Origin: Scenedesmus sp. PABB004
Lineage: Eukaryota
Assembly: GCA_014905635.1 (NCBI GenBank)
Contig: JABVCE010000003.1
Location: forward strand, 1,116,001-1,180,000
Direction: 5' to 3'
Length of the DNA stretch: 64,000 bases
Below, in pieces: positions 1 through 64,000 of the stretch. Every line of letters starts with the position of its first letter. Within the stretch, counting starts at the first letter, position 1. Under the pieces are notes generated by a model. It had not been told where the DNA came from and made no database searches. It worked only from the letters and a program-made list of their open reading frames with translations. A program made the position numbers and the translations under genes.

Positions 1-421
1 CGAGACCGCGCGCAGCAGCGACGGCCACTGCGCGGCGGCGGCGGCGGCGCGCGGGTGAGGGGCGGCGGCGCGCGGGCGAGGGGCAGCTCGCGTGCCGCTG
101 GCGCGCGCTGCCGCGGTCTGCCGCCCCCCAGCGGCGCGCGGCCGCTGCCGGCGTCGCCGCCGCGGGCGCCGCGCTCTCTCTCACCCCGGGCACGGGGAAC
201 TGGAACGTGTCCTCCCGCCGCGCGTTGCGCACGAGGTCGATGAGGTCATAGTGCTTCGCCTCGTCCCGCGCGACGCCCTTGACGTGGCGCCACGTCTCGG
301 ACAGCTTTTCGTCGCCGTCGGCGGCGCCGCCCAGCCGGCCCCCGCCCAGCGGCGCCGGGCGGACCTGATCGGGCCGCCCCAGCGTTAGCTCGTGCTGCCA
401 GAGCGGCGGCGGGGCCGCCAT
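1..421 (-). CDS. 5' end of a gene running off the window, possibly nucleoporin Nup155/Nup170-like
   Basis: ATG at 421 opens MAAPPPLWQHELTLGRP...KLSETWRHVKGVARDEAKHYDLIDLVRNARREDTFQFPVPG, followed by a GTGAGA donor (~183) and a second exon WPSLLRAVS at the window edge. The spacing resembles Nup155 N-termini as I recall them; weak family call. Confidence 0.45.
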   Translation of the reverse strand, partial: MAAPPPLWQHELTLGRPDQVRPAPLGGGRLGGAADGDEKLSETWRHVKGVARDEAKHYDLIDLVRNARREDTFQFPVPGVRESAAPAAATPAAAARRWGAADRGSARQRHASCPSPARRRPSPARRRRRRAVAVAAARGL

Positions 422-927
422 CGTGGCTGGGCTGCTGCCGCCGGCCGCTGCTGCTGCTGCTGTGATGGCCGGCGCCTCCCGGCGTGCGCGGGCGCCTAGG
501 TCTGCAGCTGGCGCGCCATGCGCGATGGAACTGCGGTGATCAGCACCCAGGCAGCAGGCGCGGACGGCAGGTGCGCCTGGGCGCGCGCCCGGTGCCGGTG
601 AACGCTTGAACTCACGCGCGCGTGCTGCCAGAGGCACGGGGCGAGGCCTTGGCGCCGCGGCGATCGTCAAGGGAGGGAGGAAATAGGACGCCGGGCCCCT
701 GGGCTGGCAGCGGCGCTGCCTGAACCGCAGGCTGCAGCAGAACATGCGCGGTCGAGGCCCGAACTCGCTCGTCTCCCGCCCGCACTCCCAGCGCGCTCCC
801 GCCCTGGCCGGCACGCACACGCCCCGCCCAGCCAGCACGCCCCCGCACGGCCCGGCGCGCAACCGCCGCCGCGCGCGCGTGCCCGCTGCTTCCGCCGCGC
901 GGCGCGCAACCGCCGCCGCGGGCCGAC

Positions 928-3325
928 ATGCGGCCCGCGGAGCACGACCCGCTGCAGTTCGGGGGTGAAGGCCTGGAGGAGCAGTCGCTGGTGGGCCACG
1001 CGCTGCCTGCGGCCCGTGCGCGGCGCGCGAGCGCAGCGACTGATGCGCCGCCGCCGCCCTCACACAACGCAGGACGACGACGCGCCGCCGTCGTACGGTG
1101 CTGCCGCAGAGGAGCAGCAGCACCAGACGCCGCCGCCCCCCGACCCGCTGGCGCCCGCCGCGCAGCAGCAGAGCTGGCAGCACTACCCGGCGCCGCCAGC
1201 GCCCGACGCGGACGCGGCGGCGCAGCAGGCGCCGGCGCGCTACCCGGCCGTGCCCATGCCCGCCGCGCCGACGGCCGCCAGCCCCACCGCGAGCACCGCG
1301 AGCGGCGGCGCGAGCCCGCCGCCGCCCGCCGCGGCGCGCGCGGCGCTCGCGGCGGCCGGCAGCCCGCCGCCGGTGGGCAACCCGGCGCTGCGCATCGCGG
1401 TGCACAACCCGCTGAAGCACCACGGCCCCTCTGCCATCCCGGGTGGGTGCGCGGCAGGCCCCGCGCGCCCGCCGCGCGCGCGCGCGCGGCCCGCGGCGCC
1501 CGCCGGCACGCTCGCCGGAGCACGGCGCCCACCGGCGCGGCGCGCCGACGCGTCGCGCGCCCGCCCACGCGCCGGCGCGCAGGGCTGGAGGAGTCATACA
1601 CCAGCTACGAGGTGGTCAGCGTCACGACGCTGCCCCACTTCAGCGGCGGCCGCCACGCGGTGCGGCGGCGGTTCAAGGACTTTGTGTCGCTCTCAAACCT
1701 CCTCCCGCGCCTGCTGCACGGCAGGTGCGACGCGCCGAGCACCGCAGGGCACGGCCGCCCGCCCAGCCCGCGCGCTCAGCCTGGGCCCAGCGGCCGCCCA
1801 CACGCGCGCGCGCCGCCGCCGCCCCGCCGCAGCCTGCTGCCCGCGCGACCGGCCAAGAACCTGGTCGAGGGCCACTGGCGCATGACCGACGCGTTTGTGG
1901 AGGCGCGGCGCGCCGCGCTCGAGCGCTACCTCAACCGACTCACTGCGCACCCGCACGCGTCGCGCAGCGAGGTGACGCACCGCGGCGGCGGCGTGGCGGC
2001 GGCGGCGACGCGGCGGCGGCGGCGCCCCGCCGCCGCGCCGCCGCCGCCGCCTGAAGGCCCCGCGCCGCCCGCGCCGCTCGCGCCGCGCGCGCAGGCGCTG
2101 CGCGTGTTCCTCGAGGCGGACGGCGCGCTGCGGTCGAGCCCCGAGTGGCGCGCGCTCAAGCCGAGCGCGCTCACGCCGGTGCAGGCGACCAACCGCCTGC
2201 TGCGCACACTCGTGGGCGCGCGCAAGACGGCGCCGAGCCCGAGCGAGGTCGTGCAGCCCGCCGCGGCGACACGGGACGTGTACCGCCTGCTGCACGAGAA
2301 CGTGGCGCAGCTGCGCGGCAGCTTCAAGCACGTGCCGCTCAGCCCCGAGGAGGTCGCGCTGCGCGACGAGACGGTGCTCGTGACGGACGGCGCCGCCGCG
2401 CTGCACGTCGCGCTGCACCGCGCCGAGGCCTGGGCGCGCGCGGGCACGCGCCGCGCGGGCCTGCTGAGCGAGGCCGCCGCGGCGCTCGGCGCGCTGAGCA
2501 GCTTTGAGGCGAGCTACGCCGAGTGCGTGCAGCCGGGCGTCGTGGCCGGGCTCGGCGTGACGGGCCAGGCGCTGCAGGCGGCGGCGAAGGCCGCGGGCGA
2601 CGCCGCGGGGCGCGGGGGCGCGCTGCTGCAGCCGCTGCGCGACCACCACGCCGCGTCGCCCGGCCTGCTCGGCACGCTGCACGCGCGCGAGCGCCAGCTG
2701 CTCACCGTTCATACCCTCAAGCAGGACCTCGCGGCGCGGCAGGCCCAGCTCGCGGCGGCGCAGCTCATGCCCGCGTCGCAGGCCAAAAAGGTGCGCGGGG
2801 TGCGCGGCGCACGCGCGCGCGCGCGCGCGCGCGCGGCGCCGGCCCGCGCCCGCGGCGCGCGCCCTGCCGGTGCGTGCGGCGCCCAGAGTCGCCGGGGGGG
2901 GGGCCGCGCCGCGCGCGCCGTGCGCCGCAGCTCGACCAGCTGCGCACGGCGGTCGGGCAGCTTGAGGTCAGCGTCGCGGCGGCCGAGGCCGAGTACCGGC
3001 GGCAGCTGACCCGAAACGCGGAGGAGCTGGTGGCGCTGCGGGGCGCGCGCGGCGCGGAGCTGGCCGCCATGGTGGTGCGTGCCGCGCGGCGCCGCGTGGC
3101 GTGACTGCGCCCGCGCGCAGCGGCCGCCCGCGGCGTCAGCGCCCGCGACCGACGCCGCACCGCCGCCGCGCCGCCGCCGCGCAGGCTGCGCTGGTCAGCA
3201 GCGAGCTGCGGCACGAGCAGGCGGCGGCGGCGGTGTGGCAGGCGCTGGCGCGGGACCTGCCGCAGCCGGGCCTGGTCACGGCGTACCAGGCGCAGCGCGA
3301 CCTGACGCTGCCGCCGCTGGCGTGA
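928..3325 (+). CDS. Sorting nexin (PX-BAR, SNX1/2-like), about 7 exons
   Basis: Spliced PX domain: YTSYEVVSVTT...VRRRFKDFVSLSNLL...LLPARPAKN...FVEARRAALERYLNRLTAHP...LRVFLE, followed by a helical BAR-like region ending AAAVWQALA; TGA at 3323-3325. Confidence 0.88.
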
Positions 3326-3733
3326 GCCGCGCGCGCGCGTCTGCTGGCGGGCTGGCGACGGAGTGGCGGGTGCGGGGGGAGGGCTCTGTTGCACTGAACA
3401 GCAACCCAGCACTCCGCTCGCGATCGCACCGAAATGGGCCGCAGCGCGCGAGGGCGCGCCGTGCGCAAAATCAAAGCCTAGGCAGGAAGCGCATGCAGGG
3501 GTCGGTGTCACATGCGTCGTGTCGCAGCGCAGCATGCGGATGCCGCGCCGGCAAGGGGCGTGCATTGTTGTCGCGTCCCACAGCTTCAGGCCCACACGCA
3601 AAAGCGCCTGCTCAAGCCGCGTCGACGTGCCGCGGCATGCAAGCCCACCAAGATCAGGGTTCCCTCGGCCCGCGCAAGTCGTGCTTTCGCAGCACGCACG
3701 CTGCTCGTTTATTGCGCAGCTCGGGGCCTGCAC

Positions 3734-4287
3734 CTAGGCCCGCTTGCGCCCAAAGTTGCCGGGCCCCGACGCCTGCTCGACGAGGTCAAACAGGTTGCGG
3801 TCGTTCTGCGCGGCCGCCCACGACGTCGCGCTGCCGACGCGGCCGGCGCGGAAGCCGGCGTTGATGTTGGCGCCGCTGTTGACCGCCTCGAGGATGGCCT
3901 GGCTCGTCGCGGCCTGGGCGCGCACGGTGTTGGTGGCCAGCTGGCTGTTGCGCGTGCTGTAGCGCGACCCGCCGCCCAGCGACGAGCCGAGCAGCTTCCT
4001 GCTGCCGGCGGCGCCTGCGCAGGGGCGCAGCGGCGGCGGCGGGTGAGCGGGGGCGGCAGCGGCTGGTGAGCGGGTGAGCGGCGGCGGGTGAGCGGGCGCC
4101 GGCGTGCCAGGGCGCACCGGCCCGAGCAGCAGCGGGCTGTGTTCGCTCGACCGGGCGGCGGGCGGGCGCCCGAGGGCGCCGGGAGGGCAGCCCTTCCAGC
4201 GGCCTGCGGCATCCCCGCACCTGCGCTGGCCTCGACGGCGCACGCGGCGACCAGCAGGCAGCACATGGCGATGCCCGTGGCCTTCAT
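3734..4287 (-). CDS. Small secreted protein / prepropeptide-like (~115 aa, 2 exons)
   Basis: Exon 1 MKATGIAMCCLLVAACAVEASA is a signal peptide. A phase-1 GT-AG intron (~4015-4220) joins it to exon 2 GAAGSRKLLGSS...NDRNLFDLVEQASGPGNFGRKRA*. Codon usage is coding-like. Confidence 0.75.
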
Positions 4288-4777
4288 GGCGACGGTTTGC
4301 GGGCACGGAGCTGCGATGGACGGCTGTGCGCGGCGGCGTCGACCCGGGGCTGACAAGCGGTGGCGGGCGCGGTAGGCGGTGCGCGCTGCTGCTGCGGATG
4401 GCCCGGAGGACGAGAGGGCGCGAGTCGGGGTGTCGGAGCGTGCTGGCGGCGGCTGCTTTTAACCTGTCACGCGGGTCCAACAGAAGAAGCTGATGCACTT
4501 GAGCCCAAAGTGGGCTCTCAAGCGCTGCGCTGGCCCGCCCAATCGCGCAAGCGTGAGATAGGGCCCAGGCAAGACGGACGCAACGCATCTTACCCGAGAT
4601 CGCCACCCCCCACCGCCGCCGCGCGCGGCGTCACCAGCCGCGGGCAGCGCAGAAGCTGGCCTAATCGCGCTGGCCGCCCCGGCATGCAGCCAACGCCCCG
4701 CCCGCTACTTCTTATGTACAGGGATGAATGTACAGGCGCGCCGACAGCAGCCCCGGCTGCCGTCCGTGACGGCGCGC

Positions 4778-5586
4778 TCACTGCAGTCGCGCGTGCGCGA
4801 GCGCCATGTTGAGCTGCGCCGCGCAGTACGCCTGGCCCCCGTCCGCCGCCGCCAGCCCTGGGGCGACAGCGCGTGCCGGGTGTGGCAGCTGCAGGTCAGC
4901 GCGCGGTCGCGCCGCGCCGCGCCGCGCCGCGCGCTGCGGCCGCAGCTTGGTGCGCCGACGGCCGCCGCGCCGCGCACCCGCCGCGTGGCTCGGCAGCATC
5001 TGGCGTTCCCACTCGCACACCGCCTTGGCGTACGCGCCGTGCACGCCCTGGTCGTCGGGCGGCGCCACGCCCGCGCGCGCGCACAGGCCCGCCAGCTGCG
5101 CGGTGTTGGCGTCGAGCGTGCGCCGCGCCGCGTCGACGAGCTCCTGCTTGCACGACAGCAGCGCCTCGCACTCGGCGCGCAGCGCCGGCAGCTCCCTGCG
5201 TGCGGCGCGCGGCGGCGGAGGTGAGGTGGGCCGGCGCGCCGCGCGCGGCGCTCGCTGGCACGCAGCGCCGACACCAGCCCGGGCGCACCGCTGGAGCTTG
5301 CGCAGCCGCTTCGCGACCTCCAGCGGGTTGGCCTGCGGCGCGGCGGCGCGGCGGCGCGGCGGCGCGGCGGCCTGAGCCCTGCGGCCCAGCGGGTCGGGTC
5401 GCTCCGGGGCGGGCGCCGGCGGCGCTGGCGGCCGCCGCGGCGCACCCCGGTGCTGCCGAAGCGCTCGGCAAACTCGTTCTCCAGCCCCCGCGCCACGGCG
5501 TCCAGCGTCGCCGCGCCGCGCTCCAGCGTGCGCAGAAGGTCCTGGCTGGGCGCCACCAGGTCGGAGGCCGTGACGCGGGAGGCCAT
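4778..5586 (-). CDS. SKA2: Spindle and kinetochore-associated protein 2 (SKA2/FAM33A-like), 4 exons
   Basis: LDAVARGLENEFAERF..ANPLEVAKRLRKLQRELPALRAECEALLSCKQELVDAARRTLDAN...CEW...LNMAL matches the plant SKA2 pattern (LExEF...NPxKLxxRxKK...CxELLxxKQDLID). Confidence 0.75.
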
Positions 5587-5906
5587 GGGCGTGGGGCAGG
5601 GGGCCAAAGATGGCGGCGCGCGCCTGCGGGCTTGGGGGCGCCGTGCCGGCGGCCGCGGGCGTGCTCGTCGGCCGGCGGTGTGGTCCGGCGTCCGCGGGGG
5701 TGGACAACACGCGGGCTGTCGGCGGCGCTCGAAGCAGCTCGTCACTTGTGGAGCGTAACACCCCCATCATCTGGCGCCGCACGCCGCGTGCGCACCAATC
5801 CCGGCGTCAGCGCACCTCGTGACCTCGTCCCCGCGGACCGCCGCTCGCTGCCGAGCACCGGCGCCACCGCCCCGCCGCTGATTGCTCGTCCCGCGTGCCC
5901 CACGCC

Positions 5907-8817
5907 ATGCAGATCGCGGCCCAGGCGCACGCTGGCGTCGCCAGCGGCCAGCGCCGCGCCGCCGGCGCCCGCGCGGCGCCGGGGTGCGGCGGCAGCAGCA
6001 GGATGCCCGCGCCCCTGGCGCCCCGCGCGTCGCCCCGCTGCGCCGCCGCGGCGCCGGCGCGCGCATGGGCGGCCCGCTCCGCGCCGGCGCGCGTGACGCG
6101 CCGCCAGGCGCGCGGCGTGGCCGCGGCGGCGGGCGGCGAGGAGCAGGTGCTCGACACGGTCGTCGTCGGCGCCGGCATCAGCGGCCTCGTGACGGCGCAG
6201 GCGCTGCTCACCCGCCACGGCGGCGCGGTGGGGTCCTTCCTGGTCACGGAGGGCCGCGAGCGCGTGGGCGGCAACATCACGAGCATGGCCGGCGACGGCT
6301 ACGTCTGGGAGGAGGGGCCCAACTCGTTCCAGCCCAACGACGCGATGCTGCAGGCCGCGGTGCGCGCGCCCGCCCCGCGCGCCACCGCACTTCCGTCAGC
6401 GCGCTGGCACGCGCGCGGCGCCGGCGCCCGGCCGCCGCCCGCGCCGCGCCCGCGGCGTGCTCACGCTGCGACCCGCTCCTCCGCGCCGGCGACCTGCGGA
6501 CGCTCCGCAGGTCGACGCGGGCGTGGACCGCGACCTGGTCTTTGGCGACCCCACCGCGCCGCGCTTTGTGTTCTGGGACAAGAAGCTGCGCGCGACGCCG
6601 AGCGGGCCCGACGCGCTCACGTTTGACCTGCTCAGCGTGTGGGGCAAGATCCGCGCCGGCCTCGGCGCCGTCGGCCTCGTCAAGGGCGGCCCCATGCCCG
6701 GTGCGTGCACGCGCATGCGCGCGCGCGCGCACACGCGGCCGTGCGGGCGGGCGCGCCCCTCCGCGCCGCCCCGGCCGCGCGGCCCCCGGCCGGCGCCGCG
6801 GGGCGCGCGCCCCGCCGGCGGCCCCGAACCCCGCGCCGCGCCACGCGCTCGCAGAGTACGAGGAGAGCGTGGAGCAGTTCATCCGCCGCAACCTCGGCGA
6901 CGAGGTGCGCCCGCCGCGGGCCCGGACGCCGGCGCGGCGGCGGGCGCGGCCGCGGCCGCAGCGCCCGGCGGGCCCGGCGGGCCGGCGCGCCAGCGCCGAC
7001 GCGCCGACGCGCCCGCCCGCGCCCCGCGTGCGGCGCAGGTGTTTGAGCGCCTCATCGAGCCCTTCTGCTCCGGCGTGTACGCGGGCAACCCCTCCAAGCT
7101 GAGCATGCAGGCGGCGTTCAACAAGGTACCCGGCGCGCGCCGGGGGCCGGAGCCGCCGCCCGGGCGCTGCCGCCGCGGCCGGCGGCTGCCCGCGCGCCCC
7201 GCGCCCACGCGCCTGCGCCGCGTCCGCGCCCGCCGCGACCACGTCGGCCGTCAGATTTGGATCCTTGAGAAGAACGGCGGCAGCCTCATCGGCGGCGCCG
7301 TCAAGCTCTTCCAGGACCGCAAGGCCAACCCGCCGCCGCCGCGCGACGCGCGGCTGCCGCCCAAGCCCAAGGGCCAGACCGTGGGCAGCTTCAACCGCGG
7401 CCTGCGCGTGCTCACCGACGCGATCGGGGAGAAGCTCGGCGGTGCGGCGCCGGCGCCGGCGCGCGGCGCTGCGCGGGGCGTCGAGCCCTGGGCGCGGCGC
7501 CGCGCGGGGGCCGACCCCGGCCCCGGCCCTGACCCGCGCCCGCGCCCGCAGACCGCGTGCGGCTCAACTGGAAGCTCACCGGCCTGTCCAAGACGCCGGA
7601 GGGCTTCATTCGCCTCAGCTACGACACGCCGGCGGGGCCGACGAGCCTCACCGCGCGCAGCGTGGCCATGACCATCCCCGCCTGGGCGCTCGCTGACCTG
7701 CTCAAGGACAGCGCGCCCGCGGCGGCGCAGGTGCGCGACGCGCGGCGACGCGCGCCCCCGCCGCGCCCCGCCGCCGCCGCCCGCCGGCGCGTCGCGCGCC
7801 GCTCCCCCTCCGCGCCCGACCGCCCGCCCACCGCCCCCAACCCCCGCGCCCGCCCGCGCCCCGCCCGCGCCCCGGCCGTCAGGCGCTGGCCAGCTTTGAC
7901 TACCCGCCCGTGGGCGCCGTCACGCTGGCATACCCCACCACCGCCGTGCGCGACGACCGCAAGGCGCCCGACGGCAGCGTGCCGGGCTTCGGCCAGCTCC
8001 ACCCGCGCTCGCAGGTGGGGGCCTGTTGGCGCCGCGCTGCGCCGACGCTGCGCTCGCCGTCGCGCGCCGCGGCCGCCGTGCCGCGCGCCCACGCGCCGCC
8101 GCGCGCGCCCGCCGCGTGCCTCGACGCGCGCGCAGGGCGTGACGACGCTGGGCACCATCTACAGCAGCAGCCTCTTCCCGGGGCGCTGCCCGCCGGGGGA
8201 GATGCTGCTGCTCAACTACATCGGCGGCGCCACCAACCGCGGCGTCAAGGAGGTGACCACCCCCGCCGCGCCCTCCGCGCCCGCCGCGCCCGCCGGGCCC
8301 GCCGCGCGCCGCCGCGCGGGGCAGAGGTCGGGGCGGTGCCGGGTCGCGGGGCCCCGACGCGCGCGCCGCGCCCGCCGCACCGCCGCTGCGGCGCGCCGCG
8401 CGCAGGCGAGCACGGAGGAGCTGGTGGCGCAGGTTGACCGCGACCTGCGGACGATGCTGCTCAAGCCTGACGCCCCGCAGCCGCGCGTCGTGGGCGTGCG
8501 CGTGTGGCCGCGCGCGATCCCGCAGTTCAACGTCGGCCACGGCGAGCTGCTCGCGCAGGCCAAGCAGGTGCGCGCGCGCCGGCGCGCGGGCGCGGGGGCG
8601 CGCGCGGCGCCGAGGCGCGCGACGCCTCTTGACCTGCCCGCGCTGCGCCGCGCAGGGCCTCGCGGCGGCGGGGCTCGAGGGCGTGCGGCTGGGCGGCAAC
8701 TACGTCGCCGGCGTGGCGCTGGGCAAGTGCGTGGAGTATGGGTTTGAGTTTGCGGACGAGGTCACCGGCTACGTCGCGTCGGCCGCGCCCGCGCCCGCGG
8801 CCAAGGTCGCGGCGTGA
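5907..8817 (+). CDS. PPX1: Protoporphyrinogen IX oxidase (HemY-type, plastid), about 10 exons
   Basis: Transit peptide, FAD-binding VVVGAGISGL, VGGNITS..GYVWEEGPNSFQP, IEPFCSGVYAGNPSKLSM, YPPVGAVTLAYP, GFGQLHPRSQG, LLLNYIGGATN, VWPRAIPQFNVGH, LGGNYVAGVALGKCVE. Confidence 0.96.
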
Positions 8818-8908
8818 GGCGGGCGCCGCGGGCGCGCGGGCGGGGGGCGCCGCAGGATGCGTTGGCTGCCAGCCAACGGCTCACCCAATAAGCCGCGGGG
8901 AGGCTCGC

Positions 8909-8913
8909 TGTAA
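8909..8913 (+). terminator. Putative chlorophyte polyadenylation signal TGTAA after PPO
   Basis: TGTAA ~90 nt after the PPO stop; UGUAA is the known chlorophyte near-upstream element. Confidence 0.45.
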
Positions 8914-9375
8914 CCGCCCGTCGTCGACCGCCGGGCGGCCCGTGCGAACGAAGGCGGCGGCGGCTGACCGCGGCCGTGCGGGGCGCGGCCGTGCTGGGGC
9001 TGCCGCACTCGGCCGCCGCTGGCGGCGGCGGCACCGGCGGGCGGCGTGGCGCAGCAGCGCGGCTGCCTCCGGGCGCGCAGCGGCGCGCGCTGCTGCCGGC
9101 GTGCGCGCCGGGCGGCCGCGCCGGCGGCGATCGCGGCGGCGCGCGCGCGGGCGGCACGCGGCCGAGATCCCGAGCGCCGGCCGGGGAGGCTCGCGTTGGA
9201 GACGCCAAGCCTAAGCCCCAGTCGCGGGCTGGACCCAAGCAATCCTCCCGCGCCGCCGGGCGCGCCCGCCAGTTCGGGGTCCCGACCAGCGCTGCCGCCG
9301 ACGATCACGAGTAGAGCCATGGCGTCGCGCTGCTAGGGGGGCCTGCTGCGGAGCAGCCGAGGGGCACGGTGCACC

Positions 9376-10292
9376 ATGTCGCGCGCGGCGGAGCCCATCC
9401 TGCTGCAGCTGCCCTGCCTGGTGGAGCAGGTTCGGCCGGCGCGCGCGCTGGGCGCCGCCGCGGCGCCAACGGCGGGCCCCCGGCGCGACGCGACCCTCGC
9501 ACGCCCCCGCCGCAGTCCATCGTCTACGCCCGCCCCCAGCGCGTGGTGCCGCGCGGACGGGCCTCAGCCAGCCCGGCCGGCGTGTCGGGCCTGACCCAGA
9601 GGTGCGGCGCGCCGCGAGCGGGGCGGGGGGACGCGGCATGCCCCTTGCGCCCGCCCGCCCTCGCGCCCGCGCTCAGGGCCGCCCCGCCGCTTGCGCAGCC
9701 TGTCCTTCACGGCCGTGCCGGGCGCGTCTGAGGCGGAGCTGCTGGACATCATGGCGGTGAGCCGCGCGCCCGCCGGCGTTTGCGGGCCGCTCCCGCGGCG
9801 CCGCGCCAGCCCGAGACCGCGGCACGTGCCCGGCCGTGCGGCCCAAACCGGCGCCCGCCGTGGCCGCCGGCGCGCAGCGGCCGGCGCGCCGCCGCCCCGC
9901 CGCCGGGGCGGGCTCAACAACGCGCCGCCGCCGCTGCATGCCCGCCCCGCCCGCGCGCGCAGAAGCCCGCCTCAGACGGGCCCGCGACGTGCAGCTACCT
10001 GGGCGTCTCGCCGCCAGTGCGGTCTGGCTGCTACGGCGGCGCGGCCAACCCGTGGTCGCACGACCGCAGCTGGAAGTCGCGCGCCTACTCCGCGTCCTCC
10101 ACCAACCTCGCCGCGCTGCGCGAGCTGGACAGCGAGGGCGAGTCGTTCCTGCGCGCCAAGGACTGCGGCCCCGGCGCGGTCGTGCTCGGCGTGCCGGCGC
10201 CGCCGCCGCCGCCGGCGGCGGAGCCGGCGCCGGCGCCCAGCGGCGGCGGCTGCGCGCCATTTGCCTGCCACACGGCCTACTTTCTGGGCTGA
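9376..10292 (+). CDS. Uncharacterised small protein resembling the plant At1g13390/At5g16110-type family, 4 exons
   Basis: Spliced product contains SIVYARPQR, AELLDIM and YLGVSPPVRSG...NPWSHD, paralleling the plant family motifs VCPKPRR, AELLDII and FxGSPPxRxxNPLxxD as I recall them. Confidence 0.6.
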
Positions 10293-12152
10293 CCGCGCGG
10301 CGCGGGCGCCCCGGCGCGCCCCGCGCCGCAAGCATACGTGCGGCGCGGGCGCCGGGGCCCGGCGCGCGCGCGGCGGCGGCGCGCCCCCGAGGACCCTGCG
10401 GCGGCCGGCCGCAGGGGGAGGGGCGCGCCGGCGGCCCGCAGGGCTCTTTTTTTGGCTCCCATCCAGGTGGCGGCGTCTCCTTCTTGCTGTGTGTTTTTGA
10501 GCTGAGCGTGGGGCCCCCGCGGCCTCCCGGCCGGGGGCGGGGCGGCGCCCGGGCGCGTGGCATGCGCGCCCCGGGCGCCTGTGCCATCACATGCCTCCCC
10601 CGCCCACAAAGCGCAGGGCCGCCGCGCGCGCGCGCGCGCGCGCTCGCGCGGCGCGCGCCGCGGCGCGCCAATCAAACCTCGGGCCTGCGGCCCGCCTTTT
10701 TGCCCCCGCAGCAGCTGCCGCTGCCGCTGCTTGCCGCTGCTTGCCGCTGCTGCCGCTGCTGACGCTGACGCTGACTATCGGGGCGCCGCGCGCGCGTGCA
10801 CACCGTGGGCGCGCCGCGCCGCCCCCGTGTACCACCACCAGGGCATGCTGCAGCTCATGCGGGGTGCGCTGTGCTGGGGTTTTGGGCGCAGCGTTTCGGC
10901 GCGTCGATCGATCGGAGAGGCGAGCGCTTTGAATTGCTGCCTTTGCTGCCCGTGTGCAGAGTGGTCTTGCTCGCGGGTGTGTGTGCATTGTGCCGCGCTG
11001 TTAGGTGCCGCCCGGGCGCGCCGCGCGCCCGCGGGGAGCGCGCCGCCGCCTGCGGCGCGGCGCGCGCGCCGCCGCGGGCCCCGTCGCCCCGCGGCGACGG
11101 GCCGCGCGCGCCGCGCGCCGCGCGCCCCGCGCGCCGCGCGCGCCCGCGCGCGCGCGCCACGCGGCGCCCGCCCCGCAGGCAGGCACGGGCACGTGGGGTG
11201 GTGTACCAACACACGCAAGCAAACGTGGGGTTGTGGCGTGTACCGTTTACGTCTCTGCCGCGCGTGGCATCACGCGCGTTCGTGTGTGTGCACGCGCGGA
11301 CGGATCCCCCCGCAGCCCTGGCGGCCCGCCGGGCCGGGGGGCCCGCAGCGGCACCGGCGCGCCGGCGCGGGCGGTGCGGCGCGGCGACTTGCCCGCCGCG
11401 CGCGCACGTGCGCCCGCCGCGCGCGCACGTGCGCCCGCCGCGCGCCGCGCGGCGGGCGCCTCATTCTTGGTGCGGCCGCGGCCGCCGGCGCGCGCCGGGC
11501 GGCGGCGCGCGCACATGCGCGCGCGCGCACGCCCGGGCCCGGCGGGCGGCCTTGCTGTAAAGCAGCCGTGTGTGACGGTCGTGTGTGTGTGTGTGCGCGT
11601 GCGTGCATCATCAGCATCATCGACGGTGCGGGTGTGCGGCGCGCGGGCCGGACCGGGGGCGGGTGCTCGATTGGCGCGCCGCCCCCGCCCGCGCCCGCCG
11701 GGGCGAGCGTGAACGTGTGCGTGCATCTGCTGTGCTCTTGTTTTGTCCCCTAAACCCCTTTTGTCTGCGCGCGGAGCGTAACCGATCCCGCGCCGCCCTA
11801 GGGCACAGGCCTGTGCCCCACCCGCGAGGCAGGCCCCGTTTCAGCAGTCTCTCTCGCGCGCAGACCGGCATCGCCCCGCCCGAGCGCCGCCGCAGCGAGG
11901 GGCGCGGTCCAGCGCCGGCACCGGCGGCGGCAGCGGCAGCGGGGCATCACCGCCGCCCGCGCCCGCGACCCGCGCCCCTGCGGCCACCGGCGCGCTCGCC
12001 CAGGAGCTGTGGCAACGCCCGCATCGCGTGGGCGCAGGCGCAGCAGCGTTTGCCGCGGTGGCGGGCGGGCGCAGCGGCAGCAGCGCCGGCCAAAGCGGGT
12101 GTGAGCGGGCGTCCACCGGCGAGAGCAGAGCGGCCGCTGCGCACGCGTCGCG

Positions 12153-14089
12153 ATGGGCAAGGACTACTACGCCATCCTGGGCGTGGCGAAGAACGCAACC
12201 GATGCGGAGCTCAAGAAGGGTGCGTGCTGCGGCGGCGGCGGAAGCGGAGCACGCGCGCACGGGCCGCCACCGCGCGGCCGCCCGACGCCGCACCGCCCCC
12301 GCCCGCGCCGCGCAGCGTACCGCAAGCTCGCCATCAAGCACCACCCGGTGCGCAGCGCGCGGCGCGACGCCGCGCTGCGCTCTCGGTCCCTGCAGGCCGC
12401 CGACCAGCCGCGCGGCGCCCGCCGCCGCCGCCGCGCTCGCGCCGGGCGCAGGACAAGAACCCGGACAACGCGGCAGCCGCCGAGGAGAAGTTCAAGGAGA
12501 TCAGCGAGGCCTACGACGTGCGCGCTGCACGCCCTGTTCCCCCCCCCCCCCCCCCCCCCGTGCAGCGCCCGCGCGCCGCGCTTGCAGCGCCGGGCCCGGC
12601 CCACGCCCCCGGCCCGGCCCACGCCGCCGCGCCCGGCCGGCCCACGCCGCCGCGCAGGTGCTGAGCGACCCGGCCAAGCGGCAGGTGTTTGATGCCTACG
12701 GCGAGGAGGGCCTCAAGGCCGGCCCGCCGCCGCCGCAGTCGGCGGCATCGCAGAGCCAGGCGCCGCGCGGCGGCGCGCCCGGCGGCGCGTCGCCGTTTGG
12801 CGGCGCCGGCTTTGCGGGCTTCGCGCCGGGCGGCTACTCGGGCGTCGACGCGGCGCGCGCGGCCAACATGTTTGCGTCCCTCTTTGGCGACGCCTTAGGC
12901 GGCGGCGGCGCCGGGCCGCGCAGCCGCGTGCGCATGTTCAGCCGCAAGGGCAGCGCGGGCGGGCCCGAGGCGTTTGCCGACATCTTCGGCGGGCCCGGCG
13001 CCGGCGGCGGCGCGTTTGGCCGCGGCGGCGGCGGCGGCGGCGGCCCGGCGCAGAAGCGGGCGCGCCCGGCCGGCAGCGGCACGGGCGGCTTTGCGTTCGG
13101 CGGCGGCGGCGGCGGTGCGCGCGGCGCGGCGCGCGGCGCGCCCGCCGCGTGTCCCGCCGGCCCGCCGCCCACGCGGCCCGCCCGCCCGCCCGCCCGCGCG
13201 CCGCGCAGCCTCGGACGACGAGTTTGACGCGTCGGTGCTGAGCGACTCCATCCTCGACCGCAAGCCGCGCCAGCGCTGCATCAGCCTCGCGCTCACGCTC
13301 GAAGAGCTCTACACCGGCACCACCAAGAAGCTCAAGGCGCGGCGCGGCGCGGCGCGGCGCGGAGCGCGAGGCCCCGGCGCCGGCGCGGACACGCGACAGC
13401 GCGCGCGCGGCGGGGGCGCGCCGGCGCGCCGGCGCGCCCCGAGCGCCGCGCCGCGCCATGCGCGCCGCCGCGCCGCAGGTCACGCGCCAGGTCTTTGACG
13501 ACGCCGCGGGCCGCTCGGGGCGGCAGTCGAGCGTGATCGAGGTCCCTATCAAGCCTGGCTACAAGGCGGGCACCAAGATCACCTTTGCGGGTGCGCGCCC
13601 CGCGCCGCGCGCAGCGCGGGGCCCGAGGCGCGCGCGGGTGGCGCGCCGCGCCGCGCAGCTTTTGAGCCTGCGAGCCCCGCGCGCGCTGCGCTGCGCCGCG
13701 CCGCAGGCATGGGCGACCGCGAGCCCGGCCGGCCGGCGGACGACCTGGTGTTTGTGATTGCCGAGAAGCCCCACCCCGTGTTCACGCGCCGCGGCAACGA
13801 CCTGCACGCGGTGCTGACGCTGCCGCTGCTCGACGCGCTGCGCGGCGGCGCCGGCGCGGCGCTCACGTCGCTCGACGGCCGCCGCGTGCCGGTGCCGCTC
13901 GGCGCGGGGCCGGTGCAGCCGGGGGCGACGGTGCTGGTGCGGGGCGAGGGCATGCCCATCAGCAAGCCGCCGCCGGGGCGGCGCGGCGACCTGGTGGTCG
14001 AGGCCAGGGTCACGCTGCCGGCGCTCAGCGCGGCGCAGCTCGCCGCCCTGGGAGAGGTGCTCGGCGCGCAGCCGCAGCCGGCGGCGTGA
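12153..14089 (+). CDS. Class II DnaJ/Hsp40 (DNAJB/Sis1-like), 7 exons
   Basis: J domain MGKDYYAILGV...AYRKLAIKHHP|DKNP...KFKEISEAYD|VLSDPAKRQVFDAYGEEGLK, G/F-rich region, C-terminal LTLEELYTGTTKKLK...IKPGYKAGTKITF..GD...DDLVFVIAEKPHPVFTRRGNDL...GEGMP..GDL; no zinc finger. Confidence 0.93.
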
Positions 14090-14385
14090 CGTGGCGGTGC
14101 TGGGCCCTCGTGGTGGTGAGCGGAGGGGCGCCCCGGAGCGAGCTGCGCCCCTTGGCCGCGGGCGAGGGCTGTTGAGCCCTGGCCTGCCGGTGACGCCGCC
14201 GTCGGCACGCCGTCGCACCGCGCCGCCTGGCCTGGACGCCGCGCCCCGCCACCGCGCGGCAGCACTCCCGGCCGCTGTGCAGCAGCGCCGAGCCCGCCCG
14301 CGCCCGCGCCGCGCTCCTCGCCCTCCAGGTCGACGCCCTCGCTGGTGAGCGGGTTCGCCGCCGCGCGCCGCGGCAAACGCGTGCG

Positions 14386-14392
14386 TATATAA
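14386..14392 (+). promoter_or_regulatory. Putative TATA box of the downstream secreted repeat-protein gene
   Basis: TATATAA in an otherwise very GC-rich context ~385 nt upstream of ATG 14776; a likely 5'UTR intron ends at CAG 14763. Confidence 0.5.
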
Positions 14393-14775
14393 GGCGCCCA
14401 GCCGGCTTGCGCGCCGCGCGGGGCGCCCGGGCAGCGGCTGCGCTGGTGCGCGAGCGCTGCTGCCCGTCTGGCCGCCTCGGCCTGGGGCGCGCGCCCGGGC
14501 GCGGCGCCGTGAGATCGTGATAATGACCACGCGCCGCAGCAGGCGGCGCGGCAGCACCGCGTCGGTCGGTTTGGCGACCGGGTGCCGAGAGGCGGGCGCA
14601 GCATTGCACCGCCTCCCGAGGCCCAGCGCGCACGGCGGCCCGGCGCCGGCGCCGCATTGCAATGCTGCCATTCCGGGGCGTCGACGTGGCGTGGCGCGCC
14701 GCCCTCACTCCGCCGCCGCCGCCGCCGCTGCCCGCCGCGGGTGACGCCGACGCGCGCGCGCAGACGCGACCCGCG

Positions 14776-15673
14776 ATGGCGCGCGCCGCTCTCGTTGTGG
14801 CGGTGACGGTGCTGCTGGCGGCGTCCCACGCCGCCGCGGCGGGGCGCGGCCTGCAGGGCGTGCCCGACCTCTCGTCGCTCATGTCCCTCGCGGGCAAGGG
14901 CAAGGGCAAGGGCGCCGCGCCCGCGCCCGCGCCGTACGTGGCCGCGGCGCCGCAGTACGTCGTCGCGGCGGCGCCGCAGTACGTCGTGGCCAGCCAGCCG
15001 CAGTACGTCGTGTCCCAGCCGCAGCAGTACGTCGTCGCGGCGGCGCCGCAGTACGTCGTCGCCGCGGCGCCGCAGCCCCAGGTCCGCGTCGTCCAGGTCC
15101 CCGTGCCCACCCCCGTCCCCGTGCCGGTGCCCACGCCGGTGCGCGCCCGCGCGCCGCGCGCCGCGCGCCGCGCGCCGCGCGCTCGCCGCGCCGCGCCCGC
15201 GCCGGCGCGCTCGCCTCGCCCCGCCCGCGCTCACGCGCCGCCGCGGCCCCGGCCTCTGCCCCGCCGCCGCTGCAGGTGCCCGTCCCCAACCCGGTGCCCA
15301 CGCCGGTGCCGGTGCCGGTGGAGAAGATTGTTGAGAAGGTGGTCACCAAGGTGGGAGGGCCGCCGGCAACGACCGCCGCACCGCGCACGCGCGGGGCTCG
15401 GAGGGTTGTTAAGCCCTGAGCCGCCGCGCCGCGCCGCGCCGCGGCCGCCGCAGACCAAGGTGGTGGAGGTGCCCACGCCCGTGCCGGTGCCCACGCCCGT
15501 CTACGTGCCCACGCCCGTGCCGGTGCGCGCGCACGGCGCTGCGCCGCGCGCACCGCGCGTGTGCGGTCGCGGCGCGCCGCCGACCCCGCCGCCGCCGCCG
15601 CCGCCGCACCGCTGCCTGGCCGCAGGCCAAGGGCAAGGGCTTCACTCTTCCTTCTTTCGGCAAGGGCCACTGA
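14776..15673 (+). CDS. Secreted Pro/Val/Tyr-rich repeat protein (cell-wall-like), 4 exons
   Basis: Signal peptide MARAALVVAVTVLLAASHAAA, then GRGLQ, GKGKGKG, five (P/Q)QYVV repeats, VPVPTP repeats, VEKIVEKVV and C-terminal AKGKGFTLPSFGKGH*. Confidence 0.8.
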
Positions 15674-16441
15674 GCATGCCCACGAGGCAGCTGCTCGCTG
15701 CTCAGCGGGCTTCACGCTGCCTCCTGATGGCGAGGGGCCATTGACTGTGTGACCTGACGACGAGCATGCTGCGGCGCCCGCGCGCTGCGCGCTGCCCCGT
15801 CAGCGCGCTCGCCGGCGCGACGCTTGCATGGTGGTGCTGCCCTGACTGCACTGAGACGGCCTGGAATCAAAGTGCTCGCAGCGCCGCGAAGCGAACGCCG
15901 CGCCCGGCGGCCAGCGGCGCCGCACCCAGCCCTGCCAGCGCTGCCAGCGCTCGCTGAGCTGGTCCCGTGGGTTGAAATAGCTCGCGCATGACGTCGCGCA
16001 GCCCGCCCCATTCAGGGAGACCCGGCAGGCGCGGAGGCGCGGCTGGCTGGCACCGCGGCCCTCGCGCATCGCAGCCCGCGCGCGGCGCCCGCGAGCACTC
16101 GGTCCGAGCGCACGATCGACCTAGAGCCGTGTCACAGCACTCTGCCGCGCGCTCGACCGCGCGATCGCCGAGCCAGGTGCGTTGACGCGGGCGAGGCCCG
16201 CCCGGCGCGTGCGCCCCCCGCCGCCGGCAGGCGGGCGGTCCGGGAGCTCTGAGGGGCCAGGACAGGCTCGGAGCCGGCGCGGGGGCGGGGCTGGGGCGCC
16301 GGCCAGCCCGCGAGCCCGCCCGCCAGCCGGGCGCTGGCAGGGGCCGCGAGCGCCCGGCCCAGCGCCCGGCGCTGGCCGGGCGGCCGACTGAGGCTCGCCC
16401 ACGCCGTGCGCCGCAGGCTCGAAGCTCGACGCGCCAGCAGC

Positions 16442-17810
16442 ATGGCGCCGCGCGCCGCCGCGGTCGCGCTGGCGCTGCTGGTGGCGATGGGTGCGCGCCG
16501 CGCCGCCGGCGCCCCGCTGCGGCACGGGACCGGCCCGGGCCGCCCCATTGCCCAGTCCCTCACCACCCAGCGCCGCCCACCCCCGCCGCCGCGCCCGCCG
16601 CGCCCGCAGCCGGCCCCGCGAGCGCGGGGCGCGCGCTCTCCCAGTTCGCGGGCGCGTACGGCGTGCTTGACAAGCTCGCCAGCCACCCGCTCGCCTCCAA
16701 CATCGCTGACGACGTGAAGTACCACGTGGCGGAGATCAAGGACCACCTGCACAAGGACAAGCCGCAGCCGGTGCAGCAGGCCGTCGCGCCGCAGTACGTC
16801 ATCACACAGCAGCCGCAGTACGTGGTCGCGCCCATGCCCCAGTACGCGCCCGCGCCCGTCGTCGCCGCCCTGCCGCAGCAGGCGCCCGCGCCGGCGCCGC
16901 CGCCGCGCGAGATGACGCTGCCGGTGCGGCGGCGCCGGCAGCGCGGCGCGCGGCGCGTGGCGCACGGCGCGCGGCGCACGCGCCGCCGCGCCCCGTGCTG
17001 CGCTCACCGGCGCGTCCATCGGCGCAGATCATCCGCCCCGAGATCAAGCCCGTGGTGATCCCGCTGCCGCTGCCGATGCTGGTGCACCCCAAGAAGCTCA
17101 AGCTCGGTGCCGGCGCGATGGCGTTCGCCAAGGCCGTGCTCGGCACCGACGACAGCGAGGACGACGACGACACCACCACCACCACGACCACGACCGTGGT
17201 CACGGCCAACCCCTCGGCGCCGCCGCCCGCGGCCGTGGAGGTGCCCGTGCCCTCCGCGCCCGCCGCGGAGGTGCTCGCCGCGCTGCCCGCGCCCGTGCAG
17301 GTGATCGCCACGAGCCGCGCCGCCGCCGCCAGGCTGAGGCTGCTGCGCCTGGCAGCCTGCAACCCGCAGCGCCGCTGACGGCGACGGCTACCGCCGCCCG
17401 CGCCGTGGCGCCCCGCCCCGCAGGCGCCCGCCGTGGCGCCCGTGCCGACCGCGGCCAACCCCTCCACGCCGCCCGCGGAGCTGATCGGCACCGAGGTGCC
17501 CGCGGCGCCCATGCCCGCCGTTAGCGGCGCGACCGTCATCGCCGCCGCGTCCGCGCCCGTGGCGGCGCAGACCGTGCTGCCGACATTCCAGCCCATGCAG
17601 GCGCGGCGCGGCGCGGCGCGGGGCGAGCGCACGGCGGGCCGCGCGGTCTGTCGCGCCCGCGGTCCGTCCCACGCCTCGCCACCCGCTGCTGACCCACCCG
17701 TTGACCGGCTGGCGCCGCAGGTGGTGGCCGTGCAGAACTCGGTCAACGGCCAGGGCTTTGTGACGGGCCAGGCCTACGGCGTCGCGCCGGTGCAGGTGGT
17801 CCAGGGCTGA
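16442..17810 (+). CDS. Second secreted PQYV/Pro-Val-rich protein, 5 exons
   Basis: Signal peptide MAPRAAAVALALLVAMAGPASA plus GRALSQ, then PQYVITQQPQYVVAPMPQY, an acidic DDSEDDDD/poly-T segment, a Pro/Ala/Val-rich region and the ending GQAYGVAPVQVVQG*. Confidence 0.75.
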
Positions 17811-18218
17811 GCGGTGCTGCGCGCCCCAGCTGGCAGCAGCGATCGATGGCGCCGCCGCGAGGCGGCGGCCAGCGAGGGCGAGCGCGCGCCCGCGAGGGCC
17901 GCCAGCAGCGATGCTGGCGCGGTGCGCCGCCGGCGAGGCGGTGCACTGGCGCCGTCCGTCGCTTGTTCGTGATTAAAACAATCTCGCCGGGACGCGTGCC
18001 GCCCCCGCCGCCGCTCGCCGCTCGCCGCGGCGAGGCCGCACCGCGCGGTCCACGCCGCGCCCGCTCGGGTCCCCGACGCTGGCGCGCGAAGGTTTTGCGC
18101 CGCCCGCGAGCCGCCGGCCGAGCCCAGGGCGGGCTGCCCCTGTCGGTGACCGAGTTAAGAGCGCCGCCGCGACGTCGATTGCCGCGACAGGCATGCGGGA
18201 GCGGCGCAGCAGCCGCCG

Positions 18219-21200
18219 ATGCTTTCCGGCGAGGCCCGCGCGCTCCGCCTGCTGGGCCGGCGCTCGCTCGGTGTGATCATAGGCGCCGGGCGGCACCCGG
18301 CGCACGCGCGCTCGCTGGCGACCGCCGGCGGCAGCAGCAGCGGCGCCGGCGCGAGCGACGGCAGCGGCGCGGGCGTGGCGCCCGCCATGGCGGTGGACGT
18401 GACGCGGGAGAACTTTGCGGATGCGCTGCCAGCCATCAAAGACGCGCTCGAGCGCTGTAAGCGGCGGCGGCGGCGTGCACGGCGCGCTGCGCCGCCGCTG
18501 GCCGCCGCGTTGCCGCCGCTCCACACGCCCCCGCGGCCGCGGCCGCCGCGGCCGCCGCAGGCTCCTTCTACGCCTTTGACTGCGAGATGACGGGCCTCTT
18601 CACCGACGGCAACCGCCACGACTTCCTGGACGACATGCAGGCGCGGCGAGTCTCTCGCCCTCGCGCGGGCGCGCGGCGGCGCCCTGGCCTCGCCTCGCCG
18701 CGCCTGCGCCGCCTCGCCGCACGCCCTCCTCACACACACACTCCGCCTCTCTCTCACCTCTCTCAGGTATGCCAAGATGAGTGAGAGCGCGCGGGCGTAC
18801 GTGATCACCCAGTTTGGCCTCTCCTGCTTCGAGCCGGCCGGCCCGGGGGCCTACGCCGCGCGGACGTTCAACGTCTTCCTGTTCCCCCAGCCCCACGGGT
18901 CCTACAACCGCCGCTTCCTGTGCGACGCCGGGTCGCTCGCGTTCCTCGCGTCGCACGGCTTTGACTTCAACGCCTGCATCCGCGACGGCGTGCCCTTCAT
19001 GCCCCTGCGCGCGCGAGACTTCCAGCTGCTGCAGGCGCGGCGGGCGCGGCGGGCCGCGCGGCAGCCGGGCAGAACGGATTCGCCCCCGCGGGCGCGCGCC
19101 GGTAGCCAGTGCTCGCCGCTGGCGTGCGCCCGCGCGCCGAGGCGCACCGCCCGCGCGTGGTCCTGCCTGCGCGCGCGCAGGTCAACCGCACGTACGAGCC
19201 GCGCAGCGCGGCGGTCGCGGGGACGGACGAGGACAGGGCCTTTGTGGAGGGCCTCGTCGCGCTCGTCACCGCCTGGGTCGCGGGCCGCCCGCTGCCCGCG
19301 CTGCCGGGCGTACCGCCGCCGCCGCCCGGCGACGGCGACGACGCGCCCGGCAGCTCCTCGGACGAGCCGGCCGGCGACGGCGGCGGCGGCGCGGCGCCGG
19401 GCGCGGAGCTGGCGCTGCCGCCGCTGAACAGCTTCAAGCGCCTGCTCGCGTACCAGGAGCTGCGCAAGCCGCAGTTTGGCGTCGAGGGGCACCCGGGGTT
19501 CTGGGTCAAAAAGGTGTGCGCGTGTGTACGTGCGCACGCGCTCGTGCCGCGACCGCCACGCACGCCGCCCGCGCGCGCGCGCGCGCGCATGCTCGCGCAC
19601 GCTCACGCCCCCGCGCCCGCGCGCGTCGCAGACGGAGGACTCGCGCTGCCTCGTGCTCGTGCGCTGCAGCGCGGCCGAGGCGGAGGCGTTCGAGGCGGGC
19701 GCGCGCGCGGCGCGCGTCACCGCGATCCACGACGCCGCGGGCTTTGCGGCCGTGTTTGACGCGATGCGCCGCAGCGGCAAGCCCGCGGTCGTGCACAACG
19801 GCCTCTTTGACGTGGCCTATTCCCTCTACTCCTTTGCCGACGCGTACCTGCCCGCCACGTGAGGGTTCCGGGGCTCAGGCGGCTCCGCGCGCCGCGACGC
19901 GGACCGCACGTGCACCGCACATGTCGGCGGCGGCGGTTGCGCGGGCGGTCGCGGCCGCGCCGCGCGTGACTCGCCGCTGCCGCCCGACCCCCACACACCC
20001 CAGGTGGCGTGACTACAAGGCCATGATCCGGGCCTGGTTCCCGGGCGGCATCTACGACACCAAGTACCTCGCAAAGCAGCTCCCAGAGGTGCGGGCGCGG
20101 CCGCGTGTGTGTGCGTGTGCGCGTGGGTGTGCGCGTGGGGGTCACACGCACACACGCGCGCGCGCGCGCGCGCGCGGCGGCGCGGCCGTGGCGCGCGCGC
20201 CGGCGCCCGAGCACCGCCGCCGCCGGCGCCGCGGCGCAGGTGTTTGCCGACCCGCGCGACACCGCGCTCGCCGACGTCTACGCCGCGCTCGTCGAGCGGC
20301 GCGGGGGGCCGGGCGCGGCGCCGCTGCTGCGCGCCGCGTCGGCCGCGCTGCGCGGCGCGCCCGTGGCGCTGCCGGCCGTGGCGCACGCGCCGGGGTTCGA
20401 AAAGTACCGGCACCTCGCCGCGGGCCAGGCGGCGCACGAGGCGGGCTACGACGCGTGGATGACGGGCGCCGCGTTTGCGTGCCTGCTGCCGCTCGTCGTC
20501 GGCAAGGCCGCGGCCGAGCCCGGCGGCGCGCTCGGGCTCGCCGCGGCGGCCGCGGCGGCGGCGCGCGCCGCGGCGGCCACGCCGCAGCCGGGGCAGCAGC
20601 AGCAGCAGTCGGAGCAGCAGCAGGGGCAGCAGTTGGAGAGGCAGCAGCAGCCGGAGCAGCAGCAGGCGCCGGCGGAGGCGCAGCTAGCGCAGCAGCAGGC
20701 GGCACAGGAGCAGGAGCGGGGGGCCGAGCAGGCCGAGGCGCCGGGCGAGCTGGCGGCCGCGCTGCTGGCGGCCGCCGAGGGAGTCAAGGGCCGGCTCAAC
20801 ATGACCTTTACAGACATTGACTACGCCGCGCTGGCAGGCGACGACCCCATCCCAGAGGTGTGCGCGCGTGCGCGTGGTTGGGTGGCGGGTGGGCGGCGGC
20901 AGCGGCCGTCCAGGCGGGACCCGCGCAGGACCCCGCATGCCCGCGGCCGCGCTGCGCGCCGACTCGCCGCCGCCGCTCCGCGCCGCCGCGCGCCCGCAGC
21001 GCCCCGCCATCTTCCACGTGAGCGGGCTGGCGCCCGGCGCGCGCGGCGACGAGGTCACGCGCCAGCTCACGCGGCTCGGCGTGCGCGTCGTGCGCGTCGC
21101 GCCGCTCGAGTCGACGGCCGCGCTCGTCGAGGTCACGCCCGAGTGCACCGACCTGGTGCTGGCCGCCGTCGCCGAGGCGGACGCGGGCCTCGTGGCCATC

Positions 21201-21392
21201 CCCTGGGCGCAGTACGCCGAGGCGCGCTACGCGCACCGCGTGCCGGACGCGGAGCCCGGCCGCGCCGCCGCGGCACCGGGCGGCGCGGGCGGGCCGCGCG
21301 GCGCCAAGCGCCCGCGCGCGAACGACGGCGAGGAGGACGGCGGCGGGGGCGCGGAGGAGGCGGCGCCGGCGCGAGGGTGCAGCATCATGTGA
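18219..21392 (+). CDS. PARN: Poly(A)-specific ribonuclease PARN (CAF1/DEDDh family), about 8 exons; alternative start at 18387
   Basis: MAVDVTRENF...SFYAFDCEMTGL, ITQFGLSCF, FNVFLFP, SLAFLASHGFDFNACIRDGVPF, VVHNGLFDV, IYDTKYL, HEAGYDAWMTG and a C-terminal RRM-like segment. Confidence 0.92.
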
Positions 21393-21700
21393 ACCCTCGG
21401 CTTCCGCGGTTTGAGCGGGGTTCTGCGCTCGCCCGCCGCCCGCTGCGCTTTTCTGAGCGTGTCGCCACCGCCCGCAGCAGGCGCCTCGCCACCACGCTCC
21501 CCTGGGACAAACCGTTTGGACGCGCAGCGGTTGCGCGGCGCCGCCGCTGACAGCGACAGCGGCAGCAGCGGCGCCTGCCCGCACGCCGACCCCGGGCCCC
21601 CTCGCCCCGCCCGGCCGGACCCCGTCCTCCGCTCGTCCCACCGGCCACCCAGACGAAACAGGCTGGCCGCTGCTGAAGCGGCATCGCCTCAGCAGCAACC

Positions 21701-22891
21701 ATGGACGGCCCGCCGCTCGAGCCGCTCCCGTTCTGGCCTGTGACCGCCCTGGGCGGCGGCTTCCCGCCGAGCGTGGAGGCGCTGCTGATGTGCCCCGCCG
21801 ACGCCCAGCCCGGCGGCGGCGGCGAGTGCGGCGAGTGCGACGGCGACCGCGCGCTCGCGGGCGCGCTGGCGCGGCTGCCGCCGGAGCTGCTGCCGGCGGT
21901 GCTCGGCCACCTCGACGGCGGCGCATGCCGCGCGCTGGCGATGACCAACCGCTTCCTGCGCGCCGCCGCCCTGCGCCACGAGCTGGGCAAGGGCTGCTTC
22001 GCGTCGGTACTGACCGCAGCGCGGCGCCTCGCGCAGCTCGCGGCCGAGCCCGACGCCGTCGTGCACCCGCTGCTGCCGGCGCCCGGCGCGGGCGCGAAGC
22101 TGCGGGTGCGCCGCCCCGCGCGCAGCGCGCGGCGCGCGTGCGCCGTCCGCCCCCCCCCCCCCCCCCCCCCCTCTCGCGCCCGGCCCACGCACCGCGGCGG
22201 CGGCGGCGCGGCCGCCGCGTGGCAGGTCAACGCCAAGGTCACGCAGGGCCACGCCAGCGCCGTCCAGCTGCATGCGGTCGAGAGCTCCCCCACGCAGGAG
22301 CGCTTCGTGGAGGAGCAGCTCGCCATGTGCCTCGCGCAGGCGGCGCGCGACGCGGCGCGGCTGCCGGCCGCGTATGCCGGCCTGGACCCGCGCGATGCGA
22401 CGGCCGCGCTGCTGCGGCGGCTGCCGTGCGCGCTGGGCGCGCCGGGCAGCGTCGAGGTGTCGCTGTGGGTGAGCATCGAGGCGCCCAGCGCCGCGGCGGC
22501 CGAGCCGCTGCAGGCGAGCCTCCTGGGCGGCGGGCTCGTGGGCTGCCTCGCGAAGGTGCTGCCGCCGCACAGCGACGCCACAATCGACCTGCGCTGGCGG
22601 GCCGCGACCGAGAAGTGAGCGCGCGCGCGCGCGCGGCCGCCACGCGCTGGCACTGAGGCGCAGCGCGCGTGCCGCCGGCCGCGCCGCAGCAAAGCCAGCC
22701 GCACGACTCCCCACTTCCCCACCACCTCCGCCGCCGCCCCCGCCTACCCCGGCCGCAGCTTCACGTCCAGCCTCCCCAAGCTCTCCGTGTATGTGCGGGG
22801 TGCCCGCCCCGCGGCGCTGCTGCCGTGCGACCTGCGCGCGCAGGCGCTGCGCGGGGTCGGCGGCGGCGACGGCGGCGGCGGCGGTGCGTGA
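21701..22891 (+). CDS. F-box-like protein, 3 exons
   Basis: LARLPPELLPAVLGHLDGGACRALAMTNRFLR is an F-box-like motif. GT-AG introns at ~22106-22225 and ~22615-22758; the last exon FTSSLPKLSVYVRG ends at TGA 22889-22891. Confidence 0.6.
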
Positions 22892-23427
22892 GGGCGGCGC
22901 CTGGCATCGGCGGTGCTGTGTGTGTTGCCGCGGAAGCGCGCCGCCAGCTGACCGCTGGCGCCTGGCGGGCGGGTGGGCGTGTGTTCGCCCCGCGGATAGG
23001 AGCGACACGCGGCGCCTTTACACACGCGACCGGGAGAGTCCAGCTGCGAGAGCCCCGGCCCCTGCGCCCAGCCGCAGCTGCGTCAGAGACACACAAATCA
23101 CTGGCTAGATACCTGCACCAGCGCCGCTCAGTGCCCTGCTCGCGCACACGACGCGCTGCCGCGCCCCTGCCCCGCCCCAGCGCGCGCACTCACGAGGCTC
23201 GGCGCGCGCGCGCTCACGGCGCGGTTCACGCGCGCGCGCGCCGCCGCCCGCGCGATGGGCGGCCCCGCCCCGCCCCGCCCGTCGCTACTCTATACAGGGT
23301 GCGCGCGCGCGCGGCGCCCAATGCGGGCGCCGCGCCGCCCCGCCGCCGCCGTCCGCCGCGGCCGCGTCCGCGGCCACGTCCGCGGCCACGTCCGCGGACG
23401 CGGCCGCCGCAGGCCCCACGCGGCCGC

Positions 23428-26400
23428 CTAGGAGGGCGCGCCGAGGTAGGCGGCGAGGCGGAGCAGGTCGCTGAAGACGCCGCCCGCGGTCACCGCCGCG
23501 CCCGCGCCGGGCCCGCGCACGATGAGGGGCTGCGCCGCGCCGTAGCGCTGCGTCGTGAAGGCGATGATGTTGTCGCTGCCCGCGAGCTGCGCAAACGGGT
23601 GGCTCGCGGGGTACCTGGCGGGGTTTAGGGGTCGTGCGGGCGGGCAGGGTTTGGGTTTAGGGCTCAAGGGCGGAGACGCTGGGAGCGGTGCCCGCTTGGG
23701 CCGAGCACCGCGCCAGCGCGCCGTCCCGGCGGCCGCCCCGCCGCGGCGCCCGCCCAGCCGCGCCGCGGCGGCGGCGCAGGTCCTCACCGCCGCAGCTCCA
23801 CGCTGCCCTTGCCCGCGGCGACGTCGACGACGCCGACGTAGCGCAGCACCTCGCCCGCCGCGCGCGCGGCGTCGAGCTTGGCCGCCATGTCGGCATCAAA
23901 CTCCGGCAGGCGCGACAGGTACTCGTCCGCAGAGCCGCACGCGCGCAGCGGCTCAGGCACCTGCCGCGGCGCGGCGCGACGCGGCGCGCGGCTCAGCTGC
24001 CAGCCAAAACACCCCGGCGCCCCCGGCCCGCGCCGCCGCGCGCCGCGCCCTGAGCCCTGAACCTCGGCCCCGGTCCCTGAACCCCGGCGCCGCGGCGCGG
24101 GCGCACCAGTGACTCCACGGGGATGTCGTCGAGCTCAATCATCAGCCCGCACTCGCGCGCGAGGATGGCGACCTTGCGCGCGACGTCGGTGCCGTTGAGG
24201 TCGTCGCGGGGGTCGGGCTCGGTGTAGCCCTGCGCGGGCGCGCGTGTGTGTGCGCGCGCGTGCGTGCGCGTGCGTGCGTGTGAGTGTGTGTGAGTGTGTG
24301 TTGCGAGGGCCCCGCCCCCCTCCCCTGCGCCGCGCCGCGGTCCGCCGGGCCGCAGCGCCGCCGCGCCGCGCGCCGCGCCTGCGCGCGCGCGTCCGCCACG
24401 ATCTCGCTGAACGGCCGGCCGTCGCCAAAGGTGTTGAAGATGTAGGAGAGCGTGCCGCTGAAGATGCCCTCCACGCGCACCGCCTTGTCGCCCGTCTCGA
24501 GCAGGTGCTTCAGCGTGCCGATGATGGGCAGGCCGGCGCCGACCGTGCCCTGCGCACGCACACGCGCGCGCGCGCGGCGGGGTTGAGGGCGGTTCAGGGC
24601 GCAGGCGTGGGTGGTGGGTGTGTGCGGGCGCGGGGCGGACCCTGAACCCTCAACCCTCAACCCACACGCCCACGCCCACACAGACGACGGCGGGGCGGGG
24701 TGGTCGTGCGGCGTGCCGGCGTCGTTCGCGACGGCGACAATCGACTTTGTCGTCATCGAGAACGGCACCGGCGCGCCGCGCGACCACGCCCGCCTTGCTG
24801 AAGGACGCGGGCGTCCGACCCTGGGTCCCTTGACGCTCAACTCTCAACCCTCGACCCTCGACCCTCGACCCTCGACCTCCACACCCACACACCCACACCA
24901 CACACACCCAGACAGCCACCGCCACGCACACCCAACCACCAACCCACACCAACACACAAACAAACACACTGGGCCACCCACCTCGTAGAAAAAGTGGATG
25001 TACGACTCGCGCTGCATCTTGCGCACCGCCGCGTAGCGCGCGAGCGGGCCGCTGCCGAGCTTCTTGTTGGGCGTGATGATGTTGATGCCCTTCGTCATCC
25101 ACTGCGGCGCGGGCGCGTGGTTGGCGGGGCAGCAGGGTTGAGGCGCGCGTGAATAAGCAGGGTCGAGGGTGTGAAGGTGCGCGAGTGCGTCAACAGGGCG
25201 CGGCGGGGCGCGGCGCGGGTGCAGGAGGAGGAGGAGGAGGAGGAGGGGGCGTGCGAGGCCCGCTCGCGCGGCGCGGCGCGCGCCGCGCTGCGGAGCGCGC
25301 CGCTGCGGCGCGCCTCGAGGTAGTGCCCCGGCGGCGCGTCGCTCGCGGTGCAGTCAACGAGCGCGAGGTTTGGGATGTAGCTGCTCGCGAGCGCGTCGCC
25401 AAAGGCGGTCAGGTCGTTGGGCACCTGCACGCGGCGTGGGTGGGTGTGCGCGGGTGTGGGTGTGGGTGGGTGGGTGTGGGTGGGTGTGGGTGGGTGTGGG
25501 TGGGTGCGGGTGGGGCGGGCAGGGAGGGGTGAGGGTGGCGCGCGGGGAGGGCGTGGCAGGGGCGCGGGGGGCGCGAGGCGCGGGGGCGGAGCGAGGCGCG
25601 GACCGCCGCCGCTGCGGCGGGCGCACCTTGCCGGTCGCCCACTCCTCGCGCCAGTTGGTGAGGTCGAGGCCGCCCTCCGAGGTGAGCATGCCTGCGCGGC
25701 GCCGCGCCGCGGTCAGCCCGTCGCTGTGTGCTGTGCGGCCCGCCGCTGCGTGCTGCGCGCGTGCTGTGCGTGCTGCGTGCGCTGCGCGCACCCGTGGAGT
25801 CAGCGATGCCGAGCACGCGGATGTCAATGTTGAACTCCTCGCGCAGCTGCGCCGCCTGCAAAAGGGGCGCGCGGCGGCGGCGAGGCGGCGCGGTGCAGCG
25901 AGCGCGGGGCGCGGGCGCGTGAGCGCGCTGCAGCAGCCGCCGCCGCAGCGCCGGCCCGCCCCCGCCGCCGCGCCGCGCCTGCTCCGCGAGCTGGTCGATG
26001 AGGGTGCCGCCGATGAGGCCGGGGCCGACGATGCCGACGCCGATGGGGACGTCGCTGAGGTAGAAGCGGGAGTGCACGGCGCGCAGCGCGCGCTCACTGT
26101 CGCGCTGGTCGATGAGCACCGTGATGTTGTACTCCGACGACCCCTGCCGGGCGGAGGAGGGGGAGGAGGGGGAGGGGTGAGTTAAGTGTGTGTGAGTCTG
26201 TGTGCTGCGATGGATGCGCGGGAGTTTGGAGAATGGGTCGGGGGCGGGCCGCGGGGCGTCCTCCCGGCGGCGCTGCCGGCGGCGGCGGCGGCCCCGCCCG
26301 CAACGCACGACGCCCTGGCCGAGGGACTGGCCCGCCGAGCGAGCCGCGCCGCGCGCCGCCGCCGGCGCACCTGTGCCATGGCCTTGAGGTTGACGTTGGC

Positions 26401-29400
26401 CTTGGCCAGCGCGCCCATCATCGTCGCGGCGACGCCCTTGCGCTGCACCATGCCCTGCCCCACCGCCGCGAGCACGCAGCAGTCGTCGATGCGCTCGACT
26501 GCCGACACGCTGTGGTTTAAGGAGAGGTGGGGCGGGGCGGGCGCGTGAGGCGCGGGACCGCGCACGTGCGCGCGGCGGCGGGGCTGCCGCGGCGACGGGG
26601 CCGCTGGCGCGCCGCAGCGCGACGACCGCGCGAGGCCCCGCGCGCGGCCCCCGGCGCGCAGCGCACCGCCCGGCGGAGATGGCGTCAGCAAAGCGCTTCT
26701 GCAGCACCGCGACCGCGGCGTCGCCCTCGCTGCCCTTGACGGCGAAGCAGATGGAGTGCTCGCTGCTGGCCTGGCTGATCATGATGACATTGACGCCCGC
26801 GTCGCGCACCGTCGAAAACACGGCGCTCGCGATGCCTGCGCACGCCGGCGCGGCCGCGGCCACGCGCGCGCGCGAGCACGCGAGGTGAGCACAGCGGCGG
26901 GCGGGCGCACGCGCGCGCGGCGCGGGCGCGCGGCGGCGGCGGCGCGGTCGGCGCCCGGCGCGCCCCGGGGCGCCCCACCGCGCGCCGCGCGGGCCGAGCA
27001 GCGCAGCCGCGCGCCCCGCGGCGCGCACCGGGCACGCCGACCATGCCGGTGCCCTCAATGTTGATGAGGCAGACGTTGTCGATCGTGGCAAAGCCCTTGA
27101 CCGTGACCTTGCCGTCGTTGATCTCCTTCTCAGACGCCAGGTCCAGCACCTGCGTGCCTGGCGGGCCACACACAAAGCAACACGCACGCGCACGGGGCAA
27201 CGCGCAGCGGCCGCGCCGTGAGCGGGGATGGCGGCGGTGGCGCCGCGGCCGCGCGCGCGGCGGCGCGGGCGGCGCGGGCGGCGCGCGCGGCTTGCTTGGC
27301 GGCCGCGCGCGCTGCGCCTGGCGCGCACCGGGCGCGGAGAGGTTGAAGAAGTTGCGGATCGCGATGGGGATGCTGTACTTCATCGCCGGCAGCGTCGTGC
27401 GCGGGTGCAGCACGTTGGCGCCAAAGTAGCTCAGCTCCCACGCCTCGTGGTACGTCAGGCTCGGCAGGCACACCGCCTCGGGGACCTGCGCGGGCCGGGC
27501 AGGCGCGTCGGCGCCGCGCCGCGTGGCGCGCGCCCGCGCCGGCCCCGCGGCGCCGGCGGCCCCGCGCCACCTCCCCGCCGCACCTTGCGCGGGTCGGCGC
27601 TGTACACGCCGTCGACGTCGGTCCAGATCGTGATGTGCCCGCCGCGGAAGAGGCTGCCCAGGATGGTCGCGCTGAAGTCGCTGCCGTTGCGCTTCAGCGT
27701 CGTCGCCTGGCCCCTGCGAGGGCGGGGGCGCGCGCCGCGCTCGGCGCCGCGCGGCAACAGCCGCCGCCCGCGCCGCAGCCCCCCCCCCCCTCTGCCGCCC
27801 GCCGCCGCTCCGCCCGCCCGCCCGTCCGCGCGGCCGGCCGGCCCGCCAGCTGCGCGTCGCGTCGCGTCGCGTCGGCGGCTCACTTGTGGTTCTTGGCGAT
27901 GAACCCCGTCGCGACGATGAGCTTGTGGGACCCGTGGTCGCGGAACCAGGCGTCGAGCTTGGCGTTGGACGCGGCCTCGTCCAGGTCGACGCTTGTGCCG
28001 TCGGCGGTCGGCGACACGACGAGCACGTCGCGCGTGTCCATGAACGCCACGTCCGCGCCCGCCTGGCGGCAGCTCGCCGCGAGCAGGCAGGCCGACCAGA
28101 GCTCGCCGTGGCCGACGACGAAATCGACAAACGCGTCGGTCGCCATGCCGGCTGCGCGCCGCGGCGGACGCGGACGACGACGCGGCCCGCGCGTTGGCAC
28201 GCGGCGCGGCGACGGCTGCGCGGCGCGCGGCGCCTGGGCGCCGGAGCCCACGCCCGGCGCCGCGGGCGCGGGCGGCGCTGTGAGCGCGCGGGCGGGGCTC
28301 ACCGATGCAGATGGCCTGCAGCATGGCCTTGAGGTTGCTGATGTCATCCATGAGCCGGCTCACAAAGCTGGTCAGCTCGGGGCCCTGCCCCAGCAGCGCC
28401 TTGGCCGTCTCGACGTGCTTCTCCTGCGAGGCGGCGGCGACGGCCGCGGCGGCGGCGGCGGCGGCGTGAGCTGCGCGCGGTGCGCGCGCCCGCAGCGCGC
28501 GCCCGCAGCGCGCCGCCAACCGCCGCGCGACGCGCCGCGGCGCGCCTGCAGCGCGGCGAGGTCGACCAGGAAGGCTGCGTCCTGGCGCGCGGCCTTGTCG
28601 ATCATGTTAAGGATGAGGTCGGTGACCTTGACGGGGCTCTCCGGCGAGCTGCCCATCGCCGACACGACGACGACCTTGGACTGCTCGGCGTCCGACATCA
28701 TCTGCGGCGCGGGGCGGGCCGGCGCGGTGGGCCGCCGCGCGGCGCGGCGGCCGGCCGCGCGGCCGCAGCCCGCTGCCGGTTGCGAGGCTGCTGCCGCCGC
28801 TGCCGCCGCTGCCGCCGCTGCTTGCTGCAGGCACCGGTGCAGGCAAGCAGTGGCACGCATCCAGGCGCGGCGCTCGTGCCCGTGCTGCGCCGTGTGCGTG
28901 GGCCGCCCGGCGCGCTGCTCACCAGCTCCGCCACCGCCTTGAGCCTGTCGGGGCTGGCCATGCAGGTGCCGCCGAACTTGTGAATCTGCGGCCGCGCGGC
29001 GCGGCGGCGGCGGCGGCGGGGCGGGCGCCGGCGTCGGCGGAGCGCTGCGGCGCGCCGCCGGCTGGGTTCCACCGCCCCCGGAGGCGCGCCAGGGCGCGGC
29101 CAGGGGCTGCAGCCTGCGGGTGAGCTGCCGGGCGCAGCCTGGCCGGGCGCCGGCAGGGCGTGGGCGGGGCCAGACGCCGATCCCTGCTCACCGCCCAGTG
29201 GGTGCCGCGCGGCGCCTCCTCCACGGCGGTGGCGCTGCGCTCCGCAGCCACAGCCCTCACCGCCACCGCGCCGCGCCGGCTGCGCGGCGCCTGCGCGCCG
29301 GCGCGCCGCACGGCAGCGGCAGCAGCGGGCGCCAGCCCGCAGCGCTGTCCCGCCCGCGCCATGCCGGCGGCGGAGACGACGCCAGAACTGAGCGCGGGCG

Positions 29401-29461
29401 CCAGGAGCGCCTGGGGGGCCCGCGCGCCCGCGGGCGCGGCGCGGCCGGCGTGAAGGCGCAT
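23428..29461 (-). CDS. AK-HSDH: Bifunctional aspartate kinase-homoserine dehydrogenase (plastid, thrA/metL-like), about 18 exons
   Basis: Transit peptide; [73 protein letters not shown], two ACT domains ([18 protein letters not shown]), [74 protein letters not shown]. Confidence 0.96.
24688..24800. ncRNA. Long intronic hairpin (pre-miRNA-like or inverted-repeat element)
   Basis: 24688-24740 pairs with 24747-24800. Read on the + strand this gives 43 Watson-Crick pairs, 7 G:U pairs, 3 mismatches, 1 bulge and a 6-nt loop (TCGACT). It lies in AK-HSDH intron 24550-24981. Confidence 0.5.
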
Positions 29462-29708
29462 CCCGTGCTGCTGCGAGCGCTCCGGGCGCTGGACCGTGCT
29501 GCTGCTCCCTCTCGGGCGGGCGGCACCGGGCGGTGCTGTGCGGGGCCGCGTCGGCGGCGCGCCGACGCCGGCCGGCGCCGCGCGCCGCCGCCGCCTGCGC
29601 CCTGCGCCCTGCGCCCTGCGCCGCCCGGCCGGGCTCGGCGGCGCCGGCTGCGTTTCATGTGCTGCCGTTCCGCCGCTGTGGAGGCTTATTAGGTCACACC
29701 CGCTTGGC

Positions 29709-29934
29709 TCAGCGGCTCACACCGGCGCCGCCCGGCTCAGCCGTCGGGGGCGACCCCCGCAAGTCCAGGAACTGCGAGTGCGAGATGCCGCCGGTGAAGA
29801 CTCCAAAGCCCCGCCCTGCGAGCAGCTCGTACCGCGCCAGGTCGGCCGCGGGCAGCGCGGCGCCGGGCGGCTGCTCCTGCAGCCCGCCCCCGGCGCCGCC
29901 CCACGCCGCCAGCACGCGCGCGCGCGGCTGCTGC

Positions 29935-30001
<67 letters not shown>

Positions 30002-30917
30002 TCCAATCCGCGTCCACCGCCGCCGCGCGTCCCGGGTCGCCCGCGTGCTGTGGGCCGCAGTGCTGCGCCGCGGCGGCCGCGAAGAACGCGACGTCCTCGT
30101 CGCGCGCCGTGTGCCGGAACGCGCCCGCGAGGCGCAGCCCGCCGCCCGCGCCGGCGACGTGTGGGCCCAAGAAGCGGGCGTAATACTTCAGTCGGTTCTT
30201 GGTTGACGGCGCAAAGCGCCGGCACGCCGCCTCCCACTCCGCGGCGACGTTGTGGCCGCGCAGGTGCGCCGCGCCGCCCGCGCCGAGCCAGGCGCGCTGC
30301 AGCGCAAAGCGCACAAACTCGAGGCCGTACCAGAGCGCGCGCGGCGCGCCGTTGGTGCGGCTGCGGCTGCCGCAGTCCCACACCACGACGCTGCGGCGGC
30401 GGCGGCGGCGGGGGCGGCGGCGTGGGCGGGCGGCCGCGGCGACGGCGACGCGCACGCGCGGGCGGCCGCGGCCGCCGCCGCGCCTGTGGCCCAGCGCCAG
30501 CGCGAGCAGCAGCGTGGCGTCGAGCTCCAGCATCAGGGGCTCAAAGAGCTGCTGCTCGAGCGCCGTGCTGCGGATGCGCACGGCACTGAACGGCAGCGCC
30601 AGCTCGTGCAGCAGCGGCGCGAGCTCCAGGCCGTTCGTAAGGTTGACGAAGTGAAGGCTCGCGCCCAGCGGCGGCAGCCGCCCGCCGTCGAGCAGCAGCG
30701 CGTTGGGGAACGGCGCGCCGAGCGCCGCCCGCAGCGCCCGCTCCGCGGCGGGCTCGGCGGCGGCGGCTCTGGCAGCTGCGGCGGCTGGCCCGCTGGCGGC
30801 GGCGGCGCGGCGGCGCGCGGCGCGCGGCGCGCCGCCAGAGCTGCAGCCGCCAGAGCTGCACGGCCGCCGCTGCGCGCGGCGCGCGAGCTGCTGCTGCTCA
30901 TGGAGCGGCGCGTGCAT
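29709..30917 (-). CDS. Uncharacterised protein with a conserved-looking enzyme-like core and a poly-Q tract, 2 exons
   Basis: Coding-like core LHFVNLTNGLE...VRIRSTALEQ...LDATLLLALALGH|SVVVWDCGSR...PRALWYGLEFVRFAL...RLKYYARF, with one GC-AG intron (~30390-30483) and an Ala/Arg-rich N-terminus that may be a transit peptide. Confidence 0.75.
29927..29995. repeat. (CTG/CAG)n trinucleotide repeat encoding poly-Gln
   Basis: About 20 consecutive CTG units on +, translated as poly-Q in the minus-strand CDS. Confidence 0.9.
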
Positions 30918-31193
30918 CGCGCGCGCAGCGCCGCCGCCGTGCGTCTGGCGGCGGCTGGGCCTGTGGCTGGCGGGCTGGGCCTGTGGGAACGACTGCTGTC
31001 TATCATCGGCGCCTCGCGCTTGAAGGGTTCAAGCTGGCTGCTGTCGCAAAAATTCAAGCTGACCGCACCGTCTCGCCGGCCCGCAGCCGTCGCACCGCGC
31101 TGCGCGCCTTTCTCCAACGCGGCATGCGGCGCGCCCGCTGAACGGCGCGCCCGGCCGGCCGGCGGCAGCGCACTCGCTGCCGAGCGCGGCGCG

Positions 31194-32359
31194 ATGCAGC
31201 AGGGCCAGCAGACCGGCCTGGGCGCGCTGCCCGTGGCCTCCACAGGTGCCCCCGCCTGCCGCTCGACCGGCGCGCGCCCCGGCGGCACGCCCCGGCGCGC
31301 TGAGTGCCCGCATCCGCCCCCGCCGCAGGCGCCCTCAACGCGCTGCTCTTCCAGGGCCAGGGAATGATGGCGGGGGCCGGCCAGGCCCTCCTCACGCCGC
31401 GGCTGGCGCTCCTGCAGCCGGGGTGCGCGCTGCTGCGCCCGTTTGAACCGGGCAGCAGCACCGGGTGCTGCCCCGGCGCCCTGCCGCCCCCCCCCCGCAC
31501 GCCCTCGCGGCGTGGCGGTGGGGCGCTGGCACGCCGCCGAGCCCGCTGACGCGCCCCTGCCCGCCGCCGCCCGCGCGGTCGCCCGCCGCGCCGCCCGCCG
31601 CCAGCGCGCGGCCGGGCCTGGCCGCGGCGCCCGGCGGCGGGGGCTTCCGGCCCGCCGGCGCGCCCGCCAAGAGCTCCGGCAGGCGCAGCACGAAGCAGGG
31701 CCGCAAGACGTGCAACTGCAAGAACTCGCGCTGCCTCAAGCTGTGAGCCGCCGGCCGGGCGCGCGGCAGCGGCCGCCGCGCGCGGGCGCCGCGTCCGACT
31801 GGCCCCGCCCACGCCGCGCGCCGCGCCGCCGCAGCTACTGCGAGTGCTTTGCGAGCGGGCGCTACTGCGACAACTGCAACTGCCTGTCCTGCCAGAACAA
31901 CAAGGAGCACGAGGCGACGCGGCAGGCCGCGGTCGAGACGATCCTGGAGCGCAACCCAAACGCCTTCAGGCCAAAGATTCAGGCGCGGTTGCAGCGGCCC
32001 GCAGCGGCCCGCAGCGACGCCGCAGCGGCCCGCAGCGACGTCGCGGCGGCGGCGCGCCGACCCCGCGCCGCGCCGCGCGCAGACCGCGGAGGGCGACACG
32101 CACCCGGCGAGCATCCGCAACGCGCCCGACGGCACGGTGCGGCACACCAAGGGCTGCAACTGCAAGAAGAGCTCCTGCCTCAAGAAGTACTGCGAGTGCT
32201 TCCAGGGCGGCATCTTTTGCACAGACCTCTGCAAGTGCCTCGAGTGCAAAAACTTCGAGGCGCGCGCGTGGCGGCGGCGAGGACGCGGGGGGCACAGCGG
32301 CAGCGGGGCGGGCGCCGCGCGGCGGCGCATTCGGCGCGCGGGCCCGCGCCGAACGCGCG

Positions 32360-32397
<38 letters not shown>

Positions 32398-33572
32398 GCG
32401 CGCAGGGCTCGCGGCCGCAGCCGGCGGGGGCGCACGACTACGCGCCGCAGGCCCAGGGCGGGCACGCGGCGCTCAAGCGCCAGCGCATGCAGGCGCCTCA
32501 GCAGCTGCACCTGCAGGCGCAGAGCGCGGCGCTGCAGCAGATGCAGCAGATGCAGCAGCTGCAGCAGCTGCAGCTGCAGCAGGCGCTGCAGCACGCGGCG
32601 GCGGCGGGCGCCGCGCAGCAGGTGCAGCTCGCCGCGCCGCAGCGCCCGGGCGTGGCGGCGGTGCAAGAGGTGCTGTCGCCGGTCACGCTGGAGCAGGCGT
32701 GCGAGCAGCTGCTCGCGTTGCTGGAGCGCGGGCCGGAGCAGGAGCAGCAGGAGCAGCAGCCAGCGGCCGACGGCGCGCCAGCGGCCAACGGCGTCATGGC
32801 CAAGCACGAGCCGCACGACGGCGGCGAGGGCAGCCCGCCCGCGGCCGGCGCGGCGCAGCGCAGCGTCGACGCCGACGGCGACGCAGCCATGCACGACGCG
32901 TCGCCCCTGCGGGACGCGGCGGCGCAGCAGCAGCCGGACCAGCTGCCCGACGGCGCGGAGCCGCCTGCAGGCGCAGGCGGGGCCGAGGCGCTGCCAGCGG
33001 CGCAGGAGGCGGCGGTGCTGCAGGGCCTGGCGGCGGTGGTCAAGCGCATCACGGCAGAGGCAGAGGACAGGGCCACCAGCGCCGCAGCCGCGGCGGCGGC
33101 GGCGGCAGCAGCGGCGGCGCCGGCGGCGGCCGCAGCGGCGGCGCCGGCGGCGGCCGACGGCGGCGCGGCGGCGCCCGCGGAGCTGGCCAACGGCGCGAGC
33201 GAAGCAGCCGCCGCGGGCGCAGCGGCCGCGCCGCAGCCGGCGCCTGCGGTGCGGCCGCCGCTGCTGACGCCGCTGCTGCAGCAGCCGGGCGGCATGACGC
33301 CGCAGCAGGCCGCGGCCGTGGCGCAGCTGCAGCAGCAGGTGCAGCTGCAGGCGCACGCGCAGCTGCAGCAGGCGCAGCGCGCGGCGCTGCTCGGCGGCGG
33401 CCTGGGCGTGCAGGGCCTGCAGCTGCCCGCGCTGCGGCCGCTGAGCGTGGGGGGCGTGCCCATGGTGCAGGTCGTGATGCAGGACGGCACCGTGCAGCAG
33501 GTCGCGGCCGCGGCGCTGATGTCGATGCTCCCGGGCGCGGCGGCGGGCGCGGCGGCGGGCGCGGGCGGCTGA
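31194..33572 (+). CDS. Tesmin/TSO1-like CXC (LIN54-like, DREAM subunit) protein, about 6 exons
   Basis: Two CXC domains with the hinge: [84 protein letters not shown]-rich C-terminus. Confidence 0.93.
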
Positions 33573-34689
33573 TGCTGACTCTGGGCCCGGGGAGAGGGGG
33601 GGCTATTTCGTTGATCGCTCCGCGCGGGGTCGGCGGCGGCGGGGTTTCGCACAGCAGTGTTGCGCGCGCAGGGCCATCATTGTCGGGCGCGCGCGCCGCA
33701 TCGGACCCGGCGTGTGTTAACAGCGCCGGTCGCCCCAGCCCATTCCGCGCCCGCAGCCTGATGGTACACGAGCCAGCCGCAGCCGCAGCAGCAATTGAGC
33801 GCCCGCCTGCCGCCGCGTGGCAGGCAGTGCGGCGCGTGCGCGCCGTCCACGCTGCGAGAGAGAGTGTGTGTTTGGTTGTCAAGCTAGCCGCTGCGCCAAA
33901 GCAAATGAGTGCATGCCGCCGCCGCCGCCGCCAGCTATACAAGGCCACAGTGGCCTCGTTTGCAGGGCGCGCCGCCAGGCGTTGCTGCCGCCGGCCGGGC
34001 GCCGTGCCTGTTGCAGCACGCGGGAGAAGTGTGTGAGCCTTGCCGTTGTCTTCGCGGGGCGGCGCCCCTGGGCACGCGAGGCAGGGGCCCTTATGACCTG
34101 GTGGTCATAACCACCACCAGCCGGCGCGGCGCGTCCCCCCGCGGAGCGCGCGCCGCGCCGCTGCAAACGACCAGGCGTGACCGGCCTCAACACCGGCCCA
34201 AACCGCCGAGCAAACCAGGCGCCGCGCCTGCCAAAAGCATATGTTCAGGGCTTTGGCAGGCGGAGTCCGCCCGCCGCGCCGGCGGCGCGCGCGTTTGTTG
34301 TTGATGGCGGCGCCGGGCCCCGCGAGGGGGCGCCGCGCGCCGCGTCAATGCCCCCGCCCCGCCGCATCGCGGCCCGGCGCGCGCGCGGCGACCGCGCTGC
34401 GGCCGCCGGCGCCGCCCCCGCCCCCACGGTTGTCATGCGCGGAAGGCGCGCTCACATACCCCAGCGCGCCGCGCGCCGGCCGCGCGATGCGCGCTGACCG
34501 CGCGGCCGCAGCAGTGCTCCCCCGCCCGGCCCCGCCCGCCGCAGGCGCCGCCCCATGTGTGGCGCGGCGCCGCCGGCCCGCAATGCACGCTGCGCCCCGC
34601 GCCGCCGCGGGGCGCCCCCGTCCGCCGGCCGCTGCGTAGGGCTGCTGCCGCCGGGGGCTCGCCCCGCGCCGCGCGTCGCCGCGCGCGCG

Positions 34690-36686
34690 TCACTCCCGCT
34701 TGCGCCACGCCGCCGGCAGCGCCGGCAGCGCCGGCAGTGGCGGCAGCGCGGCCGCGAGCGCGGCGCGCGCGCGCGCGCCCGCGGCCGCGAGCGCCAACTC
34801 GGCGCCGAACGGCGCGTCGGCGCCGGGCGCGTCAAAGTCCTCGGGCGCGTTGCTGCCCAGGAACGCGTAGACGGCGGCGCCGGTGGCGAGGAAGAAAATG
34901 GTAGGATAAAACAATGCGGCGGCCCACGAGCCGGTGGTGTCGTAGATCCAGCCCGTGACCGCGACGCCGAGGATGCCGGGCACCGCGCCGCTCGTGTTGG
35001 TGAGCCCGAGCAGCGCGCTCGCGTACTTGGGGCTCAGGTCCTGCGGCGGCGAGGGGCGCGGGGGCGGGCACGGCGGTGAAGGGGCAGCAGCCGTGCGCGG
35101 GGCGGCAGCCCTGGCAGCCCCGGCGGCGGGCGGGCCGGGCAGAGGGCGGCGCACCTGGTGCGTGCAGTACAGGCCCGCCAGGGAGAAGCTGCTGATGCCG
35201 AGCGCCGCCGTGATGAGCGCGACGGCGGCGCCGGGCTCGGAGCCCTGCTGCGCGCCCGCCGCGGCGAGGCACGCCGCGGGCACCAGGAAGGCGGTGCACT
35301 GCGCGAGCTTGCGCACCGCCGGCACGGGCACGCCGCGCCCGATGAGCGCGTCGGCCGCGGGCCCCGCGACCGCGCTCGCCGCGACGCCCGCGAGCGGCGG
35401 CAGCAGCGCCGTCTGCGCCGCGTGCATGAGGTCGACGCTCATGGTGTCGGTGAAGTAGGTCGGCAGCCAGGCCAGCATGGTGTAGTGGAACCAGTTATTG
35501 GCGAAATGGGTGAACATCAGCGCCCGCACGGCGCGGCTGCGCAGGAACGCCCGCCACGGGACGCGCCCCGCGAGCGGTCCCGCGGCGTGGCCGTGGCCGC
35601 CCGCGTCGGCGGCCGGCGCGGCGGCGCCGCCGAGCCGGTCCGCGGTGAGCGCGGCGGCGGCGTCGGGGTCGGCCGCCGCGATGCCGGCGACGAGCTGCTC
35701 GAACCAGAGCACCCACGCCGCGCCGGCGGCGCCAAAGGTGACAAACACGGCGGGCCAGCCGACGTGGGTGATGAGGTACGGCGCGGCGAGCAGGCCGAGG
35801 ATGGAGCCGACGTGCAGGCCGCCAAAGACAAAGCTCACCGCCGTGCTGCGCTCGCTCGCGGGCACGAGGCGCGCGACCATGTCGGTCGCCGCCGACGGCG
35901 CGACGGCCTCGCCGAGCCCGACCGCGGCGCGGCTCAGGCACAGCCCCGGCACCGTGCCCGCGAGCAGCGGCACCGCCGCGGTCGCGAGGCTCCACATCGC
36001 CACGCCCGCGGGCATGACGCGCCGGCCGCCGTGCGCGGACGTGAGGTAGCCGCCCGGGAGCTGGGAGATGATGTAGCCCCAGAAGAACGCCGACTGCACC
36101 AGCCCCGCCACGCTCGGCGACCAGCCAAAGTCCTGGGCCATGGGGATGATCGCGACGCTCATGTTGACCTTGTCCTGTGTTGCACACACGCGCGGGAGGA
36201 GGGGGCGGCGGGCGGTCAGCGGTGAGCGGGCGGCGCGGCACACGGGGGCCGCGCTCGGCGCGTGGCCGGGCGGGCCCAGGGCGGGCGGCGCCGCACCATG
36301 TTGCAGATGACGAACGAGAGCGCGCCGGCGAGCACGACCTTGTGCCGCGACGGCAGCGCGTCCCACCACGCCTGCAGCGGCGCGAGCGGCGCCGCCAGCT
36401 GCTGCGCCCAGGGCTGCTGCGGCGCCGCCGCCGGGTCCTGCTGCGGGAGCTGCTCCTGCACCTGCCCTGCTGTCCTCGACGGCAGGCGCAGGCTCAGCGC
36501 GCGCCGCGGCGGCGCGAGGGGCAGGCCCTCCGCCTTGAAGCGCCGCGCCGGCGCCTCCTCACGGTGCGTGCGCGCCACGGCCGCCACGCGCCCGGCGCTG
36601 CAGCGCCCGCGGCGCATGGCGGACCGAGGCGCTGCCCCGGAAGCGGCGGGCCGCGCCCCGCCGGCGCTGCGCGCCAGCGCCGCCAT
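34690..36686 (-). CDS. PHT4: PHT4/ANTR-type MFS anion (phosphate/ascorbate) transporter, plastid, 3 exons
   Basis: Transit peptide; SFVICNM|DKVNMSVAIIPM...GLVQSAFFWGY..SQLPGG, GLGEAVAP, NNWFHYTMLAWLPTYF, GLYCTHQ|DLSPKYASALLGLTNTSGAVPGILGVAVTG. Confidence 0.92.
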
Positions 36687-37499
36687 GCTGGCCGTCCTGA
36701 AGCGGCCCGAGCGTCGCCAGGGCAGCACGCGAGCGCCGAGTCGCGTGTGCAGAGCTGCTGCTGCCGTCCGACAGGCCGCGCGTCCGGGGGCCGCGGCGCC
36801 GCGACGCCTGCGTCGGCACGGGCGAGCGTTGCAAGGAACCGGGCGGCGTGTCGAGGGCGGGGCTGCGCGGGGCTGCGTCCGCTGTCGGCTGGTACAGGCG
36901 TGTGCGTTTGAGCGTCCTGGGGCGTGCAGGTTGGGGCAGGAGCGGTGCTGAGCATGTGAGAGAGCGCGCGGAGGGGCGCGGGCCTTGGGCTGCTCGGCAG
37001 CTGCATGAGCAAAAGCCCGTTGTCAGACGGGCCCGCCGCGGCCGGGAGGCCTCGCCCGGCCGCGCCCGACCGGGAGAGGGCCGTGTGGCGATCTCCTGGT
37101 GTCCGTGAGCGCTCCGCGGCGGCCCCTTCGGCCCTGCTGGCGCGGGCGGGTCGAGTGAGAGTCATTGGCGGCCGGCGCGCGCTCTGGCCGCGTGGACCGC
37201 GCCATGAGCGTGAAAATGAGTCACTTAGACGCATGCGCGCGCCTGCGCGGCGCCCCGGCCACACGGGCGCCGCGGCCGCAACCGCCGGCGCGCGCGGCGC
37301 TCCCGCGCCGCGGCGGCGGCCCGGCGCACCTGCTGCGGCTTCTGGAGAGGTGGCTGGTGGCCGGGTCCAGCTCACGGGCGTGGCGGCGCGGCGCGACGCG
37401 CGCGCGGTGTGCAGGCGCACGCGCGGCGCAGCGTCGGACCGGCGGCTGTCCCCCCCCCCAGCCTCCGGGAGCGGCCGCCCCGGTCGGCACACGCCGGTT

Positions 37500-39186
37500 T
37501 CACGGCTTGCCCGCCGCGCCCGCCGCCGGCAGCAGCTCGCCCGCCGGCGCCTCGGCGCCGCGCAGCAGCGCGTCCTGCCGCAGGCACGCCTGCGCGACGC
37601 CGGCGAGCTTGTTCAGCACGCGGCTCGCGCCGTAGCTAAACGTGAAAAAGTGCACGCTGTCGGTCGGCCAGAACCGCTCCCTGTCGGACCCGCCGCCGCC
37701 CGCGTGCACGCGGCGGTGCAGGCGCGTGCGGATCTCCAGCCAGTCCCGGCGCAGCCGCACGCGCGCCGCCTCGAGCGCGGCGAGGCGCGCGAGCAGCTCG
37801 CGCTCCGCCGCGGCGCCCGCGCGCGCGTCGGCGGGCGGCGGCGCGCACCCGCCGCGCCGCGCCGCGCGGGGCATGTCGCGCAGTGCCGCCTCGGTCGACG
37901 CGGCGAGGCCGCGCACCGCGGCGAGCACGTCGAGCCAGGCCGGCTGCAGCGGCTCGGACCACACGCTCGCGCAGTGCGCGCTGATGCGCAGCAGCCCGTC
38001 GCCGCCGCTCGCGCCGGCGCCGCCGGCGCCGCCGGCCGTGAACGGCGCGAGCGCGAGGCGCTGGCTCGCGAGCGCCTCCACGAGCTCCGTGAGCGCGCCC
38101 AGCACGTCCAGCACGACCTGGGGCGTGCTGAGCACGCCACGCCAGGCCACGCTCTCGGTCGCGAGCGAGAGCTGCACCTCGACGATCACGCGCAGCACGT
38201 CCTGGCGCAGCGACACGTGCAGCCCCGCCTCGGCTGCCTCGAGCGCCGCGAGCTCCGCCGCCGCGGCCGCCGCCGCGTCGGCGCCGGCGCCGGCGCCGGC
38301 GCCGCTGCCTCCGCCGCCGTCCGCGGCGAGCGCGCCCGCCGCGACCGCGGCGGCGCGCATGCGGCGCGTCTGGCTGGTGTGGATCGCCTCAAACAGGCCC
38401 GCCGCCGTCGCGAGCGCGCCCGCCATCTGCTCCAGCGCGTAGGACGAGGTGTACCAGGGCAACACCGCCTGGTTGACGACGGCGACGTACACGCACGCCG
38501 CGACGACCTGCGGCGCCCGCGGCGGGCTCGGCGGGGTGGGAGCACGCGCGGGGCGCGTGCCTGCAGCTGCGCGGCCGCGCCACGGCACTAGACCTAAACC
38601 GCACTAGACCTAAACCGCACCGAGCCGAGGCGCGTGAGAAACATGTCTATCGCCCCGAGGTGAGGCCCCGGGGTGCAGCACGCGAGCTCAAAGCCGCACG
38701 CGGTGATGGCCAGCAGCGTGATGAGCGCGAGCGCCACGCCCACGCGCGCCTGCGCGTTGGCCGCCGCGCCCGCGCTCGCCGCGGCGCTCGCGAGCCCGAG
38801 GCAGGCCAGCAGCAGCGGCGGCGAGCCGAAGATGCCTGGTATGCTGTTCAGCGCCAGCCCCAGCGCGCCGCCGACGACCGTGCCCAGCACGCGGCCCACC
38901 ACCTGCGCGCGTGCGCGCGGCCGCCGCGTCGTCGGCGGCTGGCCGGCGGCGCAGAGTGCGTGCGCGAAGCGCGCGCAGCGCGCGCGCCTTGTCGGCGGTC
39001 GCCTCGACGCGCGGCTGCATGGAGATGCACGCCGTGGTGAAGCCGAAGATCGGCGCAGCGCTGCGGATGCGCGGCATGTAGGCGAGCAGCACGAGCGTGG
39101 CGAGCATGGTGCTGCCGGCGACGAGGTACAACTTCAGCCCCGCCTGCACGTGCCGCGAGCGCAGCAGCGCGCCGCGCCCTGCGGCA

Positions 39187-39271
<85 letters not shown>

Positions 39272-42200
39272 GAATGCGCCGTTCTGCAGCGGCAGCGCGC
39301 GGCGCCGGCGGCAGCTGCCGCAGCCGGGCCGGACCGGCGCGACCGCCTGCGCACCCTGCTTGCTCGCGAGCGCCGCGGGCAGGTCGACCAGCAGCGCCTG
39401 CCGCACCGCCAGCAGGCCGGGCTGCACGAGCAGCAGCCGCGCCAGCGGCAGCAGCCACCGGGCCTGCGCGCTGCGCCAGGCACGCCAGCGCTCGCGCCAG
39501 CCGCCGCCGCCGCCGCGGCGCCGCCGCCCGCCCAGCAGCGCGAGCCAGCCGCGCGCGCCGGCGGGCGCGCCTGCGCCCGCGGGCGGTGCGACGCCGCCGC
39601 GGCCCGGCGCGGGCCCGCCGCCGACGCTGCGCAGCACGCGCTGCGCCGACGCCTCGATTCGCTCGAGCGCGTCCAGGATGCCGTTGGTCACCGGCCAGAC
39701 AAAGGTGAGCGTCATGACCTCGCGCGCGCGCGGCACCTTGACTGGGGCGCGGCGCGAGGCGCGGCGCACGGCGAGCCAGTACGCGCCCACCGCGCTCTCC
39801 ATTTCGCGCTGCAGCAGCAACCGCCCGGTCGCCCAGCCGGTCTTCTTCTCAAAAATGTACGAGCTGCTCACGCCCGAGGCCTGGCGCTCCATCCGGTCGA
39901 CCCTGGCCCCGCTGAGCGCCCCGCTCAGCGCCGCCGAGATGGTGCGGCCCGCGCCCGCTGCGCCGCCGTCGAGGCTGCCGCGCCACGGCGGGCACGGCGG
40001 CGCGGCGGCGGCCGCCGCAAAGGGCGACGGCCGCTGACATCCACCGCCGCTGCCGCCGCCGCCGCGGCCGCTGCCGCTGCCGGCGGGTGCGAGCTCGAGC
40101 GGCCGCCGCGCCCGGCCGTCGCCGCCGCCCGCTGGCCGCGGGCGCGGCGCGCACAGCCCGCGCAGCCAGGCGGGCAGCCAGCTGCGCGGCACGGCGCGGC
40201 GCGCCTGGAGGCGCTCGAGCGTGCGCGACACGTGGGCGAGGAAGGCGGCGAGCTGCGCGAGTGTGAGGGACATGGCATCGTTGACCGAGCGGTAGGCCTC
40301 CAGGTGCGCGCCAGGCCCCTCCAGGCCCTGCAGCTGGCGCTCCTCGGACAGCGCCTCCAGCGTCGTGACGCTGCGGCGCCCGAGACGGCGGCGGCGGCGG
40401 CGTGTGAGACGGCAAGCGGCGCACAGCGGCGACCCAGGCGTGCGGGCCGGGGCCCGCACCGGACGACGAGCAGCTCCGCGTCCTCCAGAAGCGCGCCCCA
40501 CGCGTCCGCGTCAAAGCAGCCGAGGGCCGCGGGGCGCAGCCAGGGCGGCTCGACGCGCGCGGCGGGCAGCAGCGCCTTGGCGCGCGCGATGACGGGACCC
40601 AGCGCCGGCGCGGCGAGCGGCGGCGCCTGCGCGCGCGCGCCCGCCGCGGCGGCCGCGGCGGCCGCGGAGGCGGCTGCCAGCGCCGTCGCCTGCTGCTCGA
40701 GCAGCAGCCTGTGCGTTGGGAAGGCCTGCGCGACGCTGCTCGTCACTGACGCCGCCGGCGCGTGCGCGTGCACCGTGGCGTGCGCACCGGCCTCGGCGTG
40801 CTCCGGGGAGCGCGGCGGGGAGCCGCTGTCGCGCGGGCCGGGGCGCGAGCCCAGGTCCTGCCAGCTCACGCTCGCACCGAGCTTCCGCCGGCGGCGCGCA
40901 GGCGGCTCCTCCTCCGTTGCCTGCTGCGGCGGCAGCGGGCCCGGCTGCTCCCGCCGCCCGCCGTGCCAGCTGCCGCCGAGGCTGCGCAGCCCGCGCAGCA
41001 GGCCGGCGCGCAGCGCGCCGCGGCTGCCGGCGCTGGCGCTGCCCTGCAAGCCGGCGCCCGCGCCCGAGCCGGCCGCCGAGAGCACCGACGGCGCCGACGG
41101 CGTGGGCCCGTGCGCCGACCCGAGCGCGGCGAGCGACGCGGAGGAGCCGTGCGGCCGGCTGCGGCTGAGGATGCGCATGGATTCCAGGAAGGCAGCGTCG
41201 GTCTGCTCGGCGGCAAACTCCAGCGACGCGCCGCGCACCATGTCCAGGCTCTCGCGCGGCCCCTGCCCGCCCGCGGCCGCGAGGTGCGCGGCCGCGCCGG
41301 GCGCGGCAAACAGGCCGTGCCACTCGTGCGCGTCTTCGAGCGGCTCCGCGAGGCTGGCCTGGCGGCTGCCCGGGTGCGCGAGCGCCGCCGCGGCCGCCCA
41401 GGCCGCGGTGATGTCGGGCGGCCCCGGCTGCGTGGTGGAGAGGTGCTGCCGCAGCAGCTGCTCCTCCAGCCGGGGCTCGCCCGCCGACCCCGGCCCGCCG
41501 CCGCTGCGCGCGCTGGGCGCGCTCTGCAGCGACGCGCCGCTGCCGATGCTGCCGCCGCCGATGCTGCCGCTGCCGATGCTTCCGCTGCTGCTGCCGCTGC
41601 TGCCTGCGTTTGCCTCCGCCTCGTCGACCCAGTCCAGCGTGGCGTGATGCTCGAGGCTGCTGCGCGGCGCGCCGCCGCGCACGTCGAGCGCAACGTGGCC
41701 GCCCGCCTGTGGCGCAGCCGGGGCCGCGGCCGCGGCGGCCGCGCCGGGCGGCGCCAGCGCCGGCTCCATGAGGGCCGAGGTGTGGAAGCTGATGATGGCG
41801 CCGGCGCCGCGCAGCGCCTCGGCAGTCAGTGCGATCACCTGCGGCCGCGCGCGGCGCCGTCAGCCGTCAGCCGTCAGCCGCGCCGCCGCGGCCGGCGCAG
41901 GCGGGGCGGGGCGGGGCGGGGCGGGGCGGGGGCGGCCCGCGCGCGCACACGCGCCTCGTCGCTGGCGAGCGAGGGCGCGACGAGCAGGCCCGCCGCGACG
42001 CCCGCCGCCGCGGCGACGACGAGCGCGAGCATGACTGCGCCCACGGCGCCGCGCCAGAGCGCGGGTATGGTTGGATAGACCATGCCCAGCAGGACCACGA
42101 TGCCAAACATCACCGCCGCGAGCACCGCCAGCAGGCGGGCGGGGCCCGGCGGCGCCGCGGCGCGCGCGAGCACGGGGAGCGCGAGCCCCGCGAGCGAGAG

Positions 42201-42716
42201 CACGCTCGCCGCGGCGACGACGCCCGGCTCCGACGGCGCGAGCTTGGCGAGCGAGAGGAGCCCGCCGGCGAGCATGATGCCGAGCCAGGCGGGCCCCACA
42301 AGCATGGAGGTCACCATCAGGCGCGTACCGACGTGCTGGTCCTGCGCGAGGCTGGTCATGGCAATCACCGCAAACACCGGCGCCAGGCACGCGTGCGCGA
42401 AGTGGAGCGGCCTGCGGCGTGTTGCCGCGGCGGTGGCGGCGGCGGCGGCGGCCAGTCCGGCTGCAGCGCGGCGGGCGGCCGGCGGCAGCCGGCGCGCGGC
42501 TGCAGTGCAGCGCGGCGGGCGGCCGGCGGCGGCCGGCGCGCGGCTGCAGCGCGGCGGCGCGCGGGCCGGCGGATGCGCTCACTTGGCGACGGTGAACACG
42601 GACGTCGCCACCACCACCGTCGTGACCTGTGCCACGAGCTGCGCCTGCCGCGAGAGCAGCCACACGCGCGCCCGCTCCAGCGCCCGCTGCCACGCCGTGC
42701 GGCGCCGCCGCTCCAT
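37500..42716 (-). CDS. Large membrane protein of the FUSC/ArAE/ALMT superfamily, about 7 exons
   Basis: Two hydrophobic TM bundles separated by a long cytosolic loop. The second bundle has FGFTTACISMQPRVEATADK|VVGRVLGTVVGGALGL (FUSC-2/ALMT-like RxxGTxxG) and VVNQAVLPWYTS. Confidence 0.72.
39189..39268. repeat. (CGG)n microsatellite, about 26 units, intronic
   Basis: Uninterrupted GGC run within an intron of the FUSC/ALMT-like gene. Confidence 0.9.
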
Positions 42717-43350
42717 CGCCGCCGCCCCCCGCCCCGCTCCCGTCGCTCCCGTGATCGCGCGGCTGCGGCCCCTGCGCTTGCGCCTGGGCGAGCTGCGCCG
42801 GCGCGGCGCCAGCAGCTGCGACGGCTCTCACGCTGCTGCCGCCGTCGTGCGCACTGCCCGCGAGGCGCGCTCACGACGCCGGCATGGCGCGGCCGGGACT
42901 GTGCGCGTGTCAAGAGCGGCGGCGGGGCTGGGGGGGGGTGCGCTGCGCATTACCGTCGTCACTCTCTCGCGCAATTGCAACGCCGTGGCTGACACCCAGA
43001 CACGGCGGCATGCGCCGCCGCCGCCGCCAAGAGATCCGCGCCGCCACTCGCCAGCACGCACGCGCCAGCACGCCGCGGCCGCTTATTCTCTCGGCCGCTC
43101 AGTGCAGGACGAACAAAGAACGACATCCCTGCAGCCGCGCGCTCGCGCGACGGCACGGCCGCCGCATGCGCAGCGGCCTGCGGGGCGAGGCGTCCGCTCC
43201 AGCACGCCGCGCGCGCGCGCCACACATGCTGGCGCCACTCCTGCCGCTCCAGAGAGGTTGGCTGCCCCCGGCAGCCAAGCCAAGGCGCTCGCTTGGTCGC
43301 TCCCCGCTTCCCGGCCTAGGAGCGTGGACACGCGTCCACGCCCGCGCGCG

Positions 43351-44621
43351 TCAGTTGCCGCCGCCGGCGCCGCCGCCGTTGGCGCGGCCGTTGCCGCCGC
43401 CGCCGGCGCCGCCGTGCGTGGCGCCGCCGCTCGCGCCGGCGTCGCCGTCCAGCAGGCCGGCCGACGCGGCGGGGTCGGTGATGCTGATTATGGTCAGGTC
43501 CCCCGCGCCCTCCAGCGGCCGCCGCAGCGCCAGGCCCGCCTCGTTCAGCCCGGGCGACAGCACCTGCACGTGCGCGTGCGCGGGCGGGCGCGCCGCGGCG
43601 GTCAGCGGGCGCGGCGGGTGCGGCGGGCGCAGCACGCAGGGGCGCGTGCGGCGGGGGGTGCGCGTGCGCCGCGGGGTGCGCGTGCGGCGCACCTTGACCA
43701 TGCTGACAGGGACGTACGCCTCGGGCCCGTCCCACGGGAGCAGCACGTCGCCGCCGCCGCCGCCGCGCGCCGGCGCGGCGCGGCGCGGCGGGGGCGACTC
43801 GAATTCCACCGCGAGCGGGAGGCGCATGATGTCAAGGGTGTCCAGCACGTTGCCGCTGCCCCACGACGCCGCGCTGCGCGTGCCGCGGCTCAGCGGCCGC
43901 CCTGCGCGCGGAGCGGGGGCGGGGGCGGCGCGCCCGCGGCACGCGCGTCGGCGCGGGGGCGCCCCGCCCCGCGCGGGCGCAGTCCCAAGCGAGCGCCAGC
44001 GGCGCCCGCGCGCGGCTGCCCCGCGGGGCCTGCGCCGCGCACCGACGAGCGCGCAGACGGCGCCGATCGCTGCGCTGATGGTGGCGGAGACGGCGTAGAA
44101 ACCCAGGCAGACGGCGACGATGGTAAACATAGAGTCGTGCGTGCGGGCCACGCCCCCAGTCACCGTCGCCTGCGGCGCGACCACGAGCGCCTCGCGCTGC
44201 TGCTGGACCTGCTGCTGCGTCGCCGCCACCGGCGCCGACCTGCCCAGGACGCCCGCCGTCACGGGCGCGGGGCGGGCCAGCAGCTGCGGCGCGGCGAGCG
44301 CGGGCGTGCGGGCAGCAGCGCGTCGGAGGTTGGCGGCCGCGCTGCTGCCGGCGGGCGCCGCTGCCCGCCACCGCCGCCGCGGGCGCACCACCCCGCACGC
44401 ACCCAGCAGCCAGCAAGCGCCGCCACGGCCGCCGCCTGCGCACAGCCGCGCAGCAGAGGCGCCGCTCCGCGCTGCTGCCGCTCCGCTGCTGCCGCTGCCG
44501 CCGCCGCGCAGCAACAGCGGCTGAGCAGCAGCTCCTGCGGGCACCGCGCTCCTGCGGGTCGCCGGCGCCCGATCGCGGCGCCGAGAGCGCGCTGGCTGCG
44601 CGCCCCCGCGCACAGCGCCAT
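43351..44621 (-). CDS. Hypothetical single-TM protein, possibly plastid-targeted, about 4 exons
   Basis: ATG 44621 with an Arg/Ala-rich leader, GT-AG introns, hydrophobic MFTIVAVCLGFYAVSATISAAIGAVCALV and coding-like exons (NVLDTLDIMRLPLAVEF, LLPWDGPEAYVPVSMVK). No family recognised. Confidence 0.5.
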
Positions 44622-44948
44622 CGCGCCCTCGGCCGGCGCCTGCGGGCCTGCCGCGCCTTCCGGGTGTGGCGCCTGTGCGAGCGATCGGCGCTGGTCGGGG
44701 TCGGCGCGTCGGGCGCGAGGCGGGCTGCACCGCGCTCGCGGTCTGGGGCAAATAACCACGCCGCGCGAGCGGCAGCGGCCGCGCCTGCTGGCGGCACCAC
44801 TCGCCCGGCACCCGCACACACACTCGCCACGCTCTCCACCGCAGCGTGCGCGTGATCACGGCACCTGCTGCCCGGGAGCAGCAGCAGCAGCAGCAGCAGC
44901 GTCAGCAGCAGCGCAGGCCTCCCGGCCAGGGGCGCGGGTCCCGCGGGG

Positions 44949-46701
44949 ATGCAGGTCCCGCGGGAGGGCCTGGAGCTCAAGCTCCAGCGCCTGAGCCAGA
45001 GCCAGCAGTCCATCGAGAGCGTGTCGAGCTTCTGCTGCTTCTACATCAAGGACGCGTGCGGCGTCGTCGCTGTGTGGGACGCCGAGTTCTACAAGGCCCC
45101 CGCCGACCGCAAGCTGGCGCTGCTCTACCTCGCCAACCACGTGCTGCAGGCGCGCGCGAAAGGGGGGATGGGGGCAGCAGCGGCTGCCGCAGCCGGCGGC
45201 GACAGCAGCGGTCGCCAGCGGCTGCCGCGGCCGGCGGCTGCCGCGGTCGGCGGCCGAGGGCTCACGCCGCCGCCCGCGGCTCCCTCCTCGCAGGAGGCGC
45301 GCAAGAAGGGCAGCGCGTTCCAGGAGGAGTTCTTCCGGGTGCTGCCTAAGGCGGCCGCGGCGATCGCGGGCGGCGGCGACGACAAGGCGCGCAAGGCCGT
45401 GCTCCGGCTCGTCGCGGTCTGGGAGGAGCGCCGCGTGTTTGGCGGCCGCCAGATCCGGGCGTTCAAGGAGGCGCTCGGCCTCCCCGCCGGCGGCGGCGGC
45501 AGCGGTGGGGGCAGCGGCGGCAGCGGCGGCGGGGACCGCGCGGCCAAGCCCGGCGGCGGCGCGGCCAAGCTCGGCCCCGCCGGCGACGCGCTGGCGGCGG
45601 TGCTGGCCAAGGCCGCGGCCGCGACGGCGCGGGGGAGCGAGTTTGCCGGCAGCTGGTCGCAGGTGCGGTGGGCGCCGCATGCCGTGGCGGCGGCGGCGGC
45701 GGCGGGGCCTGCAGCGGGTCGCCCACATCGCCGTCGCCGCCGCTGCCGCTGCCGCTGCCGCAGGGCCTGCTGACCAGCGCCGGCATTCCCGAGGTCACGA
45801 GCGCGCACAGCAAGCTGCAGGCCTACAGCGTCGCCCTGCAGGAGGAGCTGGCCGCGCGGCGCGCGGCGCAGGACGCGCTGCAGGCGGAGCTGGCGAAGCA
45901 GGTGCGGCCGCGCGGCCGGGCTGTGGGCCGCCCGCACGCCGGTGTGCGCATGGCAGCGGCGGCGCAGCGCAGCGCAGCGCGCGGCTCACCCCGCCGCGCT
46001 TGCCGCGCGCCGCGCAGACGGCCGAGGCCGCGCGCGTGGAGTCCCAGCTGGCGGCGGCGGCCGGCCAGAAGCAGCAGCTGGACGCGCGGTTGAGCGTGCT
46101 CACCACGCAGGCCATGGCGAGCCTGGGGCACATGTTCCAGCAGCAGCAGCAGCAGCAGAACGGCGGCGCGGCAGCAGCGGCGCCGCCCGCCGTGCCCGCG
46201 CCTGCAGCTGCTGGCGCGGAGGCCGGCGGCAGCCCCCAGGCGCCGGCGCTGGAGGACGACGACGAAGCCCCAAGTGAGCCGCGGCTGCGGGCGGGGCGGC
46301 TGCAGCAGCTGCCGCGCGCGCCCGCGCCGCGCCGTCGCTCGCCCGCCGGGCGCAGCGCTCACGCGGCGCGCCCGCCGCCCGCGCCGCCGCGCGCAGCGCC
46401 CGCCGACGGCGGCGCGCAGCTGGCGCAGCAGCCCGCGGACCTGCAGGCCCTGCTGGCCAACCCCGCGCTGCTGCAGGCGATCGCGGGCGGCGCGGCCGCG
46501 GCGCTGACCGCGGCGCCGGCCGAGCAGGCGCCGGCGCAGCTGCAGGTCGGCGCGGACGGGCTGCTTGGCTTTCCGCCGGCGGGCGGCTTTGGCGCCGACG
46601 CGTTCCTGCAGCAGCCGGGCGGCTTTGGCGGCGGGCTCGTGGGGCAGCACTCGGGCTTTGCTGACGAGGCCGACGACCCGTACAACCCGGAGCACGACTG
46701 A
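44949..46701 (+). CDS. CID-domain protein (RPRD1/Rtt103-like Pol II CTD-binding), about 5 exons
   Basis: LELKLQRLSQSQQSIESVSSFC...RKLALLYLANHVLQ|EARKKGSAFQEEF...VLRLVAVWEERRVF, then a coiled coil and C-terminal DDPYNPE. Confidence 0.88.
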
Positions 46702-46822
46702 CGGCGGCGGCGCGGCACACGCAGCAGCTTCGTGTGTGACCGTGGCTCGCACCCCGCCGGTCGCTGCACGCCCCCCGCGCGATCACCCCCCCCCCTCTTC
46801 CCGGGCTGGCCGGCACACACGC

Positions 46823-46913
46823 AGCGCCGCTCAGCGCGCCGCTCAGCGCGCCGCTCAGCGCCGCTCAGCGCGCCGCTCAGCGCGCCGCTCAGCGCGCCGC
46901 TCAGCGCCGCTCA
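46823..46913. repeat. 10-12 bp tandem repeat (GCGCGCCGCTCA), about 8 units, overlapping the ABCG stop codon
   Basis: Repeated CCGCTCAGCG(CG) between the convergent CID and ABCG genes; each unit reads TGA on the minus strand. Confidence 0.85.
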
Positions 46914-49900
46914 CGGCGCGCGACGAGCACGAGCGCCGCAAGCGTGAGGGCGTGCAGGCCGGCCAGGTTGGCGGCGAGGATGGCCATGCTGAAGCCGAAG
47001 CCCCGCCCCGGCCCGGGGCCAAAGAAGTAGTCCAGGACCGCGCCGCCGTCCACGGCGCAGCCGCCCTGGTCCGAGCCGAGCGCCGCGACCGCCGCGCCGC
47101 CGCCGCCGGGCAGCAGCTGCCCCAGCAGCGCGGCCGCGGCGGGGTCGGCCGCGCCGGGCGGCGGGCAGGGGAAGCGGCGGCCGCCGAGCTCCGCCGTGGC
47201 CATGGCCTCGAGCGACCACTTTGCGGCCGCGAGAAACCGCAGGTTGCTCAGCCCCGGCGCCCTGATCTCGCGGGCGGCGATGAAGAAGCCAGAGTTGACT
47301 GCGCGCGGCGGCGCGGCGGGACGCGCGCGGCGGCGGCGCGGGCGCGTCGGGCGCGTCGGGCGCGTCGGTGTGGCGGGCTGGCCAGCCCGCCGCGCGGGGA
47401 CGGCGCCGCCGCCTCAGGTCCCCTGAGCCCTGAGCCCTGAGCCCTGAGCCCTGAGCCCTGAGCCCTGAGCCCTGAGCCCTGAGCCCTGAGCCCTGAGCCC
47501 TGAGCCCTGAGCCCTGAGCCCTGAGCCCTGAGCCCTGAGCCCTGAGCCCTGAGCCCTGAGCCCTGAGCCCTGAGCCCTGAGCCCTGAGCCCTGAGCCCTG
47601 AGCCCTGAGCCCTGAGCCCTGAGCCCTGAGCCCTGAGCCCTGAGCCCTGAGCCCCGTCGCGCCTAGGTTAAAACACGTATAAAAGATCCCCATCATGAAG
47701 GCAAGGTCCTGGTTGGGAGCAACCGTGGCCGCCAGGTGCAGCACCTGGCGCGGCGCGCGGCGGCAGGTGTGGCGCGTCGCGCGGCCGGCGACAGGCTGCA
47801 CTGCGCCGCGCTGCAGCGCCGCGGCTGCGCCGCGTGCGTGCGGCGGCGCTGCGCGCCTGCACCGCGACGAGCGAGGTGAGCACGCCGACGGCGCACTGCG
47901 CGGAGACGGCGCCCGCGCCGGGGCGCAGCCCCGCGAGGCCATACTGCGTGAGCACCGCCGCCAGCGCGGTGAGGGCATGAAGCGGCGTGTGGACGACGAC
48001 CTGCGGCGCGGGGCAGGCGCGCGAGGGCACGAGCGCGTGAAGGCCGCACGGGCGCGCGGCGCGAGGGCTCAGGGCTCGGCGCTGGGCGCTGAGCCCTGCG
48101 GCCGCGCGCCTTGGCGGCGTAGAAGGCGGAGGGCGCGTAGAGCCTGGCGCCGCGCTCGGCCAGGAAGATGGCCCTGTCGTCGATGAAGCTGCGCGCGTTC
48201 ACGCGGCGGCGGCGTGGGGTCAGCGCGCGAGCTCAGCGCCTGCTGAGGCACACTGCGCCGCGAGCCCGGGCGGCGCGCTCGCTGACTCCCCGGTCCGGGC
48301 CTCACAGGCTCATGCTGACATAGGGCATGAGCAGCAAAAAGCAGAGGGAGCTGAAGAGCAGGTTGAGGCGCAGGCGGACGGACCCCGCGTGGGCGGGCAG
48401 GTCGTAGAAGAAGGCCGACACCATGAGGGCGACCCACACAAACACCAGCAGCCTGGCGGCCGGCGGCCGAGGCGGCGGGGCGAGTCAGGGCAGGCGGCGG
48501 TGGCCGGCTGGCTGGCGGGGAGGTCTCTGGGCCGGCCCACCTGCCGGCAATTTCGGCTGGGTTCCTGGTGGCCACCAGCGTCTCACGCCACACGAGCGCG
48601 CGGAACTGCTGCCACCAGCTCGCCGGGTAGCCGCCGCCGCCTGCGCCGCCGCCCGAGCCGCCGACCTGGCCCTGCGGGCTCGCGCTGCTGCTGTCGTCGC
48701 TGCCGCTGTCGCCGCTGGCGCTGCTGTCGGTGGCGGCGTCAGAGCCGGGCGCAGCGACGTGGATCGCCACCTCGCCGCGCGGCTTGCCGCCCCCGCGCTG
48801 CGCGGCGAGGCCCTCAAGCACCCGCGCCGCCTCCGCGAGCGTCGCCGGCGTGGCCGCCTGGCGCTCGCGCTGTTGGTCCAGCGCGTCGGGCGCGCCGTCG
48901 CTGCCGGGGAGGCTGCCGCTGCCGCCGCGGCTGAACGGCCCGCCGGGCAGCCGCGCCGTGCGCGCCTGCGGCGGCAGCCCCGCCGCGCCGCCCCGCTCGG
49001 CGCCGGCGCGCGCGGCGGCAAACGCGGCGGCCGCCGCCTCCAGCTCCGGCGGGCTGGCCATCGAGCCGACCAGGTCCAGCGCCCAGTCGCTCGCGAGGCC
49101 GTGCGCGGCGGGGTCGTACGCGCGACCGAGCTGCCCCGACAGCCAGGGCGCCAGCCCCGCCGTCGCGCCGTGGTACGTCAGCCGCCCCTGGGCCAGCAGC
49201 GTGACCTGCGCGTGCCGGCGGCGCAGTCAACGCGGCTGCGCGCCGCGCCGCGCCGCGCGCGCTGCGAGCACGCAGCGCGGCGCTCGCGCGCCGCGCGCAC
49301 CGAGTCGAACAGGCCCCAGATGGCGGAGCGCGGCTGGTGGATGGCCGCGAGGATGACGCGCCCGCCGCCGGCGCGCGCGAGGCCGCGCAGCTGGCCCACG
49401 ACGCTCAGCGCGGCGGCGCTGTCCAGCCCGCTCGTCGGCTCGTCCAGCAGCACCGCGTCGGGGTCGCCCAGCAGGCCGCCCGCGATCGCGAGCCGCCGGC
49501 GCTCGCCGCCGCTGAGCCCGCGCAGCAGCAGGCCGCCGGGCAGGCGGCCGCCCACGAGCGTCCCGCCGTGCGCCGCGAGCCCCACCGCCGCCAGCGCGTC
49601 CCCCGCCGCGCGCGCCTGCAGCTGGCTGCCGTCGCCGGCGGGGCCGCGCGGCAGCTGCATCGCGGCGGCAAAGAGCAGGACCTCGGCCGCCGTCAGTGTG
49701 GGCAGCAGGACGTCGTCCTGGGGCACGTAGCGGACCCGGCGCGCGAGCTCGCGCGCGCTCGCCGGCCGGCCGCCGAGCAGCACCGCGCCGCCAATGCTGC
49801 CGGTCGCCTTGCGGCCGGCGAGGACGTCGAGCAGGTGCGACTTGCCCGCGCCGCTCGGCCCGAGGATCGCGCCGAGCTCACCTGCGGCCGGGCGGCCGCG

Positions 49901-50262
49901 CCGCCCTTGCTTCCCTCACGTGCTGCGCGACTTGGCGCGCGCGGCGCGCACGCACCTGGAGAGGCTGCGCCGGAGACGCCGCGCAGCACGCACGCCATGC
50001 CGTAGGCGACGCTCAGCTCGCGCCAGGCCAGGGCGGGGCGCGTCCGAGTGCACGCGACTGCCACGCGCCCATCGCTGCTTGGAGCAGCTCGAGCGGCTGC
50101 ACCAGCTCGCGCGCGCCGCCTGCGCAGCCGGCCGGGCCACAGCCGCAGCGCCGCGCGCGCGAGGAGCGCGAGCGCGATCGCGTGGGCCAGCACCACAGCT
50201 GGCGCCCAGAGGCGCGCGTCGGCCATCTGCAGCGTCGGGCTCGTCCCAGAGAGCTGGCGCAT
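46901..50262 (-). CDS. ABCG (White-like) half-size ABC transporter, about 8 exons; start at 50262 or 50226
   Basis: Walker A GPSGAGKS, YVPQDD..PTLT, signature LSGGERRR, LLDEPTSGLDS, AIHQPRS, YPASWWQQFRAL, DRAIFLAERGARLY and an ABC2 TM domain in NBD-TMD order. Confidence 0.92.
47421..47651. repeat. Perfect (CCCTGAG)x33 heptamer array, telomere-like, in an ABCG intron
   Basis: 231 bp equals 33 exact copies and fills most of intron 47299-47662. Confidence 0.95.
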
Positions 50263-50511
50263 GCGCCGCAGGCTGCACGCGCCTGCCAGCGAGCAGGTCA
50301 AGCTACGAAAAGACGGTGGGATGCGCGCTGCGGGCTGGCGTGCGCGGCTGACCGACCTGGGGCGGCGGGTGCGGCAGCGGCGGCGCAGGACGCAGAACCA
50401 CGCCGCCCGCCCGCGCGCCGAGCCGCCCTCGGTGCTGCCCGCCCGCTCAGAGCTCCGCCGCAGCCCCCTGACGGCAGCTCCACCCCTGACGGCAGCTCCA
50501 CCCGGCGCCCT

Positions 50512-53018
50512 ATGGCGTCGCTCACGCTCGGCGGCGCGCAGCCGGTGTTCCTGCTCGACTATGCGGTCTACAAGCCGCCCGAGGAGCTGCGCGTCGACCG
50601 CCAGCTCGCCGAGGAGCGCGGCAAGGCCTGGAGCGTGCGTGCCGAGCGCGCGGCGCGCGCCGCCCGCCGCGCGCTGCAGCGTGCGCGACACCTGCCGCCC
50701 ACCACACCGCGCGCCCCCGCCGCCGCGCGCCGCGCAGATGTACAGCGACGCGGCCAAGGACTTCATGGTGAAGGTGGTCACGCGCTCCGGGCTCAGCTCC
50801 AACGGCACGTTCCTCCCCGCCGCGATCAACCCGCTGCTCGCGCCCGAGCCGCGGCACGACATGGCGACCGCGCTCGAGGAGGCGCGCGCCGTCATGACCG
50901 GCGCGGTCGAGGCGCTGCTGGCCAAGACGGGCCTGCGCGCGTGCGACGTCGACATCCTGGTCACCAACTGCAGCATCTTCTGCCCGACGCCCAGCCTGGC
51001 GAGCATGCTGGTCAACGCCTTTAAGTTCCGGTGCGCGGGCTGCGCGGCGCGGCGCGCGCGCTGGCCTGGTGGCGCCGGGCGGCGGCTCGAGCCGCCGCAA
51101 GCTCCCGGCTGCCTCTGAGCCCCCGCTGACCCGCCGGCGACCGCGCCACGCCGCCGCGCCGCGCCGCGCCGCCCAGGCCCGACATCCAGAGCTACCACCT
51201 CGGCGGCATGGGCTGCGGCAACGGCGTCATGGCGGTCGGCCTCGTGCGCGACCTGCTGCAGGCGAGCCCGCCCGCCCGCCCGCCCCCTGCACACCGCGCA
51301 CGCGGCGCAAGCTGGCGCCCGCACCACCACGCCCCACACTCGCCGCCGCCGCGTGCCGCGCCGCGCGCGCCCCTGACCAGGCGCGGCCCAACTCGGTTGC
51401 CCTCTTTGTGCCGGCTGAGATCACAACCTACGCCTTCTACCCCGGCTCACACAAGACCTACATGGTGGCACCCGCCGCGCCGCCCGCCGCGCCGCCCGCG
51501 CGCCGCTCGCGCCGCGCAGCACAGCGCCGCGCGGCGCGCCGCCGCGCCGCGCCGCGCGCGCGCGCTGCGCCGCTCGCCATGCTCACCGTGCGCGGCGCTC
51601 ACCGCGCGCGGCGCTGCCCCTCCCCGCGCCAGGTGGCCAACGCCATCTTCCGCATGGGCGGCGCCGCGGTCGCGCTCACCAACCGGCGCGGCGACGCGGC
51701 GGCCGCCAAGTACGCGCTGGTCGCCAACTCGCGCGTGCACACCGGCCAGGACGACGCCTCGTACGGGTGCGCGCCGCGCCCCCGCGCCCGCCGCCGCCCG
51801 CGCAGCCAGGGCCCTGCCGAAAGTGCCGAGCTCCGCCGCCCCCGCCCGCGCGCCGCCGCCGCGCTCTGCCGCGCGCCGCGGCCGCGCTGCCGCGCATCCA
51901 CGCACACGCCCCAAAAGCTGCATGAGCTGGGGCCCCGACCCCGACGGCGTCAACGGCGTGTACCTTGGCAAGAATGTCGTCGCCTGCGCGGGCGCCGCGC
52001 TCGACGCCTGCCTGCGCGCCGTCACGCCGCGGGTGCGGGGCGCGCGCGAGCGGGCTCGGCCCGCGCACGCGGCCGCCGCCCCCGCTGACAGCCGCCGGCG
52101 CCGGCGCCGGTGCCGCGCCGCGGCCGCGCCAGATCCTGACCTGGTCGCAGTACGCCGAGGCGGCCGCGGACGCGCTGGGCCGGGCGGTGCGGGGCCCGCG
52201 CGGCCGCGCCTGCTATGTGCCCGACTTCACTCGCTGCGTCGACCACTTTGCCATCCACGCGGGTGAGCGCGCGCGCGCAGCCGCGCCGGGCGGGCCGCGC
52301 CCTGAGCGCAGCCCAGCCCTGGGCTCTGTCAGGGCTCCGAGCGCTTGGCCGCCTCGAGCTCAACCGCCGCCGCCCCCTAAACCGCCGCCGCCCCCTAAAC
52401 CGCCCAGGCGGCTACGCGGTGCTCAAGGGCATCCAGGCCGGCATGCGCCTGCCCGCGTCGGCCATGCTGCCCAGCTTTGCCGCGCTGCGCGACTACGGCA
52501 ACACCTCCTGCTCCACCACCTGGTGCGCGGCGGCGCCGCCGCCGCTGCCGCTGCCGCTGCACTCGTGCGGCCGCCGGCGCGGGGGCCGCGGCCGCGACGC
52601 CGCCTGCGCGCGCCGCACGCGTGCCGCCCCCGGCAGGTACGTGATGGCCTACATGGAGAGCTGCGGCGGCGTGCGCAAGGGCGCGCGCGTGATGCAGGTC
52701 GGCATGGGCGGCGGCATGAAGGCGGGCGTCAACGTGTGGCGCGCGCTGCGCGACAACGGCGCGGTGCACCCCGCGTGGCGCCACCTCGCCGCGGCGCCGC
52801 TGACCGAGGCTGACCTGCCGCGCGCGATCGAGACGGCCGGCGGCCCCGCCGCCGCCAAGCCCGCCGCGGGCGAGCCCGCCGCGGCCGCCGACGGCGGCGA
52901 GCCTGCGGGCGGCAAGCCCGTCGCCCGCAAGCTCACCGTGGAGGTGCGCGCGTTCGCCGACGACGCGGCGGGCGAGCCGCAGCTCAGTGACGACCAGCTT
53001 GCCGACTTCGCGCACTGA
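50512..53018 (+). CDS. KCS: 3-ketoacyl-CoA synthase (FAE1/KCS family), about 9 exons
   Basis: PVFLLDYAVYKPP, DVDILVTNCSIFCPTPSLASMLVNAFKF, catalytic YHLGGMGCGNG, NAIFRMGGAAVALTN, YVPDFTRCVDHFAIHAGG, YGNTSCSTTWY and VWRALR. Confidence 0.94.
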
Positions 53019-53394
53019 GCGCTCGCGGCGCGGCGGCGGTGCGCTGGCGGTGCGCGCGTGAGAGTTGACCTGACCCTGCGCCTGATGGCTGACCGTGCTG
53101 ATGGCCGACCGGTGTGCGTCCGCACGTGTGTGTGTGTTTGGCAGAGAGAGCTGAGTTGGAGGGAACGTTGCGCCCGGCTGCCAGGCCGCTGCCAGGCCCT
53201 GGCCGCTGCGCCGCTGCGTCGCGACGCCCCGGCCAGCGCACGCCGCAAAGCAGCTGCCGGCGCCGCCCTCGCTGGAGCCAGCCCACTCCCCCCGCTTGCC
53301 GCACTCGCCACAGCGCCGCACACAGCGACGCGGCGGCAGCAGCGGCGGCAGCAGCGGCGGCCGTCGCCGGCGCGGCGCGGCGCCACGCCGCGGC

Positions 53395-55884
53395 ATGGCG
53401 GCGCCGGGCGCGATGCAGCCGCAGCGCCTGTACGTGGGGGGCCTCACGACCGGCGTGTCGGCGGCGGAGGTGGCGGGGCGCTTCGCTCCGTTCGGCGCGG
53501 TGGCCGCGTGCGAGCTGGTGCGCGCCAAGGGGCCCGGCGCCGACCCCTCGAGCTGCCGGGGCTTCGCCTACGTGACCTTCACGCCCAAGGACGCGGCCGC
53601 GCTGGCGCGCGTGTTCAGCCTGGTGCGCGGCGCGCGGCGGCAGCAGCGGCCGGCGCCGCCGTCTGGCCGGCGGCTGCGGCCGACGGCCCCCGCCCGCCCC
53701 GCCCCGCCCCCGCAGTACAACGGCTGCAAGTGGCGGGGCCAGGTCCTCCGCGTGGAGCCGGCGCGGCCGCACTTTGAGGAGAAGCTGCGTGCGGAGTGGG
53801 CGGCGGCGGCCGAGGCGGAGGCCGAAGCCGCGGCCGCGGCCGCCGCGGCCGAGGGCGCGGCGGGGCCGCAGCGCGCAGCGCTCGGCGCGGGCGCCGACGG
53901 CGAGGACGCCGACACCACGATCCGCATCACCGCGCCGGGCGGCAGGCACAAGGTGCGAGGCGCCTGCTGTCGGGCGGCGGCGTGGCGCGGCGCGCTGTGC
54001 GCGCGCCGGCCCGCCTCACGCGCCGCCGCCGGCGCCCCAGACCGTGCTGATTGACCTGGCGGCCAAGGCCAAGTCGTATCGCGGCTGGTTCCCCGCGCAC
54101 AAGCCGAAGCGGCTCGCCGACCTGAGCTGGGACCCGCTGCCGCCGTCCAAGCGGTGCGCGCGCGCTCGCCCCCCGCCCGGGCTGCTGCGCGGGCTGCCGC
54201 TGTGGCCGCCCGCGCTGCTGCGCGGCGCGCTGCCGCTGACGCCCCGGCGCGTGCGCGCCCCGCAGGGCGGCGCTGCAGGCGGCGGCCGACGCAGCAGACG
54301 CCGCCGGCGGCGGCGCGCCGGCGGCGCCCGGCGCGGCGCCTGGCGCCGGGCAGGAGCAGGGGCAGCGGCAGCAGCGGCCCGCCCACCCGCAGCAGCCCGC
54401 CGGCGACCAGCCGCAGCAGCAAGGCGCCGCCATTCCGTTCACGTATCAGGAGCAGCCGCCGCCGCAGCAGCCGCAGCAGCAGCAGCAGCAGCAGCCGGCG
54501 GCGGGCAAGAAGGTGCGGCACAGTCGGTGTGCAGCTGCGGCCTGCCGCCTGCTCGCACGCCGCGGCCGCTAACCGCCCTGCTGCACCGCCCGCCCGCCGC
54601 CGCCGCCGCGCGCAGGGCTCCAAGCAGGCGCGGCAGCTGCAGCAGGAGCACTTCAGCCAGCTCAAGCTGCTCAAGAAGATTGCCGACAAGGAGCGCGCGG
54701 CCGAGGCGCAGGCGGCGCACGACGAGCGCGTCGCGAGCGCGGCGGAGGCGCAGGCGGCCGCCAAGAAGGCGGGCAAGGCCAAGCAGCCCGCGAAGCAGGC
54801 AGCCGCGCCCGCCCGGCCGCAGCCGCAGGCGAAGCAGCAGCAGCAGGCGCCGCTGCCACCGCAGGCCACGCCGGCCAAGCCGCCCGCGCGGGCGCCGCTG
54901 GCGGGCGTGGTCGACTTTTCGGACGACGACGACGCATGCGCCGAGCTGGCGCACGCCGCGCAGCCGGGGGCGGTGGACGCGGCGCAGCTCGACCGCTTTG
55001 GCGGCGACAGCGACGACGACGAGGGGGGCGGCGGCTGGCCCGCGCCGGCGGCGCGGCGCAGGGCAGCCGAGCAGCTCGTGCCTGCGGCGCCAGGGAAGCA
55101 GCCGCGGCTGGAGCAGCAGCAGCAGAAGCAGCAGGCGGCGGCGGCGCCGCAGCAGCAGCAGCAGGCGGCGGCGCCGCAGCGGCAGCAGCAGCAGCAGCAG
55201 CAGCAGCAGGCGGCGCCGCCGCAGCGGCAGCAGCGAGGGCAGCTCGACGTGGGTCGCGAGTCCGAGCCGGAGGGCGAGAGCGACGCTGACGGCGGCAGCT
55301 CCGAGGACGACACGGAGCCCGGCGCCGGGCTGGGCGGCAGCGCCAGCGAGTCGGGCGACGGCGACGGCGCCGAGCAGCAGGCTGCGGCGCCCGCCACTGC
55401 CGCGGCGCCGCCGCAGCGGCGGCCGCCGCAGCACCAGAAGGCGCAGCAGCAGCAGGCGCAACACCAGAAGGTGCAGCACCAGCAGGCGCGGCAGGAGCAG
55501 CAGGCGCGCCGGCCCAGCCGGGAGGAGCTGCTGCGGCGGCTGGCTGTGCCCGCGCGCGCGGCGCCGCTGCCCGTGGTCAGCTTCCTGGACGGCGGCGACG
55601 ACGGCGCCGGCGGCGGCGCCCGGGCGGCGGCGCTGGACCGCTTTGGCAGCGACAGCAGCGAGGAGGTGCTGCGTGACGTGGACGACGAAGACGACAACGC
55701 CAAGGCCGTCGAGGTCGCGTCTCGCCGGTCCGCGCCGGCGGCCAAGGCCGCGGCCGCGCCACGCCGCGCCGCCGGCGACCAGCTGCTGTGTCCCGCCGCG
55801 CCGCGCGCGTGCACCGGCCGCGCGGCGCTGCAGGCCGTCGGGGCGTCGGGCGGGCGCGCGCCGGCGTCAAAGCGGCGGCGCTGA
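53395..55884 (+). CDS. N-terminal RRM protein, nucleolar protein 8 (NOL8/Nop8)-like, about 5 exons
   Basis: RLYVGGL...RFAPFGAV...CRGFAYVTF...YNGCKWRGQVLRVEPARPHFEEKLRAEW is a NOL8-type RRM, followed by a long low-complexity acidic/Q-rich tail with repeated LDRFGxDS motifs. Confidence 0.72.
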
Positions 55885-56478
55885 CGAGGGAGCGGTTCTG
55901 CGGTAACGAGGGACTCCAGGCCGTCGGAGGCCGCCGCCCACAGCTCCGCCGGCCCATTCAGCGCGCGGGCGCGCGACGGCGGCGGCAGCAGCAGCGGCGG
56001 CAGCAGCGGCGGAGAGCAGCCTGCACTGCCCGCGCCGCGCGGAGCTGCGAGCCGGCGCGCGACGAGCAGATCTCACCGTGCCAGCCACGAGGCCGGCTTT
56101 TGGGCGCCAGCGGGCGCGAGGCGGCGCAGGGCGCCGGGCGATTGATCGCCGACCTCTGCACAGCGCCCCCTGAGCAGCGCGCCGCGGCGCCAGGAGCGTG
56201 GAGCCGACGCACCAGGGAGCGGGAGGTCTCCCGGCCTAGCGCGCCGCCTGGTGAGCACGCGCAGCGCACCGGCGGCGGTGGCGGCAGCAGCGGCAGCAGC
56301 GCGGCCGCGCCGCGCCCGGGCAGGGCGCCGCATGGCGCCGCTGGCGGCCGCGGCGCGCCCACAGGGCACCAGCGAGCACGCATAACAATCGTGCCTCTCA
56401 CCCACGCCCGCCGCCCGCGCGCTCGCAGCGCGGCGCGGGCCCGCCGCCGCGCCGGCGCCGCGCCCGTCCGCGTCCGCC

Positions 56479-56832
56479 ATGCTGCCCAAGGGCGCCTTCC
56501 TGCGCATCGTGGACAACAGCGGCGGGCGGCTCGCGCAGATCATCTGGACGCGCTTCTCCGTCGCGGGCGCGGGCAACGTGGTCAAGGTCGCGGTCAAGGA
56601 GGCGCGCGGCGGCAAGGTGACCAAGGGCAGCATGAAGAAGGCGGTCGTCGTGGAGACCAAGGCCCCCACGCGCCGCCCCAACGGCGCGCACTATCAGTCG
56701 CTGCGCAACAGCGGCGTGCTGCTGAGCGACAAGGGCAACCCGCTCGGCAACCGCGTGCGCAGCATGCTCGGCTACGAGTTCAACCGCCCGCGCTGGAAGC
56801 GCGTCGCGATGCTCGGCAAGCGCCTGTTCTGA
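56479..56832 (+). CDS. MRPL14: Mitochondrial ribosomal protein uL14m (nuclear-encoded, single coding exon)
   Basis: 117 aa: LRIVDNSGG, VVKVAVKEAR.GKV.KG..KAVVV.TK..RRPNG, NSGVLLSDKGNPLGNRV. A probable 5'UTR intron lies at 56251-56428. Confidence 0.85.
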   Translation: MLPKGAFLRIVDNSGGRLAQIIWTRFSVAGAGNVVKVAVKEARGGKVTKGSMKKAVVVETKAPTRRPNGAHYQSLRNSGVLLSDKGNPLGNRVRSMLGYEFNRPRWKRVAMLGKRLF

Positions 56833-57100
56833 GCCGCGCCCGGCGCAGGGGCGGGGCGGGCAGCTGCGGCGCGGCGCGTGCGCGAGGAGCGCCGCGGCAT
56901 GAGGAGCGCGGCGGCGTCCGCGGCGCGCCGCTGTGCTGTTACCCCTACAACCCGTGCGACACCCAGCCACGCGCGCCGCTCGTTCAGCCAGAGGCTCGCC
57001 CAGCACCGGCGCTCAGAGCCAACGCCCCCCGTCCCCTTTCCCAGTGCCTGCAGGTCGGCAGGCTGTGCTGCCTGCCCACCCGCACAACCCGCGGCCGAGC

Positions 57101-60100
57101 CTAGCGCCGGCGCGGCGCGTACGCCGCCTTGGCCGCCGCCGCGCCCGACACCGGCACCGCCTGCTGCGCGCCCCATGCGCCGCCGGCGCGGCCGGGGCCC
57201 GCCCCCGCCGCCACCGCGCCGGGGCCGCCGCGCGCGGCGCCGTAGCCGCCGTAGCCGCCGCCGCCGCCGCCGCTGCTCGTGCGCTGCACGCCGCCGCCGC
57301 CCTCCGGCGAGCCGACGAGGTGTCCGCCCGCGTACGCGGCGGCCGCCGTGGCGGGGCGCCCGCCGCCGGCGCTGCGCGGGCTGACCGCGGCGAGGCCCTG
57401 CGGCTGCAGGCCCTGCCCCCCGATCGAGTAGCCGGAGCGCTCGTCGGCGAGCGCGAGCGCGTACGTGGGCGCGGGCGCCTGCGCGATGGCCGAGGCGTGC
57501 TTGTTCGGGCTCCACTGCGCCGCGACGGCGGCCTGCGCCGAGGTGGGCCGCCCCGCGAGGAAGGGCGGCGGCCCCGGCATCGGGCTCGCGCCGCCGGCAC
57601 CCGCCGCGCGGCCGCCGCCGCTGCGGCCGCCGGGCTGGCCGCCCGACGACGGCCCCCGGCTGCCGCCCCAGGCGCCGCCGCCGCGCTGGCCGCCGCTGCT
57701 GCTGTTGCCGCGGCTGCTGCTGGCAAAAGAGGTCGTGCTCATGTTCTCCTCAGCGCTCGCATAGTCGTCGCTGGCGTCGTCGCTCGCGCCGTCGCCGGCG
57801 TGGTGCACGCGGTGCGCGAGCGGCGCCGCGCCCGCGGGGGCGGGGCCGGGCCGGCCGGCGTCGCTGGCGCGGCGCGGCGTCGCGGCGCCGCTGCGCGGCG
57901 ACTGCGAGCCCGTGGGCGTCGCCGACGCGTAGCGCGCCGCCGCGGGGCCGCCGGCGCGGCCCTGCTGCCAGCCGGGGCCGCTCACGCGCGGCGAGCGCCG
58001 CCCGCCCGCCGCGCCCGCGCCCGACGCCTGGCGCGAGAGCGCGGCTCCGGGCGGCGCCGCGCCGCCGAGCGCCGACGCCTGGCGCGACAGCCCCGGCGGC
58101 GTGCCGGCGCCGCCCGCGGCCGCCATCGCGCTGTCGACCAGGCCCCACGACGCCGCATAGCGGTTGCCCTGCCCGTACGTGGCGGGGTCGATCGTGGGGT
58201 CGGCCAGCGGCGCGCCGGGGCCGGTCGGCAGGCCGAGCGACTGCCAGCCCCACGACGGCGGCGCGCGCTTGCCCGCGTCGCGCGGGCTCGGCGCGAGCAG
58301 CCCCGCCGCCTGCGCCGACTTCTTGGCGTGCTGCATCGTGCTGCCGTGCTGCGCCGCGAGCGGGCCGAGGCGCGGCTGCGGCAGCAGCGCCGCGAGCGGC
58401 GCGCCGTCCGGCAGCCCGCGGCGCGGCGCCGGCGGCCGGCCGCCGTGGCTGCGGCGACGGCGCAAGCGGCGGCGGCGGCGGCGGCGGCAGCTCGGCGGCC
58501 GCGCGGGCGCGCGGCGGCGCCGCCGCGGCGCACGCGTCTGCGCCGACCCGCGGGCGGCCGCGGCGCGCGCGCGCACCTGCTGCTGTTGCCGCTGCTCATG
58601 CGCTTGATGCTCCCCAGCCCCGCCGCCAGCGGCGTGAGGTTGCCGGCGGTGGCCTCGTACACGTCCGTCAGCCGCACGCTGCTGCCGGCGCCGGGCGCGA
58701 GGCCGGGCCGCCCCAGGCCCGCGAGCGAGGCGGGCGGGCGCTCCAGGATGTCCATCGTCGCCTGGCCCAGCACCGGCAGGCCGCGCGTGGGCAGCGGCGC
58801 CGCGCCGCCGCCGGCGGAGGCGCGGCGGCTCCCCGACGAGGTGCTGCTCGGGCGCAGCGGCCGCGGCCCCGCGCCCGGCGGCGGCAGGCCGGAGAGCGCC
58901 AGCGCGTGCGGCAGGCCGCCGCCGAGGGGGGCGCCGCCGCCGCTCGAGGGCTGCGGGCTGAGGCTGGCCGCGGGCGGCGCGAGCGCCCGCCGACCGCGCG
59001 GGCTGGGCTGCGCCGCCGCGGCAGCCGCCGCCACCGCGGCGCCGTCCGCGAACGCGGCGCGGTGCTGCAGCTCCAGCCGCTCCACGCGCGTTGGCACCGA
59101 CACCGCCTCGTGGCCGGTGCTGCTGCCGCGCCGCGGGGGCGCCGCGTGCGTGTCGCCGGCGTCGCTTGCCGGCGCGGTCCCTGTACCACCGCGCGGGCTC
59201 GGCGCGCCGCTGCCGCCGTCGGAGCTGCCCGTGACGCGCATGCTGCGCGCCAGCCCCGCCATCACCTGCTGCACGCCCAGCGCGTACGCGCGCGTCGCGT
59301 CCAAGTCCAGGAACGCGACGCCCGCGCCCGCCGAGGGCCCCTGCAGCGCCTGCTCGTCCTCGCTCGCCTCCCGCTCCTCCTCGTCCTGCTCCTCCGGCTC
59401 GTAGTAATACTGCGGCTGCTGCGCGTACTGCTGCTGCTCCATGTACTGCTGCGCCTGCGGCCCGGGCGGCACGCGCCGGGTGGAGGGCGCGCCGCCCTGC
59501 AGCGCACCCGCCGCGGCGGCGGCGGCGGCGACGCCGGCCGCGCCGCCGCGGCCGCCGCTGATGCTCCGGCGCAGCGCGCCCATGAGGCCGCCGGCCGCGG
59601 CCTGCCGCGAAGCCCTGAGCGCCTGCGGCGCAGGGGCGGCAGCGGCGCTCAGGCGGCGGCGCTGCCGCCTGCCGCGCGGCGCGCTCGTGGCTCGCAGACG
59701 GCGGGCGGCGCCAGCGCGCCCAGCGCCGCACCTGGTCCTCTGCGCGCATGCGCTCGACAAAGGGCTGCGGCGCGGGCTCGGGGGCGTCAAACGGGTCAAG
59801 CCGCGTGGCCAGCCCCGCCGACAGCACGAGCGACGAGCGCACGAGCGGCCCCGTGGCGCCGCCGGCGGCGGCAGCGGCCGCCGCCGCGGCGCCCAGCGCG
59901 GCCGCGCTCGGCACGCCGCCGGCCGGGCCCGCAGCGTCGCCGGCGGCAAAGGCGCTGCGGTCGACGTGGCGGCTGCTCACGCTCTGGCGCATGAAGCTCG
60001 GCGAGTGCGGCTGCGAGGACGGCGCAGGGGCCGCACAGCGCTCAGCCGCGGCCGGGGGCTCGACTGAGCGCGTGCCAGCGGGGGCCGCGGCATGCGCCGT

Positions 60101-61737
60101 GCCGTGCCGTGCCGCGCCGCGCCGCGCCGCGGCCGCACCTCGTCGTCGGCGCGGTTGCCGAAGGAGAAGCTCTCGATCGGGCTCGTCGCGCGGCCGCCGC
60201 CCGCCGCGAGCGTGACGCGCAGCGCGGCCGACGCGGCCGCGGGGCCGCCGCGCGGCATGCGGCCGACCTGGCCCGGCTGCGGCGAGTCTGGGGCGCGCGA
60301 CGCGGCAGGCGGCGGCGCGTCAGCTGCGCGGCCAGCAGCGCAAGCTCCGCACAGTCGCTGCGCGCGCGCGCGCGCGCAGCACCCACCGCGGCCCTCGCGG
60401 TCGTCCTCCGCCACGCACTCCAGCGAGCGCCCGACCACGAGCTCGGCGCCGGGGGGCCCCGGCTTGGCCAGCAGCGAATGGCTCTTGCTCAGCGGGCCCT
60501 CGCCCGACGCCAGCGAGCTCCACACGCTGCCGGCGCCCAGCGCCTCGGCCGCCGCGGCGAGCGCCGAGGGCGGCGCCGCGCTGCCGCCTGCCGCCGCGGC
60601 CGCGTGCTGCTGCTGCAACTGCAGCGCCGCCAGGCCAAACGTGGCGCTCGCGCGCAGCGCGTGGCTCGCGGCGAGCGCGGCGCCGCTGTCGCTGGAGCGG
60701 CTCGAGCCGCGGCGGCTCGCGTCGCCGCCGGAGCGCCAGCTCGGCGCGCCGGCGTCGGAGCCCGACGCGCGGCGGCTGCCGGCGCTGGCGCTGCTGGCCG
60801 AGCCGCGGCGCTTGCCGAAGAGCAGCGCGCCGAGGTGCTTCGCGGCGGCGCCCTGGTCGCCGGGCGCCGCGGCGTCGCCGAGGCGCGGCGCCGCGCCGCC
60901 GGGCAGGCCCGCCTGCCAGAAGCGCAACCCGCCCGCGGGCGCGCCGCCGCGCGGCGGCGCGCTCGCGCCCGCGACGGCGCTGCCCGGCAGCTGGAAGAAC
61001 CGCGGCCGCGCCGCCGCGTCGCCGCGCAGGTCGTCGCCGCCCGGCGCGCCGCGCGCGATGCTCGGCGCCCACCACATGCCGCGCCGCGCGCCGCCCTTGG
61101 CGGAGGCCGCCTGCTGCGCCGCGACGTGCTCGCGCTTGAGCGCGTGCAGCTGGTCCGCGTTGCGCTTCAGCGCCGCCAGCACTGCGCGGCGTGGCGGAGC
61201 TGTGAGGGGCGGGCGGCCGCGCCGCGCCGGGCGCGGGGCGCGGGGCGCGGGGCGCGGGGCGCGGGGCGCGGGGCGCGGGGCGCGGGGCGCGGGGCGCGGG
61301 GCGGCGCCACACAGCGCCACAGCGCCGCGCACCGTCGGGGCCGAGCGCCCCTGCCAGCTCCGCGGCGACCGCCTCCTTGGCCTTGGCCTGGCTCGCCGCT
61401 ACCCACAGCACCTGCGCGGCGGGCCAGGACGCTGTTGGACCCGCCCCTCGAGCTGCCGCCGGCGGCGCGCGGCGGCCACGCGCGGCGCGGCGCTGCGCGG
61501 CCGCTCCCGCCGCCGCAACCGCCGCCGCCGCTGGTCGCGCCGCCGGCGGCGCTGCCGACCGCGCGGCGCGCTCGCCTCGTGGGCGGCATCGTTGGCGGCG
61601 CGCACTACGTCGTCGTTCTGGCGGCACAGCGCCTGCAGCGCCTCCAGCAGGGCGTCGCCGCGGACGGGCGAGCTGCCAGCGCGGCCTGCTGCCGCCTGCT
61701 CGTCAGACGCGGCGGACGTCACCGTCGCGCCCGTCAT
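57101..61737 (-). CDS. Large hypothetical low-complexity (Ser/Gly/Ala-rich) protein, about 6 exons
   Basis: Successive minus-strand ORFs are joinable by plausible introns, with a helical N-terminus (LLEALQALCRQND...AVLAALKRNADQLHALKREH) and many RxxS motifs. No family recognised. Confidence 0.55.
61231..61300. repeat. (GCGCGGG)x10 heptamer array, intronic
   Basis: Ten exact 7-bp units within an intron of the 57.1-61.7 kb gene. Confidence 0.9.
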
Positions 61738-62147
61738 GGCACGGGGCGCACTGCCAGCGGCGCGGGCATGCGGGCTGTGAGCGAGGCGCGGGAGGCGCAG
61801 TCCTCAACGGGCCGGTCCCAGTGCTCCGCGAGGGGCGCCTGCCTGGCGCTGCGCCGCTGCGTTACGGCCGCGCTTTCGTTGCTGACGCCGATGAGCCGGC
61901 TGTTGGAGCCTCGCGAGGTTGAGGGAGCGGAGCCGCGCAGGTTCAGTTTTTTTGGCGCGTGACGCCGCCGCTCATCGCCGTCGCCCGCCTGCGCTGTGCT
62001 TGCCCGCAGAAGAGGCTCAACCACAGACCGCCCACGCGGCGCGGAGGCCACCACCGGTTGGCCGCCGCCGCCGCCGCGCGTCGCCGCCGCCGCTGTCGCT
62101 GCCGCCGCGCCGCGAGCGCCTGCGACGCGATCGGCAGCGCCCCCGCG

Positions 62148-64000
62148 ATGCCGGCGCAGACGGGCGCGCTGGCGCAGCTGGTGGGCCGGCACTTTCCGCC
62201 GCTCGCGTACGGCTTTGCGTACGGCAGCGGCGTGTTCGCGCAGCCCGGGCTCTACGCGCGCGGCGGCGCGCCGATGCTGGACTTCATCTTCGTGGTCGAA
62301 GACCCCCTCGCCTGGCACGCACAGGCGCGCGGCAGCAGCGGCCGGCGGCGCGCGTGCGCGGCGGCCGGTGCGCGGGCGGGCGCGGCGCGCGAGCCGCTGC
62401 GCCGCTCCGCGCCGCCGCCGCCGCGGCGCAGAACATGCAGCGCAACCCCCGGCACTATTCCTTCCTGCGCCACCTCGGCCCCGGCGCGGTGCGGTGGGGG
62501 CGCGGGCGCGCGGGGGCGCAACAATTCTGCCGGCGGGCGGTCGATCGGGGCCTGCCGCCGCCGCCGCCGCCGCCGGCGCCGCCGCAGGCGTGCGCCGTGG
62601 CGGACCGCGTCGGCGTGGGCGTCTTCTTCAACACCCTGGTGCCGCTGGAGGACCAGGCGCGCCGCGCGCGCGCGGCGGCGCAGGCGAACGCAGCCGAACG
62701 CGCGGCCGCCCGCCCGCCGGCTGTCGCGTCGCTCCGCGCCGCCACCACTGAGCCCCGCCCGCCGCGCGCAGCTGGTCAAGTACGGCGTGGTCAGCAGCGC
62801 CGCGTTCCAGCAGGACCTGCTGAACTGGAGCCACCTCTACGTCGGCGGCCGCCTGCACAAGCCGGTCGCGGTGCTCGCGGCGGGCGACAAGCCCGCCGCC
62901 GCGGCCGCGGCCAACCTGCAGTCGGCGCTCGCGGCGGCGTTGCTGCTGCTGCCGCGCGCCGCGAGCCTCACGGTGCGGCGGCGGCCCGGCCCGGCCCGGC
63001 CCGTGGAGGCGCCGCCGCCCATGCGCGCCGCCTGCCAACGCGCCCACCGACGCTCCCGCCGTGCGCCCGTCCGCCGCCCGCCTGCCCTGCCTGCCCCGCC
63101 TCCCCCGCCCCGCCCACGTTTGAGCCTCAGGACCTGTTCAAGCGCATCGCCAGCCTCTCCTACCTCGGCGACGTGCGCATGGGCCTCGCCGAGGACAGCC
63201 GCAAGGTCCAGCGCATCGTCGCGGGCAGCCGGCAGCACTTTGAGCACCTCTACCTCCCGCTGCTGCAGGCGCGGCGGCGGCGGCGCTGTTAGTTGCGGCT
63301 GCGGCGGCTGCAGCGGGGATGCGGCTGCGGCGGCTGCTGCTGCGGCGGCGGCTGCGGCGCGGCGCCGAGCGCGCACACGGCACTGCGGCGCGGCCGCCGC
63401 AGGCGCCGCCGTGGCGGGAGCTGGGCGTCGTTGCGGGCGCGGACGGCGTGGAGCAGGGCGGCGGGCGCGACGCGCAGCTGGCCCTCCTCGCGCGCCTGCC
63501 GGCGGTGCGCGCGGCACGCGGGGCAGCACGTGCAGCACGCGCAGCGCGTGCAGCCGCTGAGAGCCCGTCGCGCCGCGCCTTACAGGTGCTGCTCGCGCGC
63601 GTCGCGGCCAAGCTCGGCCCCGCGCTGCCAGACGCGACGGCCGCGGCGGCGGCGGCGGTCGCGGCGCGCGCCGCAGCGAGCGTGGCCGCGCCGCTGCCGG
63701 CGCTGCCGGACGCGGCGCGGCGCGACATTGCGGCCGCCGCGCTGTCGGCGCCACGCTACCAGCGGCTGCTCAAGTCGGGGCTGCACGCCATCGTCGCCGG
63801 CTCGAGCAGGCGCGGCCAAGCGGCGGCGACGCGGCGCGGCGGCAGCGCGGGGCGGCAGCAGCGCGGGGCGGCGACGGCGGCCGGGGTCGCTGAGCGGGCG
63901 CCGCCGCGCCGCGCTCTGCCCGCCGCCCCCGCAGGCGCCAGGCGGTGGCGGGGCTGCTGTACGCGGGGCCGGTGCGCTCGCTGCGGTACCTCGGTGCTAA
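62148..64000 (+). CDS. TAM41: Mitochondrial phosphatidate cytidylyltransferase TAM41/Mmp37 (3' end beyond window)
   Basis: FPPLAYGFAYGSGVFAQ, MLDFIFVVEDPLAWH|NMQRNPRHYS, GVFFNTLV, VKYGVVS...DLLNWSHLYVGGRLHKPV, IASLSYLGDVRMGLAEDSRKVQRIV, and ...VRSLRYLGA at the window edge. Confidence 0.94.

Follow-up and report, generated by a model that had tools for sequence, protein, structure and literature searches.

Introns with a GC donor and an AG acceptor are a small U2-type class in plants and animals, where they make up about 1.2–1.3% of introns (PMC6310983, PMC7072748). According to Iwata and Gotoh (2011, PMC3033335), their share reaches 39.6% in Aureococcus anophagefferens, 22.2% in Micromonas pusilla CCMP1545, and 7.7% in Chlorella sp.; the same report ties this excess in high-GC algae to genomic G+C content and gives the 5′ end of U1 as canonical, AUACUUACCUG, in Aureococcus and in both Micromonas strains. 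For the copepod Eurytemora affinis, non-canonical GA/GG donors are described, and a variant U1 isoform has been proposed (PMC7072748). The genome of Scenedesmus sp. PABB004, with a reported GC content of 78.5% (PMC12571836), offers a further case.

The window analyzed here is a 64-kb stretch of the nuclear genome of this scenedesmacean green alga. Its GC content is 79% overall (76–81% across the window), above the value of about 65% G+C that is exceeded by the GC-AG-rich algal genomes of Iwata and Gotoh (2011). Third codon positions are 95% GC, introns are 83% GC with T contributing 8.5% of their bases, and the dinucleotide GC (0.216) is about six times commoner than GT (0.036).

A sequence-only reading of the window had placed GC donors at 23 coordinates, almost all in the context AG/GCGCG or AG/GCGAG (the slash marking the exon–intron boundary). 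GC occupies intron positions +1 and +2 in the quoted context at all 23, and exonic AG precedes 22 of them, the exception being 18646, where CG is followed by GCGAGT. The acceptor is AG at every site where it was determined, and CAG at 22 of the 23. The U12-type donor consensus is ATATCC (PMC3033335); none of the donors contains the U12-type ATCC box, and they read GCGCG or GCGAG, which assigns them to the U2 type. It is highly probable, judging from the DNA and its homologs, that these are ordinary U2-type spliceosomal introns with a GC donor, and that they account for about 20–25% of the introns here. By homology, the mature coding sequence would lack the interval at 16 of the 23 sites; two further sites are supported by frame logic, four are ambiguous, and one (41954) has a GT donor nearby. 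The positions of the junctions and their link to exonic AG are observed, while removal at the RNA level is what we infer. The competing explanation treats the GC donors as artefacts of placing boundaries by hand, the true donors being nearby GTs or the intervals being retained as coding sequence; with GC so much commoner than GT, an in-phase GC is indeed easily found.

Against that explanation, family profiles were aligned to the genome with a spliced aligner in three modes, permitting GT only, GT and GC, or any of the 16 donor dinucleotides. Eleven sites were covered in this way, four in the gene for aspartokinase-homoserine dehydrogenase (AK-HSDH; profile of 70 sequences), four in Tam41, and three in an ABCG half-transporter. 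Confinement to GT costs 90–220 half-bits at these sites, and the any-dinucleotide mode returns to the same GC. For AK-HSDH, on the reverse strand, the scores are 3406 (GT only), 3627 (GT and GC), and 3628 (any), with the chosen donors at 28545 (intron 28424..28545, CAG/GCGCGC), 25978 (25856..25978, CAG/GCGCGG), 25313 (25102..25313, GAG/GCGCGC), and 24378 (24230..24378, CAG/GCGCGG). The second of these is 123 nt long and in frame, and the homolog P0002 shows in tblastn a 41-residue gap exactly at this intron. For Tam41, on the forward strand, the corresponding scores are 995, 1185, and 1191, and the donors are 62325 (62325..62431, CAG/GCGCGC), 62657 (62657..62771, CAG/GCGCGC), 63269 (63269..63402, CAG/GCGCGG), and 63810 (63810..63934, CAG/GCGCGG, phase 2); the donor at 63269 is the same in all GC-permitting runs, with an uncertain acceptor at 63402 (single homologs) or 63369 (profile). 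For ABCG, on the reverse strand, the scores are 2005, 2095, and 2099, and the donors are 48109 (48001..48109, AAG/GCGCGC), 47856 (47745..47856, CAG/GCGCGC), and 47662 (47299..47662, TAG/GCGCGA, phase 1, 364 nt). A 21-nt tandem repeat lies inside the last of these introns. Donors other than GT or GC appear in the any-dinucleotide mode only in unconserved N-termini, in linkers, or where a GT intron is slightly shifted or split. Among the aligner-verified GC introns, 10 of 11 are not a multiple of 3 in length and would have to be spliced out for the frame to hold. The shortest verified intron measures 74 nt.

Five further sites are confirmed because the matching coordinates of a Pfam family, a PDB chain, or a homolog continue gap-free across the junction. 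In a DnaJ (Hsp40) gene, the forward-strand intron 13337..13478 (AAG/GCGCGG, 142 nt), which the ab initio gene model also uses, is flanked by exons matching residues 3–26 and 39–60 of PDB 2q2g_A. In a CAF1/PARN-type ribonuclease gene, 18646..18766 (forward strand, CG/GCGAGT, phase 2, 121 nt), the sole claimed site that lacks exonic AG, separates upstream-exon residues 1–25, equivalent to Pfam CAF1 positions 21–46, from a next exon whose residue 1 corresponds to profile position 50, with three residues between. The intron of a CID-domain gene, 45150..45293 (forward strand, CAG/GCGCGC), is 144 nt long and in frame; Q68 of PDB 4fu3_A aligns with query Q98 and the chain from 69 onward with the query from 147 onward, so that query residues 99–146, 48 in all, are exactly what the solved homolog lacks, and Pfam CID positions 3–62 lie in exon 1 and 65–118 from residue 3 of exon 2. 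In a 3-ketoacyl-CoA synthase (FAE1-type) gene, 51262..51380 (forward strand, CAG/GCGAGC, 119 nt) adjoins a series in which Pfam FAE1 134–160 is followed by a 28-residue exon exactly fitting 161–188, and then by 189–232. Finally, in a gene for a FUSC_2/ALMT-like membrane protein, the reverse-strand intron 38903..38987 (AAG/GCGCGC, 85 nt) is bridged by the homolog P0269, which is unbroken over the junction and reads RVEATADKVVVRVLGT. A misplaced boundary is hard to reconcile with these sites: the intervals at 13337 and 38987 contain no GT, the single GT within the 51262 interval would give an intron of 28 nt, and the 48 residues at 45150 are precisely those absent from the solved structure.

At two sites the argument is one of reading frame, no GT within the interval combining the phase that the acceptor requires with an intron of at least 25 nt. 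The second CAF1-gene intron, 19035..19180 (forward strand, CAG/GCGCGG, 146 nt), falls in an unconserved region of the family; its GTs at 19102, 19109, and 19124 are out of phase, and splicing from 19157 or 19160 would give an intron below 25 nt. The intron after the second CXC domain of a tesmin/TSO1-like gene, 32260..32405 (forward strand, GAG/GCGCGC, 146 nt), contains a sole GT (32268) in the wrong phase, and the Pfam TCR domain ends just 5′ of its donor.

The remaining sites count in favor of an artefact. Between the two CXC halves of the tesmin/TSO1-like gene, the candidate intron 31983..32082 (forward strand, CAG/GCGCGG, 100 nt) has a frame-compatible alternative, GTCGCG at 32040, which would give an intron of 43 nt, below the verified minimum. 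The candidate 17601..17720 (forward strand, CAG/GCGCGG, 120 nt) is in frame and stop-free and could be retained or spliced from an in-frame GTCTGT at 17646; the ab initio model uses 17601. The candidate 30391..30483 (reverse strand, CAG/GCGCGG, 93 nt), also in frame and stop-free, has internal GTs in the wrong phase and could be retained as an Arg/Gly/Pro-rich insert; a family search gave no match. For the candidate 61412..61575 (reverse strand, GAG/GCGAGC, 164 nt), an in-frame GTGGCC at 61479 would shorten the intron to 68 nt. However, all 21 verified GT donors read GTG followed by AG, CG, or GG, a pattern that neither the GTC alternatives at 17601 and 31983 nor GTGGCC at 61575 follows. The claimed donor at 41954 (41839..41954, reverse strand, GAG/GCGCGT), with no homolog over the junction, is doubtful: six nucleotides downstream, in the same phase, the consensus donor GTGCGCGC (GTGCGC) at 41948 fits better and would add only two residues. 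Taken across all sites, a wholesale artefact of boundary placement is very unlikely.

The frequency of GC donors had been put at about one intron in five. A share far above the usual 1% is upheld, and the estimate becomes about 19–27 of 95 predicted introns, a denominator that consists of ab initio counts in family-supported genes of one window, where the earlier figure was about 110 hand-inferred introns. In the three fully aligned genes, 11 of 32 introns have a GC donor, a ratio biased upward by the choice of these genes for the claimed sites that they carry. The ab initio model, trained on three genes, overcalls GC; in genes with a score of at least 100 it predicts 82 introns with a GT donor and 54 with a GC donor. 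It picks all 23 claimed sites even with the 16 dinucleotides allowed, and the decoys GG and GA are rarely picked (GG 8 times against GC 50, with a background ratio of 1:2). At least two of its GC calls are false, a point in favor of artefacts: the call at 1903 sits within a conserved PX motif, and the one at 50653 has a rival in the consensus GT at 50635.

The claimed dependence on exonic AG is borne out. AG precedes 15 of the 16 homology-confirmed GC donors and 7 of the 21 confirmed GT donors; among the aligner-verified GC introns it precedes 11 of 11, which against 7 of 21 gives a one-sided hypergeometric probability of about 2.5e-4 (hand arithmetic). G occupies +3 in all 32 verified donors, and the GC introns, through their exonic AG, show a stronger consensus than GT introns at the remaining donor positions. 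Under GC pressure, T at +2 has probably often been replaced by C, and this C would be tolerated where the other donor positions, namely exonic A(-2)G(-1), G+1, G+3, and G+5, pair well with U1. The tolerated form would be AG/GCGCG or AG/GCGAG, while donors that lack exonic AG stay GT (GTGCG, GTGAG, GTGGG). The exonic AG, whose link with GC donors is clearly shown here, would be the price of losing T at +2.

C at +2 could be absent at the RNA level if assembly or polishing had introduced it in error, or if it were edited to U ahead of splicing. The same event would be required at no fewer than 16 independent sites, each behind an exonic AG, and the deposited protein "abcG22 [Scenedesmus sp. PABB004]" agrees with the window at all 763 whole-codon positions (0 mismatches), which speaks for an accurate sequence; the chance of such an error or edit is negligible.

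The sequence-only reading had itself favored a changed recognition machinery (the U1 5′ end, the U6 ACAGAGA box, U1-C, or LUC7) that ignores +2. Such a change is compatible with the high GC share, and the typical GT donors here (GTGCG) also match the textbook donor consensus poorly. However, the GC donors need exonic AG just as ordinary U1 would demand, and the U1 5′ end is reported as canonical in Aureococcus and Micromonas pusilla despite 22–40% GC-AG introns (PMC3033335). Since the same state is published for high-GC algae with a canonical U1 5′ end, special machinery need not be assumed; an altered U1 or U6 appears, on this analysis, to be an unnecessary assumption and is rather unlikely. 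No Rfam family, snRNAs included, was matched in the window. A metagenome scan for orthologs of these introns in relatives of lower GC content gave only intronless loci of bacterial type.

A less conservative proposal, which we regard as possible but doubtful, is that the donor may be read as AG/GY, with +2 effectively degenerate and recognition relying on A-2, G-1, G+1, G+3, and G+5, and that cryptic AG/GCG[AC]G sites may have been purged by selection. This 7-mer (AGGCGMG) occurs 93 times on both strands of the window, against an expectation of 126 ± 10, and 22 of the 93 are claimed donors; on this proposal about a quarter of the surviving sites would be real donors. Since AG/GCGCG is found within real exons and at an acceptor as well (1901, 45295, 51379), the donor is not definable by the motif alone. 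If the AG/GY proposal were true, this nuclear genome of about 78% GC would be a natural experiment on the drift limits of U1/U6 recognition, and protein partners such as U1-C, LUC7, and PRP8 could be changed.

A different origin would be the spread of a mobile, introner-type element that carries a GC donor along with it. Many GC introns start with similar GCGCGGCGCGGC strings, and introner elements are also present in the two published GC-AG-rich algae, which counts in favor of this origin. Nevertheless, when 17 of the 23 GC introns are aligned with MAFFT, the mean column identity is 38%, the level expected of low-complexity GC-rich DNA, and conservation is limited to the opening bases and the CAG at the end; no shared core of the kind that near-identical copies of one element would leave is seen among the 17, and GC-intron lengths spread from 85 to 364 nt. 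On this alignment an introner origin is highly improbable, and ordinary U2-type introns with a GC donor remain the preferred reading.

The practical consequence of common GC donors is mis-annotation. It had been claimed that standard predictors would mis-model these genes, and this is true of at least one deposited model, that of the ABCG gene (P0131), the sole deposited model compared. P0131 contains five introns, all GT-AG; it reads through the GC intron 47745..47856 out of frame and skips one conserved membrane-domain exon and another exon, dropping two conserved exons in total. One exon that it skips lies in front of the GC intron 48001..48109. Among the matches within the length ranges searched, none of the proteins contained the AK-HSDH or Tam41 exon that the window itself encodes. 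In a comparative study, the PABB004 genome, with 7,092 genes, is reported to rank lowest in its order for gene number and highest for gene-family contractions (PMC12571836); this result may stem in part from predictors that forbid GC donors.

Like the plant and animal GC-AG introns described so far, those of PABB004 have a 5′ GC, a 3′ AG, and compensation at other donor positions; they differ in being, in this window, about 15–25 times more frequent and in a donor core of GCGCG or GCGAG. Eurytemora affinis, as reported, also uses an unusual donor dinucleotide at high frequency genome-wide, a likeness which for PABB004 concerns one window only, but its odd donors are GA, whereas only GC is found in the PABB004 window. 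The algae of Iwata and Gotoh are closest: they are likewise very GC-rich, with GC-AG introns tens of times above the usual figure of about 1.3%. PABB004 belongs to another lineage (Scenedesmaceae, Chlorophyceae) and has a higher GC content, 78.5% for the genome (PMC12571836) and 79% for the window, and its GC-AG share is a one-window estimate as against their genome counts. Strict dependence on exonic AG is a result for the PABB004 window. Abundant GC-AG introns in GC-rich algae have been known since 2011; PABB004 joins this short list of algae with common GC donors and adds to it a chlorophycean at about 78% GC.

The G+C content of the window is 76–81% across the whole 64 kb, and the Scenedesmus sp. 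PABB004 genome is reported at 39.8 Mb, 78.5% GC and 7,092 genes (PMC12571836). Exons in the window display a strong three-base periodicity, and a Pfam map built from 150 of the 734 stop-free ORFs, picked by codon-periodicity score, revealed a dense eukaryotic gene content: a PX-domain protein, SKA2, an amine oxidase, DnaJ, a CAF1-type ribonuclease, a bifunctional aspartokinase-homoserine dehydrogenase (AK-HSDH), a tesmin/TSO1-like CXC protein, an MFS transporter, a FUSC_2-like membrane protein, a CID protein, an ABC transporter (ABCG), a FAE1-type ketoacyl-CoA synthase (KCS), an RRM protein, ribosomal protein L14, and Tam41. The nearest relatives of AK-HSDH and ABCG are chlorophycean green algae. 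An Rfam search of the whole window at the gathering threshold returned no matches. In the FUSC_2-like gene, a long (CCG)n run (39191–39270, minus strand) occupies part of an intron shortly before its acceptor at 39179, and at 38586–38620 (minus strand) an intron opens at the GT donor 38620 with two tandem 16-nt units, each copy of which has a GTGCGG donor-like start.

The sequence-only reading had placed 23 GC donors among roughly 110 hand-inferred introns, and, as judged from sequence, this observation is correct: the junctions are mostly exact, with 16 supported by homology, two by frame logic, four ambiguous and one doubtful. The core of the evidence is a profile-to-genome spliced aligner without a donor model, in which the intron cost is equal for every starting dinucleotide, run with GT only, with GT and GC, or with all 16 dinucleotides. 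The AK-HSDH profile comprised 70 full-length sequences (the first 70 by identifier among 96 matches of 780–960 residues), the Tam41 profile nine sequences, and the ABCG profile 46 half-transporters, from which the deposited ABCG protein of this locus (P0131) and its same-genome paralog were excluded. With all 16 dinucleotides open, the GC donors picked were exactly those of the reading, i.e., 28545, 25978, 25313 and 24378 in AK-HSDH (minus strand), 62325, 62657, 63269 and 63810 in Tam41 (plus strand), and 48109, 47856 and 47662 in ABCG (minus strand). Scores for GT only, GT plus GC, and any dinucleotide were 3406, 3627 and 3628 for AK-HSDH, 995, 1185 and 1191 for Tam41, and 2005, 2095 and 2099 for ABCG, respectively. 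Other dinucleotides in the unrestricted mode were limited to the unconserved N-terminus of AK-HSDH and Tam41, the ABCG linker (48973–48706), and two GT introns of AK-HSDH, one altered by a 3-nt shift and one by a split; these regions were left out of the intron counts. Counted over the reliable parts of the three genes, there are 21 GT and 11 GC introns; 10 of the latter have lengths not divisible by three and must be removed to keep the frame. The intron at 47299–47662 (minus strand) contains about ten tandem 21-nt units (~47420–47660), which translate as a repeated 7-residue string.

The 12 sites outside these genes were checked by sequence reading, Pfam, PDB and one homolog search. At 45150 (CID), the alignment to a solved RPRD1B domain pairs the last exon residue with chain Q68 and the first residue past the acceptor with chain 69, skipping exactly the 48 in-frame codons, and the Pfam coordinates agree. 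At 18646 (CAF1), residues 1–25 of the upstream exon correspond to Pfam 21–46 and the next exon begins at Pfam 50, with positions 47–49 filled by two leftover residues and one split codon. At 51262 (KCS), Pfam 134–160 is followed by a 28-residue exon and then by 189–232, and the sole GT within the interval would give a 28-nt intron. The 142-nt interval at 13337 (DnaJ) contains no GT anywhere, and its flanking exons match residues 3–26 and 39–60 of the same solved Hsp40 chain with weak E-values (0.61 and 0.0049). Likewise, the 85-nt interval at 38987 lacks GT, and P0269, a homolog of the FUSC_2/ALMT-like membrane protein, is continuous over the junction. Queried as single exons, both DnaJ exons, CAF1 exon D, the middle KCS exon and the upstream FUSC exon had no Pfam match alone. 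At 19035 and 32260, whose junctions fall within unconserved protein regions, all GTs of the interval are out of phase with the acceptor. The intervals at 17601 (120 nt, with an in-frame GTCTGT as an alternative donor) and 30483 (93 nt) are in-frame and stop-free; thus, retention as coding sequence is an alternative to splicing, and both sites are ambiguous. Alternative donors make 31983 (GTCGCG, giving a 43-nt intron) and 61575 (GTGGCC, giving a 68-nt intron) ambiguous as well. Between 31983 and 32040 (plus strand), the candidate CXC intron carries several GCGGCCCGCAGC-like units of 10–11 nt, each with a CAG end, which thereby form a row of possible acceptors. The GC donor claimed at 41954 is doubtful, as GTGCGCGC, the form most often seen among the verified GT donors, is located six bases downstream with no change of phase.

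With GC six times as frequent as GT in the dinucleotide background (0.216 vs. 0.036), spurious in-phase GC is a real risk. That the GC donors exceed chance can be argued from several features of the sequence. In conserved regions the aligner, given 16 options, used GT and GC only. An ab initio exon-chaining model trained on AK-HSDH, Tam41 and ABCG, with 12 of the 23 claimed sites outside its training set, used all 23 in every GC-permitting mode, the all-16-dinucleotide mode included. The decoy GG, at half the background frequency of GC, was used by this model eight times vs. 50 for GC, and 22 of the 93 AGGCGMG 7-mers on both strands of the window are claimed donors. Nevertheless, the ab initio model calls too many GC donors. 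The one at 1903 is false, lying inside a conserved PX motif, with the real donor being the GT at 1972, and the one at 50653 has a rival in the consensus GTGCGT at 50635, judged to yield the protein that better fits the family. Because at least two of the 54 ab initio GC calls are false and several fall ahead of real genes or on their opposite strand, these calls were not used as a rate. The share in the three fully aligned genes, 11/32, is biased upward, as the genes were selected for carrying claims. The rate was instead based on all family-supported genes, using ab initio intron counts with the two false calls corrected, and GC donors account for about 19 (minimum) to 27 (maximum) of 95 introns, or 20–28%, in this window only; the proposed frequency of about one in five is a fair, slightly conservative figure on that scale.

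The reading had also anticipated that standard predictors would mis-model such genes, and P0131 (NCBI name "abcG22 [Scenedesmus sp. PABB004]") bears this out. All of its 767 residues map to 46904–50226 (minus strand), with no mismatches at 763 whole-codon positions and five introns, all GT-AG after boundary shifts are resolved, and it omits two conserved membrane-domain exons. The exon at 48319 is exited by a weak GTCAGC donor and joined to 48001, with loss of the conserved segment ending at the GC donor 48109; the 112-nt GC intron 47856–47745 is translated through out of frame; and the next exit is a GT directly after the true acceptor, so that the following exon is skipped. The profile of 46 independent homologs favours the GC model over P0131. 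No protein with the window's own exon was present among the matches for AK-HSDH (360–1148 aa) or Tam41 (299–954 aa). The ABCG model from that genome is in the protein collection, and the absence fits, short of proof, AK-HSDH and Tam41 models that the annotation lacks or has built wrongly.

The sequence AG|GCGCG is shared by all 11 GC donors verified with the aligner, while the 21 verified GT donors read GTGCG (13), GTGAG (6) or GTGGG (2) and are preceded by exonic AG in only seven cases (one-sided hypergeometric for 11/11 given 18 AG in 32, about 2.5e-4 by hand arithmetic). With five further sites added, exonic AG is found at 15 of 16 confirmed GC donors, and the proposed rule that GC occurs only where exonic AG compensates holds, the sole exception being 18646, which is preceded by CG and whose donor, GCGAGT, carries A and T at +4 and +6, respectively. 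The motif is insufficient to make a donor, since AG|GCGCG also occurs within the conserved PX exon (1901–1907, plus strand), within CID exon 2 (45295–45301, plus strand), and across the KCS acceptor (51379–51385, plus strand), where its AG serves as the 3′ splice site. AGGCGMG is under-represented in the window (93 observed vs. 125.8 ± 9.8 in dinucleotide shuffles, of which 100/100 hold at least 93), a deficit for which selection against cryptic GC donors, or mere oligonucleotide bias, could be responsible.

The GC-donor introns appear to be U2-type rather than U12-type, as their donors are without any ATATCC-type box. The U1 pair missing at +2 would be made up for by two extra exonic pairs, and an altered U1/U6 is probably wrong as a requirement. 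Compositional pressure is the likely cause, the introns being 83% GC and 8.5% T; the T-to-C change at +2 that the reading proposed as their history is drawn from this composition and is unproven. A metagenome scan for orthologous AK-HSDH introns of relatives yielded 12 loci, in which the full-length matches were uninterrupted bacterial-type genes and so uninformative for comparing introns. The introner idea, in which the GC introns are copies of a mobile element, was rejected, the 17 of 23 that were aligned not being copies of one element.

Abundant GC-AG introns are an already known phenomenon. The shares reported by Iwata & Gotoh (2011, PMC3033335) include 39.6% in Aureococcus, 22.2% in Micromonas pusilla and 7.7% in a Chlorella; they are tied there to G+C content, with their origin termed an enigma, and the U1 5′ end is given as canonical, AUACUUACCUG, in Aureococcus and both Micromonas strains examined. 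The literature search returned nothing that treats GC-AG introns of Scenedesmus or of its order, although the supplementary tables of the surveys may hold per-species values; GC-AG abundance in this lineage at such extreme G+C thus appears undescribed in the papers searched. Plant and animal surveys report GC-AG at about 1.2–1.3% (PMC6310983, PMC7072748). Ordinary GC-AG introns share with those of the window the same compensation for lost +2 pairing, whereas their frequency in the window is 15–25 times higher.
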